A DNA stretch of 64,000 nt from positions 3,008,001 to 3,072,000 of the forward strand of contig CBDDIJ010000003.1 of assembly GCA_965228855.1 (NCBI GenBank). The letters run 5' to 3'. The number at the start of each line of letters is the position of its first letter. Position 1 is the first letter of the stretch. The position numbers and the translations under genes are program-made. Source of the stretch: Candidatus Obscuribacterales bacterium. GTDB taxonomy: Bacteria; Cyanobacteriota; Vampirovibrionia; Obscuribacterales; Obscuribacteraceae. A model generated the notes under the pieces. The model was not told the origin of the DNA. It did not search any database and worked only from the letters and a program-made list of their open reading frames with translations. This document shows positions 1 through 64,000 of the stretch, piece after piece.

Positions 1-617
1 ACGATACTCTCAGATTTCATGAATGCGTTTAAAACCGAGAGCGACTCTTCTGAGTCTTCATTGACCGCAGCAGGAGAAAGAGGAGCACGAATTGGCGTGG
101 GCGTTTCGACACGCGGCTGAAAAGCTAGGACTCGACCTGTTTCAGGCGGCGCCTCTGGCGGATCACTCTTCGCATATAAGGTACGAAGTTTGCCCGGCAA
201 GATAGAAGGTTCCTCGACCTTTTCCAAAGCCAGCTTGAGCTGCGGCTCAGCCTCAGCGTATCTGTTCAACTTGAACAAACACTCGCCATATTCAAGACTC
301 ATCTCGCTTTTAAGATTCGGTCTCTTATCGAACAGTTGCTCTAGAGCAAGAGTGGCTTGGTCCCACTGTTTCAAGTTTCGGCTCGCTTCATAGAAGCCGA
401 AGTAGAAATCGTCGTCCTTGCCCAGAAGCTTCCTGTATTCAGATTGAGCTTCGGCATACGACCCGTTCTTTAACGCTCGTGTAGCCTTTCTCGCAATACC
501 AGAGGTAATTACTGACCCATAGAAGCCAACGTCATCAGCAGCGCGGGTCGGGGAAACAGGAATAACAAAAATGCATAACGACAGGCTGAGCAAGCCAGCC
601 AAACCAAGTTTATCCAT
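1..617 (-). CDS. Secreted TPR protein, partial (runs off window edge); paralogue of 2030..3070
   Basis: Hand translation from ATG at 617 (GGAG SD upstream): MDKLGLAGLLSLSLCIFVIPVSPTRAADDVGFYGSV...DFYFGFYEAS...LEYGECLFKLNRYAEAEP, which aligns with DDVGFYGSV...DFYFGLYETS...LEYGEALFHLNRYDEAEP of 2030..3070. Not in the ORF track because it has no stop in the window. Confidence 0.85.
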   Translation of the reverse strand, partial: MDKLGLAGLLSLSLCIFVIPVSPTRAADDVGFYGSVITSGIARKATRALKNGSYAEAQSEYRKLLGKDDDFYFGFYEASRNLKQWDQATLALEQLFDKRPNLKSEMSLEYGECLFKLNRYAEAEPQLKLALEKVEEPSILPGKLRTLYAKSDPPEAPPETGRVLAFQPRVETPTPIRAPLSPAAVNEDSEESLSVLNAFMKSESI

Positions 618-755
618 GGGACACACTCCATAAAACGGTGCCAAGCCGCCTAAGCTATAACCATTTTTCTAAGAGTGTGAATTTTCAACCAGGAGGAAAA
701 CCCTAGGTTTCAGCGACGTGACATGTCGATACCACAGGTTCACGAATGCGCACGT

Positions 756-1355
756 TTACCAATCGTCATCATCATCGTCGTCGCCTTTCTTAGCCGCACC
801 AGGCTTGCCGCCTGGGTTTTGCTGCTGCTGCAACTTCTTCTGTTCAGCTTGCTTTTTCTTCTGCTCGTTTATAGCCTTCATCTGCTGCAGATACGCCCAA
901 GTATCTTTATAGGCTTTATCGTATTCCTTGCAACCGTATGAAACGGCATTCTTCAAGAATGGCAACGCCTTTTCAGGCTTCTTCATTTTTAAATAAATAG
1001 TCCCGGTAACGCCTTGATTCTGGCAATTCGACGGATCCATTTGAACGGCTTTCTCGAGTTGCACAGCGGCAGCTGCGAAGTCAGCGGGTGTGCCACCAGC
1101 TGCCAGGTAATTACCGTATTGAGCTCGAAGCTTCGGGTCATTCGGCGACATCCCCACTAAGATGCCATATTCGGCAAGCGCTTGAGGTCGCTTCCTTTGT
1201 TGAACGTAAATTGAAAGAAGACAAGTGTGAATGACGGTTTTGCGTTTCTCGACTTGGGCACTGTCAACCTGCGCATCGGCAATCTGACAGCTCACCGTCA
1301 TCAACGCAGGTACAACCATCGAATACGCAATTGCATATCTGAGCGCACGCTGCAT
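756..1355 (-). CDS. Secreted TPR protein with acidic C-terminal DDDDDDDW tail
   Basis: Signal peptide (ADA|Q) and TPR-like helices (LEKAVQMDPSN, KPEKALPFLKNAV). Start placed at MQRALR with GAGGG SD; the ORF track starts at 1394. Confidence 0.8.
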   Translation of the reverse strand: MQRALRYAIAYSMVVPALMTVSCQIADAQVDSAQVEKRKTVIHTCLLSIYVQQRKRPQALAEYGILVGMSPNDPKLRAQYGNYLAAGGTPADFAAAAVQLEKAVQMDPSNCQNQGVTGTIYLKMKKPEKALPFLKNAVSYGCKEYDKAYKDTWAYLQQMKAINEQKKKQAEQKKLQQQQNPGGKPGAAKKGDDDDDDDW

Positions 1356-1400
1356 TATTAATCCCTCAAAGTAACTACCAAAAGCGGCCCTCACGACAAT

Positions 1401-1994
1401 TTACCAATCATCATCGTCATCATCGGACGATTTCTTGGCACCACCGGCGCCACCAGCACCAGCCTGAGCGGCTTGCTGCTTTTTCACCTCGTCTTGACGC
1501 TTCTTCATCTCAGCAATCCGCTTATTGCCTTCGATGTATTTAAACGTCTCCTCGTAGCTTTTCTTGTACTCCTGCCCACCATACTGCACAGCGATGCGCA
1601 ACCACTTCAAAGCCTCGTTGGGGTTCTTAGCCTTTAGATAAAGCGCTCCAAGAACCCCATTGTAGGTGGCGTTAGACGGATCAAGTTGCACAGCCTTCTT
1701 GATCTGAGTGATACCAGCTGCAATATCACCAGGTGTCTGACTGGCAGCAACGTATCGACCGTAAGCATATCGAAGCTTGGGGTCATCCGGCTTCAAACCG
1801 ACCATGGTGGCGTATTCAGCCAGTGCCTGAGGACGTTGCTTCTTGTCGATGTAAATCTGAAGCAGGCACGCATGAATAACCTCTTTGCGTTTCTGAATCT
1901 GCGAAGCCTCAAGCTGTGCGCTCGCGGGCGAGACGCCCACGGACGAAGCCATCACGGCAAGAGCTAAAGCAGCGTTCATAACTCGTTTGGACAT
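1401..1994 (-). CDS. Secreted TPR protein with acidic C-terminal DDDDDDW tail; paralogue of 756..1355
   Basis: Signal peptide (ASA|Q), GGAGG SD, TPR helices; shares VIHxCLLxIY...RPQALAEY...PxDPKLR with its neighbour. Confidence 0.85.
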   Translation of the reverse strand: MSKRVMNAALALAVMASSVGVSPASAQLEASQIQKRKEVIHACLLQIYIDKKQRPQALAEYATMVGLKPDDPKLRYAYGRYVAASQTPGDIAAGITQIKKAVQLDPSNATYNGVLGALYLKAKNPNEALKWLRIAVQYGGQEYKKSYEETFKYIEGNKRIAEMKKRQDEVKKQQAAQAGAGGAGGAKKSSDDDDDDW

Positions 1995-2029
1995 TTACAA
2001 ACCTCCGTGTCTCAAGACAAGTTGCAGGA

Positions 2030-3070
2030 TTACTTCGCTTGACCTTGGTGCTCTTGGATAATTCTGTGGATTTCGTCGATGTTGTGCTCGTTCCATTCTT
2101 GCCTGCCGTATGAGCCGTGGAAGGTTTCAAATTGTCCGTCAATCGGCACGCAGTTCGGAATGAAGATAAGCCACTTGGAGCCCTTCTTCGGCATTTTGTC
2201 TTCCGTAAACGTCCAGTCTTTTGGTTTCTCCTCACCGACGATCTTCTCGTGGAATTCATATTTGACCGGCAATGTCCGGCTGAGAGGCGGTCCTTTCAGG
2301 TATTCAACGATGTGGAAGTTTGCCTGCGGTGGTTTGTAGTACGAGACCGGTCCTTCATGCTCAAATCCTTTGTACTCAGCGACGAACACGCCCTCGCACT
2401 TCATGAAAGCGTTCAAGAACGTCAGTGATTTGCGCGATGTATGTTCGTGAACATCAGATGCATCGAGAGTTCCCTCTCGAGCTGGCGCGACATATTTCTC
2501 CGGTTCCTTATAAGCGATGATTGGTCCCACTTCAGGTTTATGAACGATGATGCTTTTCTCTACAAGGCGCTTCAAACGCGTCTCTACTATCGACGGCTCA
2601 CTGACTTTAGTCAGCGCTTTCTTCAACACTGGCTCGGCTTCATCGTACCGGTTCAGGTGAAACAGTGCCTCACCGTATTCGAGAAGCATTTGATCTTTGT
2701 ACTTCGGATTTTTATTGAATAGCTCTTCGAGAGCCATTGCAACTTGCTCCCACTGAAGCAATTTATAACTGGTTTCATACAGCCCGAAATAAAAATCCTC
2801 CTGGTTAGGATCTTGCCCGATTGCCTTTCTAAACTCGCCTTGAGCAACAGCCCACTCACCTTTCTTCATCGCAGAAGCCGCGGCCTGAGCGGCTCTCTGA
2901 ACTGTCACCGATCCGTAAAAACCCACGTCGTCGGAATCTAAAGCCTTTGCTGGCGAACTCGTCGCCCCGATCAGCGAAAAACTGAGAGAGACGGCCATTA
3001 GACTGTGCTGGAGTTTCCTTTGAAAAGACTGGGTAGAAGCGTCGTTTGGCATAGAACGGGATTTGGACAT
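2030..3070 (-). CDS. Secreted TPR protein with C-terminal beta-domain
   Basis: 346-aa ORF, AGGAG SD, signal peptide (AKA|L), TPR motifs (FRKAIGQDPN, YGEALFHLNRYDEAEPVLKKAL). Confidence 0.85.
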   Translation of the reverse strand: MSKSRSMPNDASTQSFQRKLQHSLMAVSLSFSLIGATSSPAKALDSDDVGFYGSVTVQRAAQAAASAMKKGEWAVAQGEFRKAIGQDPNQEDFYFGLYETSYKLLQWEQVAMALEELFNKNPKYKDQMLLEYGEALFHLNRYDEAEPVLKKALTKVSEPSIVETRLKRLVEKSIIVHKPEVGPIIAYKEPEKYVAPAREGTLDASDVHEHTSRKSLTFLNAFMKCEGVFVAEYKGFEHEGPVSYYKPPQANFHIVEYLKGPPLSRTLPVKYEFHEKIVGEEKPKDWTFTEDKMPKKGSKWLIFIPNCVPIDGQFETFHGSYGRQEWNEHNIDEIHRIIQEHQGQAK

Positions 3071-3251
3071 CGCAAATCTACTCCTTGAAATTTGGCAGCA
3101 AAACGCCGGGATAGCTTATAAGCCATGTTCCACGTTTGGAACGTTTACCCACCCTGTGAGGTTAACTCTTGTGAATTGTTTCAGTAACGCTTTGTTCCCC
3201 GATTTCGCTGAACCGATGATCGGCGTCCGAAAAGATCAGGGTTTTCCGTGC

Positions 3252-4937
3252 TTAGAAATGCGGACTTGCGCCGTAAGGCTCGGACACCATGGTCAATTCC
3301 ATGGTCCTCATCCCCGCACCAAGGTCTTCGACAAACTGAATGGGCGAGAATTTATAGTCTGCAGAAGCTGCGTTATTCGGTTCAAACCAATCGGGCGGTT
3401 CGTGAAGCACACCGAGGAAATCTTCCGCCCATTTATCTGCCGCTCCGAGAACCATGGTGTACGGCAACAGTCTTCCGAACACTGTCGGGTCACTGGCCAC
3501 AAGCGTCTCGACATGACGCCCCTCCACATCATTCAGAAAAATAGCGAATCCTAATGAGCGGCGCAATGCCAAGATGCCTTTCTGAGTCCGCGCCGGCATA
3601 GCGAACGCGAAGGTTCCGATCAAAGCCGCGGAAACGAACAGCCCGATACCGAATGGTGCCAAGACTGCATTGCCGCTTGAGGCCAGTATCAAAATCATTC
3701 CTATCAAACTGAAGAACACGGCCATCGTGCGATACTGCTTCCGCACGACGTCCGGATTTTGAAGGAAATAGCCTTCCTGAGCCAATGCGTCATAGATCTC
3801 ATCACGAATAGCAGGAATGCGCGACGCGAAGCTGTTTTTCAAATCGGATAGAAGTATCTCTTCACGAGTTCCAAAAATTGCGTTCAAAAAATCCTTTTCG
3901 TAATTCCGAAGCGGTGCATCATCGCCTGCTGCCTTGGTTTTAATAAAGAGGTAGTCGAAATTTCCGAATCCCATGGCATTCCGTTTAGCAACTTCGCGAA
4001 TTTTCAAATGACCACGAGCCGCAAGGTCTATAAGAGTAGCGATAATGTCTTGCATGTCACAGCGCTCGTCGTACAGTGTGCCGACTTCCGCGGGAGTCAT
4101 CTCGGTAGGCGGATCCCAGGCAACGACTATTTCCTCAGGATTGGCAGCGTCACGTCCAAAGTGCCACCACAAAACATACAGCGCAGCTCCTGTAAAAACC
4201 GGCACGAAAAGCGCAGGCCACCAGTCATCCAACCAGTAGAGCATCTGCCTGAATATCGACGGCGGCGCGATTGAGCCTTTAGGAAAGTCGGCAATCACAA
4301 AGAAGTTCTGCCCCGGATTTACGGGAGCTGCTGTGAATTGGGCAAAAGAATTTTGCAGACGTATGTTCACCTTATCCTTTCCGGACGGATCGCCGACGTA
4401 GGCGCTCCGAGTCATCTGGGAAGGCATTACCCCGGCAGGAGGATAAAGCGAAACTCGAGCACGCTCGATTGGCACCGGCCATTCACCGCCCGTCGCGTCG
4501 AAAACGAGTTCGGGTGTACCTTCAAAATAATTGACGCCATTTCGCATGGCGTATCGGATTTTGAAAACGTGCTTGCCGGTCATCGGAACATGCGGCTCGC
4601 CAATAGTCACAATTGCAGCATCGTCATGTTTAACCACACGTGCCTTCACTGGACGGTCGTCACCACCCTCGGTGGCTCCCAAGAAGCGAAAATCGACTGA
4701 GTAGGTTCCACCCGACCGTTGAATCGTGGTCGGGATATTTCGAGTAAAACCGTTTCTCTTCGAGTTATCGAAGTCATAGGAAATCGACTCGGTAACGTAG
4801 ATGGTTGAATCTTTCTGAACGACGATTGAAGTATCGAAATATCGAATCACTTCAGAACGAGCCGGTTGACAGACCAGCAATCCGGTAATCGATACCAGTA
4901 GCGATACCATCGCATTCTTAGCGAATCGATAACTCAT
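3252..4937 (-). CDS. DUF2207-family membrane protein
   Basis: Signal peptide, IRYFDTSIVVQKDSTIYVTESISY N-domain, PPTEMTPAEVG..ATLIDLAARGHLKI, and C-terminal LLPYTMVLG..W match the DUF2207 pattern. Confidence 0.85.
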   Translation of the reverse strand: MSYRFAKNAMVSLLVSITGLLVCQPARSEVIRYFDTSIVVQKDSTIYVTESISYDFDNSKRNGFTRNIPTTIQRSGGTYSVDFRFLGATEGGDDRPVKARVVKHDDAAIVTIGEPHVPMTGKHVFKIRYAMRNGVNYFEGTPELVFDATGGEWPVPIERARVSLYPPAGVMPSQMTRSAYVGDPSGKDKVNIRLQNSFAQFTAAPVNPGQNFFVIADFPKGSIAPPSIFRQMLYWLDDWWPALFVPVFTGAALYVLWWHFGRDAANPEEIVVAWDPPTEMTPAEVGTLYDERCDMQDIIATLIDLAARGHLKIREVAKRNAMGFGNFDYLFIKTKAAGDDAPLRNYEKDFLNAIFGTREEILLSDLKNSFASRIPAIRDEIYDALAQEGYFLQNPDVVRKQYRTMAVFFSLIGMILILASSGNAVLAPFGIGLFVSAALIGTFAFAMPARTQKGILALRRSLGFAIFLNDVEGRHVETLVASDPTVFGRLLPYTMVLGAADKWAEDFLGVLHEPPDWFEPNNAASADYKFSPIQFVEDLGAGMRTMELTMVSEPYGASPHF

Positions 4938-4968
4938 ATTCTATCCTCTGCCTGGCGGACAACGCGAA

Positions 4969-5664
4969 CTATTTAGCAGGTGCTTTGAGCGCCTTTATCT
5001 TCGCATTGATTTTATTCGCTTTGAAAGCGTTTCCGGCCTTTTCCCAGGCTTCACCGCACTTGTCCAAAATCTCACGGTACGATTCAGACTTGACTACTTT
5101 GGCATCTTCTTCCATCAGACCCACTGCGGTCTGATAAACATTCGCGGCTTCTTCCCACCGGTGCTGCTTCGCCAGCACGCGGCCGAGGTTGCCGAGAGTG
5201 ATGTAAACAGCTTGATTTTTACGACCAAACGCTCTGATGAAGAGCTTCTGCGCTTTCGTCAGCAGTGGAACAGCCTGTAAATACATTTCCTTTTCTTCGT
5301 AGATTGCAGCCAGGTTGTTGAGAATCGCGGCTTGCCTTGCTTCCTGACCGATGTACAAATCGCATTGATTCAACGCCACGAGAAATATCTTCTCGGCGCG
5401 GTCGTAATCCTTCTTTTGAAGCGCATCATTACCATCCTTGATGTTGACGTCTATGTCACGACGCATATAGTCGATTTGCGGTTCGTCGGCTTTCTGAGCG
5501 GTTTCAGCAGAGCCCGTGGCGGCGGCATCTCCGCTACCTGAAGCGGAAGAATTCGCCGAAGTGCCTGTCGTAACACCGCCTCCGGGAGCGCCACTTTTGC
5601 ATGCGCCCAAAACACTTGCCGCGACAATCACGACCAGCAACATAGAAATTTTGTTCATCGTCAC
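4969..5664 (-). CDS. TPR lipoprotein
   Basis: Lipobox-like LGA|C, Ser/Gly linker, TPR repeats (LNNLAAIY, LGNLGRVL). Confidence 0.8.
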   Translation of the reverse strand: MTMNKISMLLVVIVAASVLGACKSGAPGGGVTTGTSANSSASGSGDAAATGSAETAQKADEPQIDYMRRDIDVNIKDGNDALQKKDYDRAEKIFLVALNQCDLYIGQEARQAAILNNLAAIYEEKEMYLQAVPLLTKAQKLFIRAFGRKNQAVYITLGNLGRVLAKQHRWEEAANVYQTAVGLMEEDAKVVKSESYREILDKCGEAWEKAGNAFKANKINAKIKALKAPAK

Positions 5665-5879
5665 CCCTGACAGCTATAGAAGGCTAACGCCTTTTAATCG
5701 CAACAACAATCCGCGGAAAATGCACCATACCGTTTAACTATAAGCGTTGTCCAATTTACCAATTGGTCAAATATAGCTCTAAACCATTTATACTAGGTCC
5801 GGTTCTATGGGCGTCCACCTAAATTTCGAAGTAGTCAAGTTAACGTACAGATCCTATTACCAAGTTGGCGATATACGAC

Positions 5880-6791
5880 ATGTCAGATAACAAACCGGAA
5901 ACCATCAGATATTCACGGCTGGCAGTCTCCGCCATCGTGCTCACCTTTATTCTGGGCGCGACGCTCGCTCCACGCCTCACCGCGGGAATGGACTATGGTC
6001 CGAGCCCGATGCAGAATCCGGTAATTTTCAATCCCACTGTGAATCCGGTCACAACCCCTCCGATCGTTGTGCCGACGGACGTTCAACCGAATTTGAACGC
6101 TTTTCAAACCGGCGCAAATATACCGATGGTTAATTACGACCTTGGAGCAATCGCGCTCAACGGCATTATGCGCCTCCCCGATAGCGCCTTCCCGCAGGAG
6201 AGTGCTCTTACCGGACCAACCAACGGAATTACAGTTAAATTCAAGCCTGGCTCCGAGTACAAGATGGAAGGAGACTACATCGTAGTCTTGAAGAAAGGCG
6301 AGATTTTGGTTTCAGTGAAAAAACCATCGCGCCTGGCCATGATCAAGACACCATACGGCAACATCTCGGTTGCGGCTGATGGAGACGTTCTATGCAAGTT
6401 TGAAAACGGAACTTTGCGCGTCACCAACCTCGATGGAGGCGGACAAACCATCAAAGCGCAATTAAATCAAGGACCGTTCGCCGGCGCGTCTGACCCGACT
6501 GTGACAATCGCAGCTGGTTTCGAGATGGTGGGCGCCGACCACAAGCTCACACGCGCAGATATGAGACCGCGCGACGGAGTAGCTCGTCGCCACTTCAAAA
6601 TTTTGGAAAGCGGTCACCTGGCAATCAGCGAAATCTCAGTTGAGAGCGTCATGAAGGCTAACGATGTCATCGCCGATCTAAGGCAGTCCTCGACCGGCGT
6701 GAAAGAGCGTCGAATCCTCGGCGATATGTCGAAGATGGCTGCGGTTTTAAACTATAAAAACGGCACGCAAGGCTTCAAAGTCGAAGAGTAA
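5880..6791 (+). CDS. Membrane-anchored/secreted hypothetical protein with FecR-like beta-rich region
   Basis: N-terminal hydrophobic helix; LKKGEILVSV...IKTPYGNISV...LRVTNLDG resembles FecR-type strands (inference). ORF track start is 5865. Confidence 0.6.
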   Translation: MSDNKPETIRYSRLAVSAIVLTFILGATLAPRLTAGMDYGPSPMQNPVIFNPTVNPVTTPPIVVPTDVQPNLNAFQTGANIPMVNYDLGAIALNGIMRLPDSAFPQESALTGPTNGITVKFKPGSEYKMEGDYIVVLKKGEILVSVKKPSRLAMIKTPYGNISVAADGDVLCKFENGTLRVTNLDGGGQTIKAQLNQGPFAGASDPTVTIAAGFEMVGADHKLTRADMRPRDGVARRHFKILESGHLAISEISVESVMKANDVIADLRQSSTGVKERRILGDMSKMAAVLNYKNGTQGFKVEE

Positions 6792-6792
6792 A

Positions 6793-7530
6793 CTACGCAG
6801 TGCACTGAAGCGACGAGAGCGCTTCTTCAATTTTTAGCGCGCTGGTAGCGCTGAGCTTCTGTCTGCCATCGCGAAGGGCAGCGACCTCGTCGTAAAGGAG
6901 TTGAGATAACTCGCGATGCTCGTTCCTGTCGCCGGGGGATTCGACGCCAACTTTGGGAAGGCGTTCGTCAAGCGCAATCGGTTTTCCAACAATGATTTTA
7001 ACGGTCGAGGGTGATTTTCCGCGTCCGTAGCTAATGTATGCGGGAATTACAGGAATGCGATGACCGGCAGACGCGGCATTCATTATGATCTTAGCCACTC
7101 CGGGCTTGAACGGATGGATGTCGTCGTCGTAGAAGATATTTCCTTCTGGAAAAACCACTACCGGTTCGCCGGCGCCTAGCTGTTTCACGGCGTAGCCAAC
7201 CGGGTCCAGGCGAGGGTTTGCGGGAAACGCACCAACACTCATCACGGCGGCACCTTGCACACCACGCATCTCATTGGGTGAAACCATGTAATTGGCTCTG
7301 CGATTCAATAAATATTGGACAACCGGACCGTCCCAGCGTTTCGAGTGGTTCGCAATCAATAGAAAGGCGCCATTTTCCGGAAGATTTTCCACACCGATAA
7401 CTTCAAAATTTCTGAACTGAGAGACTACGACCAGCTCATTGACGAAGTTCCAAAAGGCATAACCAAGCAGAGTTTTGCCATCCTTCGGCATGGAGTATCT
7501 GGAAGCTTTGGGTAACACGGCGATAGACAT
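6793..7530 (-). CDS. plsC: 1-acyl-sn-glycerol-3-phosphate acyltransferase family
   Basis: NHSKRWD (HX4D) and VFPEG motifs; FKPG block. Confidence 0.85.
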   Translation of the reverse strand: MSIAVLPKASRYSMPKDGKTLLGYAFWNFVNELVVVSQFRNFEVIGVENLPENGAFLLIANHSKRWDGPVVQYLLNRRANYMVSPNEMRGVQGAAVMSVGAFPANPRLDPVGYAVKQLGAGEPVVVFPEGNIFYDDDIHPFKPGVAKIIMNAASAGHRIPVIPAYISYGRGKSPSTVKIIVGKPIALDERLPKVGVESPGDRNEHRELSQLLYDEVAALRDGRQKLSATSALKIEEALSSLQCTA

Positions 7531-7738
7531 AACGACCTCACTCTCATAAGTGCAAAGTGCCAACACATTTACGATATCGGGTTCGCAAATGCTGCATAAC
7601 GACTGAAAAACAGTTCGATCACTGTTTTCCGCCGAATCGACGCCGCCGATAATTGCGCTGAAACTCTCCGACGTTCAACAACTTAATGGTATCTTGGTAG
7701 CAATACAGGCGACAGTTCGATTACTAGACAGAAGAGCC

Positions 7739-8260
7739 ATGGCGGACAAAGGAAAAACGAACGGGGCGCAGACCCACAAAGGAATGAGAGACGCCTCTCA
7801 CATGCCCTCAGAGGATGAGATTCGGGCGTTCATGGATGAGGCTATCCGAGAAGCAGCCAATGGGCTTGAGGAAGGCGGAATTCCAATTGGTTCGGTCCTG
7901 GTAAGAAACCATAAGATAATCGGTCGCGGCCATAATCGACGAATCCAATTCGGCGACCCGACTGCGCACGGCGAAATAGACTGCCTGCGAGCCACAGGGC
8001 GCCTGCGGTCGTACAAAGACACCGTTATGTTTTCCACGCTTATGCCTTGTGCCATGTGCGCGGGTGCAATTGTTCAATTCGGGATCCCCGTAATAATCGC
8101 TGGGGAGAACCGCACATTCGCAAGCTCTTCCGATTTCATGAAAAGCAACGGCGTAACCGTGATCGATCTGGATCTCGATGAATGCTACGAGATGCTCAAA
8201 GGCTTCGCCCAGGAGCATCCTTCGTTATGGAACGAAGATATCGGTGTCGAGCCGGAATAG
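7739..8260 (+). CDS. Cytosine/nucleoside deaminase (yeast FCY1-like, Zn-dependent)
   Basis: EGGIPIGSVL, GHNRR, AHGEIDCL, PCAMC motifs. Start uncertain (7694, 7739 or 7802). Confidence 0.88.
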   Translation: MADKGKTNGAQTHKGMRDASHMPSEDEIRAFMDEAIREAANGLEEGGIPIGSVLVRNHKIIGRGHNRRIQFGDPTAHGEIDCLRATGRLRSYKDTVMFSTLMPCAMCAGAIVQFGIPVIIAGENRTFASSSDFMKSNGVTVIDLDLDECYEMLKGFAQEHPSLWNEDIGVEPE

Positions 8261-8403
8261 CAATTCGCTCGCAAAATACCATACATATAGAAGAGGCGAA
8301 GAACCGAATCACGAGCGGCAGATCGTGAACAAAAAATTTTGCCTACTTCCCAAGATTGACATTTATGCTAGGGTAGAACATGAGAGCTTGATGAGGAGTA
8401 ATC

Positions 8404-8637
8404 ATGGGAGTAAGTACAGGTAAGCCTACCACGACAAAACGGGCGACCAAGAAGTCTCAAGATGCTGAATCGGCCATACTTGCGACGTGTCCGACTAACG
8501 GTGGCGGCTGGTGCTCTTATCCATTCTCTGCGAAGCAGCTTGAAAAAAGGTTGAAGGCAAAAGCGAAACTGGCTGAAATTGAAAACCTTCAGCAACAAAC
8601 CGCTAAGAGCAAAAAGTCAGTGGTCAAATCCCACTAG
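8404..8637 (+). CDS. Small basic hypothetical protein with CPxxGGGWC motif
   Basis: GAGGAG SD; 77 aa, Lys-rich, directly upstream of a two-component pair. Confidence 0.65.
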   Translation: MGVSTGKPTTTKRATKKSQDAESAILATCPTNGGGWCSYPFSAKQLEKRLKAKAKLAEIENLQQQTAKSKKSVVKSH

Positions 8638-8699
8638 GCCGAGTTTAAAACCAGTCATAATAATCTCTGTATGCTATTCACTTCGGAGATTCTCAGACT

Positions 8700-9371
8700 T
8701 TGGCGAAAATTCTTCTGGTCGAAGACGAAAAGGATCTGGCTCAGCAACTTGAGGACTGGTTCAAGCGCGAACAGCACACGATCGACGTCGTGTACACGGG
8801 TCAAGACGCGCTCAATTATCTTAAAATCTCGAAGTACGATCTGGTCATATTGGACTGGATGTTGCCGCTTGTCAGCGGACTGGAAGTGCTTCAGAAGATG
8901 CGCTCCCACAACAACCGCACGCCTGTAATCATGCTCACGGCAAAGGATTCCGAGGACGACAAAGAGAAGGGATTGGACTCGGGAGCGGACGACTATGTGA
9001 CAAAACCGTTCTCGCTTCGCGAACTGTCGGCGCGCACACGGGCGGCGCTGAGGCGCTCATCGCAGGCGGCAAAAACCGTTTTAACTGCAGGTGATGTGGA
9101 ACTAGATCCAGTGTCGCGAACAGTTTCAAAAGGAAACGTAGACATTCACTTGGAGCCGAAAGAGTTCAACTTGCTTGAGTTCTTTATGCGCCATCCCCAA
9201 CAGGTATTTAGCGCCGACGCGCTAATCGACCGGGTATGGCCGTCCGATACTCTTGTCTCGACTGACGCGATTCGAACGTATATCAAGATTTTGCGAAAAA
9301 AATTGGACAATGAAAAGGTGATCCAGAATGTGAGAGGGGTTGGCTACAAATTCGAGCCTGACATGAAATGA
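8700..9371 (+). CDS. OmpR/PhoB-family response regulator
   Basis: ILLVEDE, LDWMLP, GADDYVTKPF, C-terminal wHTH VRGVGY. Confidence 0.95.
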   Translation: MAKILLVEDEKDLAQQLEDWFKREQHTIDVVYTGQDALNYLKISKYDLVILDWMLPLVSGLEVLQKMRSHNNRTPVIMLTAKDSEDDKEKGLDSGADDYVTKPFSLRELSARTRAALRRSSQAAKTVLTAGDVELDPVSRTVSKGNVDIHLEPKEFNLLEFFMRHPQQVFSADALIDRVWPSDTLVSTDAIRTYIKILRKKLDNEKVIQNVRGVGYKFEPDMK

Positions 9372-10615
9372 AGTTTTTCCGTTGGAACGTCACGTTTCAA
9401 TTTGTCTTCCTCGCGCTCTGCGTCTACGTAGGGCTGGTTGGGCTCAGCCTGTTTTTGTTCTCACGCGGATTGAACGATGCGCTCGACGACCAGTTGAAGT
9501 CACTTCTGGCGGAACAATCACAGCTCATTGATTTCAACGGCAAAGATCTCAAATGGCTGGAAGGTAGTGACAGCACGGGTTTCCACTCGCCATTCTCGAG
9601 ACCGTTAGCCTCGTTTCAACTCTTCGATTTGAACGGAAAAGTTCTCGGTTCGCACGGCAGCTATCACTGCGCGAAACTTTTTCTACATCCACAAGAGATC
9701 AAAGGACTGCCTGTCACCTACAGAACTCAGGTATTACCGCTTATCGTGAAGGATACACTTCTCGGCTATTTGCAGGTGGAAATGCCGACGACCCAACGCG
9801 ACGCGGTAATGATGAAGTTTGCCGTCACTATATGCAGTGTCACGCTGCTCGGTTTTGCTTTGCTTGCATGGGCGGGATACAACTTTTCAAAAGAAGCGGC
9901 AAAACCAATTTATGACTCTTACGAGGTGTTGAGACAGTTTTCTGCCGATGTGGCTCACGAATTGAACACACCGATAAGCACCGTACGCGCCACCGCGGAA
10001 AACATGAGCGAAGAGCTTAACGAGCCTGACGCTCTGCGAACTAGGCTCGAAGTCATTAACCGCGCCGTCGACCGAATGAACATCATTGTTAAAGACCTGA
10101 GCCTCTTAACGCGGCTCGGAATGGAATCAGAAAAACCGACGAAAACGCCCGAGCAGATAGCATTGAGAAAGCTGGTCGTTGACGTTGTCGAAGAATTCAA
10201 AGATCGATTTCAACAGAAATCGATCTCCTTCACGTCGAAGATAGAGGGAGACCCTATCGTTTCCGGACATCAAGACCCGTTGCACCGAATGCTTGCCAAC
10301 CTTCTCGAAAACGCCCTGCGCTATACGGACAGCAATGGCGTAGTGAATGTTGAACTCTATTCGGATCATAACCACGCGACCATCACCGTATCTGATACCG
10401 GAATTGGAATTCCGGAAGAGTCCCTGCCCCGGATTTTCGATCGCTTTTACCGAGTAGACAAGGCACGCTCTCGCGATCATGGCGGCAGCGGATTGGGTTT
10501 GGCAATCGTAAAAGCAATAACTGCGATGCATAATGCAGAGATTGATGTAGACAGCGAGGTAGGTAAAGGGACAACCTTTACGGTGATCGTTCCCATTCAA
10601 AAAACCAGAGCTTGA
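9368..10615 (+). CDS. Sensor histidine kinase (HisKA + HATPase)
   Basis: Two TM helices, H-box FSADVAHELNTP, N-box NLLENALRY, G boxes DTGIGI and GSGLGLAI; 4-bp overlap with the regulator. Confidence 0.95.
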   Translation: MKFFRWNVTFQFVFLALCVYVGLVGLSLFLFSRGLNDALDDQLKSLLAEQSQLIDFNGKDLKWLEGSDSTGFHSPFSRPLASFQLFDLNGKVLGSHGSYHCAKLFLHPQEIKGLPVTYRTQVLPLIVKDTLLGYLQVEMPTTQRDAVMMKFAVTICSVTLLGFALLAWAGYNFSKEAAKPIYDSYEVLRQFSADVAHELNTPISTVRATAENMSEELNEPDALRTRLEVINRAVDRMNIIVKDLSLLTRLGMESEKPTKTPEQIALRKLVVDVVEEFKDRFQQKSISFTSKIEGDPIVSGHQDPLHRMLANLLENALRYTDSNGVVNVELYSDHNHATITVSDTGIGIPEESLPRIFDRFYRVDKARSRDHGGSGLGLAIVKAITAMHNAEIDVDSEVGKGTTFTVIVPIQKTRA

Positions 10616-10620
10616 AACGC

Positions 10621-11454
10621 TCAGTAAGGCAGAAGATTGGTTAGTCCTTTGGCAATGAGAAACTCACGAAAGCGCTCGCGCATATCCTGTCCATGATACG
10701 TCCGCACCTCAGAGAATGGCTTCAGCTGTTTGATTCGAGCGACGTTATCGGTTTGCTTCAAAGCGTTGCCGGAAGCGTCAAAAGATCTTGTGGAGCCGAA
10801 TAGCTTCACGTAACCAGGCTCACCATCAGGTGAATACGATGTTATGCTTTCCGATTGAAACGACTCTTTTATTTGATGTCCATATTCGGTTCGCACCACA
10901 GTCATCAGGGTCGTGAACGTGACCGCTTGCTCGTCTGAGCGATTAAACACTTTAGACCTCACCAGATGATACTCATCGAACTCTGTCATAGAAGTCTTGG
11001 AGTGATAAGGTGTGCCTATGAAGTGCCAGATGTCGCCCGCGCGGTCTTGCTGCATGCCGTACTGAAAATCATGGCGCGCGTTGTAGCTATACGGTTTTGT
11101 ATCGGTGACGTTCTTTTTAAAATCTTTGCGCAGTACTGCCGTCTCCCGATTCAGACGCCAGGTGCCGGACATCCATAAAGGAATACGGATCCATTCGTTG
11201 GCCGGCTGCTCGCCATCTTCGGCAGAAAGTGAAAAACGACGCCCAGGACGCAGATCCTGTGAGACCTCAGGTAGAACCTCCGTATGCTCGACGCCGATTT
11301 CCAGCGTCGTCGCGTCTGCCGCGGAAGGAGAGAACAAAAATGACGCGCCGGCACAGAGTGCACTTATTAGCGTGCAAAATCGCCCATCTCTGCCTCTAAC
11401 TCGTCTGAAGCCTGTCAAAACGCACATTTCCTGGGGGAAGAGTACGTAGGGCAT
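10621..11454 (-). CDS. Secreted hypothetical protein
   Basis: Long ORF with a signal-like segment (ADA|T) and WIRIPLWMSGTW; family not recognised; start uncertain. Confidence 0.65.
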   Translation of the reverse strand: MPYVLFPQEMCVLTGFRRVRGRDGRFCTLISALCAGASFLFSPSAADATTLEIGVEHTEVLPEVSQDLRPGRRFSLSAEDGEQPANEWIRIPLWMSGTWRLNRETAVLRKDFKKNVTDTKPYSYNARHDFQYGMQQDRAGDIWHFIGTPYHSKTSMTEFDEYHLVRSKVFNRSDEQAVTFTTLMTVVRTEYGHQIKESFQSESITSYSPDGEPGYVKLFGSTRSFDASGNALKQTDNVARIKQLKPFSEVRTYHGQDMRERFREFLIAKGLTNLLPY

Positions 11455-11539
11455 CGTAGTTCCCCCAATCGGCAAGACAGAGTTAATTGTCTATCATTTT
11501 GACATTGAGGTTGCGCAAGCAAGTTTTTTTGAGGAAGCC

Positions 11540-11674
11540 ATGATGAACACAAACGAAAAAGAAGTTGACCTTCAAGACGATGTGAAGTCTGAGGAAACCG
11601 AAGAATCGAAACCGGTTTGCAAAAACGGTGTGTGTGAACTCAACTGGCAACCGAAAAGACCTCAAGCAGCATAA
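11540..11674 (+). CDS. 44-aa acidic small protein with CxxGxC motif
   Basis: GAGGA SD at 11531, then MMNTNEKEVDLQDDVKSEETEESKPVCKNGVCELNWQPKRPQAA*; below the ORF-track cut-off. Confidence 0.6.
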   Translation: MMNTNEKEVDLQDDVKSEETEESKPVCKNGVCELNWQPKRPQAA

Positions 11675-11826
11675 GGCTGGCAAAATGGCAGGATAACTGA
11701 GCGGCCGGGACTGCGATTGCAGTCGCCGGCTTTTGCTTTGTCTGGCTGGAAACTTGCAGTCGCAGGCGACAATTCCTGGACTTTGCGGTATTTTTATCAC
11801 TGCAATTGTCGGCAAAAGAGCTTCTG

Positions 11827-12147
11827 ATGAAACTGATTTCAGCGGTCGTGCGACCAAAATATCTGCCTCGCCTGACTACAGCGCTCAGGCGCGCAAACGT
11901 TCCGGGTGTCACAGTCGTTAAGGCTCAAGGTTTCGGTCGTGAACAACTGGACTCAGACGTGGAATTGGTCGGTTTTCTGACAGAGCGTTTGAAGATCGAA
12001 GTCGCAGTCGAAGATGACCAGGCAGAGCGCATCGTCAAAATAATCAACGACAACGCCGGCACCGGCCGTGATGGCGACGGAATTATTTTCGTCTGGGACC
12101 TGGCTTATATGAAGAGAATCGAGCGCGGCACAGATCCTGGAGTTTAA
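11827..12147 (+). CDS. P-II-like signal transduction protein (non-canonical T-loop)
   Basis: MKLISAVVRP, GVTVVKAQGFGR, KIEVAV, TGRDGDGIIFV. Confidence 0.88.
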   Translation: MKLISAVVRPKYLPRLTTALRRANVPGVTVVKAQGFGREQLDSDVELVGFLTERLKIEVAVEDDQAERIVKIINDNAGTGRDGDGIIFVWDLAYMKRIERGTDPGV

Positions 12148-12149
12148 AC

Positions 12150-13367
12150 TTACTTGGCGCTGCGAAGCGCGCGTGCCCGCTCCTTGAGCTCCTGATACTT
12201 GTCTTGATCACCGCCGGTGCGCTTTATGGCATCTGCGTAGTCTTCGATGTAAACGACCAGTTCAGGGCTCTCTTTTCCGAGATTACGCTCTTCAAGGTTT
12301 AAAATCTGCTCGCGTACCGGAATAGCGAGATCGAAACGATTTTGCTGTCCAAATATTTCCGCAACTTCCATTAAACTCTCGATCATGCCAGGATGATCGG
12401 GGTCTTCGGATTTCGAAGCTATGTCCAGGGCGCGCTCCACCAGCGGTGCTGCATCGTCAAACTTGCCTTCGTCGATATATAACGCGGCAAGATTGCTCAA
12501 AGTTTTTGCAACCGTTGGATGCGACTTGCCATAAGCTTTCTCGTCAATCTCAAGCGCTCTCTTCATCAACGGCTCGGCTTTGTCGAACGCCCCCTTTGAG
12601 TTATACAACTCCGCCATGTTATTCAAAATTGCGGATAAACCAGTATCTGTATCCTTATTGGTAGACAGTTTTTCTTGCATAGCCAGAGCCCGCTCCAGCA
12701 GTGGCTCCGCTTTGAAAAACTGCTCGCGGTCCATGTATAAACCAGCTAGATTGTTTAAACTGTTCGCGACATCTTGATGCTCGCCGCCGAAAACTTTTTC
12801 GCGAATAGCAAGCGACTTTTTAAACATCGACTCTGCCTTCTTAAAATCACCAAGCATGTCGTAAATTTCAGCGATGTTATTCAAAGCATTCGCTACATCC
12901 TTGTTTTCAGAGCCTTGAACGCGCTCGCGAATCGAAAGCAGGCGTTCAAAAACTTGCTTCGATTCAATAATCTTGTCCTCAGCCATATACAGCAAGGCAA
13001 TGTTTTGCAACGCATCGGCAATTTCGATAGCGTCGTTACCGTACTTGGCCTCCTTCAATGAAAGTGCACGCAACAAAAGCGGTTCAGCCTTCTCGTAGTC
13101 TGCACGTTTAAAATAAATCAGCGCCAGGTTCTCAACACTTTTATAAAGGCGATCGTCCTGCTCACCAAGTTTTTCCGCATCCTTGAGAGCATTTTGCAAC
13201 AGCTTCTCGGCACTAGAGAAATCGCCTGCCGAATACGCGGAAAGCGCTTCATCAGTTGATTCTTGCCAATCTTCGGCGTCATCACAAAATGCCGGTGCCG
13301 CACCCAGAACCATAAGTGATACCACTAAAGGAAAAGCGCGACAAAGATGAGAAATTCTCGTAATCAT
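12150..13367 (-). CDS. Secreted TPR protein (kinesin-light-chain-like 42-aa repeats)
   Basis: Repeated HxDVANSLNNLAxLY...AEPLLERAL units; signal peptide. Confidence 0.9.
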   Translation of the reverse strand: MITRISHLCRAFPLVVSLMVLGAAPAFCDDAEDWQESTDEALSAYSAGDFSSAEKLLQNALKDAEKLGEQDDRLYKSVENLALIYFKRADYEKAEPLLLRALSLKEAKYGNDAIEIADALQNIALLYMAEDKIIESKQVFERLLSIRERVQGSENKDVANALNNIAEIYDMLGDFKKAESMFKKSLAIREKVFGGEHQDVANSLNNLAGLYMDREQFFKAEPLLERALAMQEKLSTNKDTDTGLSAILNNMAELYNSKGAFDKAEPLMKRALEIDEKAYGKSHPTVAKTLSNLAALYIDEGKFDDAAPLVERALDIASKSEDPDHPGMIESLMEVAEIFGQQNRFDLAIPVREQILNLEERNLGKESPELVVYIEDYADAIKRTGGDQDKYQELKERARALRSAK

Positions 13368-13375
13368 TTTCAAAA

Positions 13376-13756
13376 CTACTTTTTAGCTGGGCGGAATGGT
13401 TGGAATGACAGAAACGGTTTCCCTTCCCAGAGAGCAGACCCGATTGAAAGGGGTCCGGCGTTACTCAAAATCAATCGAACGGCTGGACCCAGCCCCTGAG
13501 CGTCCTGGACAGTAGAACCGCAAATCCAGCCCCAATCAACGGAACAAACGGCTTCTTCGAGATTGGGTAATTCGCTGGCGCCCACAGTTTTCGCGGCGAC
13601 TGTCGGGCTTGTCGGCTCGACGGCGTCAAAAATCACACCGGTGCCATCATCGAATTTGACGGCGAAACTTGTCAGGGCGCTGGATGCGTTTTCGACCTTC
13701 TTGCCAATAATTGCCTTGAGCGCCTCGCTGCGCTGCGCCTGAACTCCCTGAGTCAT
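13376..13756 (-). CDS. Hypothetical protein
   Basis: Start moved to MTQGVQ (GAGG SD) to avoid overlap with the divergent gene; stop is 8 bp before the TPR gene start. Confidence 0.65.
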   Translation of the reverse strand: MTQGVQAQRSEALKAIIGKKVENASSALTSFAVKFDDGTGVIFDAVEPTSPTVAAKTVGASELPNLEEAVCSVDWGWICGSTVQDAQGLGPAVRLILSNAGPLSIGSALWEGKPFLSFQPFRPAKK

Positions 13757-13832
13757 TTCGGTTAACCTCAATTCGTACACAAAACGAACATTATAGCCAA
13801 CTATCGACGTCGGGTCTTTATAATCTAGCGAG

Positions 13833-15089
13833 ATGAAAACGAGTTTTGACGCAGTTGTAATAGGGGCGGGCGGCGCAGGCATGATGTGCGCGGCGACCGC
13901 AGGCAAATTAGGCAAAAAAGTATTGCTCGTCGATCATGCGACAGTCGTCGGTCGCAAGATTCTCATTTCCGGCGGCGGGCGGTGTAACTTTACCAATTTG
14001 TATGCGACAGCGGAAAACTACGTTTCTCAAAATCCGCATTTTATAAAATCAGCACTCGCTCGATATACGCCTGGCGATTTTATTGACTTGGTCGAGCGCC
14101 ACGGGATTCCATATCACGAAAAGAAGTTGGGGCAGCAGTTTTGCGACAACTCCGCCCAGGATATCGTCGATTTGTTAATTGCAGAATGCGACGACGCAGG
14201 CGTTGAGTTTAAGTTAGGCTGCGACGTGAAAGCGATTGTCGCGCCGCCGGAATTGGGCTTGGATGTTTTCGATAATCGGCTGCTGAACGGCGTCAAGCTA
14301 TCCTCTAATAATGTTGCGGAACCTGGTCGTTATCAAATCCACACGTCGAAAGGAACATTTGATTGCGCCTCGCTTGTAATTGCAACAGGCGGTCTGTCCG
14401 TGCCTAAAGTCGGTGCCACCGCATTTGGTTACAATGTGGCGAAACAGTTCGGACTGAAGGTTATTGAAACCGCTCCGGCTCTCGACGGTTTTGTTTTCAC
14501 TGAAAACGACTCCAGGCGCTTTTACGATCTGTCAGGGATTTCGCAAGATTCGATTGTTACTTGCGGAGAGGGCTCCTTCCGCGAAAACATCTTGTTCACT
14601 CATCGCGGTCTGAGCGGACCCGCTAGCTTACAAGCGTCTCTCTACTGGCGGCAAGGCGCATCTGTTCAAATTGATCTTTGCCCTGATACCGATATTGGTG
14701 CCAAACTAATTGAGGAGCGCGCAACCCGGTCGAAGAAGAACGTGCGGAACCTGCTGACTGAGTATCTGCCAATCCGGCTTGCGCACCGCATCTGCGAAGA
14801 TCAGGGGGTTGATGATTCTATTCAGCACATCTCCGACAAGACTATTCAACAACTCTCGGAAGCCGTAAAAGAATTTGTTTTCAAACCCTCCAGCACTGTC
14901 GGTTACATCAAAGCGGAGGTAACGCGCGGTGGTGTCGACACAAACGCGCTCTCTTCAACCACCATGGGTTGTAAGAAAATTCCGGGACTGTTTTTCATCG
15001 GAGAAATTGTCGATGTAACCGGACAGCTGGGCGGTTTTAACTTTCAATGGGCATGGGCGTCCGGCTATGCCGCGGGAAACAATGTTTGA
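13833..15089 (+). CDS. HI0933/YhiN/BaiN-family NAD(P)/FAD-dependent oxidoreductase
   Basis: GAGGAG, GRKILISGGGRCNFTN, ATGGLSVP, LFTHRGLSGP, GGFNFQWAWASG. Confidence 0.95.
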   Translation: MKTSFDAVVIGAGGAGMMCAATAGKLGKKVLLVDHATVVGRKILISGGGRCNFTNLYATAENYVSQNPHFIKSALARYTPGDFIDLVERHGIPYHEKKLGQQFCDNSAQDIVDLLIAECDDAGVEFKLGCDVKAIVAPPELGLDVFDNRLLNGVKLSSNNVAEPGRYQIHTSKGTFDCASLVIATGGLSVPKVGATAFGYNVAKQFGLKVIETAPALDGFVFTENDSRRFYDLSGISQDSIVTCGEGSFRENILFTHRGLSGPASLQASLYWRQGASVQIDLCPDTDIGAKLIEERATRSKKNVRNLLTEYLPIRLAHRICEDQGVDDSIQHISDKTIQQLSEAVKEFVFKPSSTVGYIKAEVTRGGVDTNALSSTTMGCKKIPGLFFIGEIVDVTGQLGGFNFQWAWASGYAAGNNV

Positions 15090-15109
15090 GGAATGAAAAG
15101 GAGAAACTG

Positions 15110-16096
15110 ATGCGCGCAGTGATGACGACAGAGAAAAATAAGCCGTGGGAACTCAAAGAGGTAGATAAGCCCAAACCCGCTGAGAATCAAGTTCTTCTCA
15201 AAGTTCACGCGAGCGGCATTTGCTATACCGATGTTCATCAAACTAAAGGTGAATTGCCGGTGAATTACCCTTGCATACTCGGACACGAACCGGTTGGTGA
15301 AATTGTCGAACTGGGACCCGGCGTGCGTTCGAGAAAACTCGGAGACCGGGTCGGAGTGCCATGGGTTCAGGCCGGTTGCGGAAGTTGCGAGTGGTGCCTG
15401 CGCGGCAAAAACGCATTTTGCCGCAAATCGTTCGGCACCAGCGCCTCAATGCAAGGCGGTCATGCTGAGTATATGGTTGTCTGGGCGGAAGGCACAATGC
15501 CAATTCCAAAGGAACTAACATATGCGGAAGCCGCGCCAATTTTCTGCGCCGGCTATACAGTCTGGAGCGGACTTAGAATTGCAGAACCGCAGCCGGGCGA
15601 ACGAGTAGCAGTTATCGGAATCGGCGGACTCGGACATCTGGCAGTGCAATACGCTGCAGCGTCAGGCTTTCACACTGTCGCCGTCACCCACTCCGAAGAC
15701 AAAAAGAAGCTGGCGCTGGAGTTGGGAGCGAGCGAAGTTGTTTCAAACGGAAAAGAGCTCCAGGAATGCGGTGGCGCCGACGTGATTCTTGCGACCAGCA
15801 ATTCGGCAGAGCAGACGTTTGACTGCATCAAAGGTTTGAGACCTGATGGGCGGTTTATCGTCATGGGCGTCTACGGCGAGCCGTTTCAAATAAATCTGAT
15901 GGACCTTCTCTTCAAAAGGGCGCGAATAATCGGGTCGATTCAGAATGGTCCCGAGCACCTCTATGAAGCACTCGACATTGCGGCTAAAGGCAAAATCAAA
16001 GTGATGACGGAGACTTTTAAATTCGACGACGTCACCGCCGCGTACGATAAGGTTGCGAAGGGCGATGTGCGATTCCGAGCAGTTCTGACTCCCTGA
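15110..16096 (+). CDS. Zn-dependent alcohol dehydrogenase (AdhP-like)
   Basis: CYTD, GHE, CGSCEWC...C structural Zn, GIGGLG; AGGAG SD before 15110. Confidence 0.93.
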   Translation: MRAVMTTEKNKPWELKEVDKPKPAENQVLLKVHASGICYTDVHQTKGELPVNYPCILGHEPVGEIVELGPGVRSRKLGDRVGVPWVQAGCGSCEWCLRGKNAFCRKSFGTSASMQGGHAEYMVVWAEGTMPIPKELTYAEAAPIFCAGYTVWSGLRIAEPQPGERVAVIGIGGLGHLAVQYAAASGFHTVAVTHSEDKKKLALELGASEVVSNGKELQECGGADVILATSNSAEQTFDCIKGLRPDGRFIVMGVYGEPFQINLMDLLFKRARIIGSIQNGPEHLYEALDIAAKGKIKVMTETFKFDDVTAAYDKVAKGDVRFRAVLTP

Positions 16097-16228
16097 CAAT
16101 TGGGTTTCAGCCCACTGAAAGCGTTAAGTAAATGAACGACTTACTTTAGATCAGAGCTCTAATTGGCTCTGGTTGTGTTAACCTTGCTTTCTGACCGTTG
16201 CAAACATATTAATTGGGAGTTGTGCATC

Positions 16229-17416
16229 ATGGAAGTAGCCGACCGCCTTAAGTCGATTCCGCCTTACGTTTTTGCTGAGATTGGCAAAAAAGCCCGCGCA
16301 ATAGCGCAAACGGGCGTTGATGTCATCAATCTGGGCATCGGTGCTCCGGACCAGCCGACACCGCGACACATCGTGGATGCGATGCACGAAGCAATTGAAA
16401 AACCGGCTAACCATCAGTATCCTCCCTTCGGCGGTACGCCGCAGTACAAAGAAGCTTGCGCAAATTGGGCAAACAAGCGCTTCGGCATTCAGATCGATCC
16501 GGAGACCGAGGTCACCTCGCTGATCGGAGCCAAAGAAGGGCTTCACAACTTGCTTTTCGCATATGTTGGACCCGGTGACATCGCCTTGATTCCTGACCCG
16601 GCATATCCGGTGTACAAAACATCGACAGAACTGGCCGGCGGAACACCGCACTACATGCCGCTTCTTCCGGAAAACAATTTCCTTCCGGATCTTGATGCGA
16701 TACCGGATTCGGTAGCACAAAAAGCGAAGATCATGCTGATCAACTACCCGAACAATCCGACCGCGGGCATCGCAGACCTGGCGTTCTTCGAGAAGGTCGT
16801 CGCTTTCTGCAAGAAACACGACATCCTGTTGTGCCACGATAATGCCTACTCCGAGATGACTTACGACGATTACAAAGCACCGTCGATTTTCGAAGTCAAA
16901 GGCGCCAAAGACATCGCGATTGAATTGCACACGATGTCAAAAACTTACAACATGGCAGGATGGAGACTTGGTTTTGCGATCGGCAATAAAACCGCAATCG
17001 CCAACCTTGCTAAAATCAAATCCAACATCGACACCGACGCGTTCGCAGCTATCCAGGTTGCCGGTATCGCCGGTCTGACCGGACCTCGCGACCACATCGA
17101 TTTCTGCAACAAGCTGTACGAAGAGCGCCGCGATATCGCCGTAAAGCGCTTCGCAGAGCTTGGATGGACTGTAGAGCCGGTCAAAGCGACATTCTACATG
17201 TGGGTGCCCACACCGAAAGGAATGAGCTCGGTCGACTTCAGCAACCACATGCTCAACACTGCCGGCATCGTCGTGCCGCCAGGTGACGCTTATGGTCCAG
17301 GCGGCGAAGGCTACTTCAGAATCTCGTTGTGCGTCGATAAAGACCGTCTGGCGGAAGCATTCGACCGTATGGCGAAGCACTCGATCACTTACGATATGCA
17401 GACGGCGAAAGTTTAG
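16229..17416 (+). CDS. dapL: LL-diaminopimelate aminotransferase (class I PLP)
   Basis: PPYVFAEI, NYPNNPT, HDNAYSE, SKTYNMAGWRLG, GEGYFRISL. Confidence 0.85.
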   Translation: MEVADRLKSIPPYVFAEIGKKARAIAQTGVDVINLGIGAPDQPTPRHIVDAMHEAIEKPANHQYPPFGGTPQYKEACANWANKRFGIQIDPETEVTSLIGAKEGLHNLLFAYVGPGDIALIPDPAYPVYKTSTELAGGTPHYMPLLPENNFLPDLDAIPDSVAQKAKIMLINYPNNPTAGIADLAFFEKVVAFCKKHDILLCHDNAYSEMTYDDYKAPSIFEVKGAKDIAIELHTMSKTYNMAGWRLGFAIGNKTAIANLAKIKSNIDTDAFAAIQVAGIAGLTGPRDHIDFCNKLYEERRDIAVKRFAELGWTVEPVKATFYMWVPTPKGMSSVDFSNHMLNTAGIVVPPGDAYGPGGEGYFRISLCVDKDRLAEAFDRMAKHSITYDMQTAKV

Positions 17417-17514
17417 TTTTTAACCGAAAAACTAAGCCCCACTGTCCGTATAAAATATTGAACTGAGCGATTTCTGGGAATAAGTTGCCTAGGCGTGGGG
17501 AAAGCCTTTAAGCA

Positions 17515-19137
17515 ATGCTTCAAAACCAGCAAGGTCAAGGACAATCGACAGCCGTTTTGCCTGGATGTCCATCCATTCAAGTCGTGCACCATATGCTAGC
17601 GGAAGCTCTGGATAACCAGACTCGCAGCGTGGAGGTGGCTTGGAAATCCGACGACCAGACCAAGCTCTTCACGCTCAGCGTGAAGTCGGATCCGATTGGA
17701 CGCGATCCCACCTGGCAGCTTTATCAGTCGACTGGCGGCTCTCCGCAATGCCTGTGGCAATACCCGAGCTGCGACACGCTCATCGTTTTGAACCGAGTCA
17801 TGTCGTCCTGTGGGCAAGCGATGTCTCCGGTTCAACTTACAGCAGTCGGTGCCGCAGCTGTTCAAGCCTCGAACGCTGCCTCTCAAGCTGCTGACCCGAA
17901 GCGTCAGGATGACTTCTACTACGAGCCGTCCAGCACTCAAGCACAACGCAAAACCATACCGTTGCCGGCTATGAGCCCTGCTCAAACGGCAATGTCCAAG
18001 CGCAACACCGTGCTAAATGGAGAACTGTCGTTCATCCAGATCTCGGCGCTTTTGCAATCGATCTTCCTTGCAAAAATGACAGGCAGACTGCAACTAGACA
18101 GTGGAGAAGGTGCCGCGGAAATCTTCTTCGAAGACGGCCGACCGACCCACGCCACGACGCCGACAAGCCAGGGCGACGAAAGTATCTTTGAACTGATCGC
18201 CTGGGGCGATGGGAAGTTCTTTTTCCAACCGCAGGTATTAACAAAGAAACGCACTGTTTCAGACGGTCTCGACAGTTTGATCATTCACGGCGTTCAGTTG
18301 CTGGATAAACTCACATTACTCAAAAACTCCGGTTTCAAATCCGACAGCGTGCTCAAAAAGGCGAACGAGACACTCTCGGAAATCGACCTGAACACAATGC
18401 TTTCTCTGGGAGAAACCGATTTTATAAACGAACAGCGACAGCTCTATCACGCCATCGATAACACCACGCCGTTCAATCAGATACTTGCAAGATTGCGGAT
18501 AGAGCGTAGTAAGTGGATTCCGGCGCTCAGCCATTTGTTTAGATGCAAGCTTGTCACCGTCGGTGGTGACACTGGATCACGCAAACGAATTCTCGAACCG
18601 AAGTCGATCGACAGTGCCGCCGTTCAAGCCGTCATGATGACGCTTAGACGAGCCGATACCGGCATGTTTAACTATCCGGCCTTCCTCTATTTCCTGGAAC
18701 AGGAGTACTTCAGAGGACACCGAGCCGGCACGCCGTTGTCGGTAATTATCTTTGAATTGCGCGTAAAAACAGGCATCAAGGAAGTTATTAGAGAACCGCT
18801 TCCAGCTGCGGCTTTGAACGAAGCAGTTTTGCGCATAATGCACGAGAAGCGCCACAACGACATGCTCGCTCACTATGAATCGTTTGACTACGCATTGCTT
18901 TGCCCTGACACCAAAGGTGAAGGCGCGGTAGTTTTCGCCAAACGTCTAGTGAAGGCGCTAACGAAGGAGCCGCTTAGCGTTTCGGTAAACGAAAAAAATC
19001 TGTCCCTATCTTTCGGTATCGCATGCGTGCCCGAAGACTTCCTGGAACTTGGTTTGATCCTTTCGGCGGCCGAAACCGCTCGCAGTCACTCAGTCGAAAC
19101 AGAACAGCCGGTCGTCATTTACCGCCAGCTGGAATAA
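17515..19137 (+). CDS. DUF4388/PATAN-domain protein with degenerate GGDEF-like C-terminal domain
   Basis: LNGELSFIQISALLQ...TGRL...EIFFEDG..HA...W.DG.F.F (DUF4388); DTGMFNY...LAHYESFDYALL...LSFGIA (GGDEF fold without the GGDEF signature). Confidence 0.8.
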   Translation: MLQNQQGQGQSTAVLPGCPSIQVVHHMLAEALDNQTRSVEVAWKSDDQTKLFTLSVKSDPIGRDPTWQLYQSTGGSPQCLWQYPSCDTLIVLNRVMSSCGQAMSPVQLTAVGAAAVQASNAASQAADPKRQDDFYYEPSSTQAQRKTIPLPAMSPAQTAMSKRNTVLNGELSFIQISALLQSIFLAKMTGRLQLDSGEGAAEIFFEDGRPTHATTPTSQGDESIFELIAWGDGKFFFQPQVLTKKRTVSDGLDSLIIHGVQLLDKLTLLKNSGFKSDSVLKKANETLSEIDLNTMLSLGETDFINEQRQLYHAIDNTTPFNQILARLRIERSKWIPALSHLFRCKLVTVGGDTGSRKRILEPKSIDSAAVQAVMMTLRRADTGMFNYPAFLYFLEQEYFRGHRAGTPLSVIIFELRVKTGIKEVIREPLPAAALNEAVLRIMHEKRHNDMLAHYESFDYALLCPDTKGEGAVVFAKRLVKALTKEPLSVSVNEKNLSLSFGIACVPEDFLELGLILSAAETARSHSVETEQPVVIYRQLE

Positions 19138-19149
19138 TATTCGAATAAA

Positions 19150-19179
19150 GAAGAGAGAACGCGGTAACGCTCTCTCTTC
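19150..19179 (+). terminator. Stem-loop after the DUF4388 gene
   Basis: GAAGAGAG-aacgcggtaacgct-CTCTCTTC inverted repeat 12 bp after the stop. Confidence 0.5.
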
Positions 19180-19411
19180 CTCTAGTAACAGGAACGGCTC
19201 GGCCCACGAAACCGCCCCCACTCAACCGATCGCGGGATTGTATCGGTTAAATTTTCACGTCCCTTGTCTTAATAGTATCATTGGCTCAACACCGAAGACG
19301 CTTTGCGCCTTTCTTATAGCCAATCTCGCTTCCTTGTGCATATATACCGGAGCGATTGTTTTTGGACAAAGAAATTTGCTATTTTTGTGATGACCCATCA
19401 GCCGGAGTTCC

Positions 19412-21952
19412 GTGCCGAGTTCAGATATAAAAGCGCTACGCTCCTGGAAAAGTTTTGTCCTAGACTTTCGCCGGGAGTTTGAAACAACAAATCGCTGCCC
19501 CGGCAGCGTCGATTCTTTGTCTATGCTGTTGCTGAGCCTGGCGGTCAAACAGTCGCCAGCAAGAAACAGTTCAAAAGCTTCGGCAACTTATGAAGCCGAG
19601 CGAATTCATACCGCCACCAGGCGCTGCATGCCGAAAAACTTCAATTTCGAATTGACGAATTGTACAGCCGGCAATGCATCTCTTTTCGAGTCGATTTTGA
19701 CCGCACTGGATAGATACAGCGTCGTCAGTCACCCGTTTGCCTTCGGATACACTTATCAATTCTGGCGCGACAGCGAGCGCAAAATTGCACAGGCAGAATT
19801 GCAATCCGCAGCGAAAAGCATTGACACAAAAAATCTAATTGCGTTCACTCAAATCTACACGCCGGAGTGGGTGGTAGAGTTCATTCTCGCGAACACAGTT
19901 TTGCCGCTGGTGTCGAACTCGAACAGATCTAGGCTGGCCCTATCGAAGTGGCTTATCCCGGGCGCCTCAAGCGATGGACAGTTTAAAACAGTGTCATCGC
20001 TATCCATTCTCGATCCAGCTGCCGGAGCCGGAAACTTTTTGTTGACCGCATTTGACACGTTGATGGAACTGCACGCGCTTGAAGGTCGCAAGCCGGCAGA
20101 ATCCATAGCGAAAATTTTCGAATCACAGTTACACGGCTGCGATATCGATAACCTGGCTCTTTCGGTTTGCGCACTGAATCTGGTGGCAAAGGCTCTTCGC
20201 TACGAACCTGACAGTTCACTACCATTGATAAAAGGACTGGCTCTGGCGACCCCGCATGAAGACGCTCTTTTAGGCTCATTATCCAAACACTTTTCTGGTC
20301 TCCACCCACTAGCTAAACAGCACGACGTTGTAATTACCAATCCTCCATACATAGGGCGCAAGCTCATTAGCAGGGATCTGAAGACTCGCCTCAAAAGCCA
20401 GTATCCGAAGTCCCACCATGATCTCAGCACCGCATTTTTCGAGCGTTCGCTTGGACTTCTGAAGCCTGGTGGACGGACCGGTTTAATTACCCAGGCTTCG
20501 ATTTTGTTTCTTCCCAGTCATAAACTCATGCGGGAGGTCATCCTCGACGAATATCGCTTGAAGAGCGTTGTTGACGCAGGTCCCGGCGTGTTTCCCTTGC
20601 AGAGCGGCGAAAAGGTAAACAGCGCTGTTTTGATCGTTGAAAAGCCTGATGCAGGAACTCTCGAACAAAAGCACGAATCATGGTTTTTCAACATAAAGGA
20701 TAAACATGATAAGGAACTCGAACTTTGCCAACAGTTGTCTCGCGTTAAATCTCCTGACCGAGGTACAGAGAGCAGTCCAATTTCGCTCAATCCATCAACG
20801 TTTCGACAATTTCATGGTAGCGCTTTCAGTTATTTCATTCCCACAGCGATTACCGAACTTCTGACGCGCGCGGCACCACTGGAAAGCATTGCCGACATCA
20901 GACAGGGACTAGCCACCACGGACAACGATCGCTTCGTCAAATTCGTCTGGCAAGTTCCGGAAAACGAACTTGGCTTGCGCTGGTTCCCATACGCCAAAGG
21001 CGCGGGTGGACAGCGTTTTCAAAGCCCGATCAGGCATGTTGTTAACTGGCAGAACGACGGCGCAGAAATCAAAACGGAAGTCGCTCGGCGCTACCCGTAC
21101 CTGAAAGGAAACACTGCCTGGGTCGTCAAAAATGAAGCGTTCTACTTCAAAGAGGGTTTGTGCTTTTCATTCGTGAACACTCGAGGCATCGCAGTTCGCA
21201 GACTGCCTGCCAACTGCATTTTCGATGTCGGTGCATCTGCGATATTCAGCGATGAGAACGACTTTTTACTCGCATATTTAAACTCGTCACTCATGGTGGC
21301 AATCGCAAATTCGTTAAATCCAACCATCAACTATCAAGTGGGCGATCTAAAACGCTTGCCGATCTTCGACTTTGCAGTTGAAACAAAACAGAAGCTCGCA
21401 GAACTCGCCAACCTCTGCGCAAACAGCAAAGAAGAGCTCAGCGCCTTGCTGGACCCAACCTCATGGTTCCGCTCGCCGAGGCACGCAAACGCTCCGCTCG
21501 GACATTCTATATATTCTCGAGTGGATGAAACCGACCTCGCCGGAGCACAGAATGAGTTTATCCAGAAAGTAAGCGAACTCAAATTGCACATCAGTGAATC
21601 AGAAGAGGAAATAGATAACATCGTGCTCAGTGCGGTTTCGACGGCGGAACGCTGGGATGAAGCTACGATGCAAAAGGTGATCGATTGGATTCGTTCGTTC
21701 CAAAGCAATCGGTCATCAGATCAGCCGACAGAAACACCGGATTCAGGAGAGCTTGCCGAACGCTTCATCGACAACCTCATTGTTAAAGCCCACCTGGAAT
21801 CGCCTTCGAACGAGCAGCGCCTTCCCATTGCTCTACAGCAGGCAATCGAAAAGCATACCGGCCGCGGCTTCCCAACCTACATGGCGGAGAAAGCGACGCC
21901 TCGAATAGGCAGGATGTTTTTCGGAGTACCGCCCGCACCATTCTCAGCCTGA
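19412..21952 (+). CDS. Eco57I/PglX-like N6-adenine DNA methyltransferase (short, orphan)
   Basis: TQIYTPEWVV, ILDPAAGAGNFL (motif I), NPPY (motif IV), RQGLATTDNDRF and WFPYAKG blocks resemble BREX-1 PglX. Confidence 0.8.
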   Translation: MPSSDIKALRSWKSFVLDFRREFETTNRCPGSVDSLSMLLLSLAVKQSPARNSSKASATYEAERIHTATRRCMPKNFNFELTNCTAGNASLFESILTALDRYSVVSHPFAFGYTYQFWRDSERKIAQAELQSAAKSIDTKNLIAFTQIYTPEWVVEFILANTVLPLVSNSNRSRLALSKWLIPGASSDGQFKTVSSLSILDPAAGAGNFLLTAFDTLMELHALEGRKPAESIAKIFESQLHGCDIDNLALSVCALNLVAKALRYEPDSSLPLIKGLALATPHEDALLGSLSKHFSGLHPLAKQHDVVITNPPYIGRKLISRDLKTRLKSQYPKSHHDLSTAFFERSLGLLKPGGRTGLITQASILFLPSHKLMREVILDEYRLKSVVDAGPGVFPLQSGEKVNSAVLIVEKPDAGTLEQKHESWFFNIKDKHDKELELCQQLSRVKSPDRGTESSPISLNPSTFRQFHGSAFSYFIPTAITELLTRAAPLESIADIRQGLATTDNDRFVKFVWQVPENELGLRWFPYAKGAGGQRFQSPIRHVVNWQNDGAEIKTEVARRYPYLKGNTAWVVKNEAFYFKEGLCFSFVNTRGIAVRRLPANCIFDVGASAIFSDENDFLLAYLNSSLMVAIANSLNPTINYQVGDLKRLPIFDFAVETKQKLAELANLCANSKEELSALLDPTSWFRSPRHANAPLGHSIYSRVDETDLAGAQNEFIQKVSELKLHISESEEEIDNIVLSAVSTAERWDEATMQKVIDWIRSFQSNRSSDQPTETPDSGELAERFIDNLIVKAHLESPSNEQRLPIALQQAIEKHTGRGFPTYMAEKATPRIGRMFFGVPPAPFSA

Positions 21953-22034
21953 TCACTAAATTCCCTTGACAGTGGGAATGGATATTAATACGCTCGACTC
22001 TTAAGCATCTGCCTGGGGGAGATACCGGAAGCGC

Positions 22035-23837
22035 ATGTTTCGGATTATTCTCATAGTCGTAATTGTCATCGGACTCGTGGCACTTGTTGCGCGGGCTCTC
22101 ATTAATCCGGCACTAGTTTCAAACACGGCAGTGAGCCCCTCCTTGTCGGAAGGAGACATCATATTGATCAACCGCGCGGCAAGACTTTCGAACCAGCCGC
22201 TGAAACGATTTGAGTTGGTCGCAATTATCCCGCCTTATGTAAATGGAAAACCTTATACGCCTGACGATTCAATTGCATCCACGGTTACGGACTTTACCGG
22301 AATTCCGCTAGGAGAAGCTCCTGTTCTGGATGTTCGCAGAGTGATTGCTCTGCCGGGAGAAACAGTGGTGATGCGGAAAGAACTCGGAATTTTCATCGAC
22401 GGCAAACTACTCGATGAATCGTCCTACACGAGAGATCAACCGGACACCGACCTCTTCGTGCTTGCAGATATCACTAGACATTCAGCCTTCGGCGGAGAAC
22501 TTCAATCCCTGGAGACAAGTGACGCACCAATCACGGTGCCCAAAGATGCGGTCTTCGTCCTTCCGGACGATCGGAGAAACTTTGCTGGTAGCGAGCGCTG
22601 GGGATTCCTGAGCGGTCCGCGGATCGTTGGGTCAGTCGACTATAAAGTATCTCAAAAGGGAATTACTGCAGTCCTCGTTCCTAAACTTATCTTCGCGACC
22701 GAAAAAGTTGCAATCAACGACGACGGCGTCCGAGCGCTCGAGAGCGGCGAATACACCAAGGCAATTCATCTCTTCAAGTCAGCTCTGGCGATCGACAACA
22801 ATTTCGAGCTGGCGCGAGACAATTTGAGTATCGCTTACAACAACTTCGCCATTAAGTCCGCGGGCAAGCCGGAAGTTGCCCTGGACAGCCTGCACAAGGC
22901 ACTGTTCATTGACCCTGACAATGAGTTGACGAAGAAGAATCTCGCAGGAATTCTCAAGCGCATAGGCAAAGACGCAACGAATTACGATGACCGTATCTCA
23001 CTTGCAGAAGACGCAGAAAAGCACGGAAAAACCATCAGCGCACTGGTCGAGTATCGCGCTGCAGTTAAGCTCAAGCCCAACGCAGATGCCCTGGCAAAAG
23101 TTTCTGAGCTTGAGCAAAAGTGCAAATTCCCGGCACACGCCATTCCAGAAGACCTTGTCGCTACCGCGCAAACGTCCAAAGTTCGCCAGAGTCCTGACAT
23201 CACGATAAAGGCACCGGCGAAGTCAACGTCAGCGAAACCTGCTGAGACAAAACCAGTAGTGGCGAAACCAGAGACGGCAAATGCGCTTGACGCGAAACCT
23301 GAAACTCCAAAGCCGATGTCGACGAACACGGCTGAAACGAAAATTGAGACGACCAAAGCCGTGACGGCAAAAACACCTGACACGAAACCAGAGCCGAAGA
23401 AAGCGACGATTACAAAACCTGTTGATGCGAAACCGGAATCCGCAAAAATCGTGACGTCGAAACCTGTCGTCGAGAAACCTGTTGTCGCGCAACCTGTTGT
23501 CGTGAAACCTGTTGCCGCAAAACCTGTTGCCGCAAAACCTGTTGCCGCAAAACCTGTTGTCGCAAAACCTGTTGTCGCAAAACCTCAATCAGAAAAACCT
23601 GCTGAGACGAAACCTGTAGCCGCGGTGGAGCCCGAATTCACGCCAACGAATAGATCTTTCGAGGCTTCGGTGATACCAGCTTCGGTGCCCACGGTGGAAC
23701 CAGAGGTCCAATCAAAACCCAACGAGGGTGGCATAGAGGGTTTCTTCCACAACATCGAAGCCGCAATAACAAAGAAACCTGCCACTCAAACAGGCAAAGG
23801 ATACCGTGGTCCGCCACTCCTGAAGAAAACGCCGTGA
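22035..23837 (+). CDS. Signal peptidase I-like (degenerate) + TPR + Pro/Lys-rich tail fusion
   Basis: TM anchor, S26 boxes AVSPSLSEGD / RRVIALPGE / VPKDAVFVLPDDR..SERWG, then TPRs (INDDGVRALESGEYTKAI) and KPVAA repeats. Confidence 0.8.
   Translation: MFRIILIVVIVIGLVALVARALINPALVSNTAVSPSLSEGDIILINRAARLSNQPLKRFELVAIIPPYVNGKPYTPDDSIASTVTDFTGIPLGEAPVLDVRRVIALPGETVVMRKELGIFIDGKLLDESSYTRDQPDTDLFVLADITRHSAFGGELQSLETSDAPITVPKDAVFVLPDDRRNFAGSERWGFLSGPRIVGSVDYKVSQKGITAVLVPKLIFATEKVAINDDGVRALESGEYTKAIHLFKSALAIDNNFELARDNLSIAYNNFAIKSAGKPEVALDSLHKALFIDPDNELTKKNLAGILKRIGKDATNYDDRISLAEDAEKHGKTISALVEYRAAVKLKPNADALAKVSELEQKCKFPAHAIPEDLVATAQTSKVRQSPDITIKAPAKSTSAKPAETKPVVAKPETANALDAKPETPKPMSTNTAETKIETTKAVTAKTPDTKPEPKKATITKPVDAKPESAKIVTSKPVVEKPVVAQPVVVKPVAAKPVAAKPVAAKPVVAKPVVAKPQSEKPAETKPVAAVEPEFTPTNRSFEASVIPASVPTVEPEVQSKPNEGGIEGFFHNIEAAITKKPATQTGKGYRGPPLLKKTP
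23460..23585 (+). repeat. 15-bp coding tandem repeat x8 (KPV[VA][AEV])
   Basis: AAACCTGTTG(C/T)CGCA units read directly from the sequence. Confidence 0.95.
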
Positions 23838-23897
23838 AATAGTTCACCACGTATTCATTACACAGTTGAACTGTCTGAGCTGTTTCCGAACTGACCC

Positions 23898-24632
23898 TCA
23901 GTAGTTCTCGCGAACCTTCTCATAGTCGTTCTTCACCCAGCTATATCCAGGCGTTACATTATGCGCGGCGATGTAGTCGGCTTCAAAGCTAACTGACGGT
24001 CGCTGTGATTTAGATGGAAACGTCAATCCGGGATTTCCGTTCAAACTCTCGATTACAGACCGCAGCTTGTTGTCGAAACGACTGCTGCCACTCGGGTTGA
24101 GAAAAGCGATCTGGATGTTTCGGTTTCTATCGACGCTCACGCGAACCGTCGCACGTCCAGGCTCATCGGCAACGGAACTCCATCTTTCATAGATAGCCTG
24201 AGAAAACTGTTTGTGCCATTTTTCCCAAGCCAGAGTCAACTCTTTAGAGTTCCGCTCTGCGCCTAGATCGAATCCGCGCGGCAACTTAAAATCGTCCTTC
24301 TGCACGATTCCCAGTCTGGGTTCATCCTGCCGTGCATTGCCACTAAGAGCAGGTTTGAACGCGGAGGTGTCAACCAAACCGGCAGATGCCCTGTAGTTCT
24401 CCACAGGACGCACTAGCCGTGGTGGCGCAAGAGGCGGTCCGTCGTCGACCGAGGGAACATTAGCTCCGGCTGGTCGCGAGAGACGAGTGTACATTCCGTC
24501 TTTGCTGATGTTCCCCTGTAACATCTCTGCATTAGCCGGCACTGCTACTGATACCACGGTCGCCAACGCGATGCTAATCGACAAAAATTTCTTGACTAAC
24601 TCAATTCCTATCATGGCGCATTTACCAATCAT
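23898..24632 (-). CDS. Secreted protein with TonB-C-terminal-like domain
   Basis: Signal peptide (ANA|E); IYERW...GRATVRVSVDRNRNI...PSGSSRFD resembles TonB_C/TolA-type folds. Confidence 0.6.
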   Translation of the reverse strand: MIGKCAMIGIELVKKFLSISIALATVVSVAVPANAEMLQGNISKDGMYTRLSRPAGANVPSVDDGPPLAPPRLVRPVENYRASAGLVDTSAFKPALSGNARQDEPRLGIVQKDDFKLPRGFDLGAERNSKELTLAWEKWHKQFSQAIYERWSSVADEPGRATVRVSVDRNRNIQIAFLNPSGSSRFDNKLRSVIESLNGNPGLTFPSKSQRPSVSFEADYIAAHNVTPGYSWVKNDYEKVRENY

Positions 24633-24727
24633 TGCCTTGCCCAGGACTCGTCAAACGTGCTGTCCTTCAATAGTTTTATAGACTGGGATCAATCGCGAAG
24701 GTTCCCGACTGAACCCGTTTTCAGCAA

Positions 24728-25840
24728 TTATCGACCGCTGAAGTAGCCGAGCATTCCGCCCAGGATAGCGCCCTGTATAGCGCCACGCTTCATGCCACCG
24801 CGAGTGCTGGCCGCGAACAATGCTCCGGCTGCAGCACCCATCGCTCCACCGGCAACTGCGCGCTTGAGCCGCGAGCCACTTCCACTTCCGTAAGACGCAG
24901 TCACACCACCGTCGAAGAATCTACCGATGCCGCGGCCACCTCCGCCGTTTGAACCGAATGATTCTCCGGAGCCCGAGAACGGCGTGATCTGTCCGGCAGG
25001 CGAATCATCACTCTGACTGTCCATTGGTGAAGAAGGTGTCATAGGCGTTACAGGCGATTGCGGAGCGCTGGCGATGCTGTTTAAATCTCCCAACGCATTG
25101 CGATACAACTGACTGCTTGGGTCAATCGACATCGCGCGACCGAACGCAGTACGAGCTTTGTTAGTGTCACCCTTTGCTTTGTATGCTTGTCCCAACGCGT
25201 ACTGAACGTCCGGGTCCGAAGGCGCATCGGCAGCGACTTTCTCTAACTTTCTAACGGCTTCTGAGAAATTGCCGCTCTTGTAATCCGCAGAAGCGCTGGA
25301 TACCATCTGGCGCAGATCATCTCTGTGCTGAGCAGCTTGATTAGCTTGCTCCGCCTTCTTCGCCTCAGCGATCTTAGCCGTGCGGTCTTGCGCAACTTTA
25401 TTTCGCAACGAAGCGACCGTATCACGCAGCTCAGGGTCGCTGGGATTGAGCGACTGGGCGCGCGTGTAGTTGTCCAAAGCCGCTTGTAGATCGCCTTTGC
25501 CCTCGTACAATACGCCTAGATTGAAGTATGCATCCGCGTTGTTCTTATCCACGAGCAACACGCGTTTAAACAGCTTCTCGGCACCGGCTACATCGCCGGA
25601 GCTGTACTTCTCCATGGCAGTTTGCAGTAGACCCGCGGCGGGTGATTTAGGTTCCTCACCGTAATTCTTTGATACCGCCACTGGTGCCTGAGGAACCGGC
25701 ACTTCATCAAGCTGCGGTGTCTGCATCATCAAATTTCCGAGGTTGGATGCTGCGTAAGCACAGCTTGCATTTCCGAAAATCAACATCGCGGATTGTGCTA
25801 AGCACAGCGTTGCAGTTCCCAATCTTCGTTTCGCATTCAT
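24728..25840 (-). CDS. Secreted TPR protein with C-terminal glycine zipper
   Basis: NADAYFNLGVLY and DVQYALGQAY TPRs; C-terminal GGAMGAAAGA...GAILGGMLG. Confidence 0.85.
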   Translation of the reverse strand: MNAKRRLGTATLCLAQSAMLIFGNASCAYAASNLGNLMMQTPQLDEVPVPQAPVAVSKNYGEEPKSPAAGLLQTAMEKYSSGDVAGAEKLFKRVLLVDKNNADAYFNLGVLYEGKGDLQAALDNYTRAQSLNPSDPELRDTVASLRNKVAQDRTAKIAEAKKAEQANQAAQHRDDLRQMVSSASADYKSGNFSEAVRKLEKVAADAPSDPDVQYALGQAYKAKGDTNKARTAFGRAMSIDPSSQLYRNALGDLNSIASAPQSPVTPMTPSSPMDSQSDDSPAGQITPFSGSGESFGSNGGGGRGIGRFFDGGVTASYGSGSGSRLKRAVAGGAMGAAAGALFAASTRGGMKRGAIQGAILGGMLGYFSGR

Positions 25841-26051
25841 CACCTGGCACCCCGACAATTTGCCAAAATTGGCACGCGTTGCTTAAAATCCAACTGCGTT
25901 GCGTCCACAGAAGTGAATGACGCCACCGCCAAAACTTTGTTCCGCGAAAATCGCGGCATCTGAAGGCAGTACCTGATCGCAACTTCCAAACCCTCAAGGT
26001 CTTTCTCGAGTGTTTCATGTTGGATCATGGAGTCGGACTTATACTAACAAC

Positions 26052-26972
26052 ATGAGCTCAAGTCGAATTTTTCAAACAGCACTCGCCGCTTCCGTGACAT
26101 TTGTTAGCGTTTTCCAGCCTCCGAACGCTCACGGTGCGCCCGGTAACGCAACTCCGCCTCCGCCGGTAAAGCCAGTTGTTCAAACTGCCGCAAATTCCTC
26201 CGCACCAGCTCAGACTCAAAAACCTATAAATCTCATGGGTGCTTATGGCACACCCAACACCTTGAAATTTGGTCCGCTGCGTATTGTCGGCACGACTCTC
26301 ACCTATGTGTTTCCGGGACGGCAAGCCGACAAATGCGGTTTGCGTCGCGGAGATGTCGTTGTAAAAGTCAATCGGCAGGCTACCCCTGACCCGGCGAAAT
26401 TCGACGCTGTGATGAAGGAATTCCGGGGTTCGACAAAGATTGTCGAGTATTTCAGGCACAATGGTCGACGGTACGAAATCAAAACCACACAGATTAACGA
26501 AGGCAAGGCCTGGAATCCGCCTGCAAATGGGCAGGCGCAGGTGAAGAAGGTTCCGCAGCACGAATTGGAGCGCTACATGCTGCTCCTCGTTGATGGTGAT
26601 AGAAACAAAAATGGAGTCCCCGGTGCTCTGCGCATCAGCGAAGGACTCAGCCACATGGCGAGAACATACGCCGATGACATGGCGAAACGCGATTTCATGG
26701 GTCACAAAGATCCTGAAGGACGTGGACCGTGGGAGAGAGCCAAACTTTGCGGCATCAAGACCATTAACATTCGAGAGAACTGCGCGTACCCGTTCCCACA
26801 ACCCGACTCGTTTGCCATGGTGCGAAATGGAGAGTCAGATTTGATGGCATCACCGGAACATCGCGAGTCGATTCTCTATCCGAGCAACGTGTGCGTAGGC
26901 ATCGGAATTGCTTATAGAAAAGATGGCGGCTTGATGGTTGTCCAGGTTTTTAGCTCTGACCCAGTTCCATAA
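26052..26972 (+). CDS. Secreted PDZ + CAP/SCP domain protein
   Basis: VFPGRQADKCGLRRGDVVVKVN (PDZ); ADDMAKRDFMGH, REN, LMASPEHRESIL, VGIGI (CAP). Confidence 0.85.
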   Translation: MSSSRIFQTALAASVTFVSVFQPPNAHGAPGNATPPPPVKPVVQTAANSSAPAQTQKPINLMGAYGTPNTLKFGPLRIVGTTLTYVFPGRQADKCGLRRGDVVVKVNRQATPDPAKFDAVMKEFRGSTKIVEYFRHNGRRYEIKTTQINEGKAWNPPANGQAQVKKVPQHELERYMLLLVDGDRNKNGVPGALRISEGLSHMARTYADDMAKRDFMGHKDPEGRGPWERAKLCGIKTINIRENCAYPFPQPDSFAMVRNGESDLMASPEHRESILYPSNVCVGIGIAYRKDGGLMVVQVFSSDPVP

Positions 26973-27106
26973 GCGCGAAAGCTCTACGACCAGTAATGCG
27001 ATCCTGCAAATCGCTGCAACATTCGGACTTTACGAGCTGTTACCCGGGTGTTTTTTATGTTTGGGGCGGGTATGTTGACTGTGGGTGGTCGCGCAGCTGA
27101 GTGCAT

Positions 27107-29293
27107 ATGGCCGATTTCGTACTTCGACCGAGCAAACAGAAAACGATTATGCGCTGCCTGCTTCTGGCCTCGCCGATCTTCCTTTTCCACCCGCTGATGC
27201 AATTTATGCAAGGCATCCTGGTTCCAGGTCTGCCTCCCGTGCCGTACGTATTCAATCTGTGGATTATGGGGGCACCATACATCTATTTCTTCGCGCTTTT
27301 GTCATGCTTCTTCGAGCGCATTCGCATAAAGGACGGCAATCTCGAGTACGGTCTGCTTGGACTGGAAAAGGTTCCGCTCTCTCGTATCGCGGAGGTTGGC
27401 GGAGATGAAGGCGATGTCGGCAATGACTTCAACGAAAGCATACTCATCAAATTTGACAGCAAGGACTCTACAAAAGGGCTTGTTCTGCCGATCAAAGCAT
27501 ATGATGAACACGAACTGCGAGCCTTCCTGAATACGCTTCGCGAGCAGAATCCAGCCGGAGAATACACGTATCAGGACGTAATTCCATTCGAATCACGCGG
27601 TCTAATCCGTTTTCTCTCGAGCATGAACGATTCAGATTCGCTGATTGTAAAACTGAGCAAGACACCGATGGAAGATGCCATCATCAACCTGGTGAAAGGG
27701 CACGAACGCATTTTCTGGTTTGCCTATCTGGTGTTCTGGCTGCTCGTGTTGTTCTCCGCATCATACTACTGCATCTTGTTCAATGAGAGTTGGTCGCAGA
27801 ACATGGTCACGCCAGTCTGGGACACCTCGCAAGACACCAGACGAGCAGCGGTTTTTCTGGACGCCGCTCAGAGAAATCCAGATTCTAATTGGTTCGACCT
27901 CATCTTTGCTAATGTCGGTCTGGCATATGCTGTTGGAGTCGACTTTATTGCCACAAGCGGTTTAGCGACACTGATATCGGTTTGGTCGCTGGGTGCCTTC
28001 ATGATGGCGGTCGTATTGCCTATTGCAAAGTTGTTGTCTCCCACCTATTTGTTTATCGACTCAAAATCCATCGGTATGCGCGAGCACTTCTACCAATGGC
28101 AAAGCGTGACCGAAGTGACACTCGAGAAGATAGGCGTGATGGGCGATCCGCTAGAAGGACGCTTAGTAATGTCAACCACCTCCGGAGCGCGTTTCAACTT
28201 CGACTTGACCACTGTGCCCGATGTGCAAAAGCGTCAACGCATCTTGCGCCTCGTTGATAGATACGCTGTCAATGCGACTTTCAATGGTGAGTTTATGCGG
28301 ACGACGAACATGCTGGTAGACATTCAGTTCACCGACCTATGGCTGGAAGAGCAGGGAGAAACCTCGAAAGTCGAAGCGACGGCGGAAGTCGACACGCTCG
28401 GAAAAGGGCTCTACAAGATAGACTCGATGCTGGGGTACGGAGGGCAGGGTGTAACGTACCTGGCATCGCTTGCCACTGCCGGCGGTGATGGTTTCAATTC
28501 AAGAAACGAACAGGTCGTGATCAAAGAGTTGGTTTTGCCCAATTATGCGGATGTTCGAATAATGCAAGATGCGACCAGTCGCTTTGAGCGCGGCGCCAGC
28601 TTACTGAAGGAGCTTGGACATCCCAAGGTCGTCAAGCTCATCGACTCATTCTTGGAAAACGGGAAGGCGTATCTTGTGATGGAGTATGTGCAGGGCGAGA
28701 CATTGCGCGACTTTATCGAGAAACGCGGCGCGATGCCATTCACCGAGGCAAAACAGCTCGGACTGCAGCTCTGCGAAATTTTGGAATACCTGCACGAACG
28801 AGAAACGCCTGTGATTCACTGCGACTTCGCACCGGACAATTTGATTATTACTCCCAGCGGAGAAGTTAAGCTTATCGACTTTGACGTCGCGCGAGTGGTC
28901 GACAACAAGGCGCATACGTTTATAGCAGGTCGACCGTCTTACACTCCGCCGGAGCAGTTTCGCGGTCAGCCGACCACTCAAAGCGATTTGTTTGCACTGG
29001 GTGCCATTCTTCATTACCTGATTCAGGGTAAAGATCCACCGCCATTGTGCGCGGGCAGCAGCGATGAAGAAACAGTTTGGAACTCAACAGGGGTAGAAGA
29101 ATTGATTCAGCAATGCTGTCAATTCGAAGCAGGAGATCGACCTGGCTCCGCTCGCGAAATCAAAGAATCGCTTTTGAGATGCGAGATTCAATTTGGACAC
29201 GATGGTACAAACGCTCCTACCGTCAGCGTCTCGGTCGAAGAAGAAGCCTCGCACCGATTACACGTTCCACAACGTGTAGAGGAGAACGCATAA
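27107..29293 (+). CDS. Membrane Ser/Thr protein kinase (N-terminal TMs, C-terminal Hanks domain)
   Basis: LGYGGQGVTY, VVIKE, IHCDFAPDN, LIDFD, YTPPEQ, SDLFALG. Confidence 0.9.
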   Translation: MADFVLRPSKQKTIMRCLLLASPIFLFHPLMQFMQGILVPGLPPVPYVFNLWIMGAPYIYFFALLSCFFERIRIKDGNLEYGLLGLEKVPLSRIAEVGGDEGDVGNDFNESILIKFDSKDSTKGLVLPIKAYDEHELRAFLNTLREQNPAGEYTYQDVIPFESRGLIRFLSSMNDSDSLIVKLSKTPMEDAIINLVKGHERIFWFAYLVFWLLVLFSASYYCILFNESWSQNMVTPVWDTSQDTRRAAVFLDAAQRNPDSNWFDLIFANVGLAYAVGVDFIATSGLATLISVWSLGAFMMAVVLPIAKLLSPTYLFIDSKSIGMREHFYQWQSVTEVTLEKIGVMGDPLEGRLVMSTTSGARFNFDLTTVPDVQKRQRILRLVDRYAVNATFNGEFMRTTNMLVDIQFTDLWLEEQGETSKVEATAEVDTLGKGLYKIDSMLGYGGQGVTYLASLATAGGDGFNSRNEQVVIKELVLPNYADVRIMQDATSRFERGASLLKELGHPKVVKLIDSFLENGKAYLVMEYVQGETLRDFIEKRGAMPFTEAKQLGLQLCEILEYLHERETPVIHCDFAPDNLIITPSGEVKLIDFDVARVVDNKAHTFIAGRPSYTPPEQFRGQPTTQSDLFALGAILHYLIQGKDPPPLCAGSSDEETVWNSTGVEELIQQCCQFEAGDRPGSAREIKESLLRCEIQFGHDGTNAPTVSVSVEEEASHRLHVPQRVEENA

Positions 29294-29295
29294 CG

Positions 29296-30765
29296 ATGGT
29301 CGATAGAGCCAACGCTAAAACCGCAGTAATCAAATACGAGAGCCCATCAGCGTTATCAAGTCGACGCCTGGCTGTAGTGGCGACGGCAATTCTAATAGTG
29401 GTGTTTCCTCTTCCCGTTCTTTATCCTTTATGTGTTCCAATAATCGCTGGATTGCCAGTTGCAATTTTATTGCTGCTGTCCATTTTATCTGCGGCATTTT
29501 TCGCAATTACGTTTTACGCCTATAAGATCAACAGAAACACGCGTCTGGTGCTGACAGACACGGGCATCGTACTTCCGGCAAAGGGCGGCGAGTTATCCAA
29601 CGATATCATTCCCTGGTCAAAAGTGGAACGCATCGAAGTCACCACACCTGGTGGCACACAACCGAACGCCGCGAACAAAATCGGAAGCATAATATTTTCA
29701 TTGCGTGGCTGGACGCCGATAATTTTAAAACTTTCCTCGCTGGGAAATGAAGACCTGGACAAGCTTGTCAGTGCATGCGAACTGTGGGCAGAGAAAGAGG
29801 CGAAGGATGAAACGTTCAAACGGCTCGTCGAGAGCGTTACTTTGAAACGCCGAGATACAGAGGATTCGAGTTTCACTGCACTCTGGCTGGAGGAGGCGCA
29901 GCGACGCCTTTCGACAACGCCGTTTACCCCGCTGGAACCCGGAGCGCAGCTCCAATCGGGCAGGTGCAAGGTCGTTCAACCGCTGACCGCCGGCGGATGG
30001 TCTGCAATTTATCTTTGCCAGTGGCAAGAGCGCACCTCCGCGATTTTGAAAGAAGCAGTCGTGCCGCCATCCGCCAAAGACGAATTGAAAGCGAAGGCGT
30101 ACCAGCATTTTGAGCGCGAAGCAGTTCTCCTCTCTGGTCTAGACCACCCTCAGATCGCAAAGGTCATGGACTATTTTATTGAGAACGGCAGACAGTATAT
30201 GGTTTTGCAAAGAATAAGCGGAGCCAACCTGCGAACCTACATTCGTGACCGCGGTGCGGTTTCAGAGAGGCAAGCATGCAAATGGGCAAATGAGTTGCTC
30301 ACAATTGTTTCGTACCTGCACAGTCAAAACCCGCAAATAGTCCACCGCGATTTGACGCCGGAGAATCTTGTTCTGGACATGCGCGGCTCGCTGGTTCTGA
30401 TCGACTTCGGTTCTGCCAATGAATTTGTCGGCACGGTTACCGGAACTCTGGTCGGAAAACCCTCTTATATTTCCCCCGAACAATTCTCCGGGCACGCCAA
30501 GCCCCAGAGCGATCTTTATTCGATAGGCGCGGTTTTATCCTTCATTCTTACCGGCAAGGATCCGGAACCACTTACGGTGGCAAGTCCGAGAGAACAAAAT
30601 TCGCTGGTTAGCGAACCGCTCAGCAAACTTATCGAAGAGATGACGCAACTTGATGTAAAAAAACGCACTCAAAGCGCCGAGGATGCAATGGCGAAACTAG
30701 CGGAAATAACCAGTGCCATACTCGAAGTCGACGATATCAGAGAGACGACCCAGACTTCAGGTTGA
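29296..30765 (+). CDS. Membrane Ser/Thr protein kinase
   Basis: Two TMs, GGWSAIY, ILKE, VHRDLTPEN, IDFG, YISPEQ; ATG 2 bp after the upstream stop with GAGGAG SD. Confidence 0.9.
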   Translation: MVDRANAKTAVIKYESPSALSSRRLAVVATAILIVVFPLPVLYPLCVPIIAGLPVAILLLLSILSAAFFAITFYAYKINRNTRLVLTDTGIVLPAKGGELSNDIIPWSKVERIEVTTPGGTQPNAANKIGSIIFSLRGWTPIILKLSSLGNEDLDKLVSACELWAEKEAKDETFKRLVESVTLKRRDTEDSSFTALWLEEAQRRLSTTPFTPLEPGAQLQSGRCKVVQPLTAGGWSAIYLCQWQERTSAILKEAVVPPSAKDELKAKAYQHFEREAVLLSGLDHPQIAKVMDYFIENGRQYMVLQRISGANLRTYIRDRGAVSERQACKWANELLTIVSYLHSQNPQIVHRDLTPENLVLDMRGSLVLIDFGSANEFVGTVTGTLVGKPSYISPEQFSGHAKPQSDLYSIGAVLSFILTGKDPEPLTVASPREQNSLVSEPLSKLIEEMTQLDVKKRTQSAEDAMAKLAEITSAILEVDDIRETTQTSG

Positions 30766-30818
30766 TAGCCTGAACGTCATGTCGCTTCAATTAGAGGAGC
30801 TAAAGCGGTTCTCTAAAA

Positions 30819-31685
30819 TTGAAAAGGTTGGGAATCGAGGCGCTGGTTCATAAACGCCGCTTTAAGCGTGCGCGATTGAAACTTCGTACAATGGCTCGCA
30901 TGAACTCATTAGTACAGACGGTCCTCATTTTCTCAGCGGTCGCAATTTGCGCCATTCCAATTACCGCTGCGGCGCTGCAAAAATATTCTGGAAAAGTAAT
31001 TACGCTGATGACCAAACTGGATCCAAAGCAAATAGTTTCGTCCGCAAAGAAACAAAAGCCGAGAAGATCGGTCGAGGAGGCTGTCAAGGCATACGGTACT
31101 GCGGCTAGAACGCGCGTCCGTCCCGCATTTAAAACAGCCGGCGTCACGTATCCACCATCGAATATCACGCTTGTCGGTTTGAAGGAAGAGAAACTTTTAT
31201 TCGTCCTTGCCCCGGACCCGGACGGCAATCTAAAGAAAGTGGTGGCTTACCCAATTCTTGCCGCCAGCGGCGAGCCGGGGCCGAAACTCATGCAAGGCGA
31301 TTTCCAGGTGCCTGAAGGTTTCTACAAAATTGAGCTATTTAATCCAAACTCGGCATATCATCTATCGCTCAGAGTCAATTATCCAAACGCCGAAGACCGG
31401 GCGCACGCAGCCAGGGATAAGCGGTCGAATCTTGGCGGCGACATAATGATTCACGGAAACGCAGTTTCGATCGGCTGCCTGGCAATTGGTGACGAGCCTA
31501 TCGAGGAACTTTTTGTACTCTTGCACGACACAGGACTCGAGAATGTGAAAGTAATTCTCGCGCCTAGCGATTTGACGAGGAAAGCATCAGGGGTGGATTT
31601 CAAAGTTCAACCCGATTGGCTGCCCGCTCTTTACAAACGATTGAAGAAATCGCTGTCGGCATTGCCTCCGCTGACGGAGGATTAG
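30819..31685 (+). CDS. YkuD/L,D-transpeptidase-family protein (YafK/DpaA-like)
   Basis: GPKLMQGDFQVPEGFY, NPNSAYHLSLRVNYPN, IMIHGNAVSIGC. Confidence 0.88.
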   Translation: MKRLGIEALVHKRRFKRARLKLRTMARMNSLVQTVLIFSAVAICAIPITAAALQKYSGKVITLMTKLDPKQIVSSAKKQKPRRSVEEAVKAYGTAARTRVRPAFKTAGVTYPPSNITLVGLKEEKLLFVLAPDPDGNLKKVVAYPILAASGEPGPKLMQGDFQVPEGFYKIELFNPNSAYHLSLRVNYPNAEDRAHAARDKRSNLGGDIMIHGNAVSIGCLAIGDEPIEELFVLLHDTGLENVKVILAPSDLTRKASGVDFKVQPDWLPALYKRLKKSLSALPPLTED

Positions 31686-31771
31686 TGACCGTGCGCCGCT
31701 CGTCCGTTAAAAACTGAAGAGCCGAACTCTTTCGAATCCGGCTCATGGTGCAATCGAGTAGGTGCTAAACC

Positions 31772-32161
31772 TTATACTTTGACGCTCAATTGAGTGAGCT
31801 TGTCGCCGACAAATGCCAGGAGAGATCCAAGAACGCTCTGTTTCGATTCTGGACCTTCAGTTTCCTGAACCCATCCGTGTCTGAGTTCTGCGCCTTTGAT
31901 TTCCTTGCGCTTAACTCCATGACGGCTCTTCAAAAGAACGTGTCCTGAGGTCCTTTTGGCTTTCTTTACCTTCGTAGTCGCATTGTACTGTTCGGAACTC
32001 ATTCCGTTGACACCATATCCGGTGCCGGCATTGAGCGGCTGGTCATAATAGCCCCAGATGTTCTCTTTGATTTCGAACGGTTTTGGTTCGCGAACAAACA
32101 CGTACCAATAGGCCGTAGCTAGTATCGATAGTTCTACGAGGATTAAAAGGTAAGCGAACAT
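31772..32161 (-). CDS. Hypothetical membrane-anchored protein
   Basis: GGAGG SD; N-terminal TM helix; 129 aa. Confidence 0.7.
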   Translation of the reverse strand: MFAYLLILVELSILATAYWYVFVREPKPFEIKENIWGYYDQPLNAGTGYGVNGMSSEQYNATTKVKKAKRTSGHVLLKSRHGVKRKEIKGAELRHGWVQETEGPESKQSVLGSLLAFVGDKLTQLSVKV

Positions 32162-32639
32162 GATCGCCTCCTGGGCGCAATCGCCTGGCGTGGTTTCCGG
32201 TTATCTGTTGGCAGCAGACGGTTATTGAAATATCTTAACCTTGATGAACATTCTAACGATTCATTACAGAAATGCTAGGGCTTTTAATAATTTTCCTAGA
32301 TGTCAAGCGATTAAATCTGAAAGTCGCAACACGAGACAGAGCCAGGGGATACGAAAGATGGTCACTATTGTTGACATGTAGGGTTTTCAGAACTACCAAA
32401 AATCTTCACATTCCGAGCTGGTATCGCCCCTGATGTCAAGCGATCTTCTTTTCAGAAACCGTCAATTCCTGACAGTCTTCATTAACGGATTTTCGACGGC
32501 AAATTCAACGCAGCAGCGCTTCTTTGTATTACGCTAATCGCGTCAGCTTGAAGCCATTGGAAACACCCAACGTTTCAAACAACATGACATCTTCTTACTA
32601 AATTCGTCGAAAGTCGCAGTCAATTTCAAAGAGGTTTTC

Positions 32640-33830
32640 ATGCAGATCAACAGCGTCGCGGTAATTGGCGCAGGCACAATGGGAGCCTCAATTGCGGTAG
32701 CTCTGATCAGCCATGGCTACACGGTCGTACTAAAAGAAGCGAACGATGAACTACTAAAAAAGGGTCTGGGACATATAGAGAAGATTCAACAAAAGCGTAT
32801 CGAGAAGGGTCTAGAAGCCTCCGTAGCGGACGAAGAATCGCGACGCCTGGAACCCACCACCGACTATGCAAAACTCGCAGATGTCGACCTGATAATCGAA
32901 GCGGTTCCCGAAAACATAGACATCAAAAAATCTGTTTTCGGAGACATTGATGAGAACGCGGATGTCAATGCCATCATCGCGACGAACACAAGCAGTTTGC
33001 CTATCACGCAATTAGCAGCGTTCACGCGACGTCCTGACAAGGTAGTCGGTCTTCATTTTTTCAATCCGGCCCATTTGATGCGGTTGGTTGAAGTCATTCC
33101 AGGTTTGGAAACGTCAGTAGATACAGTCGAGACCGCACTCGCATTCGGACAGTCGCTTGGAAAGCTCGCCGTACGCGTTGATGAATGCCCATCGTTTTTA
33201 GTAAACCGCCTGCTCGGACGATATATGAATGAAGCGCTTTTTTGCCTTCAAGATGGCGTTGCCTCGATCGAGGAAATCGACAACGCGGCAAAAGAATTTG
33301 CAGTCCCTGTTGGACCGCTCGCTCTACGCGACATGAACGGCGCCGATATCGGTTTAGCCGTCGCAAAATTCAACTATCAAGAGTACGGCGAAAGATTCGC
33401 ACCACCTGTCATTCTTGAAAAAATGGTCGAGCAAAATATGCTCGGAAGAAAAACAAATTCAGGCTTCTACCTCTATGACGAGAAGGGCCAGAAGGGCACT
33501 AAAAATCCGAAGATAGAAACGATACTGAAAGAGCTTTCGAAATCATCAAAACAATCGAATGGCAGCTTCAAGGTCGAGCGGCTCTTCCTCCCGATGATCA
33601 ATGAAGCTTTCATCGCTTTGCAAGAACGCATTTGCGCAGTCGAAGATTTAGATCCTGCGCTAATGGCGGGATTAGGGATGCGTCGAGGTCCGCTCACAAT
33701 CGCATCCGACATCGGACTCAAAGATTGCTTAGCCATGATTGAAGAACTAAATAAAGAGCACGGCGAGCGCTTTCGCCCGGCACCGCTGTTGAAACGCCTG
33801 GTCTGGGCCAAACGCAACACAATCTTTTAG
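32640..33830 (+). CDS. 3-hydroxyacyl-CoA dehydrogenase (two C-terminal domains)
   Basis: GAGTMG, EAVPE, TNTSSL, GLHFFNP, FLVNRLL. Confidence 0.93.
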   Translation: MQINSVAVIGAGTMGASIAVALISHGYTVVLKEANDELLKKGLGHIEKIQQKRIEKGLEASVADEESRRLEPTTDYAKLADVDLIIEAVPENIDIKKSVFGDIDENADVNAIIATNTSSLPITQLAAFTRRPDKVVGLHFFNPAHLMRLVEVIPGLETSVDTVETALAFGQSLGKLAVRVDECPSFLVNRLLGRYMNEALFCLQDGVASIEEIDNAAKEFAVPVGPLALRDMNGADIGLAVAKFNYQEYGERFAPPVILEKMVEQNMLGRKTNSGFYLYDEKGQKGTKNPKIETILKELSKSSKQSNGSFKVERLFLPMINEAFIALQERICAVEDLDPALMAGLGMRRGPLTIASDIGLKDCLAMIEELNKEHGERFRPAPLLKRLVWAKRNTIF

Positions 33831-33919
33831 AAAGTGGTTATGCCGGTTCCGACGGCGGAAGCAACTCTTCGGGCAAAAGTGGTTATGCCTGTTCCGGTGG
33901 TGTAAGCAACTCTTCAGCA
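33831..33919. repeat. Imperfect 45/44-bp tandem duplication of the ABC ATPase 3' end
   Basis: AAAGTGGTTATGCCgGTTCCGacGGcGgAAGCAACTCTTC (33831) versus AAAGTGGTTATGCCtGTTCCGgtGGtGtAAGCAACTCTTC (33876). Confidence 0.85.
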
Positions 33920-34905
33920 AAGTGACAAGCAGAGAAGTGCGAAGGAGTGATCTCCCGAAGCTCTGGATCATCGACCTTGCATTTGTCTCGCGCCATCGGA
34001 CAGCGGGTGTGGAAGCGGCAACCCGACGGAGGATTTGCAGGACTGGGCAGATCGCCGGGTAGCAACATGCGATTGCTGCGGTCAAAATTTGGGTCAGGAA
34101 CGGGCGCCGCTGAGATCAGCGCTTTCGAATATGGATGCAGGGGCTGGTTATAAACCTCATCACATTCGCCCAACTCCACGATGCGTCCCAAATACATAAC
34201 GGCGATCCGATCGCTGATGTACCGAACAACATCAAGATTGTGAGCGATAAACAGATAGGTAAGCTTGAATTCCGATTTCAGTTGAATCAACAAATTCAGA
34301 ATTTGAGCTTGAACACTAACATCGAGTGCTGAAACCGGTTCGTCGGCAACGATCAGTTTCGGACGAAGAGCCAGTGCCCGAGCTATTCCCACGCGCTGCC
34401 GCTGCCCGCCCGAAAATTCGTGAGGGTAACGGTCAGCCATCTCTTTTGCTAAACCGACAAGATCCAAGAGGTTTAGAACGCGATCGCGTAAATCAGATCC
34501 GCTGGCGGTTTGATGGACCTCAAGAGGCTCTTGCACTATCTGCCTGATTGTCATGCGTGGATCCAGGCTGGCATAAGGGTTTTGAAACACGATCTGCATG
34601 TCGCGGCGAAACGCCTTCATCTCTTTTTCAGAAGCAGCAAGCACATTCTTACCTTCAAATGTGACACTGCCAGCGGTGGCAGGCAATAATCGAAGCACCA
34701 CCCTACCGAGAGTTGATTTTCCGCAGCCCGATTCACCTACAAGACCCAGTGTTTCGCCTTCGCGGATGGTCAAATCGATACCATCAAGCGCGCGCACGGC
34801 GCCGACCTGCCTGTTAAAAAAACCTTTTCGAATTGGAAAGTGCTTTTTCAGTCCAGAGATTTTGACTAACTCTTTGCCAGTTTCTGAACCGTTTGATGAC
34901 GACAT
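33883..34905 (-). CDS. oppF: Oligopeptide/dipeptide ABC transporter ATP-binding subunit
   Basis: GESGCGKST, FSGGQRQR, DEPVSALD, HPY and C-terminal CRFHTRC...C...CH. Confidence 0.9.
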   Translation of the reverse strand: MSSSNGSETGKELVKISGLKKHFPIRKGFFNRQVGAVRALDGIDLTIREGETLGLVGESGCGKSTLGRVVLRLLPATAGSVTFEGKNVLAASEKEMKAFRRDMQIVFQNPYASLDPRMTIRQIVQEPLEVHQTASGSDLRDRVLNLLDLVGLAKEMADRYPHEFSGGQRQRVGIARALALRPKLIVADEPVSALDVSVQAQILNLLIQLKSEFKLTYLFIAHNLDVVRYISDRIAVMYLGRIVELGECDEVYNQPLHPYSKALISAAPVPDPNFDRSNRMLLPGDLPSPANPPSGCRFHTRCPMARDKCKVDDPELREITPSHFSACHFAEELLTPPEQA

Positions 34906-34914
34906 GTACTATGT

Positions 34915-35745
34915 CTAGCCTCTTGAGCCGTCAGCCAACCGGGGGCGAAGATCGGTGACGCTGCCGTCGGTTCTTTGCCAAACAGCTCCAAATATGCCCC
35001 GTTCAACCAGGTCATCGTAGACAGAAAACACACATTTTCCTGGACCTACACCGGCTTCTTCCAACAATGGTTGAGTCCACTTTTGAAGAGTCATGATCCT
35101 TGGCGCACTTCCTGTGACAACCCAGATCGGAAATCCGGTTTTCAGGAAAGCACGAATTTTCGGCTCCCAATGACGTGTTTGACGGAAGTTCCCAGTGTCG
35201 ATTTCCAATAGGATACGCATCTGCTCCATTTGAGGATACGCAAATGAAATTGTCGCATCAGCTTGTTCGGCACCGAATACGATATCACCCGAAAGTTCCT
35301 TCCAGAACTCACGCCCGGTCGTAAAGTCCAGAGATTCAATGGCGCTCTGGTATTGAGCTTCCTCTAATGCCAATCGCACGTCGACTAACCGCAGGAAGTG
35401 TTCCTTATGATAAGTATGCGGCGGTCCGGTCGGAATTTCCTCCCACGAGATGCCACGATGCTGTTCGAGCGCTTTGGCACCCGCGGTGGTAAGAAAATAA
35501 ATCAGCTCAGGACGCCCACGCCCTTCCATCCGTCCACTCGAAGAACAGCCGGTGAAGCCGGCTTGCTGCAATCGTCGCAATCGCTTGCGAGCGGTTTCAT
35601 AACTGATATCGCTAAAGCAAAGCCGAGCAAGCTGTGTGGACGTCACGGTTCTGTGCAAATAAAGTTGCAACAGCGCCAGCAAATCACGCTCCATCAAAAC
35701 TAACGACTTTTTCCGAACCTTACTCCGCGCAACCCGCTCAACCAT
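34915..35745 (-). CDS. Replication-relaxation (Replic_Relax-like) protein: wHTH + PD-(D/E)XK-like domain
   Basis: ERDLLALLQLYLHRTVTSTQL...ARKRLRRL...YFLTTAG (wHTH), HKEHFLRLVDV, ADA, LEIDTG pattern; GAGG SD before MVERV. Confidence 0.75.
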   Translation of the reverse strand: MVERVARSKVRKKSLVLMERDLLALLQLYLHRTVTSTQLARLCFSDISYETARKRLRRLQQAGFTGCSSSGRMEGRGRPELIYFLTTAGAKALEQHRGISWEEIPTGPPHTYHKEHFLRLVDVRLALEEAQYQSAIESLDFTTGREFWKELSGDIVFGAEQADATISFAYPQMEQMRILLEIDTGNFRQTRHWEPKIRAFLKTGFPIWVVTGSAPRIMTLQKWTQPLLEEAGVGPGKCVFSVYDDLVERGIFGAVWQRTDGSVTDLRPRLADGSRG

Positions 35746-35969
35746 AGACACAGATCTACCGCCTCTGAATTCCCTATGCAAATACAACCGGAATTTCCGT
35801 GCCCCCAGATATCGCAGGACTATCTTGGGACAGCCATTCGAACTGCAACTTCAACGGCCGTATTTGTACCCCTTAAATAATTGTAGATCATGATTGCCCG
35901 ACTGACGATCACTTTGCTACCAACGACCCATAATTCTCACTTCCGGCGGTCTTCTTGAAAGGTTCAGAT

Positions 35970-36007
35970 AAAACAAAAGGTCACGCGGCTTCGCAAAGCC
36001 GCGCGAC
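35970..36007 (-). terminator. Intrinsic terminator downstream of virD4-like gene
   Basis: Minus strand GTCGCGCGGCTT-TGCG-AAGCCGCGTGAC followed by CTTTTGTTTT. Confidence 0.75.
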
Positions 36008-36085
36008 ACCGAAACCGTCAAACCACGAGACATTCTCAGACTGTTTAGAACTCGCGCGCCGAGGTTCGCACTCGACGCGCCTGAC

Positions 36086-39000
36086 TTAGAATTCGACGCC
36101 CTGTTTCTTGCTGTGAGCCGGGTTGAAACCGAATTTGGCTACATCCGGATTCATGCTGGTCACGGTCGAGCGGTGATAGGGATTATTCTGTCCTGCGCCG
36201 ACAGCCTCAGCGGCGACACGCTGCGAGAGCGGTCCGGCATTGGGATTGCCGCCCGTGCCGTACGCCATGCGAGGGTCCACCGGAGCCTGAGCCGGAGCTT
36301 GACCTTGAGCTTGGGCTTGGGCATATGGATTGGCTGCTCCCATTTGCTGAGCGGCTTCCGCCATCGAAGGACGCTTGGACGGTAGGTTCTCACGCGAGGT
36401 CACTTCGAGCCCACCGTAGCGAGGCTGCGGTCTGCCTGTTTCCTTTCTTGCTCCCATTGGTCCGACCACTTGTTGTTGGACCGCCTGGATAGTGTCTTCG
36501 TGATTCGCTTGTTGCTGCGGCGCCGCGAGACTCGGGTTGAGCGACGGGATTGCCGACTGCGCTACCGGAGCTGCTGCAACGACATCAATCTTCTTGCCGC
36601 ACTCAATACAGAACTTGCCTTTGCCGGCATGCTTGCCACAGTGAGGGCAGTCTCTTTCGGAACCGGCGGGAGCCGATGGAGCCGCTTGCATCGGTTCGAC
36701 CACTGAACCGGTCACTGCAGTCTCGATTTGACCATACGGTTGTTGAGCGAACCCGCTGCCGGGGTTGGGGTCAAAGCTCTGTCCGGCGTTGTAACCATCG
36801 CCGATATTGCCGTTGCCACCTGCGTATCCATACGGATCTGTAGTCGGTCCCATCGCTTGAGCCGCTGCTCTCGACGCCGCTTGCAGGTTGGCGAGCTGGT
36901 CATTGCCATAGCCCTGAGCGAAGCCAGGCGCCGCATGCGGTGCCATTCCTTGCTGTGCTGCTACCGTGCCAGCGGCAAAAGCGCCGGCGGTTTCAGACAT
37001 CATGCGACCTGCGTTGGCGAAATCGCCTGCACCATGAGGTACCTGAGCAAAAGCTTGCGGTTGATGCTGCTGCATATTGGTCTGTTCAGGAGCCCTGCCA
37101 AGCAAGCTGCCGATTACCGATTGCACTCCTGTGGTGACCACCTGAGCCAGCTGATTTCCGACAGAACTCGCCGTGGGCGCAACTGGCTCCTGAGGCTGGT
37201 GCTGATGCATGCCGTTCTGTGGAGCTTGCTGGCCGTTTGGACCATCGTGGAAAACATTATTGATTGCGTCTGCTGCGTTCGGAACAGACATGAATGTCGG
37301 CACCGCATTCGGTGACGGAGCGCCGGGAATCGGAGCAGCATGACCTGGTCCATCGCCGCGGCGAACCGAGACGTTGTGCAACAAGTGCAATCTGGCAATT
37401 TCTTCAATACCTCTCAAGTCGACCATGAAAGGTTTTGTTTCGCCGAATTCTGGGTCGCCTGCAGGCGCCAGGTAAACGAGCGCGTGCTGCTTCTCCATCC
37501 GTTTAATTGTGTCAGAGTCAACTCGCGCAACTACTTGTTGCGAGTGAATTCTGTTCCAACTGGACGGGAAGATACCGAAACCTGTCGATTGATAGTGGTC
37601 TGCAATACCAGGGACGATAATGGCGTGCTTGCCGATTTCTTCAGAGAAGAATGCTGCCGTTTGTTCGTCCGCGTTGTGCAGACAGACACGAATTGCGCAG
37701 TTAGAGAATATGGTTCGCATTTCAGCTTCGGCGTTCTTGCCGCCGGAAGTGATCTGAGAGATGTTCTGGAGGATGAGTGTCAATCCGCCGTTGGCACCCC
37801 GGACGATAGCTGACAATCTGCCTGCTACGTCGATGTTCAAGGTTTGATATTCGTCGAAGAATGCGAACAATGGCAGGACCGACTTGGTACCGTATCTGGT
37901 GTGCAAAGCTTGTTGCATTTGATAGACGAAGCACGCAGCTAGAGACTCAGCGTCAGGTCCGAGTGATGCCGGCGCACCGAAGATGAGCACGGTCGGTCTG
38001 TTCATCGCTGCTTTCAAATCGATGTTCGAATATTCCGTAACCGCGAGAACGCCCGGGTTCTTAAACATACGCAGACGACCACGTACGCCCTGGATGTTCT
38101 TATCCCAGTCAGCATCGGTTCTGATGATGGACGAAAGACGCTGCGTCATTTCGCTCAACTCGGTGCCGTTGACTTCGGGTCTGTTTTTCGCCTGTCTCAA
38201 GGACTCGACGATGTTGCGACGGTTGTTGACCAGCTTCATCAAACCACGAGGGTTGCATGGAAGCTGCTCGAGTTCAGAAGCTTGACCGTTTTCATCTTCG
38301 CCGATGACCTGAACGGCGCCCCATTTGAGTAGTTGGGCAAGACCTTCGATGTAACCCATGTCACGCTCAGCCCAGTGCTGCTCTTCCGCGTCGAGTGAGT
38401 TGACGTCCTGCACAATCGAACTTGCAAATGTGTTGGGCGGCAGATCTAGAGGATTCCAGTGCACGGAATCTGTGTCGAGAGGGTTGAAGTACAGTGTGTC
38501 GAAACCGGCTTGTTGAGCCTCAGGCAACACTGTGTATTTGAAACCTTCTTTCTTTTCGTCGAGGTTCGGGTCGTTAGCCTTAGCTTCCAACGCGATGACG
38601 ACACAAGGTTTAGCCAACAAAGATTTGATGATGGCGCGCATCAAGGTCGTTTTACCGGAACCGGACGGCGCTACGATGAACATGTTTTTGTTTGGCAGGC
38701 GACCCATCGGAATCGTGATCGGCAGGTGCGTTCTTGCCAGGAAACCAAACGGAATGACAACGCCGTCGACTTCTTCCCAGGTCGCTTCCGGATTGCGCTT
38801 GCCCATGCGACCGTGACGGCGCAAGTTAGGCGGGCAGAGGAACGACCGCTCGTAATCGCGAGGCGTGAGCATGCCGGACGGGGGATTGAAAGTTCTGATT
38901 GTCTGCCAGGGGAAGAGGCGCTTCTTGTGCGCCGCCGCGATAATCAACGCAAGCAAGACGAGCGTCGGCAGCAAAATCGCGATCGACGTAGCGTCAAGGA

Positions 39001-39595
39001 AACCGTGATTTTTCTTCGGTCCGTGCTGCGCGCCGGCACCGTGCATCTGCGGGTGCGCGTGCGGAATTCCTTCAAGGCGAAGATTTTTGCCTTGCTTCAT
39101 CTGTCCGGCTGTGGGAGGTCGACCTTGAGTCGAATCAAGTGTGGTCTGACCTTGATAGGCGCCCATTTGATGACCGCCGCCAGGAGCTTGAGGAAGTCCG
39201 GGAACTTGTGAGCCGCCACCTGAAAGAATTGTCGCACCGGGCTGGATGAGAGGATCCGCACCAGCGCCGCCTTGCATCATACCTTGCTGCATGGGGGGCA
39301 TGCCCTGACCTTGCATCATCGGCATTTGCTGCATTGGCATTTGTTGCATCGGCATCTGCTGCATCGGCATCGGATGCCCGGTAGCCGGATCGATTGCCCC
39401 AGCCTGATACATTGGAGAGCCGCCCGCCATCGGGTATCCGCCGGCTTGAAGTTGACCGCCGTAGTGCTGCTGGGGAAGCATAGCGCCAAGCTGTTGGCGC
39501 TTCTCGTACTCTTTTGCGGAGATAGTCTCGCCAGTATCTACGTCCTTGTAGCAGACTGTCTGTCCTTTCTCATTAATAACTGCTTTGTACGTCAT
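36086..39595 (-). CDS. virD4: VirD4/TraG-like type IV coupling protein with long low-complexity termini and Zn ribbon
   Basis: TM helix, Walker A APSGSGKTT, HWNPL, Walker B FFDEYQ, RGANGGLTLILQNISQI, IFSNC, TAAFFSEEIG; CPHC..CIEC near the C-terminus. Confidence 0.88.
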   Translation of the reverse strand: MTYKAVINEKGQTVCYKDVDTGETISAKEYEKRQQLGAMLPQQHYGGQLQAGGYPMAGGSPMYQAGAIDPATGHPMPMQQMPMQQMPMQQMPMMQGQGMPPMQQGMMQGGAGADPLIQPGATILSGGGSQVPGLPQAPGGGHQMGAYQGQTTLDSTQGRPPTAGQMKQGKNLRLEGIPHAHPQMHGAGAQHGPKKNHGFLDATSIAILLPTLVLLALIIAAAHKKRLFPWQTIRTFNPPSGMLTPRDYERSFLCPPNLRRHGRMGKRNPEATWEEVDGVVIPFGFLARTHLPITIPMGRLPNKNMFIVAPSGSGKTTLMRAIIKSLLAKPCVVIALEAKANDPNLDEKKEGFKYTVLPEAQQAGFDTLYFNPLDTDSVHWNPLDLPPNTFASSIVQDVNSLDAEEQHWAERDMGYIEGLAQLLKWGAVQVIGEDENGQASELEQLPCNPRGLMKLVNNRRNIVESLRQAKNRPEVNGTELSEMTQRLSSIIRTDADWDKNIQGVRGRLRMFKNPGVLAVTEYSNIDLKAAMNRPTVLIFGAPASLGPDAESLAACFVYQMQQALHTRYGTKSVLPLFAFFDEYQTLNIDVAGRLSAIVRGANGGLTLILQNISQITSGGKNAEAEMRTIFSNCAIRVCLHNADEQTAAFFSEEIGKHAIIVPGIADHYQSTGFGIFPSSWNRIHSQQVVARVDSDTIKRMEKQHALVYLAPAGDPEFGETKPFMVDLRGIEEIARLHLLHNVSVRRGDGPGHAAPIPGAPSPNAVPTFMSVPNAADAINNVFHDGPNGQQAPQNGMHQHQPQEPVAPTASSVGNQLAQVVTTGVQSVIGSLLGRAPEQTNMQQHQPQAFAQVPHGAGDFANAGRMMSETAGAFAAGTVAAQQGMAPHAAPGFAQGYGNDQLANLQAASRAAAQAMGPTTDPYGYAGGNGNIGDGYNAGQSFDPNPGSGFAQQPYGQIETAVTGSVVEPMQAAPSAPAGSERDCPHCGKHAGKGKFCIECGKKIDVVAAAPVAQSAIPSLNPSLAAPQQQANHEDTIQAVQQQVVGPMGARKETGRPQPRYGGLEVTSRENLPSKRPSMAEAAQQMGAANPYAQAQAQGQAPAQAPVDPRMAYGTGGNPNAGPLSQRVAAEAVGAGQNNPYHRSTVTSMNPDVAKFGFNPAHSKKQGVEF

Positions 39596-39777
39596 TCTTG
39601 CTACCCTGAGCCTCTGAAACTTGAATGTTTTCGAACGGTATTTCGAACGGATGGCTTTCTAATGAATGCCTACTTTATCGGCTTATGAAGAATTATCGCC
39701 TTAGCAGTCGATTTCGAGAATGTTATAACTACGATACTCGGCACTAAACCATGGCAAAAATACGAAAAAAGTTTTGC

Positions 39778-40425
39778 TTAAATGCCAAAACCTTTTCCAG
39801 CTTCTCCCATACCGGCGATCTGCAATTTGCGATCCGGGGTCATTTTGACGAGATACTCGAATTTGACTTCGTGAACGTTTTGTCCTTTACCAGGCACATC
39901 TAGAATCTGCTTTCCTTCGACCAGCACTACGACCGCCCCATCCGGGCGTTGTTCTCCGATTTTCACAGAGTTCGTAATAAATTGGCTCACGGCGCCGGAT
40001 TGAGCGATAGTCTGAGCCATCTCCGGCGACCAGATGTTCGCGCGGTATGCTTGAGCGCACTCCGGCGACATATATTGAATCGCTTTCTCCTGGCTGCTTC
40101 CAGCAGTTTTCGCGCTGAAATCCCACGCCATCGGCAACCAATCACTGATCAAACGAAGAGCATCGTCAGCATTGGTTGGAGCAACCTGGGGTTCGGCCGT
40201 AAGCGGCGCCGCGCCTGGCTGCTGCGCCTGCGCATTGTATGCAGCAGCGCCGCGTCCACCGGTGACGTCCGGATGGTCGGCCCATTTGGGGCGTTGTTTG
40301 GCGCTTTGTTGCGGTCGCTGTTCAGGCTGAAGCAGGAGCGTGAAAAACATTCCCACCATGGCGCCGGCAAAGCCCACGATGATCAATGTCAGCTTATATT
40401 TTTCACCCGCCTGATAGTCGAACAT
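39778..40425 (-). CDS. Bitopic membrane protein, VirB8/TcpC-like (NTF2-like) candidate
   Basis: Single N-terminal TM, linker, then helices followed by beta-strands (VVVLVEGKQI, VKFEYLVK, LQIAG); lies between virB4 and virD4. Confidence 0.55.
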   Translation of the reverse strand: MFDYQAGEKYKLTLIIVGFAGAMVGMFFTLLLQPEQRPQQSAKQRPKWADHPDVTGGRGAAAYNAQAQQPGAAPLTAEPQVAPTNADDALRLISDWLPMAWDFSAKTAGSSQEKAIQYMSPECAQAYRANIWSPEMAQTIAQSGAVSQFITNSVKIGEQRPDGAVVVLVEGKQILDVPGKGQNVHEVKFEYLVKMTPDRKLQIAGMGEAGKGFGI

Positions 40426-40513
40426 TTTGAATTACCTGATGAATAAACCGTTTGCGCCTGTTCCAGTTTCACTAATCACGTCTGGCTCTAAGACAAACTA
40501 CTCGCGTTGAAAA

Positions 40514-43339
40514 CTAACCAGCGAGCAGCAAGTCGGGTGTAAACGTTTCCGGCGTATAGCCCTGACCAAGCAAATGGCAGGCCCAACGCGCGTCTCCGCG
40601 GCACAATTCAATCATGCGCGAGCGCATCGGCTGGTCCGTGTTAGGTTCAGTCGTTGCGACCCAGTACATGAAACGCGGGACCACAAGCCTGACTACACCA
40701 CGCGACATCTTGTGGTAGACAAGAAACGCGTCTGAATATTCTCTGTTTTTTCTAGTCAAATGACCGATCGAATTCATCTCCGCCGGCGTCAAACCGCAGG
40801 AATCACGAATGAGATCGAAGTTGCTCGGGTCGTTACCGAGAATGATCTTGAGTGAGCTGTTTGTCGCCAGGTTTCGAGCGCGCTCATCGCGCAACAAGTC
40901 GCCCAGCTCCTGGGAGATTCCGATGAACAGTAGACCTAAGTGGCGTGATGTACGCGAGGCGTCTTCAACCAGAGTCTTACCACCCTCGTATCTGAGCAGT
41001 CGCCACAACTCGTCTATGCAAAAAACAAATCGCGCCGGCTTGCCGGATTTCATCTGCTGCTGCTTGTGCTCGGCTGCGTTTCTCAAAACGAAGTCTGAAA
41101 CGAACAGAGTGACCACAGCCTCAAGAGTCTTATCGTGAGCCAGATCTGACGTATCGAACACAATCAATCTCGCGTTCGACGGAATCGACGTCGGTCCGTC
41201 GAAAAGTTTTCCGTAGATTGCGCCTCGGGTGTAGAGCGACAATCTGTTGACCAGGTCCTCGCAAGTCTCACCACGACGAGTACCTTTGCTCTTCTCGGCT
41301 TCTAGCTTGAGCCACTCGATCAAGTCTGACTCAATCGGCACGCGACCTTTCGTCGCGCACTCTCGATAAATCGCCTGAATGCCCATCATCAAGACCGGCT
41401 TCTCATCCTTGGTCATTGCTTGTTCGCCACGCTCACCGAGCATGACCGAATGGAAATTCAAAATCTTGATGATATGCGACTCGGGTGGATTGGCCGGGTC
41501 GATTTGCTTTCCGTCGGGACCGGCAAGCGGCAAGTCATATAGGTTTAAACAGACCTGACCATCGGGACCGAGTCTGATGTAAGAGGTTTCATCGTAAACC
41601 TCGGCGAGCATTCTGTATGAGCCGGAACGGTCAATAATCACCACTTTGGCGCCGGCAAGCATCTTCATCTGAATGATCTGCTGTGCCACCATGGATTTAC
41701 CTTCACCAGGCTGACCGAAGACTACACAGAGAGCGTTTGGCAGTTTTTCATCGTATGGATTCAGGAAAACCGGCTCCAATGTTTCTTTAGAGAAACCGAG
41801 CCAACTGCCCTTCGTCTCAGAGCCGAGCTTGGCATGAACAAATGGGAATGAGTTGCGCACGGTCGGCGTTCTCACAGCCTTTCCGCGGCGAGTGACATCA
41901 AGTCCCATGCCCGGAAGTGAACCGATGAAAAGACCCTTCTGCTCGCGATAGCCCACTACGAAACGGGCGCCGCGGCACTGAGGACCTGCGGTTCGCACGA
42001 GTTCCGTCGCACGGTTTAGCTCCTCTAGCGACTCGCCGAAGAGGGTGAAATAGATCGCGTAGTTGAACACTTCCATGTTGGATGTGTACAGTTCCGATCC
42101 GATATGCGCCGCTTCCTGTGCCTTTTCCGCTTCTTCCTGGTTAGGAGTCGAGCGTTGTCCCATCAAACTTTGATAGGTGTTCGCCGTGGCTTGCGCTTGT
42201 TTGCGCTGCATGGATTTTCTGAAAACTTCTTTGTCGAGCTTGTGAGCGTAGATGTTCATTCGCCACTCGCAGTTCAAGCGCAGAAGCGGCGAGAGCCACA
42301 ATGGACCGGTTCTTTCAGGGAGACGGCTCATATAAAGCGTGCGAATAAACAGCCCTTCTTTTTCCTTCGCATCCTCGACTGTTAGACTGGCGAGGTCCGA
42401 GATTCGCGCGTAATCCGGATTGCTGAAATCGTACTCCGATTCGGTCAATTGCTGACGAATCGTGGCTGGCTCCATATCAGGGAAAACGCGTCTCACTTTC
42501 GCAGAGACCGGCTGAGTGGTCGGTCTGAGCGGCTCAGGAAGCAGATCGTCAGTGACCTGTCCGAGTTTCGGATTCAGTTCTTTATAGAGCATTCTGAAAT
42601 ATTCGAGCGCGGAAACCGGACGGCCGGTCATTCCGCAGGCACCGAGCGTGCCCATGTAACCTTGCGCGCGTTGCAACAAAGTCGCGACGTTTTTCATATG
42701 CGCGCCCACGCTCTGACGAGCTGCGGTGTTTCCGAAGACGTCCTTGAGCGTCGTAGTGAAGCCTTCGATAAAACCGGCTTTCTTGGCTGGTTTTTCTTTG
42801 GGCGGACGATAGCAGAATGTGACGAAGAACTTCAATTCCGGAATAAAATTCCGAGATAAGAGGCTGGCCTGGTCGTTCTCAACGCACTTCGCTACGTACT
42901 CGAGAAATTCGTCTTTGACTACTTCGACCGGATGCTTCTCGAAATATTCGCGCTTAGTTGTGTTGTGGCAAACAATCGTGAATTGCACAGAAGTATCGAT
43001 ACCATTCAGGAATCCCGTGAAGTGGTTCATCATTGAGACCAGGCGCACTTCATCGAATCCGCTGACGTGAACGCCATCGACTTCGAACATCGTTCTATAA
43101 CTGCCGTCTTTCAGAACGATGATACCAAGTCCGGTGGCATCGTCCTGGAACAAATCCCAGAGAGGAAGAAGTCCGGCAGCTGGAGGGTGAGGTCTGGGAA
43201 CAGCCATTGAAGGCAGTTTCGCCATTGCCGCAGCAACTTTCGGGTCAAGCTTTTCCTTCTCGCCTTTCTTTAGAAGCGGAAGGCCAAGCTCTGGCTGTTT
43301 TGATCTGGGAAGAGAAGTCGTCATTTTTGACTGTACCAT
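40514..43339 (-). CDS. virB4: VirB4-family T4SS ATPase
   Basis: GFSKETLEPVFLNPY, Walker A GQPGEGKS, VVIIDRSGSY, LNLY, Walker B CIDELW, RTSRHLG..ISQ, TNSSLKIIL. Confidence 0.92.
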   Translation of the reverse strand: MVQSKMTTSLPRSKQPELGLPLLKKGEKEKLDPKVAAAMAKLPSMAVPRPHPPAAGLLPLWDLFQDDATGLGIIVLKDGSYRTMFEVDGVHVSGFDEVRLVSMMNHFTGFLNGIDTSVQFTIVCHNTTKREYFEKHPVEVVKDEFLEYVAKCVENDQASLLSRNFIPELKFFVTFCYRPPKEKPAKKAGFIEGFTTTLKDVFGNTAARQSVGAHMKNVATLLQRAQGYMGTLGACGMTGRPVSALEYFRMLYKELNPKLGQVTDDLLPEPLRPTTQPVSAKVRRVFPDMEPATIRQQLTESEYDFSNPDYARISDLASLTVEDAKEKEGLFIRTLYMSRLPERTGPLWLSPLLRLNCEWRMNIYAHKLDKEVFRKSMQRKQAQATANTYQSLMGQRSTPNQEEAEKAQEAAHIGSELYTSNMEVFNYAIYFTLFGESLEELNRATELVRTAGPQCRGARFVVGYREQKGLFIGSLPGMGLDVTRRGKAVRTPTVRNSFPFVHAKLGSETKGSWLGFSKETLEPVFLNPYDEKLPNALCVVFGQPGEGKSMVAQQIIQMKMLAGAKVVIIDRSGSYRMLAEVYDETSYIRLGPDGQVCLNLYDLPLAGPDGKQIDPANPPESHIIKILNFHSVMLGERGEQAMTKDEKPVLMMGIQAIYRECATKGRVPIESDLIEWLKLEAEKSKGTRRGETCEDLVNRLSLYTRGAIYGKLFDGPTSIPSNARLIVFDTSDLAHDKTLEAVVTLFVSDFVLRNAAEHKQQQMKSGKPARFVFCIDELWRLLRYEGGKTLVEDASRTSRHLGLLFIGISQELGDLLRDERARNLATNSSLKIILGNDPSNFDLIRDSCGLTPAEMNSIGHLTRKNREYSDAFLVYHKMSRGVVRLVVPRFMYWVATTEPNTDQPMRSRMIELCRGDARWACHLLGQGYTPETFTPDLLLAG

Positions 43340-43371
43340 AAAGAAACGTTGATGCTATTGGGGTGTGGCTG

Positions 43372-43785
43372 CTAGGCTGGTTCTTCGATTAATGTACTTT
43401 TTTCGATGAAGGCATTGACTTCGATTTCGAGGGAATCATCGAGGTCCTGGTCGATAAACTCCGGCAGCTTTTCATCTTTGAGAAAACGTACTGGATTCGG
43501 GTCCGGTCCTGGAATGTAGACCTGAGAACTCATGTAGAAGTTCATTATGCCTTCCCAGTGTCCGGTTGTGTGATTGAGAGTGAAGAGGCAATATGCTGGT
43601 CCGAGCAGACCAAGAAATATTGCTACGTCCAGTCTCAGGTCGTGCCCCATGAACGGCACTGGGCTCAGCCAGGAGTAAAGCTGAGTGGAAACTATCAAAC
43701 TGCCTAAACACGCAATTAGCTGGTCGTACCGCAGTCCGAACAGCTTTGGGGAGTCTTCTAAATTTAGTGGTGTTTGGTCTTCCAT
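43372..43785 (-). CDS. PrgI/VirB3-like membrane protein
   Basis: TPLNLEDSPKLFGLRYDQL followed by two TMs; immediately upstream of virB4. Confidence 0.7.
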   Translation of the reverse strand: MEDQTPLNLEDSPKLFGLRYDQLIACLGSLIVSTQLYSWLSPVPFMGHDLRLDVAIFLGLLGPAYCLFTLNHTTGHWEGIMNFYMSSQVYIPGPDPNPVRFLKDEKLPEFIDQDLDDSLEIEVNAFIEKSTLIEEPA

Positions 43786-44001
43786 TGTTACTCGCTTGAT
43801 CCTTTTCTTGGCTTAGCGTTGTAATCTCGCGTATTTGCTAAATCATTTTGCTTTGCTCGATCTTGCGGTCCTCGCCTGGTCTTGTTGTCTTTGCTCGAAC
43901 TTGCCTTGCTTTCCTGAAACACTCAGCTTGGCTAGATCTTACTTCGCTTACTCCCTTATGCCCGGTCTGGCCCAATCTGCGGTCATCTTTAGTTATAAGT
44001 C

Positions 44002-44703
44002 TTAAGCCACTGATACGTCCGATGGAACGGCGGTGGGCACTATTGTCGGTTTCGGCAAGAAGATGTCTTCAATGATGTGGGGTGGAAGAAGGGTTGGCGT
44101 GGAATCGCCATTTTTTGCCTGTTCAATCTGGTGATTGATGAGTTCTCTCGGAAGGACTGAACGTCTATCGACCAGACTGTAGAAGCGCACGGCATCATGG
44201 AATTCACCCATCAAGCGTAGAACCTCGCCCATGATGAACTGATACCGTCCGCGGTTACCGTCCCAACTGTCGTCGTTGAGAGCTTCGTAAAGTTCGCGGG
44301 AGGCGAGTTCGAGCCATTTGTCGGCGGGCTGGAAATCTTCGCGTGCACACCAGTAGCCATTCAACGCGACGATTGCGCGATCGAGACTGTGAGCGCCGTT
44401 GTTTCTTCCGCTCAGAACAGCATGACCAAACTTCTTGGCATTGTCGACAGGAGGCGCATCCGGAAGCATTTCGGGCAAAAAGTAATGCGTTTGGAACGCG
44501 GATAGCCACCACGTGTAGAGACACTCCGGGCACATCGCAATCAGACTAGCTCGGATGGCGGCATCCGGTAGAACCCGGTGTAGATCGGTCTCTACGCGCG
44601 ACTCGCGTGAAAGCTTTGGCATTTTTGCAACCGGCGTGGCAAACGTGAGTTCGCATTTCGGGCAAATGACTGACGTGAGTTTGAGACTGTAGAGTTTCAT
44701 CAT
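44002..44703 (-). CDS. DUF2225-like Zn-ribbon/TPR protein
   Basis: CPKC...ETDL...CPECLY, WCAR, FIMGEVLRLMGEFHDAVRFY. Confidence 0.75.
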   Translation of the reverse strand: MMKLYSLKLTSVICPKCELTFATPVAKMPKLSRESRVETDLHRVLPDAAIRASLIAMCPECLYTWWLSAFQTHYFLPEMLPDAPPVDNAKKFGHAVLSGRNNGAHSLDRAIVALNGYWCAREDFQPADKWLELASRELYEALNDDSWDGNRGRYQFIMGEVLRLMGEFHDAVRFYSLVDRRSVLPRELINHQIEQAKNGDSTPTLLPPHIIEDIFLPKPTIVPTAVPSDVSVA

Positions 44704-44815
44704 GTTTTTTTAGATAGAGCGGAAGCTGGCTGTCGAATGTTTCATGAAACCGCGGGAGGGGTGTTCGTGTGGCGGTTTCTATAAATACAGATTAGATCCG
44801 TATCAGCCTGCGGTC

Positions 44816-44843
44816 CATCGGGGGAAATCCCACATAAGGTGGG
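44816..44843 (-). promoter_or_regulatory. Shared upstream motif copy 1 (CATCGGGGGAAATCCCA...AAGGTGGG)
   Basis: Ungapped similarity to 51505-51532 and 54013-54028, each about 60-115 bp upstream of a minus-strand gene of the locus. Confidence 0.5.
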
Positions 44844-44892
44844 AGAATGCCCATTTTTAGATTAAACTTGCGCGCCCGCCCTATGCTCCCCG

Positions 44893-45055
44893 ACTCACCC
44901 CGCCTCTTCAAACTTCTCCCCGCCCTCCGTTCCCCCACTCGCCCCGCATCTTCAAACTTCTCCCCGCACTCCGTTCCCACACTCGCCCCGCATCTTCAAA
45001 CTTCTCCCCGCCCTCCGTTCCCCCACTCGCCCCGCATCTTCAAACTTCTCCCCGC
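44893..45055. repeat. 44-bp tandem repeat x3.7, C-rich on plus / G-tract-rich on minus
   Basis: ACTCGCCCCGCATCTTCAAACTTCTCCCCGC(C/A)CTCCGTTCCC(C/A)C units starting at 44893, 44937, 44981, 45025. Confidence 0.95.
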
Positions 45056-45129
45056 ACTCGCCCCGCCTCTCACTTCGCTCGCCTCTCACTCTCGCCCCGC
45101 GCCCCACTCGCCTCACCTCTCGAAACGGC

Positions 45130-45668
45130 GAGTGTGCAGAAAACAGGCCATCTTTTGCCGTTTTTGGATCCGTTTTTCACACATTTGCGATGAGTAGGAG
45201 GCGTGTTAGCCGGGTTTCCAACTGGTTAACTTCGCCCCGCGCTCCACCTCTCGAAACTGGGAGTGTGCAGAAAACAGGCCATATTTCGTCGATTTTTGAT
45301 CGGTTTTTCACACATTTGCGACTTTCACACATTTACGACGGACGACGCTGGTCAGTCGGCCCGAAGGCTGTGCTAGTCGAATCGGAACTCGCCCCCACAT
45401 CTCAAATCGGCGAGTGTGCAGAAAACGGGCCATCTTTTGCCGATTTTGGATCCGTTTTTCACACATTTGCGATGAGTAGGAGGCGTGTTAGCCGGGTCGG
45501 AAGGTGGTGGCGACCCGAAGGCTGTGCTAGTCGAATCGGAACTCGCCCCCGCCTCAAATCGGCGAGTGTGCAGAAAACGGGCCATATTTCGTCGATTTTT
45601 GATCGGTTTTTCACACATTTGCGACTTTCACACATTGACGACGGACGACGCTGGTCAGTCGGCCCGAA
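45130..45668. repeat. Four 61-bp interspersed repeats in A-B-A-B mosaic with repeated linkers
   Basis: GAGTGTGCAGAAAAC(A/G)GGCCAT...GTTTTTCACACATTTGCGA at 45130, 45261, 45412, 45564. Confidence 0.93.
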
Positions 45669-45733
45669 CGGGTCGAAGGTGCGTTAGTCGGGTCGGAGGT
45701 GTTAGTCGGCCCGAAGGCTGTGTTAGTCGTCCG

Positions 45734-48700
45734 TTAGTCGTCTGGATCGTAGTAGCGACGGGAACCGCCACCACCACCGCTGCCGCCGGACTGCGAGTAC
45801 GAGCTCTGGTCGTCATAATCCTGATAGGTTCCGGAGCCGCCGTAATAGGGGTCCTTGCCTGCCAGACGCTGATCGACTTTCTCGCGGATTACGCGCACGA
45901 CTTGTTTGTGGAGCGAGGCGCCCGGTTTGCCGGAGTAGTCGGGATGGCTGATGATCTGATTGACGAAGTTCTTGGTCGGATACGATTGCAATTTCACGAC
46001 AGGGTGCTCTTGCGGCTCAGGTGAATTCGAGATGTCGTCTGCGTACTCGGCGAGCAGCTCGGTTCTGTATTCCTGTGTCGCGCCGTGAATTGCTTCGGCG
46101 GCGAAGATGCTCTTCGGATCGATGTTGTTCTGGTTCCACTTCGGATCGCAATCCATCATCGCTTGAACGACTTGAGTGCGCACCAGGCTGAAGTTATTAC
46201 CGCCAAGCTTTCCGGCGGTGACAGCTGCGGTTTGAGCCATCGACTTATCGGTTGCCATAACCTGCATTGCAACAGACGCAATCTTCGGATCCGAAAGCTG
46301 CTCATACGAGAAGCCTGCTGAATGCAAGTCGTAGACCACGTTGTACGCCATCTCGGCTGTCGTATCGTACTGGTTGACCATATTGCGCAAGTTGGCTTCG
46401 ACCTCGCCGGCACTGACACCACCGATGTCGCCTGTTTTACCGAACATCAGTTCGGCTTCAACATGCTGCTCGATGACCTGTCCGGAATTGCCAGGATCGT
46501 TGTAACCACCCATCTGCATATTGACTTGCGGAGTCGAATCTCTGAGCGGCGCTTCGAACCGAACGCGCTGCGTGCCGAGATTGTTGCTGCCGCCGCCATT
46601 GTTTCCGCCTGCGGTGAAAGTCACGTTTGCACGAATCTCGGACGGACGCGAACCGGCAGCCGGAGGTACTTTGATCAAACTCGGGTCGATAGGAGGAGGA
46701 GTCGGTGTATGTCCTGGAACAATCTCCACTTCCACGTTTTGTTCGTTGATGATTGGAGGAGGAGTGCCTACGCCGCCAACGTTGTTGATGTGGATAGGAC
46801 CGGTGCCGCTTGGATGCGAGCTGCCTTGCATACGCATTTGCTGCGTTGGAGGGGTGCCCATACCCTGGTTTGGAGCTTGTCTGAAAGTGACATTCGCTCT
46901 CGTGCCCGGGCCCATTCCGGGTCCCATAATCGGAGGTGTAATTCCGCCGAGATTGAGCGGTCCAACAGGCGAGGCGCCACCGTCGACGTCAACTGGGACG
47001 TCAACAACCTGTTCCATACCGCCGCCGCCACCGGGAAGAACCGTTCCAGAGACATTGGTTGAAACCATCGGCGATCCGCCGCCACCACCGCCGCCTCTGG
47101 GTTGGATGGGAGACACGCCGCCGCCACCACCGGCGAAACCACCACCGCCATTCTTGACGCTGTTTCCGATTCCCTGAACAGCCTTGAGAGCTTGATAGGT
47201 TTGAACGTACGAACCAACGTCCGCTCCGGCACCGACGATGTTCGCGACATCGTTGACCATTTTCACGTCTCGGCAGGCATCGTCGCCGAACTCTGCGCTC
47301 AATGCCGTCGCCGTGTTGACGACTGCCGGCGGCAGTAGTTGTGCTTCGCGACCGGTCCAGGCGTCTGCGACCATCGGATGAGCATCCGGAATCTCGTCGT
47401 TCTTTCTTGCTTCGAGGTAAGAAGAACATCCGGCGATTGCGGCACGTTGCTCCCATGGACGCGATCTGAGAACGGTTGCGTTTGTGGCTATAGCTCTTGA
47501 GGTCGCGTTGATCGGGATCGCGTTTCTCACCAGAGTTTCCGTAGCAGGGATGTGACCCCAGTGCCAGCTGGATTCCGGCGAACCGGCGTCAGTCATGATG
47601 TGGACGCCCCAGGCTTGCTGTTCGTCGGACATCGGACCATAGCGTTGGTTCAGATACTCGGTATACGCATTACCTGGCTGACCGTTGACGTATGCTTGCG
47701 AGCCGGCTACCGATTCAGTGTACAGGGCTTGCTGGAACGCTTGTTTGGCGTTCGCGGTTTGAGCCCAGGAGCCGCCGTTATAAGAAAGGATACCGGATGC
47801 CATTCTTTGAGCGAAACCTTTGGGCTTGTCGGCACCAGCTGCGATGGCAGACTGACGGGCTGCGTCATATGCGACAGGGTCATTGCCTACCAGAGTCGCA
47901 TAACCGGCGGTCATCATCTGCAGAGCCAGTCTGTCAGGGTCCATGCCTTCGGCGTGTCTGACGTGGAAGGTTTGTCCCTTCGCGTTACCCATCAATTCGG
48001 CTTCACCGGAAGTTGATGGTCCGAGAGTCACATCCTGAGCCAAACGGATGCCGCCAGAAATACCACGAGGTGGAATCCAGCGATAGCCTGCTTGTTGATA
48101 GTTGTTCATCGGAACAACCGACTGTGTGGCTTGAAGTCTTTGTTCGTGCGGGCTTGCCGGAGCTTGACCGTGTGGAGTTCTGCCGTCGTCCGGAGGAGTG
48201 TGCATGCCGCCGCCGCCACCATCGCCGCCATTTCCGCCGCCGCCACCGAAACCACCAGCACGGCTGGTGAGGTTCATCGGTCTAATCGGCGAGGAGTTAT
48301 CCGGCTCCCAGCCTGGATCTATGAAACCGCCCGGCGCTTGCGCACCTGTCCTGCCGGTTCCAGCTCTTCGCGCAGCGGGTACCGGGATGACCCCGCCCAG
48401 GTTCACACCCGGAATTCCACCAGCGGCAACTGTCGGTTGAATTTCGACCTTGCCGCCATCAGTCGTAGCGCCCGGAGTGCCGGTCGGAGGTTTGATTTCA
48501 CCTGTGACTGTTTGCTGAGCGTTGACGTTGTCGCCACCAGCCGGAGTCAAGCCAGGCTGTATACGCACTTGTCCGTCAGCGGTACCACCGGGAGTGACAA
48601 CTTCGCTGCCTTCGGCGGCTTTGCCGAGATTGCCAGTCGGAGCTTGTACGCGTCGTCCAGGCAACGAGACAGTGACGGGGACTTTGCCATCGGCACCAGC

Positions 48701-51433
48701 TGTGGTGACACCAGGAGTTACAGCACCAGCTTCTTTGCCGTCGATCTTGCCATCACCGGGCTTGAGTGGCGGAGGCAGTTTGGCCTCAGGAGTGAGCGAC
48801 GCGTCGACGCTGTCGTCTCCAATACCGGTAGTCGGGTCGATGTTACGTGCTTGAGTTGGCTGACCGGTAGATCTGCCCAATCCTTGAATTGTAGAGTCAG
48901 GATTATTTGTCGCTGGTTTACTTTCTGCACCTGGTCTGCGGAGCGGAACCGAAATTGTTCCTTCCGGACCAGCAGCGAGATTCACACCCGGCGTCTTTGT
49001 CGAAAGGTTGGCATTCGTTTGCGGTTTCAAGTCTCCGTCTTTCTTGTCAGCTCCACCAGTGGTGGCACCCGGAGCTAGTTTCACACCAGGAACACCGCCG
49101 CCGGCAGCACCTTCTTCGACATCCATGTTGAGCGGTCTACCATCCGGACCGAGGTTCGCGGCGCCATCTTTTTTGCCGTCACCGGAAAGGGCAGCCAGAT
49201 CTTTGGCACCAGGAGTCGGAGGCGTCACACCGAGTTTGTTACCGCCGGGACCTCCAGGCTTGATGGTTTTGTCGACGGGAGTGGTGATGTCTTTTTGCCC
49301 TTCCGGACCAGCCGCACCTTTTCCGTCAACTCCTTTTCCTGGAGGAACCAGACCTTTGTTCAAAGCGGAATTCAGGTCAGCGCCAGGGTTCTTGGTCTTA
49401 TCGTCGTTGTTGCCGGTTTTTACTTCCTTGCCGTCAACGAGTTGCGGACCTTTCGGTTGTTTATCCTTATCTTTGTCATCGCCGACGATACCAGCGTTGA
49501 TTTCGTTTTCCAATTTCTTCGCGGCCATAGCGGCTTGTTCCGCTTCGGCTCTTGCGCGCTTCGCTTCCTCGTCGCTACCGCCGGTTGGTGTTCTGCCAAC
49601 TCCGGCAGCTCCAAGTGCTGCTGCGCCGGCACCTGCTGCTGCTGCTACACCAGCACCCATTGCTCCTTTTTTGGCAGCATCGCCAATCGGATTGAGCGGT
49701 GCTCCGGCTGCTGACGCAGCGGTCTCCGGCACACCAGGTTTCTTAGCGTCTTCAGGTTTCTTCGGAGGTGTTACGCCAGGTTTTGCCCCAGCAGGACCAT
49801 CACCAGGTTTAATCGGCTTGCCATCGGCACCGATTCCGGTACCATCTCCTTTATCGCCCTTAGGACCTTTTGGTTCACCGTGAGCTGCATCACGAATGCC
49901 TTTGAGCAAGTGCGGATCTCTTGGTCCGTGAGCCAGACCTTTTAGTTCGGCTTTCTTCGACATCTCAGGTCCGCGAGCCGCACCGGTGGTGGTATCGCCG
50001 CCGATGAACTTCGCAAGCTGCATTCCGCGCTGAGAGAGTGTGTCTCCGAGAAATTTACCACCCTTCATCAAGCCGCCCGAAATTAGTCCGGCAGAAATAA
50101 AGTCCGACATCGGGCTGATCTGAGCGCGTGCCAGGAAGGACGGCACCTGGATCATCATCTGCAGAATACCGACAGCAAGGATGATTTTACCCCAGGGGTT
50201 GAAGTCCGAAAGAATCATGATGACGAAGATCTTGAGAAGACCAACCCAGACAAATGTCCAGAGGCTGACTTCAACGAATGATCTGACGAAACCGGATGTG
50301 ACGTTTTCAGTGTCCGGAGTCGCGAAAAATACAATAAAGATCGGAGCGAACATATACTGCGCGGTGAGCAGCGCTGTTTGAATCGCTTTCAAAACCAGGA
50401 TGTACACTAGCTCGGCGATCAGGATGCCGCCCAATATAAGGTAGATGATCAAGCCGGCGAATGCGACCAGGTTTCCTACGGTACCCAGTGCGATACCACC
50501 AGGACCTGCACCGAGTAGTCCACCGAATGCCTGACCGGCAACTGGTGCCGTTGCGTTAGCGATTAGACCTGCGCCAGCCATCAAGCCGCCTTTGACCGCT
50601 GCAGCCATGGCAGCATCAAGGGCGGAGACCTGGTCAGCAGAATTGAAATAAACAGCTTTGATCATTTCGTTCGTGATTTGAATTTCGAACGCGTAGATCG
50701 TCGGCCATGCAAGCATCAAACCTGCGGTGAAGATTAAACGACCGACAGCACCGACCAGGTTGCCACCGCCTCTCCAGGCTGCTTCAGCCCAGTACTTCCA
50801 TATACACAAGATAAAGAGGAGGAGGAGAAGGTCGACCGCGATACCGTACATGACGTCTGCACCCTGACGAATGAAGGGCGAGATATCATCGGCACTTCCG
50901 CCGCCTGGAACGTTGCTCATTCCATTAACTGCGACGTTCGGGTTGAGAACGAAAACGCGGAGGAAACCGGTCAAGAATTGCACGGCATCAGAAACCCAGC
51001 CGTTGATAAATTCAGTCAACCACTTACCAATCAGCTGACCGATGTTTGCGAACAGTTGCGAGATGATGTCATCACCCCAGAATGTATGCAAGCCGACATA
51101 GGTGTCGTTGTACTGTCTGAAGTTATCCGTCAGAAGAGCTTCTACGTTCTGGATAACGATGTCTTTGTTTTGCTCGGCGGCCTGGTTGACGTAGTTAGTC
51201 TGCGGTTCATCAGGAAACGCACGAGCGGTCGCATCGGTACCTTGTGCTCCAGGGCTCAGTGCGCCGGAACCTGGGTCTGCCGGCCATGCTTGACCGGGCG
51301 GCGGTGGCTCAGTTTGAGCGAATGCTGCCGAGAAACCGAAAGGCGCCAGCAGCGTGAAAATTGCTGCGAGCGCGACGACCGACTTGACGGTGCGATTGCG
51401 TATTGTGGCTAGGATTGAAGCTGGCTTGAGCAC
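45734..51433 (-). CDS. Giant (1899 aa) extended VirB6/TrbL-like polytopic membrane protein
   Basis: Signal peptide (AFA|Q) and about 7 TMs in the first ~450 aa, including LKAIQTALLTAQYMFAPIFIVFFATPDT..FV...LWTFVW (VirB6-type AP motif); then a ~1400-aa Gly/Pro-rich tail. Co-oriented with virB4/virD4. Confidence 0.75.
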   Translation of the reverse strand: MLKPASILATIRNRTVKSVVALAAIFTLLAPFGFSAAFAQTEPPPPGQAWPADPGSGALSPGAQGTDATARAFPDEPQTNYVNQAAEQNKDIVIQNVEALLTDNFRQYNDTYVGLHTFWGDDIISQLFANIGQLIGKWLTEFINGWVSDAVQFLTGFLRVFVLNPNVAVNGMSNVPGGGSADDISPFIRQGADVMYGIAVDLLLLLFILCIWKYWAEAAWRGGGNLVGAVGRLIFTAGLMLAWPTIYAFEIQITNEMIKAVYFNSADQVSALDAAMAAAVKGGLMAGAGLIANATAPVAGQAFGGLLGAGPGGIALGTVGNLVAFAGLIIYLILGGILIAELVYILVLKAIQTALLTAQYMFAPIFIVFFATPDTENVTSGFVRSFVEVSLWTFVWVGLLKIFVIMILSDFNPWGKIILAVGILQMMIQVPSFLARAQISPMSDFISAGLISGGLMKGGKFLGDTLSQRGMQLAKFIGGDTTTGAARGPEMSKKAELKGLAHGPRDPHLLKGIRDAAHGEPKGPKGDKGDGTGIGADGKPIKPGDGPAGAKPGVTPPKKPEDAKKPGVPETAASAAGAPLNPIGDAAKKGAMGAGVAAAAGAGAAALGAAGVGRTPTGGSDEEAKRARAEAEQAAMAAKKLENEINAGIVGDDKDKDKQPKGPQLVDGKEVKTGNNDDKTKNPGADLNSALNKGLVPPGKGVDGKGAAGPEGQKDITTPVDKTIKPGGPGGNKLGVTPPTPGAKDLAALSGDGKKDGAANLGPDGRPLNMDVEEGAAGGGVPGVKLAPGATTGGADKKDGDLKPQTNANLSTKTPGVNLAAGPEGTISVPLRRPGAESKPATNNPDSTIQGLGRSTGQPTQARNIDPTTGIGDDSVDASLTPEAKLPPPLKPGDGKIDGKEAGAVTPGVTTAGADGKVPVTVSLPGRRVQAPTGNLGKAAEGSEVVTPGGTADGQVRIQPGLTPAGGDNVNAQQTVTGEIKPPTGTPGATTDGGKVEIQPTVAAGGIPGVNLGGVIPVPAARRAGTGRTGAQAPGGFIDPGWEPDNSSPIRPMNLTSRAGGFGGGGGNGGDGGGGGMHTPPDDGRTPHGQAPASPHEQRLQATQSVVPMNNYQQAGYRWIPPRGISGGIRLAQDVTLGPSTSGEAELMGNAKGQTFHVRHAEGMDPDRLALQMMTAGYATLVGNDPVAYDAARQSAIAAGADKPKGFAQRMASGILSYNGGSWAQTANAKQAFQQALYTESVAGSQAYVNGQPGNAYTEYLNQRYGPMSDEQQAWGVHIMTDAGSPESSWHWGHIPATETLVRNAIPINATSRAIATNATVLRSRPWEQRAAIAGCSSYLEARKNDEIPDAHPMVADAWTGREAQLLPPAVVNTATALSAEFGDDACRDVKMVNDVANIVGAGADVGSYVQTYQALKAVQGIGNSVKNGGGGFAGGGGGVSPIQPRGGGGGGGSPMVSTNVSGTVLPGGGGGMEQVVDVPVDVDGGASPVGPLNLGGITPPIMGPGMGPGTRANVTFRQAPNQGMGTPPTQQMRMQGSSHPSGTGPIHINNVGGVGTPPPIINEQNVEVEIVPGHTPTPPPIDPSLIKVPPAAGSRPSEIRANVTFTAGGNNGGGSNNLGTQRVRFEAPLRDSTPQVNMQMGGYNDPGNSGQVIEQHVEAELMFGKTGDIGGVSAGEVEANLRNMVNQYDTTAEMAYNVVYDLHSAGFSYEQLSDPKIASVAMQVMATDKSMAQTAAVTAGKLGGNNFSLVRTQVVQAMMDCDPKWNQNNIDPKSIFAAEAIHGATQEYRTELLAEYADDISNSPEPQEHPVVKLQSYPTKNFVNQIISHPDYSGKPGASLHKQVVRVIREKVDQRLAGKDPYYGGSGTYQDYDDQSSYSQSGGSGGGGGSRRYYDPDD

Positions 51434-51504
51434 GGGGTGTTTTAATTTGCGAAAGAAACTGGAGTGGATTATGTCTGAAGTCTAAGCCTGGCGAGAAAAT
51501 CTGT

Positions 51505-51532
51505 CATTGGGGAAATTCCCATCAAAGGCGGG
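51505..51532 (-). promoter_or_regulatory. Shared upstream motif copy 2 (CATTGGGGAAATTCCCA...AAGGCGGG)
   Basis: 72 bp upstream of the virB6-like start; matches 44816-44843 at 21 of 28 positions. Confidence 0.5.
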
Positions 51533-51838
51533 GCGAGCGAGCATTTCTTTCGGCTTTTTTGGGGCAAGCAAAAACGGTTTTTGCCCCGATAGATCTGCAT
51601 ATAAGTAAGAAGCCCATTAATAGGCAATTTCCAACACTCTTTTCGAAAATTTGTCAGAAATTTTTTCGAGCATCGACAAGCATTAAACTTGGTCAAAACC
51701 GAAGATTTAATCTGAACAGCTCAGGCTGCAAAGCACACAGCTATTTTCAGCAGAAATTATGTCGCTCGCAGGGACACTAGCCTAGCCAGCCAGGTCCAAG
51801 GCGCTTAGAGGAAGACAGACAGCCAGCCCTGAAATCAC

Positions 51839-51883
51839 GGAAGGACCGACACATAATGCCGATCCCATCCGAGCCGTTCGACA
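51839..51883 (-). other. Conserved 3'-UTR hairpin, copy 1
   Basis: Minus strand TGTCGAACGGCTC-GGATGGGATCGGCAT-TAT-GTGTCGGTCCTTCC; same motif at 55062-55111. Confidence 0.55.
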
Positions 51884-51993
51884 CAAAATTTGTGACGAGC
51901 TTGATGATTTAGTTGTAGAACTCTCAGACGTTAGTCGCAGAACAACTCAACACTTAGCATTCAGACTAAGGCATCAAGCCGATCGAGCCTTTA

Positions 51994-52034
51994 GTTCGAC
52001 CGAGGTCCGCGTATAACGAACCTCGGTTTCGAAC
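51994..52034 (-). terminator. Long stem-loop immediately after pilin copy 1
   Basis: GTTCGA(AA)CCGAGGTTCG...CGGACCTCGGTCGAAC on the minus strand; no clear U-tract. Confidence 0.45.
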
Positions 52035-52041
52035 AAGATTT

Positions 52042-52458
52042 TTAGAGACCGCCGCCGAGACCGCCGTAGTTGTTGATAGCGAAGGTACCGATCAAGTGAA
52101 CCGCAGTCGGTCCGCCGAATCCAACGCCCAGTCCTTTTGCGACGTTCATTGCCGACTCACCGCCATCTCTCTGACCGAAGGCAATCTTCATGCCGGCGAG
52201 TGACGAAGGTACTGTCGAGAGAGCTGTGACTACACGCGAGATGTCTCGAGCGGTGTCATAACCGAAGTCTGCCAATTGTCCTACTTCGTTCGATTGTCCG
52301 TAACGGGGGTCAACCGGAGCGCCTACCAGACCTTGTGCATGTGCGGCTTGGTCGTAGATACCGAACGCCATGAGCACCAGTTGGGGAGCCAGAAGGAAAC
52401 CAACACGAGTGGCAACCTTGAATTTGTGCGAAGAGGTGAGTTTGCTGAGTTTAGACAT
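52042..52458 (-). CDS. VirB2/TrbC-like pilin, copy 1
   Basis: Long leader ending AHA|Q, two weakly hydrophobic helices joined by AGMKIAFGQRDGG, GLGVGFGG; AGGAGG SD; T4SS context. Confidence 0.65.
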   Translation of the reverse strand: MSKLSKLTSSHKFKVATRVGFLLAPQLVLMAFGIYDQAAHAQGLVGAPVDPRYGQSNEVGQLADFGYDTARDISRVVTALSTVPSSLAGMKIAFGQRDGGESAMNVAKGLGVGFGGPTAVHLIGTFAINNYGGLGGGL

Positions 52459-52508
52459 GAGTTGCCTCCTAAGGGTGAGAATCGAATGGGGGTAGTGGAA
52501 GACTGAAT

Positions 52509-53186
52509 TTACTTGTGGTGGTTTATGATTTGACCGTAAACATCGGAGTTGGAGCTAAATCCAGAGCTCGTAGGTCTGGTCGATCCCGGTGAGAAGAATT
52601 GATTTCCGTACGATGCGACTTTCGGCTGTGCGTTCAGGCTCGATGGTTGTTTTGGTTTGACCAATCTGCCGGATACAGCACTTCGAGTTTGCGCCGGGCG
52701 TTTTGGAACCATTCGTCCGGACAAACTCTTGTTCGAACTCGGGGCTGTCATCTGCTTCGGCGCTGCCGGTGGAAGCGATTGGGCGACCACTGGCGCATTT
52801 TGTTGGGGTGCTCCGAATCCGGGATTGAACGGGGTTGCCGTCAAAGACGGTTTCGGAACGATATTTGCCTGGGGCTGACCATACGACATGCTGGGATGTA
52901 CGCTGGTCGCGACTCGCGGCTGAACCGGTTGTGGCTTCGGCGCTGGTTTGAGCACACTCGGATCGACACCGAGGAAGCTTGCTGCTTTAGGGACAGCTCC
53001 GTGTCCAACGCTCGTGGTGGGAGGATTGAAATTCTGATAGTGACGTTTCTCAAACTGTTGCGGTCCCCATTTGTTGGGTTCGAAGTCGAAACGTGCTCCG
53101 CGTTGACCTTGAGCCATCGCCGGGTCTACAGCGCCGACTGCAAGAGTGGCGAGTGTCAAAATTGAGAGGGTAATGATGTTCTTCAT
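52509..53186 (-). CDS. Secreted Pro/Ser/Gln-rich hypothetical protein
   Basis: Signal peptide AMA|Q; low-complexity body. Confidence 0.75.
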   Translation of the reverse strand: MKNIITLSILTLATLAVGAVDPAMAQGQRGARFDFEPNKWGPQQFEKRHYQNFNPPTTSVGHGAVPKAASFLGVDPSVLKPAPKPQPVQPRVATSVHPSMSYGQPQANIVPKPSLTATPFNPGFGAPQQNAPVVAQSLPPAAPKQMTAPSSNKSLSGRMVPKRPAQTRSAVSGRLVKPKQPSSLNAQPKVASYGNQFFSPGSTRPTSSGFSSNSDVYGQIINHHK

Positions 53187-53197
53187 TGCTGTAAATC

Positions 53198-53956
53198 CTA
53201 AAAACGAAATCCGTTTCTCATCCCGAAACCTGTCATCGTCAGACCTGTGAAACCTAAACCGAAGAGCGAACCAGGTCTTCTGAGTTGCGTGGCCAGTAGC
53301 CCGGCTCCGAGTCCTGCAGTTCCCGCAAGGTTGTTGGCGAAGCCGCCTCTGCGAGTGTCGCGTCTTACGATAGGGGTCTTAGATCCTCCGGTTAGAGTTT
53401 GGGTTTGACTGGAATTTCCGTATTGCGGTGCATTGTTGTTGCTCGCGAAACCTGGATTGAGCCAGTCGGGTTGACCGATTGCGTACTGACCTTGAGCGCC
53501 GGGCATCTGGTTCGGTTGGTTGAACGGGGTAAATTGACCAGGTGCACCCATTGCTTGTTGGCCGTACTGCGGCGTTTGATTTGACAGCTGTGTATTCCCA
53601 AGAAGTGAATCGAATGCTGCTCTGCGCATGTCCTTTGCAGACATGATGCCGCTTGCCGGATTCAAATTCATATGTCCAGCATCAGGAGTCATCTCCGTGA
53701 GCTGCCCAGGGGTAGCACTCATCATCATTCCTGCACCGGCATCTGCCTGGGGCACCACCTCTGGTGGCAGGAAGGAATCTTGAGAATAATTAGCTCCCAT
53801 GGATTGATCGAGAGAAGGAGATTGAGCTTCGAAGCCCTGCGCCAGGACCGGTGTCGAAAGCTGGCTCAAGAAGCCAACCGTAAGAACGACTGCAAGCATT
53901 TGCTTGCGACCATTCTTTTTCGATTCCGTGTGTCTAGCTTGCATCTCGTTTTCCAA
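53198..53956 (-). CDS. Secreted Gln/Gly/Met-rich protein with C-terminal glycine-rich hydrophobic segment
   Basis: Signal peptide VLA|Q; C-terminal GTAGLGAGLL...LFGLGFTGLTMTGFG. Confidence 0.75.
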   Translation of the reverse strand: MENEMQARHTESKKNGRKQMLAVVLTVGFLSQLSTPVLAQGFEAQSPSLDQSMGANYSQDSFLPPEVVPQADAGAGMMMSATPGQLTEMTPDAGHMNLNPASGIMSAKDMRRAAFDSLLGNTQLSNQTPQYGQQAMGAPGQFTPFNQPNQMPGAQGQYAIGQPDWLNPGFASNNNAPQYGNSSQTQTLTGGSKTPIVRRDTRRGGFANNLAGTAGLGAGLLATQLRRPGSLFGLGFTGLTMTGFGMRNGFRF

Positions 53957-54012
53957 ATCGTTGGGTTGCCGTCGAACGTGAGTTCATAGTACGAAATCGC
54001 TCATCGGACGAA

Positions 54013-54050
54013 CATCGGTGGTTTTCCCCCCACTATGGGAAAATCCCCCC
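54013..54050 (-). promoter_or_regulatory. Shared upstream motif copy 3 (CATCGGTGGTTTTCCC...GGGAAAATCCCC)
   Basis: Inverted repeat GGTTTTCCC/GGGAAAATCC about 60 bp upstream of 53956; shares CATYGGNGRWWWTCCC with copies 1 and 2. Confidence 0.45.
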
Positions 54051-54412
54051 TCCCTTCATCCATATATAATTTTGTCTACTAGAAAATATCGTGCGTCTCA
54101 AAGCTCAAGAGAGAGCACCTGTAGGTCTTTCGAGAGCCCACGGAAGTCAAGCGCCACTAGTTTGGCAGTCCTGCGTAGACAGAAATTTTGTTTTCCGTCA
54201 TCGCAGGATAGACAATTAGAGCTTTACAAATGCCTAAAGACAGCATCATCGTCGGATCCGAGTTCGTATGCTCTCCAAGGCATGTATGCCGCGGACGCCT
54301 GGCGGCTGCGGTCAGGCACTCGTTAGGCACTCGTTCCAAATCGCACTCAAGAGCCAGCTACCTCAAAATCGGCTCCGACACCTCAGAGCGTCCCGCGGCG
54401 GCGCTTAGCGTT

Positions 54413-54490
54413 CTTCTACCCACAGTAGATTTCGACCGCAAAGGTCCCTGACTCAAGCCGCTTCGGGTTGCTTCTACCCACAGTAGATTT
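54413..54490. repeat. Two exact 20-bp hairpin repeats CTTCTACCCACAGTAGATTT, 38 bp apart
   Basis: Copies at 54413-54432 and 54471-54490. Confidence 0.9.
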
Positions 54491-54650
54491 GCCAGTAGAG
54501 GTCTCTCTAGGTTCGACAAGAAGAGACTCGGGAAAAACGGCGGTCCGCTGTTCGGCAGGACCGCCGGGAACAGCAAAATCGTTCTCGTTTAACTTGCTGG
54601 TGGAATCTAGAAATACTAGAAGAGACCATTAGAGCTCTCGAAGGAGCTAT

Positions 54651-54695
54651 GTCTGTTTTGAAAATGTCTGTTTAGAAATCGTCTGTTTCGAAATA
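54651..54695. repeat. 15-bp tandem repeat x3 (GTCTGTTTNGAAA)
   Basis: Units at 54651, 54666, 54681. Confidence 0.85.
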
Positions 54696-55006
54696 AATCG
54701 ACTCAGGTCTTGCGTCGAGACTGAAGTTTCAATTGACACTGCTGATGCTGTTTCACCTTGGCGGCTATGAGAACGCCGGCGACGAGCATCTAAGAGTCTC
54801 GACTGTTTAGGACGCAAACCTTCGACGTTCGAACTGAAGATTCGCATACATATAAATGATTGGGCTGATTCTTTTTGAGTTCGCAAGGGATTTGCGCAGA
54901 CCGCTTCTAATAGCGGTATCAGATATAAATGACTAGAGTCCGCACTTGCGCTGACGGTAGTTTGCCGCGCCTGGCGTGCTGAGGTGATGATCGTCGGAAA
55001 CGGTTT

Positions 55007-55075
55007 ATGGTCATGGGAAGGCCCAGCAGATGGTCACGGGAGTGTCCAGAAGATGGTCATGGGAAGGACCGGCAG
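55007..55075. repeat. 23-bp tandem repeat x3 (ATGGTCAYGGGA...)
   Basis: Units at 55007, 55030, 55053. Confidence 0.85.
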
Positions 55076-55137
55076 ATTGCCATCCGCCGATCCTTTCCGA
55101 GCCGTTCGACAAATTTACTTTCCCAGTCGAGATCTTT

Positions 55138-55560
55138 TTAGAGACCGCCGCCGAGACCGCCGTAGTTGTTGATGGCGAATGTACCGATCAAGTGAACCGC
55201 TGTCGGTCCGCCGAATCCTACACCCAAGCCTTTGGCGACGTTCATTGCGGATTCTCCGCCGTCTCTCTGACCGAATGCGATCTTCATTCCTGCCAGTGAC
55301 GAAGGCACTGTGGATAGCGCTGTGACAACACGGGAGATGTCACGGGCGGTGTCATAACCAAAGTCAGCCAACTGACCTACTTCGTTCGATTGTCCGTAAC
55401 GTGGGTCGACCGGAGCGCCGACCAGACCTTGTGCGTGTGCGGCTTGGTCATAGATACCGAAGGCCATGAGCACCAGCTGAGGCGCCAGGAGGAAACCGAC
55501 GCGAGTGGCGACTTTGAACTTGTGCGAGGACTTAATCTCTTTAAGCGATAGCTTAGCCAT
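55138..55560 (-). CDS. VirB2/TrbC-like pilin, copy 2
   Basis: Last 130 aa identical to 52042..52458; AAGGAG SD. Confidence 0.65.
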   Translation of the reverse strand: MAKLSLKEIKSSHKFKVATRVGFLLAPQLVLMAFGIYDQAAHAQGLVGAPVDPRYGQSNEVGQLADFGYDTARDISRVVTALSTVPSSLAGMKIAFGQRDGGESAMNVAKGLGVGFGGPTAVHLIGTFAINNYGGLGGGL

Positions 55561-55700
55561 TGTTGAATCTCCTTGAGTCTATTTTTACGGTTTTTGAAAA
55601 GTCTTTTTTTGTTTAGGACTGAGTCCTGTGTGCTGTTCGGACTGTTGTCCTGAGTTTTGCGATTGCGAGGACTTGCGTCCTTGAGGTGATGAACTAAGAG

Positions 55701-56696
55701 TTAGAAGTTGGTGATGATTGCCGTTGGCAGTAGAAGTTGATCTCTCTTTTGCGGGTTGGTATTCGCGGGATCAAACTGTGCGTAGGGGAAACCAAAATCA
55801 GTTGATTTGCTCGAGTATTGCGGCAGTCTTCTCATGCCTTGACCAAACTCTGTCGTTTGTTGAGCGGTCAGACCGAGGATGCCGTTTTGTCTCGTCGAGG
55901 ACAGACCGTAGTCTTGGACCGTTGAGCCTGTCGGAATCGTAGTTCCGCCGGCTTGGAATCTTTGACCGCCGCCCAGGTCGATGGCGCTGTTTCTCCAGCC
56001 GTTACCTGACGGTACACCGGTTACTGCACCCCAACCAGCCCAGGGTCCTAATCTTTCGATGTTGTCCTGGCTTCCGTCTGTACCGCCGCCACCGATGATG
56101 GAGTTTCTGCCGCGATATTCATATTGATGGGATTCTTGTCCGCCTCGTCTGACTGTCGGGATGGAGGTGTAATAGCCACCGGTTCCTGGAAGTCCGCCAG
56201 CGGGATTGATGTTGATTTCGTCAGCCGGGTTGATGTAGCCCATCGGAGCTTGCATTGAACCCGGGTCAGGACCAGGCGTTGACGGAGGTGCCGGAATGAA
56301 CGGTGTCAGAGCCGGTCCCAGAACTCCTGGAGGAGACTGAACTGCTGGGTTGATTGGCAGTGGAATACCCGAAGTGCTGTTGTCGATCTGGTTTGCCGGA
56401 ATTGACGGCACCCAGGGAAGGAGTGTGAGCGGCATACCAGCCTGACCAGGATGAACTCCGGCAGGTGTAGGACCGTCGCCCATCGCAGGCGGTTGACCTT
56501 CCGGCGGAGGTACAAAGGGTGCCGAGCTCGGAGCGCCATCCAACAACGGCGTACGGATTGTTTCAACCGGTGCTCCGGGCATTACTCCCGGTTGCACTGG
56601 ATTGCCGGGAAACGGCTGTGCATTTGCCGCTGCCGAGATGCTGACGCTGAGGGCAGCTGCTGCAAATAATGTGGAGAGAATCTTGGACTTACGCAT
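55701..56696 (-). CDS. Secreted Pro/Gly-rich protein; paralogue of 56757..57575
   Basis: Signal peptide ANA|Q, GGAGG SD; PPEGQPPAMGDG, DPGS, RRGGQ and T[DE]FG motifs. Confidence 0.8.
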   Translation of the reverse strand: MRKSKILSTLFAAAALSVSISAAANAQPFPGNPVQPGVMPGAPVETIRTPLLDGAPSSAPFVPPPEGQPPAMGDGPTPAGVHPGQAGMPLTLLPWVPSIPANQIDNSTSGIPLPINPAVQSPPGVLGPALTPFIPAPPSTPGPDPGSMQAPMGYINPADEININPAGGLPGTGGYYTSIPTVRRGGQESHQYEYRGRNSIIGGGGTDGSQDNIERLGPWAGWGAVTGVPSGNGWRNSAIDLGGGQRFQAGGTTIPTGSTVQDYGLSSTRQNGILGLTAQQTTEFGQGMRRLPQYSSKSTDFGFPYAQFDPANTNPQKRDQLLLPTAIITNF

Positions 56697-56756
56697 TGTT
56701 GGCCTCCTGAAGCCATATACAACTAGTGGTTTTGGCGATGCCGTCGTCGGCGGTGC

Positions 56757-57575
56757 CTAGTATGGAGCGATGGTGAGTCGAGCTCTGAGGTTTTCCCCTT
56801 TGAAAAAGGTTCTGTTTCCATTGAGGTCGGTGGTGGATTGAGCGCCTGGCAAATTCGCCGATCGGTTTGCTTGACCTCTTTGTCCCGGTGACTGTTGATT
56901 TCGTGGTCCGTCTTCCGATGACTGAGGTGCTTTCTGGAGGTTCGACTTTTGGCTGAGTCGTTCGCCGAAGTCGGTGGTTTGCGAGCCTCCTGTGCCTCTC
57001 ATGAAGCTGCGGAGTCCGTGATCTTCACTTGTCTGTCCGCCCCATCTTTGTATAGGAGCACTTCCCGAGATTCCGCCGCCGCTGTTTATGTTTGTCACCG
57101 TGACCGGTGGTTGATAAAAGTCCGGAGGGGAGTCGATGCTTCCAGGGTCGGAGGTCGGATAGATGGTCGGAGGAGTCAGGTACCCTGCTGCGGCGGCTGT
57201 AGCTGCAGCTTTGCCGTCTTGTCCCGGCGGAATCAATGGCATGCTGACGTGAGATGCCGGCGTCGGGACACCGTAACCGGCGTGACCGGTGTTGATGCCC
57301 ATCGGCGCATAGCCGTCTCCAATCGGGGGGGCCTGTCCTTGAGGAGGTGCAGAGTAAGGGGGCTGCGTCGAACCGTTTTCGACGTTCGGCAACCACATGC
57401 TAGAGTCTGCATCATAATTAGGATTAGGATTCCAGACCTGGGCGTTGGCATTGCCGGTCAGAGAGACTACAGCCACAAGTGCCAGCGTTGCCGCTAACAT
57501 CAATTTGCCGTTTCTCGTCTGAGCCTTGTTCACTTTGTTCTCCGTTTTGTAGGTTTTCCGGTTCGGCAACGTCAT
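56757..57575 (-). CDS. Secreted Pro/Gly-rich protein; first gene of the T4SS-like locus
   Basis: Signal peptide ANA|Q, GAGG SD; PPQGQAPPIGDG, DPGS, RWGGQ, TTDFG. Confidence 0.8.
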   Translation of the reverse strand: MTLPNRKTYKTENKVNKAQTRNGKLMLAATLALVAVVSLTGNANAQVWNPNPNYDADSSMWLPNVENGSTQPPYSAPPQGQAPPIGDGYAPMGINTGHAGYGVPTPASHVSMPLIPPGQDGKAAATAAAAGYLTPPTIYPTSDPGSIDSPPDFYQPPVTVTNINSGGGISGSAPIQRWGGQTSEDHGLRSFMRGTGGSQTTDFGERLSQKSNLQKAPQSSEDGPRNQQSPGQRGQANRSANLPGAQSTTDLNGNRTFFKGENLRARLTIAPY

Positions 57576-58193
57576 CGCCGCCTCGCGGATTACTCATCGG
57601 ATTCAAAGGTACTACCTGCGGCAAGCCATGTCTGTCGGTGAATCTACGTATACCCCCCCGGTTTTTCCCACTCTCTTCGAAAAATCTGCCACCCATTAAG
57701 AGGAAGTCGAAAGCCTGGCCCTGCGCCAGCTGTCAAGCGGACGGCGAATCAATATACATTCATATAGAATGCTGACCCGCGCATTCGCGGTCGGGCACCC
57801 ACTTCAAACCCAGAGTGAACAAAGTCCAGGATTCTGCAAATCTGATAGCCAATCGACTTCCTTGCCGCTACACGACGAGAACCAAAGCTGATATCGAAAA
57901 CTCGACCATATTGTCGAGCTTAGATATTTGAGGACCAATACACTGGCCAGCATGATCACTGAGTTTCATTCGACAGAGAACTAATGTGTGCCACCACATT
58001 TACACTCAAGATCTGATCGCAAGAGATTTCCAATCGAAGCAAACTCCAAAATTTAAAATCGGAAATCGTCATCAGGATCTCCTACACTCAATCTTGGCCG
58101 TCACCCGCGTTCATATCAAATCAGAAACCGTTTACCTGAGCGCTTTTCTGCCAGGGTCTCGCGAGGTCTTCTTTCGATTCCGTTGGAGCCAGG

Positions 58194-58270
58194 TGGTATC
58201 ACAGTGGTGTCATTGTGGTACCAAGATGGTGTCATACTGGTGGCAATATGGTGGCATCGGTCTGGTATCA
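58194..58270. repeat. Helically phased iteron-like array: TGGTRBCA every 11 bp x6 plus one offset copy
   Basis: TGGTATCA 58194, TGGTGTCA 58205, TGGTACCA 58216, TGGTGTCA 58227, TGGTGGCA 58238, TGGTGGCA 58249, TGGTATCA 58263. Confidence 0.9.
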
Positions 58271-58504
58271 AATTCGGTGATAGTTGCGAAGAGCTTCCGA
58301 TAAATGCAAAAGACAAATTGCGAAAAACGCCACAGGCACCATATGAGGTGTCATTAAAAATATCTTCGATAAGCCCGTCAGAATGGGCTTATCGCGCAAC
58401 TGGTGATCGATAAGGTGCCTTCCGGAGCACTCCGGATGGTGGCAAATTGTTTTTACAAACAGGAACTTAGCCGTTATTATATTGTCCAAGAAAGGGGGGT
58501 CTTT

Positions 58505-59137
58505 GTGAGCACGCAACCAGAATTAGCTACCGGATATAGCTTTACTACCCCGGAAGTAAACGAACACGATCATGCGGTATCACTAGACGGCTTGGATCAC
58601 ATCTTCAAGTGGGCATCGGATGTGGTATCAGACGGCGAAGACGAGCGTATTAAAGTCGCCAGAGAGCGCCGCGTTCGCCGGCAGGTCCTTGAAGTCGTAA
58701 CTAAGTACCAGCAGCAGCGACTCGCTGCCAAGACCCAAGACGAAATCGCGTATCTGCAAAGACGCGTGATCGCCCTCTTGCAAAAGGTTCAAGAAATCAC
58801 TGAAGAAAATTCTGCAGTGAAACAAATTATGGTCAGTCAGTATTTTTCAATTCAAAGAATTCCACAATTGGAATTCGAAGTGAAACAACTGAAAGCCATC
58901 GAGTTCGAGCGCGAAGCTGCTGTGACAGAAAGGCGCTACCTCATGGACGCACTTGCAAAGCTGAAAGTGGAACGAGACTACTTAGAGGACACTCTCACAT
59001 CGGCCGAACAAGAGAATTCGAGACTGGCAAATATATTGAGCGATACGAAAGCCGAACTCGAAGAAGTGAAGGCTCGTAGATGGTGGCATGTGTTTTCCCG
59101 ACTATTCAAGAAGGATAACAAAAGCGCATTCGCATAA
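58505..59137 (+). CDS. Coiled-coil protein with C-terminal RRWWHVFSRLFKK amphipathic helix
   Basis: GTG start after AAGGGGGG; long heptad-rich region; ORF track start is 58403. Confidence 0.75.
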   Translation: MSTQPELATGYSFTTPEVNEHDHAVSLDGLDHIFKWASDVVSDGEDERIKVARERRVRRQVLEVVTKYQQQRLAAKTQDEIAYLQRRVIALLQKVQEITEENSAVKQIMVSQYFSIQRIPQLEFEVKQLKAIEFEREAAVTERRYLMDALAKLKVERDYLEDTLTSAEQENSRLANILSDTKAELEEVKARRWWHVFSRLFKKDNKSAFA

Positions 59138-59202
59138 TAACTTCAAGTTCCAATCAAAAGTCTTTTGATTAGAACAAAACCAGCTTTACTCCAGCAGCAC
59201 AG

Positions 59203-59256
59203 GCGGTCGGAAGGATCGGTCCACCAGGATAAACCAGGTGGACCGGTCTGCTTTTT
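59203..59256 (+). terminator. Hairpin between convergent genes
   Basis: GATCGGTCCACC-aggataaacca-GGTGGACCGGTC followed by TGCTTTTT. Confidence 0.6.
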
Positions 59257-59340
59257 GCACAGGTTTCAAGACACTCGCAGAAATTGGTTTCAATACACTC
59301 TCAGACATTCTCGCAATCAAATGCTATTGATGGAAGGTTT

Positions 59341-60618
59341 TCAGGACGACGCGTCTTTGACTTTGCCTTCAAAACCACGGGCGGTCGGTTTGTAATACTT
59401 CCGGTTCTGCAATTCCTTCGGCAAACACTTCATCTCTGTTTTAGCATTCTCGTAATCATGAGCATATTGATAGCCGGCACCATATCCGATGTCCTTCATC
59501 AATTTTGTTGGAGCATTGCGAAGATGCATCGGGACTGGATGCTGCATAGTGTTGTTCGCGTCATCAGCAGCCATTCCATATGCCTTGTATACCGCATTGG
59601 ATTTCGGTGCCAGAGCAAGAAAAACAACCGATTGAGCTAGAGCAAGTTTTGCCTCCGGCATACCGATCAACTCAACCGCATGCATGGCGGCAACTGTTTG
59701 TGGTAGCGCCTGCGGTGCCGCCAGTCCAACATCTTCAGACGCGAATCGAACAAGGCGGCGCGCGACATAGAGGGGATCTTCTCCAGCCTCGAGCATCCTG
59801 GCAAGCCAGTACAGCGCGGCATCAGCATCCGAGTTGCGTATGGATTTATGCAGCGCGGATATGATGTTGTAGTGATGTTCTCCACCCTTGTCATATTTTA
59901 AAACAGCTTGTTGAATGGCCTCTTTTATAACTCGTTCGTCGAGTTCATTCAAACCTCGCTTCTTCGCAAGCAGAAGCGCGAGTTCCAAACTATTTAGTGC
60001 AGTTCGTGCATCACCTGATGAATAGACAGCGAGCCTCGAAAGCATTTCGTCAGACGCGGAAATTTTTTCGGCACCTAAACCACGCTCTTCGTCATTCAGC
60101 GCACTTCTAAGAATCGTAAGAAGGGCATCAAGACTTAGTTCTTCAAGTACAAAAACCTTCAGTCGCGAAAGCAGCGCGGAGTTGATTTCAAACGATGGAT
60201 TTTCAGTTGTCGCGCCAACAAGCACGATGGTTCCGTTTTCAACATACGGAAGAAATGCATCCTGCTGAGCTTTGTTGAAACGATGAATTTCGTCAACGAA
60301 CAAAATCGTCCGTTTGCCTTCAATTTTCATGAACGCCTCAGCTTCAGCCATGACGCTCTTAATTTCCTTAATTCCTGATATTACCGCGGAAAAGGCGACC
60401 CAGCGGCTATCGGTATTCTGAGCGATGATTCTCGCCATCGTCGTCTTCCCGACACCAGGCGGTCCCCAGAGAATAAAGGAGACCAGTTCACCACCACCGG
60501 CCATCTCGCGAAGAACACCGCCCTCACCCAGAAGGCGCTCCTGACCGTGGAACTCATCGAGATTTCGCGGACGCATACGCTCCGCTAAAGGTATTTTGCG
60601 CGTCGATACCGCATCCAT
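59341..60618 (-). CDS. rarA: Replication-associated recombination protein A (MgsA/RarA)
   Basis: [66 protein letters not shown]. Confidence 0.96.
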
Positions 60619-60698
60619 TGGCAGCCCTCCAGACAATTAAAGGCTACCAGAAGAATGGCACAACGGTATGAATCCCGCTAAATTGATAAACTCGGTTT

Positions 60699-62333
60699 CT
60701 AAACCTGAACTGCCTGCAAGTACGACTTCAACTCCGCAGCCGATGTATAGCGCAGTTTCGAGTCTTTACGAAGCGTGCGCATTATAATGCCCTGAAGAAT
60801 GGCAGGCGCTTTGCTCCCGGCTCCCGTCTGCGAAATATGCACGGGGTCGGTGAATATCTGATGCATCAAGGCTTCTGAGACATTGTCAGCTTTGATGGCG
60901 GTTTCTCCAGTCAAAGCCTCGTACATCAAACAACCCAGCGAATAAATGTCGGATGACGGCTCCAACGTCGTACCGCGACATTGCTCCGGGCTCATGTAGA
61001 GCGGCGAACCAAAAACAAATCCAGGCTGCGAAGGCTCCATTGAAAAACCGTTGATCTGTTTGGTGAGCATGGACGTTCCAAAATCGAGAATACGAGCCAG
61101 CGGAGCGGCTGAACCTACAGCGCTGACGATCACGTTACTCGGTTTCATATCACGATGCAACACACCAGCTTGATGCGCATACTCAAGTCCGTCACACAGC
61201 TGGATGAAGAGCGGAAGCGCTTCCTGAGCCGTTAGCGGGCCGCGTTTCTCAATAAAGCGCGACAGCGTGTGACCATGATAGTAGTCCATGATCATAAACG
61301 CCAAACCCTTCTCCGTCACGCCGAAATCCAGGACGGAGACTATGTTTGGATGGGACAGAAATGATGACGCAATCGCTTCGTGCCGAAATCTCTGCAACGC
61401 GTGGAATCGTCTGTTGGCACTCGGATGCATGATTTTGATTGCAACCATCTTCAACATAAATCGATGCTTTGCCTTGTACACAGTGCCGCCTGCGCCCGAT
61501 CCGAGCACGGACAGAATGTCGTATCGGTCGGCAAATATCGTGCCGATCAAATTATCGATTTGGGTCGGACTCCCATCGTATGAGCAAGTATGTTTGTTCA
61601 GAGGCCAGCTCATATGGCAGCGTGGACAGATTCTAGAGAGGCGGTGTTCAGCGCTGACGCGCATGTGCCGAGATTTGTCCGTAGCGCGAACAGTTTCCGA
61701 CCGACTTAAGGATAACTTGGTCATCAATCGTTGAGAGTGGGCATGCACGAAATTAGCATGAACACCCAAGTCTGTCGCGATACCATCCAGATTCACGCCT
61801 TCCAAAATCATATTCAAAATGCGCAACTCTAAATCCGTCAGCGAGCTCTGTCCATCGACCGCATCCGGATCGATAGAGGACAACTGCGAGATAACGGTGT
61901 TTGCGATGTCATCGCTGAGCCACGTTCCATTGTTGTAAACCGAAACGATTGCAGACACTAATTGCTCTTTGTTGACGGCTTTCGCGCAATAACCATCAGC
62001 ACCAGCTCTCAATGCGGAGAGGATGGCGCTCTTGTCAGAATTATTCGAGAGAATCAGTACTCGAGCATCTGTAGCTTTTTTGATTTGCTCGGTGGCGACA
62101 ATTCCGTTGAAGATGGGCAAGCCGATGTCCATCAGCACCACGGATGGTTTCTGCTCGATAGCACCACGAACCGCCTCAGGACCGCTTGCAGCCTCCGCGC
62201 ATACGTTTATATTTTGATTTTCCAGAGCCAGCCGCAAACTCAGTCGATGAAGATCGTCGTCCTCTGCAATGAGCACTCTGATCGGATTATCGTTATATGC
62301 GGTCAATTGTGCGCTTGTATGCGCGTTCTGCAT
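60699..62333 (-). CDS. Receiver + LuxR-like HTH + Cys motif + Ser/Thr kinase fusion
   Basis: VLIAEDD/LMDIGLP (REC), LTDLELRIL..IATDLG (HTH), CPRC..CSYDG, GSGAGG/VAIK/HRDMKPSN/DFG/YMSPEQ. Confidence 0.9.
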   Translation of the reverse strand: MQNAHTSAQLTAYNDNPIRVLIAEDDDLHRLSLRLALENQNINVCAEAASGPEAVRGAIEQKPSVVLMDIGLPIFNGIVATEQIKKATDARVLILSNNSDKSAILSALRAGADGYCAKAVNKEQLVSAIVSVYNNGTWLSDDIANTVISQLSSIDPDAVDGQSSLTDLELRILNMILEGVNLDGIATDLGVHANFVHAHSQRLMTKLSLSRSETVRATDKSRHMRVSAEHRLSRICPRCHMSWPLNKHTCSYDGSPTQIDNLIGTIFADRYDILSVLGSGAGGTVYKAKHRFMLKMVAIKIMHPSANRRFHALQRFRHEAIASSFLSHPNIVSVLDFGVTEKGLAFMIMDYYHGHTLSRFIEKRGPLTAQEALPLFIQLCDGLEYAHQAGVLHRDMKPSNVIVSAVGSAAPLARILDFGTSMLTKQINGFSMEPSQPGFVFGSPLYMSPEQCRGTTLEPSSDIYSLGCLMYEALTGETAIKADNVSEALMHQIFTDPVHISQTGAGSKAPAILQGIIMRTLRKDSKLRYTSAAELKSYLQAVQV

Positions 62334-62756
62334 CTCTCAACACCCTCCGGTATTTGCTGCCGAAGCACCAGACAAAACATAGTCGAGTGAACAAACACCA
62401 ACGACAGCCTTATACAAATCCGATGGACTTGCGCGGTCGACGTCGATGACGAACTCGAACGTGTATTGATATGGTCAGTCGTGTTGGGCGTTATGCCGGT
62501 GATGCCAGATTCCTGAATTCATCGGCTTGTTTTGTCGTATGAGATCAGCGTGAAACTTTTACTTCCGACAAAACTAGAGGCGGGTCGCGGCTGGTAATCC
62601 GCGTAAGGCTCCTTTCTCCGTCTTATCACGGCAACCCAAAAGTCCGCTATCCCTTAAAGGAAGTAGGGAAGCGAAGGTCGAATGAAAGCGTCGACTCGGT
62701 GAGGGTTTTATTAGATAAAGGAGTTACAAATCCACTTCAGGATTCGTAACAACTCA

Positions 62757-63191
62757 TCAGTCCGAAGTCTGGATACTCGCATTCTGCGAAAAAATCATAT
62801 TAACGACAGCAACGCGACGCGTACTATAAGTTTGTGCGGTCAGCTTAACCGCTTCCTCGAGCTCCCGCGTCGCGGGTGCGTAAACATAAACACCCTGCTC
62901 AACGGCTTTAACCAATCCGCACTGCTCGAAGTGCATTAACCCCCCGAGAATCACCTCGGGGTTCATATACAAAGCCTGCGCAATCGACGCGGCGGAATGA
63001 CCATCCAACGTCTGACTGTTGCCGAGCGTGCGCATGTGCAGAAGAAGCTCCAGTTGCCAGACAGACCGGATATTCTTCAAAATAAAACTGGATACAATCG
63101 GCGATAAGTCCGAAATGGTCGCAACCTCTGATTCCCAGTAAGGCGTCACCAGGTCGACGCCACCAACACTCCTAGTGTATTCAATGAACAT
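62757..63191 (-). CDS. Hypothetical winged-helix-like protein
   Basis: FILKNIRSVWQLELLL...SAASIAQALYM...GLV...Y.YAP...YSTRRVAVVNMIF. Confidence 0.7.
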   Translation of the reverse strand: MFIEYTRSVGGVDLVTPYWESEVATISDLSPIVSSFILKNIRSVWQLELLLHMRTLGNSQTLDGHSAASIAQALYMNPEVILGGLMHFEQCGLVKAVEQGVYVYAPATRELEEAVKLTAQTYSTRRVAVVNMIFSQNASIQTSD

Positions 63192-63267
63192 TTCTCGAAA
63201 ATTTCAGTTGAGAACAACGTGAATAAGAGCTATATGATTACTTGTATGAACCCTTCAGAGTTTAATC

Positions 63268-63936
63268 ATGCGAATTCTTCTCGCTGAAGACGATCGGTTT
63301 TTGGCCGACGGACTTTCTCTAGTTCTCAAGGATGGTGGCTACGCTGTAGACGTGGTCGCATCAGGACTCGACGCAGACATCGCCTTGAATCAGATTCCAT
63401 ACGACCTGCTGATTTTAGACCTTGGTCTTCCAAAGATTGACGGCATGGAACTGCTTAAGCGCATTCGCAATCGCGGACAGCAACTCCCGGTGCTCATCTT
63501 GACCGCCCGAGATCGACTGGAGGATCGCGTCACCGGTTTGGATTTAGGCGCCAACGACTATATGACTAAACCGTTTCAGCTGCCCGAACTCGAAGCACGA
63601 ATACGAGCTTTGCTCCGAAAAGAGCAGTGGGCAAATCGCACCGAAGTGACCTTTGGTCCGCTGTCATTCAACACCGTTACGCGAACCCCCGTTGTCGATG
63701 GGGTTCCCCTCGAACTCTCGGCACGCGAACTGGCAATTTTAGAAATTATGGTTCAGAGAATCGGTCGGATCGTCAGCAAAGATCAAATCACGGACATGCT
63801 TTCGAGCTGGGACACGGAAATCACATTCAACGCAATCGGAATCGCGATTCATAGATTGAGAAAAAAATTGGAGTCGCACGGTGTAACGATCAAAGCAATC
63901 AGGGGGCTTGGATACAGACTTGAAGAGTCCGCCTGA
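63268..63936 (+). CDS. OmpR-family response regulator (QseB/TctD-like)
   Basis: MRILLAEDD, LDLGLP, GANDYMTKPF, IRGLGYRL. Confidence 0.95.
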   Translation: MRILLAEDDRFLADGLSLVLKDGGYAVDVVASGLDADIALNQIPYDLLILDLGLPKIDGMELLKRIRNRGQQLPVLILTARDRLEDRVTGLDLGANDYMTKPFQLPELEARIRALLRKEQWANRTEVTFGPLSFNTVTRTPVVDGVPLELSARELAILEIMVQRIGRIVSKDQITDMLSSWDTEITFNAIGIAIHRLRKKLESHGVTIKAIRGLGYRLEESA

Positions 63937-64000
63937 TCGCTCCATTCGAATTCAATTATTGAATTCGCTGTTCGCACCTTTGTGCGTACTCTGGCTGCTG

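Follow-up and report, generated by a model that had tools for sequence, protein, structure and literature searches.

The locus at positions 34915-57575 raises the question of what a conjugation-like machine found with no outer-membrane core does on the chromosome of a diderm bacterium, and whether it may still move DNA. The window, that is the whole 64,000-nucleotide stretch analyzed, comes from Candidatus Obscuribacterales, an order common in wastewater, soil and freshwater. Inspection of the open reading frames confirmed the 13 co-oriented minus-strand genes reported in an earlier note on this DNA. They encode VirB4 and VirD4, proteins resembling VirB3, VirB6 and VirB8, a pair of pilin-like proteins, a zinc-finger protein, four secreted proteins and one protein of the Replic_Relax family. 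This interval is termed locus 1 here, and its features are as follows.

34915..35787, minus strand: predicted MOBC-family (Replic_Relax, PF13814) relaxase-like nuclease with an N-terminal winged helix; likely start 35745
35861..35890, minus strand: conserved element of ~30 nt upstream of the relaxase gene; candidate promoter, operator or oriT
35980..36007, minus strand: intrinsic-terminator-like hairpin after virD4 (consensus match only)
36086..39595, minus strand: VirD4 coupling ATPase, 1169 aa, with one TM helix and long low-complexity N- and C-terminal tails
39778..40425, minus strand: VirB8-like bitopic protein, 215 aa, NTF2-like fold, also matching the ARC6/PARC6 domain
40514..43339, minus strand: VirB4 ATPase, 941 aa (profile matches)
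43372..43785, minus strand: VirB3/PrgI-like membrane protein (position and hydrophobicity)
44002..44703, minus strand: DUF2225-like zinc-ribbon and helical-repeat protein, with a paralogue at the equivalent position of locus 2 (see below)
44875..45729, no strand: intergenic repeat array of 44-bp and ~150-bp units, variable between relatives; related units occur elsewhere in the genome
45734..51433, minus strand: extended VirB6/TrbL-like protein, 1899 aa, with a signal peptide, about five TM peaks and a long Gly/Pro-rich tail of variable length
52042..52458, minus strand: pilin-like protein A, signal peptide and helical hairpin
52509..53186, minus strand: secreted protein s225, rich in Pro and Gln, with weak homology to one of the secreted proteins of locus 2
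53198..53956, minus strand: secreted Gly/Gln-rich protein s252, with a C-terminal glycine-rich hydrophobic tail
55138..55560, minus strand: pilin-like protein B, a duplicate of A with an identical mature part
55701..56696, minus strand: secreted Pro/Gly-rich protein s331, of no known family, conserved order-wide
56757..57575, minus strand: secreted protein s272, a paralogue of s331

Both ATPases are intact, as had been proposed. VirB4 matches the TraG P-loop/AAA_10 and CD1110/TraC models and its two Walker motifs are invariant in 68/68 sequences, while VirD4 matches T4SS-DNA_transf, has CD1115 as its best NCBIfam model and conserves its Walker motifs in 56/57 and 57/57 sequences. The VirB8-like assignment was supported by a fold resembling VirB8/DotI/TraM (Foldseek, E 5e-6 to 1e-3), which matches the plastid division proteins ARC6/PARC6 equally well, and the VirB6-like assignment by a membrane part resembling TrbL/VirB6 clusters (atlas look-alikes TrbL_3/4/5, 0.90-0.92). 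As to the suggestion that this giant VirB6 replaces missing parts, its tail is not a required substitute, because complete orthologues range from 647 to 2381 aa. The VirB3 and VirB2 calls are tentative ones from position, size and shape: the VirB3/PrgI-like gene of the window has no Pfam match (its locus-2 counterpart has a weak PrgI match, E 0.08), and the pilin-like proteins have no Pfam match in 26 members, no specific fold match and hydropathy below the TM threshold used, their hairpin being predicted with a pLDDT of 70. The mature pilin is more conserved than RpoB (88-100% identity across the order for pilin A versus 83-94%). The codon adaptation of pilin A lies in the top 1%, and two copies are also found in other genomes of the same genus and in some other genera.

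Locus 1 is not mobile. It is flanked by oppF/3-hydroxyacyl-CoA dehydrogenase and by rarA-uvrC-radA-lgt, in agreement with the chromosomal flanks already noted, and these flanks, including the recombination/repair genes rarA, uvrC and radA, are constant across relatives. No marks of an integrative conjugative element, such as an integrase, an att/tRNA site or a patchy distribution, were found for it, bearing out the absence of integrase and att-tRNA claimed earlier: the 64-kb window contains no tRNA or Rfam match, a genome-wide search placed no tyrosine integrase within about 160 kb of the locus, and no serine recombinase occurs among the flanking genes scanned. A VirB4 orthologue is present in 100 of 107 Obscuribacterales genomes, and VirD4 and Replic_Relax in 99/107, nearly always in single copy; VirD4 and the relaxase gene share a contig, at most 32 kb apart, in 73 of the 82 genomes tabulated, and what is inserted between them, up to about 28 kb long, differs from genus to genus. 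Three fairly complete genomes (G020, G086, G075) have neither the locus-1 VirB4 nor VirD4, and no close VirB4 occurs in the 221 genomes of other Vampirovibrionia. The genes show dN/dS values of 0.01-0.06, indicating strong purifying selection, and host-like, highly adapted codon usage, and 18 of 26 splits are common to the VirB4 tree and the RpoB tree. The locus thus sits at one fixed chromosomal site and is inherited much like a housekeeping gene in nearly every genome of the order, which supports the vertical inheritance and domestication previously proposed.

The host was confirmed as a diderm, with BamA and LpxC above cut-off, and hence differs from the monoderm hosts of MPF_FATA systems. 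A VirB9/VirB10 core encoded together with VirB4, as in diderm type IV secretion systems (MPF_T/F/C), was not found. In keeping with the earlier note, no VirB9 (CagX) was found, nor any VirB10 or VirB11 linked to locus 1, and no VirB1-type cell-wall hydrolase occurs among the 13 genes, SLT genes lying far away. TrbI-like matches are weak, unlinked to locus 1 and also present in 82/141 other-order genomes without a close VirB4, although one TrbI-like gene lies 15-21 kb from the locus-2 VirB4 in four genomes. No complete virB7/9/10/11 set turned up elsewhere either: the only trb genes of the assembly (VirB11/TrbE) are on a chimeric contaminant contig. The description of locus 1 as a minimal T4SS-like locus is accurate for its own parts list, but the locus does not stand alone. 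Another VirB4 locus found across the order (locus 2) lacks a coupling protein and holds a TolC-like lipoprotein, and further VirB6 and VirB8 genes, as well as a paralogue of the relaxase, are conserved outside locus 1. This paralogue forms a third conserved operon with a pilin-like membrane protein and a second, order-wide RpoB, no description of which turned up in the literature searched. The paralogue is catalytically dead and conserved in 56/56 family genomes, so on at least one occasion this fold has been put to another use after losing its active site.

The last gene of locus 1 matches PF13814 above its cut-off, and since this is the non-HUH MOBC relaxase family, the earlier statement that an HUH relaxase is absent from the locus is correct to the letter yet misleads. 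The domain, the N-terminal winged helix and the VirD4 neighbor are those expected of MOBC. An acid triad, D177/E195/D197, aligns with the acidic metal-binding triad D152/E170/E172 of TraX and is present in 121/121 close sequences and in 20 of 23 diverse ones, E195 being lost in 3/23 orthologues from small-genome lineages that retain the channel. The MOBC tyrosine that follows the triad is absent at both candidate positions: in a motif-anchored alignment to the Embleya protein, the K-x3-Y tyrosine of plasmid Replic_Relax is replaced by Phe214 in 121/121 sequences, and an ungapped count from TraX Y181, which is essential in TraX, lands on the invariant His206. The element at 35861..35890 (best genome match 33 bits, next 21) accompanies the relaxase gene when the gene is displaced.

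The analysis establishes which parts are present, that both ATPases are intact, and that the locus keeps one site, descends vertically and is under strong purifying selection. What it serves is, on sequence evidence, best explained by a conjugation machine of monoderm (MPF_FATA-like) type, domesticated to pass chromosomal DNA to contacting cells, a reading that we regard as evenly poised between right and wrong. Under this reading, the Obscuribacterales ancestor would have captured a module comprising an MPF_FATA-like channel, VirD4 and a MOBC-like relaxase and fixed it as a core chromosomal system. VirB4, VirB3, VirB6 and VirB8 would build the channel through the inner membrane and extrude a presumably abundant pilin; Replic_Relax would use its D-E-D metal site to bind and cut chromosomal DNA, perhaps at the conserved element that lies directly before its gene, and probably without a phosphotyrosine link; VirD4 would pump the DNA outward, Hfr-like or distributively, and the recipient would recombine it, rarA, uvrC and radA flanking the locus. 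Candidates for passage through the outer membrane are s225, s252, s331 and s272, the locus-2 TolC-like lipoprotein and TrbI-like protein, or a borrowed secretin. DNA transfer is suggested by the retention of both VirD4 and the relaxase-family gene in single copy, by the invariant, TraX-aligned triad, by the order large protein-PrgI-VirB4-VirD4-Replic_Relax shared with an actinobacterial plasmid, by the DNA element that travels with the displaced gene, by the nearly invariant mature pilin, unlike the variable Patescibacteria pilin paralogues tied to host range, by the inserts accepted between virD4 and the relaxase gene, and by the recombination and repair genes at the flank. Several points count against it, namely the Phe in place of a tyrosine essential in TraX, the loss of E195 in orthologues that keep the channel, the position of the relaxase gene after a terminator-like hairpin, with an element that could simply be a promoter, the missing VirB1-type hydrolase and outer-membrane core, the presence of ComEC, which already gives the host another route for DNA uptake, and the largely congruent trees, which brought no transfer event to light. 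A fuller mating programme, dedicated and vertically inherited, with locus 1 and its coupling ATPase and tyrosine-less MOBC-like nuclease as donor channel, locus 2 as recipient or partner channel, the third operon (RpoB2, dead relaxase paralogue, pilin-like protein) as switch and DNA crossing two outer membranes without a VirB7/9/10 core, is an unlikely elaboration.

The same features may instead describe an organ of cell contact that delivers proteins or attaches cells, serving predation, epibiosis or kin contact; such a role has been proposed for the chromosomal systems of Patescibacteria (PMC12102498). In Obscuribacterales, VirD4 would then recruit proteins and Replic_Relax would have become a transcription regulator or co-factor. 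This is possible, though we would not bet on it: the tyrosine replacement, the decay of the triad in some lineages, the conserved dead paralogue, the absence of a coupling protein from locus 2 and the great variation of VirB6 tails all fit, and Vampirovibrio, of the same class, has been proposed to attack algae via a T4SS, albeit an unrelated MPF_T; however, the triad is invariant in close relatives, the pilin almost so, and no conserved effector/immunity-like genes were seen within or adjoining the locus. Doubtful in our judgment is DNA release or import, whereby chromosomal DNA is secreted through locus 1, as through the gonococcal GGI, and then taken up by ComEC/type IV pili, or locus 2 imports DNA for repair in the manner of Ced. 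The host does encode ComEC, pilus-type ATPases and three secretins, repair genes flank locus 1, the GGI provides a precedent, and one of the two paralogous channels has a coupling protein and the other none. Sequence, however, does not reveal the direction of transport, and a pilin whose gene is duplicated and highly adapted speaks for contact, whereas the GGI can do without its pilin.

Co-option for the envelope or development (cell-cell junctions, division, surface-layer secretion) under a dedicated programme including the second RpoB would account for core-gene-like conservation, for the ARC6/PARC6 resemblance and for the operon coupling that RpoB with the relaxase paralogue and a pilin-like protein. 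The lack of a close VirB4 in the 221 sister-order genomes implies, however, that this is not essential envelope machinery of the class, and the genes still stand in complete conjugation order, VirD4 and nuclease included. This explanation is improbable. An immobilized, decaying integrative conjugative element is already largely refuted and hardly credible: the plasmid-like gene order, the variable inserts after virD4 and the three genomes without locus-1 VirB4 and VirD4 speak for it, but not the low dN/dS, the host-like codons, the near-universal single copy, the congruent trees or the lack of integrase and tRNA nearby.

Literature searches returned no description of the Obscuribacterales locus, whose genes can serve as concrete markers for an order that is uncultured and little understood. 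If chromosomal DNA does move, the nearest relatives of cyanobacteria that do not photosynthesize would have made conjugation a function of the host across an entire order, giving bacteria a counterpart to regular gene exchange that needs no mobile element. A monoderm-type channel would then work across a diderm envelope without a VirB7/9/10 core, and a MOBC-like nuclease without its usual tyrosine, which would be relevant to the unsettled mechanism by which MOBC relaxases act with no covalent intermediate.

Several known systems resemble this arrangement in part. Non-canonical chromosomal transfer is described for the gonococcal GGI, PAPI-1, mycobacterial DCT (ESX-1/ESX-4) and mycoplasma MCT (PMC12857230), in which a pared-down VirB4/VirD4 core transports chromosomal DNA or relies on other machines for envelope passage, and DCT has paired paralogous systems as Obscuribacterales has two VirB4 loci; yet GGI, PAPI-1 and MCT are patchy mobile elements, DCT uses type VII secretion, and none is an order-wide core locus of the same composition. 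Within the phylum, VirB4 and a coupling protein are shared with the MPF_T systems of Vampirovibrio chlorellavorus, two of three of which are on plasmids (PMC4451040), and with the MPF_C of Cyanobacteria (Nostoc pCC7120alpha), from whose locus 11 proteins, including VirB4 and TrbI/VirB10, gave no match to any gene of the Obscuribacterales loci at E<1e-3. The chromosomal T4SS of Patescibacteria is likewise lineage-wide and vertically inherited, with a monoderm-type channel, VirB2-like pilins and no outer-membrane core (PMC12102498). There, however, relaxases are rare (109 homologues in 103/3,026 genomes) and pilins variable, with paralogues linked to host range, whereas Obscuribacterales are diderms with genomes of 2.3-9.6 Mb, a relaxase-family gene in 99/107, a nearly invariant pilin and two VirB4 loci.

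Gene order links locus 1 with MPF_FATA modules with VirD4 and MOBC (Embleya plasmid NZ_CP108778, pAD1-like pTEF1), which share the order VirB6-PrgI/VirB3-VirB4-VirD4-Replic_Relax, the VirB3/PrgI member being a tentative call in locus 1, and likewise lack VirB7/9/10/11. In the tree, the locus-1 VirB4 takes a weakly supported place on the FATA side, on a long branch (SH-aLRT 82) with few named references; it falls below all NCBIfam cut-offs, the TraC-F-type model scoring slightly above CD1110, and is 20-25% identical to plasmid VirB4 among the 30 best-ranked matches. The archaeal Ced/Ted systems, domesticated VirB4/VirB6/VirB2-like DNA importers, are also conjugation-derived, chromosomal and vertically inherited, but they are archaeal, are not known to have a relaxase/VirD4 pairing of the Obscuribacterales kind and show only marginal sequence similarity (CedD model, E 0.009). 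Relative to the MPF_FATA modules, locus 1 has no cell-wall hydrolase or replication/integration genes, carries Phe for the relaxase Tyr and adds the zinc-finger and secreted proteins; unlike those plasmid modules, it is a fixed chromosomal core locus in a diderm.

Locus 1 lies on contig C3 of the 8.2-Mb source assembly and, as the earlier note had claimed, comprises 13 consecutive minus-strand genes, transcribed in the order s272, s331, pilin B, s252, s225 and pilin A (s numbers denote secreted proteins by length in aa), followed by those for a VirB6-like protein (1899 aa), a DUF2225-like zinc protein, VirB3-like, VirB4, VirB8-like and VirD4 proteins, and Replic_Relax. The host, one of the non-photosynthetic Cyanobacteriota, in whose genome BamA and LpxC were both matched above cut-off, is diderm.

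Features in the window
34915..57575, minus strand: locus 1
34915..35787, minus strand: relaxase-like gene (Replic_Relax)
44875-45729: repeat array between genes, with units of 44 bp and ~150 bp
53957-55137: 1.2-kb stretch between s252 and pilin B with no convincing gene, unique in the genome
55007-55082: three 23-bp repeats inside that gene-poor stretch
60699-62333: fusion of response regulator, LuxR HTH and Ser/Thr kinase, with a similar one close to locus 2

Profile searches with the locus-1 proteins gave family matches for VirB4, VirD4 and Replic_Relax. The predicted structure of the 215-aa product of the gene before virD4 (pLDDT 85.6) supports a VirB8-like assignment, matching the folds of DotI, IcmL-like, TraM and VirB8 proteins and also of ARC6/PARC6. 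The VirB6-like assignment is supported by language-model look-alikes bearing TrbL families, and the VirB3-like gene and both pilins are named from position and shape only. Clusters related to the repeat array occur at three further sites in the genome, and the array leads to breaks in short-read assemblies.

VirD4 and the relaxase-like gene are each present in 99 of 107 Obscuribacterales genomes (38 of the 39 high-quality ones). In 100 of the 107, the best VirB4 match exceeds about 60% identity and is taken as the locus-1 orthologue; six of the remaining genomes hold only the 31% VirB4 paralogue and one has no VirB4 match. A single genome, G097, carries two copies of each of these genes, other multiple matches being fragments or weak hits. 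G020 and G086 (85-88% complete) are without all three marker genes and G075 without two, which may reflect assembly gaps or true losses. Within a class-wide sample of 221 genomes outside the order no close VirB4 was found, and six gave a weak match (E 6e-16 or worse); the mature pilin occurs in 40/40 order genomes and 0/111 others. Comparison across relatives, as the earlier note had proposed, found both gene order and flanks to be kept: the order is identical in 70 loci as far as each contig extends, a coiled-coil gene and rarA lie upstream in seven of eight stretches examined (the eighth is too short to reach them), with uvrC, radA and lgt beyond rarA in the stretches displayed, and the relaxase-oppF junction is conserved downstream. 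Locus 1 belongs to the core genome of the Obscuribacterales. In small-genome lineages (2.5-4.4 Mb; L077, L078, L082, L086, L088), VirB6 is short, at 647-843 aa, or the relaxase has lost a catalytic acid, yet VirB4, VirD4 and pilin are retained.

PF13814 is described as the MOBC relaxase family (PMC5357655), and MOBC relaxases as kin of PD-(D/E)XK nucleases, not HUH enzymes (PMC12857230). The claim that no HUH relaxase is present thus stands, Replic_Relax being non-HUH, but a gene of a relaxase family is in the locus. Its residues D177, E195 and D197 align with D152, E170 and E172 of the TraX-type relaxase of plasmid pTEF1 in a weak profile match (probability 17%); this acid triad is invariant in 121/121 close sequences, and E195 is missing in three of 23 diverse orthologues. 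TraX Y181 is reported as essential (PMC6736028), and the K-x3-Y of a plasmid Replic_Relax protein reads K210-x3-F214 in the window relaxase; the invariant His206, or Tyr126, invariant among close relatives, could be alternative nucleophiles. Because MOBC cleavage without a covalent link has been reported (PMC12857230, PMC6736028), the tyrosine loss weakens yet does not abolish the reading as a nuclease. A conserved element of ~30 nt upstream of the gene (GGGGTA core in 26 of 33 loci) relocates together with it and scores higher than any other site in the genome (33 bits, next 21); promoter, operator and oriT are its candidate roles. Of 82 tabulated genomes, 40 have virD4 and the relaxase gene within 6 kb of each other, 33 have them 8-32 kb apart and nine have them on separate contigs, the inserts being ordinary genes that vary by genus.

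Further loci in the source genome (G000)
G000:C2:1990062-2007731 (L001, L002): locus 2; second VirB4, two VirB6-like genes, TolC-like lipoprotein
G000:C3:87870-95287: additional pair of locus-2-type VirB6 genes, 17 kb from a secretin gene
G000:C2:2071200-2072577: third VirB8-like gene and, transcribed divergently, a gene for a 147-aa protein
G000:C3:2665882-2674808 (L118): locus 3; RpoB paralogue, pilin-like membrane protein, secreted protein, catalytically dead relaxase paralogue
C3:868465-871377, C3:504177-504812, C5:128288-131584, C2:182989-184031, C3:1670064-1670597, C3:3339165-3339833: six orphan pilin or VirB6-segment fusions

Locus 2 is conserved order-wide. Its operon encodes a pair of secreted proteins, a lipoprotein that has TolC-like helices and two VirB6-like proteins, then a zinc-protein paralogue, VirB3, a VirB4 28-32% identical to that of locus 1 and a pair of small bitopic proteins; VirD4 and relaxase genes are absent from it. 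This order is common to the 15 stretches examined, the VirB6 pair being absent in one. In G000, two divergent TPR genes separate locus 2 from a TrbI-like gene. A lone third VirB4, with 63-70% identity to that of locus 2, occurs in four genomes of the genus (L094-L097: G001, G004, G002, G005), behind an amino-acid permease cluster and with no other T4SS gene. Orthologues of the additional VirB6 pair lie directly behind locus-1 virD4 in G109. The 147-aa protein presumably resembles a ribbon-helix-helix DNA binder.

Locus 3, which is found throughout the family, runs TPR protein-RpoB paralogue-pilin-like protein-secreted protein-relaxase paralogue in 16/16 stretches, the pilin-like gene not being matched in one. 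The relaxase paralogue aligns with the window relaxase at 96.7% probability, is without the E-x-D motif and is catalytically dead; it occurs in 56/56 family genomes, 0/2 in the sister family and 0/143 elsewhere. The second RpoB is divergent, sharing 43% identity with the main one; it is present in 28 of 30 genomes searched and has fixed changes in a conserved C-terminal motif (17/17). We infer a putative functional link between loci 3 and 1 solely from shared families. The orphan genes fuse a mature pilin copy or the VirB6 N-terminal segment to unrelated domains, and one ~1000-aa pilin fusion recurs across many genera; decoys, exclusion factors or minor pilins are possible roles.

A search of the whole genome supported the reported absence of a linked core complex: VirB9 was not found, and none of the five TrbI-like genes is close to locus 1. 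Among the T2SSE-family ATPases of the assembly are those of a Tad operon and a TrbB from contaminant DNA. Weak TrbI matches also occur in 82/141 genomes of other orders, hence such genes are not markers of this system; one holds a distance of 15-21 kb to locus-2 VirB4 in four genomes. The host also carries ComEC and three secretins. Contig G000:C4 is a chimeric contaminant (its first 55 kb, at ~29% GC, hold eukaryote-like genes, and the remainder, at ~65% GC, a truncated trb conjugation region). Two canonical TrbI/VirB10 genes in one genome of the order, on G011:C1 (about 205 bits), are probably ordinary MPF_T elements. Eleven cyanobacterial (Nostoc) MPF_C proteins gave no match to the loci at E<1e-3. 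VirB4 is 20-25% identical to its 30 best-ranked plasmid matches, and its position on the MPF_FATA side of the tree is weakly supported; the gene order of an Embleya plasmid (NZ_CP108778), ending PrgI-VirB4-VirD4-Replic_Relax-NlpC/P60, is likely the ancestral arrangement. Since every diderm class is described as having VirB10 homologues and MPF_FATA as lacking the core (PMC4027160), it is unusual for a FATA-like channel to be fixed in a diderm.

Tree comparison over 29 genomes, from which one lacking RpoB and one whose RpoB is partial were left out, found 18/26 splits common to VirB4 and RpoB (shuffled mean 0.3, maximum 2), with 14/17 well-supported splits concordant and supported conflicts confined to two pairs; VirD4 and RpoB share 16/26, with no supported conflict. 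The dN/dS values were 0.015-0.058 for VirB4 (six genome pairs, one of seven being saturated) and 0.013-0.063 for VirD4 (seven pairs), compared with 0.006-0.047 for RpoB in the same pairs. With this largely concordant history and low dN/dS, locus 1 is inherited vertically, as had been suggested, and is under strong selection. Ranked by codon adaptation among 5,091 long ORFs, the pilins belong to the highest 1%, and VirD4 and VirB6 to the highest 5%. No tRNA was found in the window, and of 17 tyrosine-recombinase matches in the genome the closest lies about 160 kb away, in agreement with the claimed lack of integrase and att-tRNA; that locus 1 is a decaying ICE is highly improbable.

Our favored reading, at roughly even odds, is that locus 1 is a putative domesticated conjugation machine, which would send chromosomal DNA out to cells in contact. 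In favor of DNA export are the order-wide co-retention of the channel, its coupling ATPase and a nuclease whose metal site is intact, the nearly invariant pilin and the recombination genes flanking the site. The main rival, protein delivery or attachment, appears possible but clearly less probable; it has been argued for Patescibacteria, where relaxases are reported to be rare (PMC12102498). DNA release or import is unlikely, and an envelope role more doubtful still.

Locus 1 is real and, as the earlier note supposed, appears undescribed: no published account was found in the searchable literature. Domesticated monoderm-type T4SS loci are already known in Patescibacteria (PMC12102498), other non-canonical systems have been described (PMC12857230, section 21), and recent work reports pilins from Gram-positive systems as well (10.64898/2025.12.18.695078). 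The Vampirovibrio systems are MPF_T and unrelated to locus 1 (PMC4451040, whose available text names Obscuribacter once, regarding respiration). Compared with the known domesticated monoderm-type loci, that of the Obscuribacterales adds a diderm host, a universal MOBC-like gene without the tyrosine, paired VirB4 loci and an RpoB-paralogue operon.
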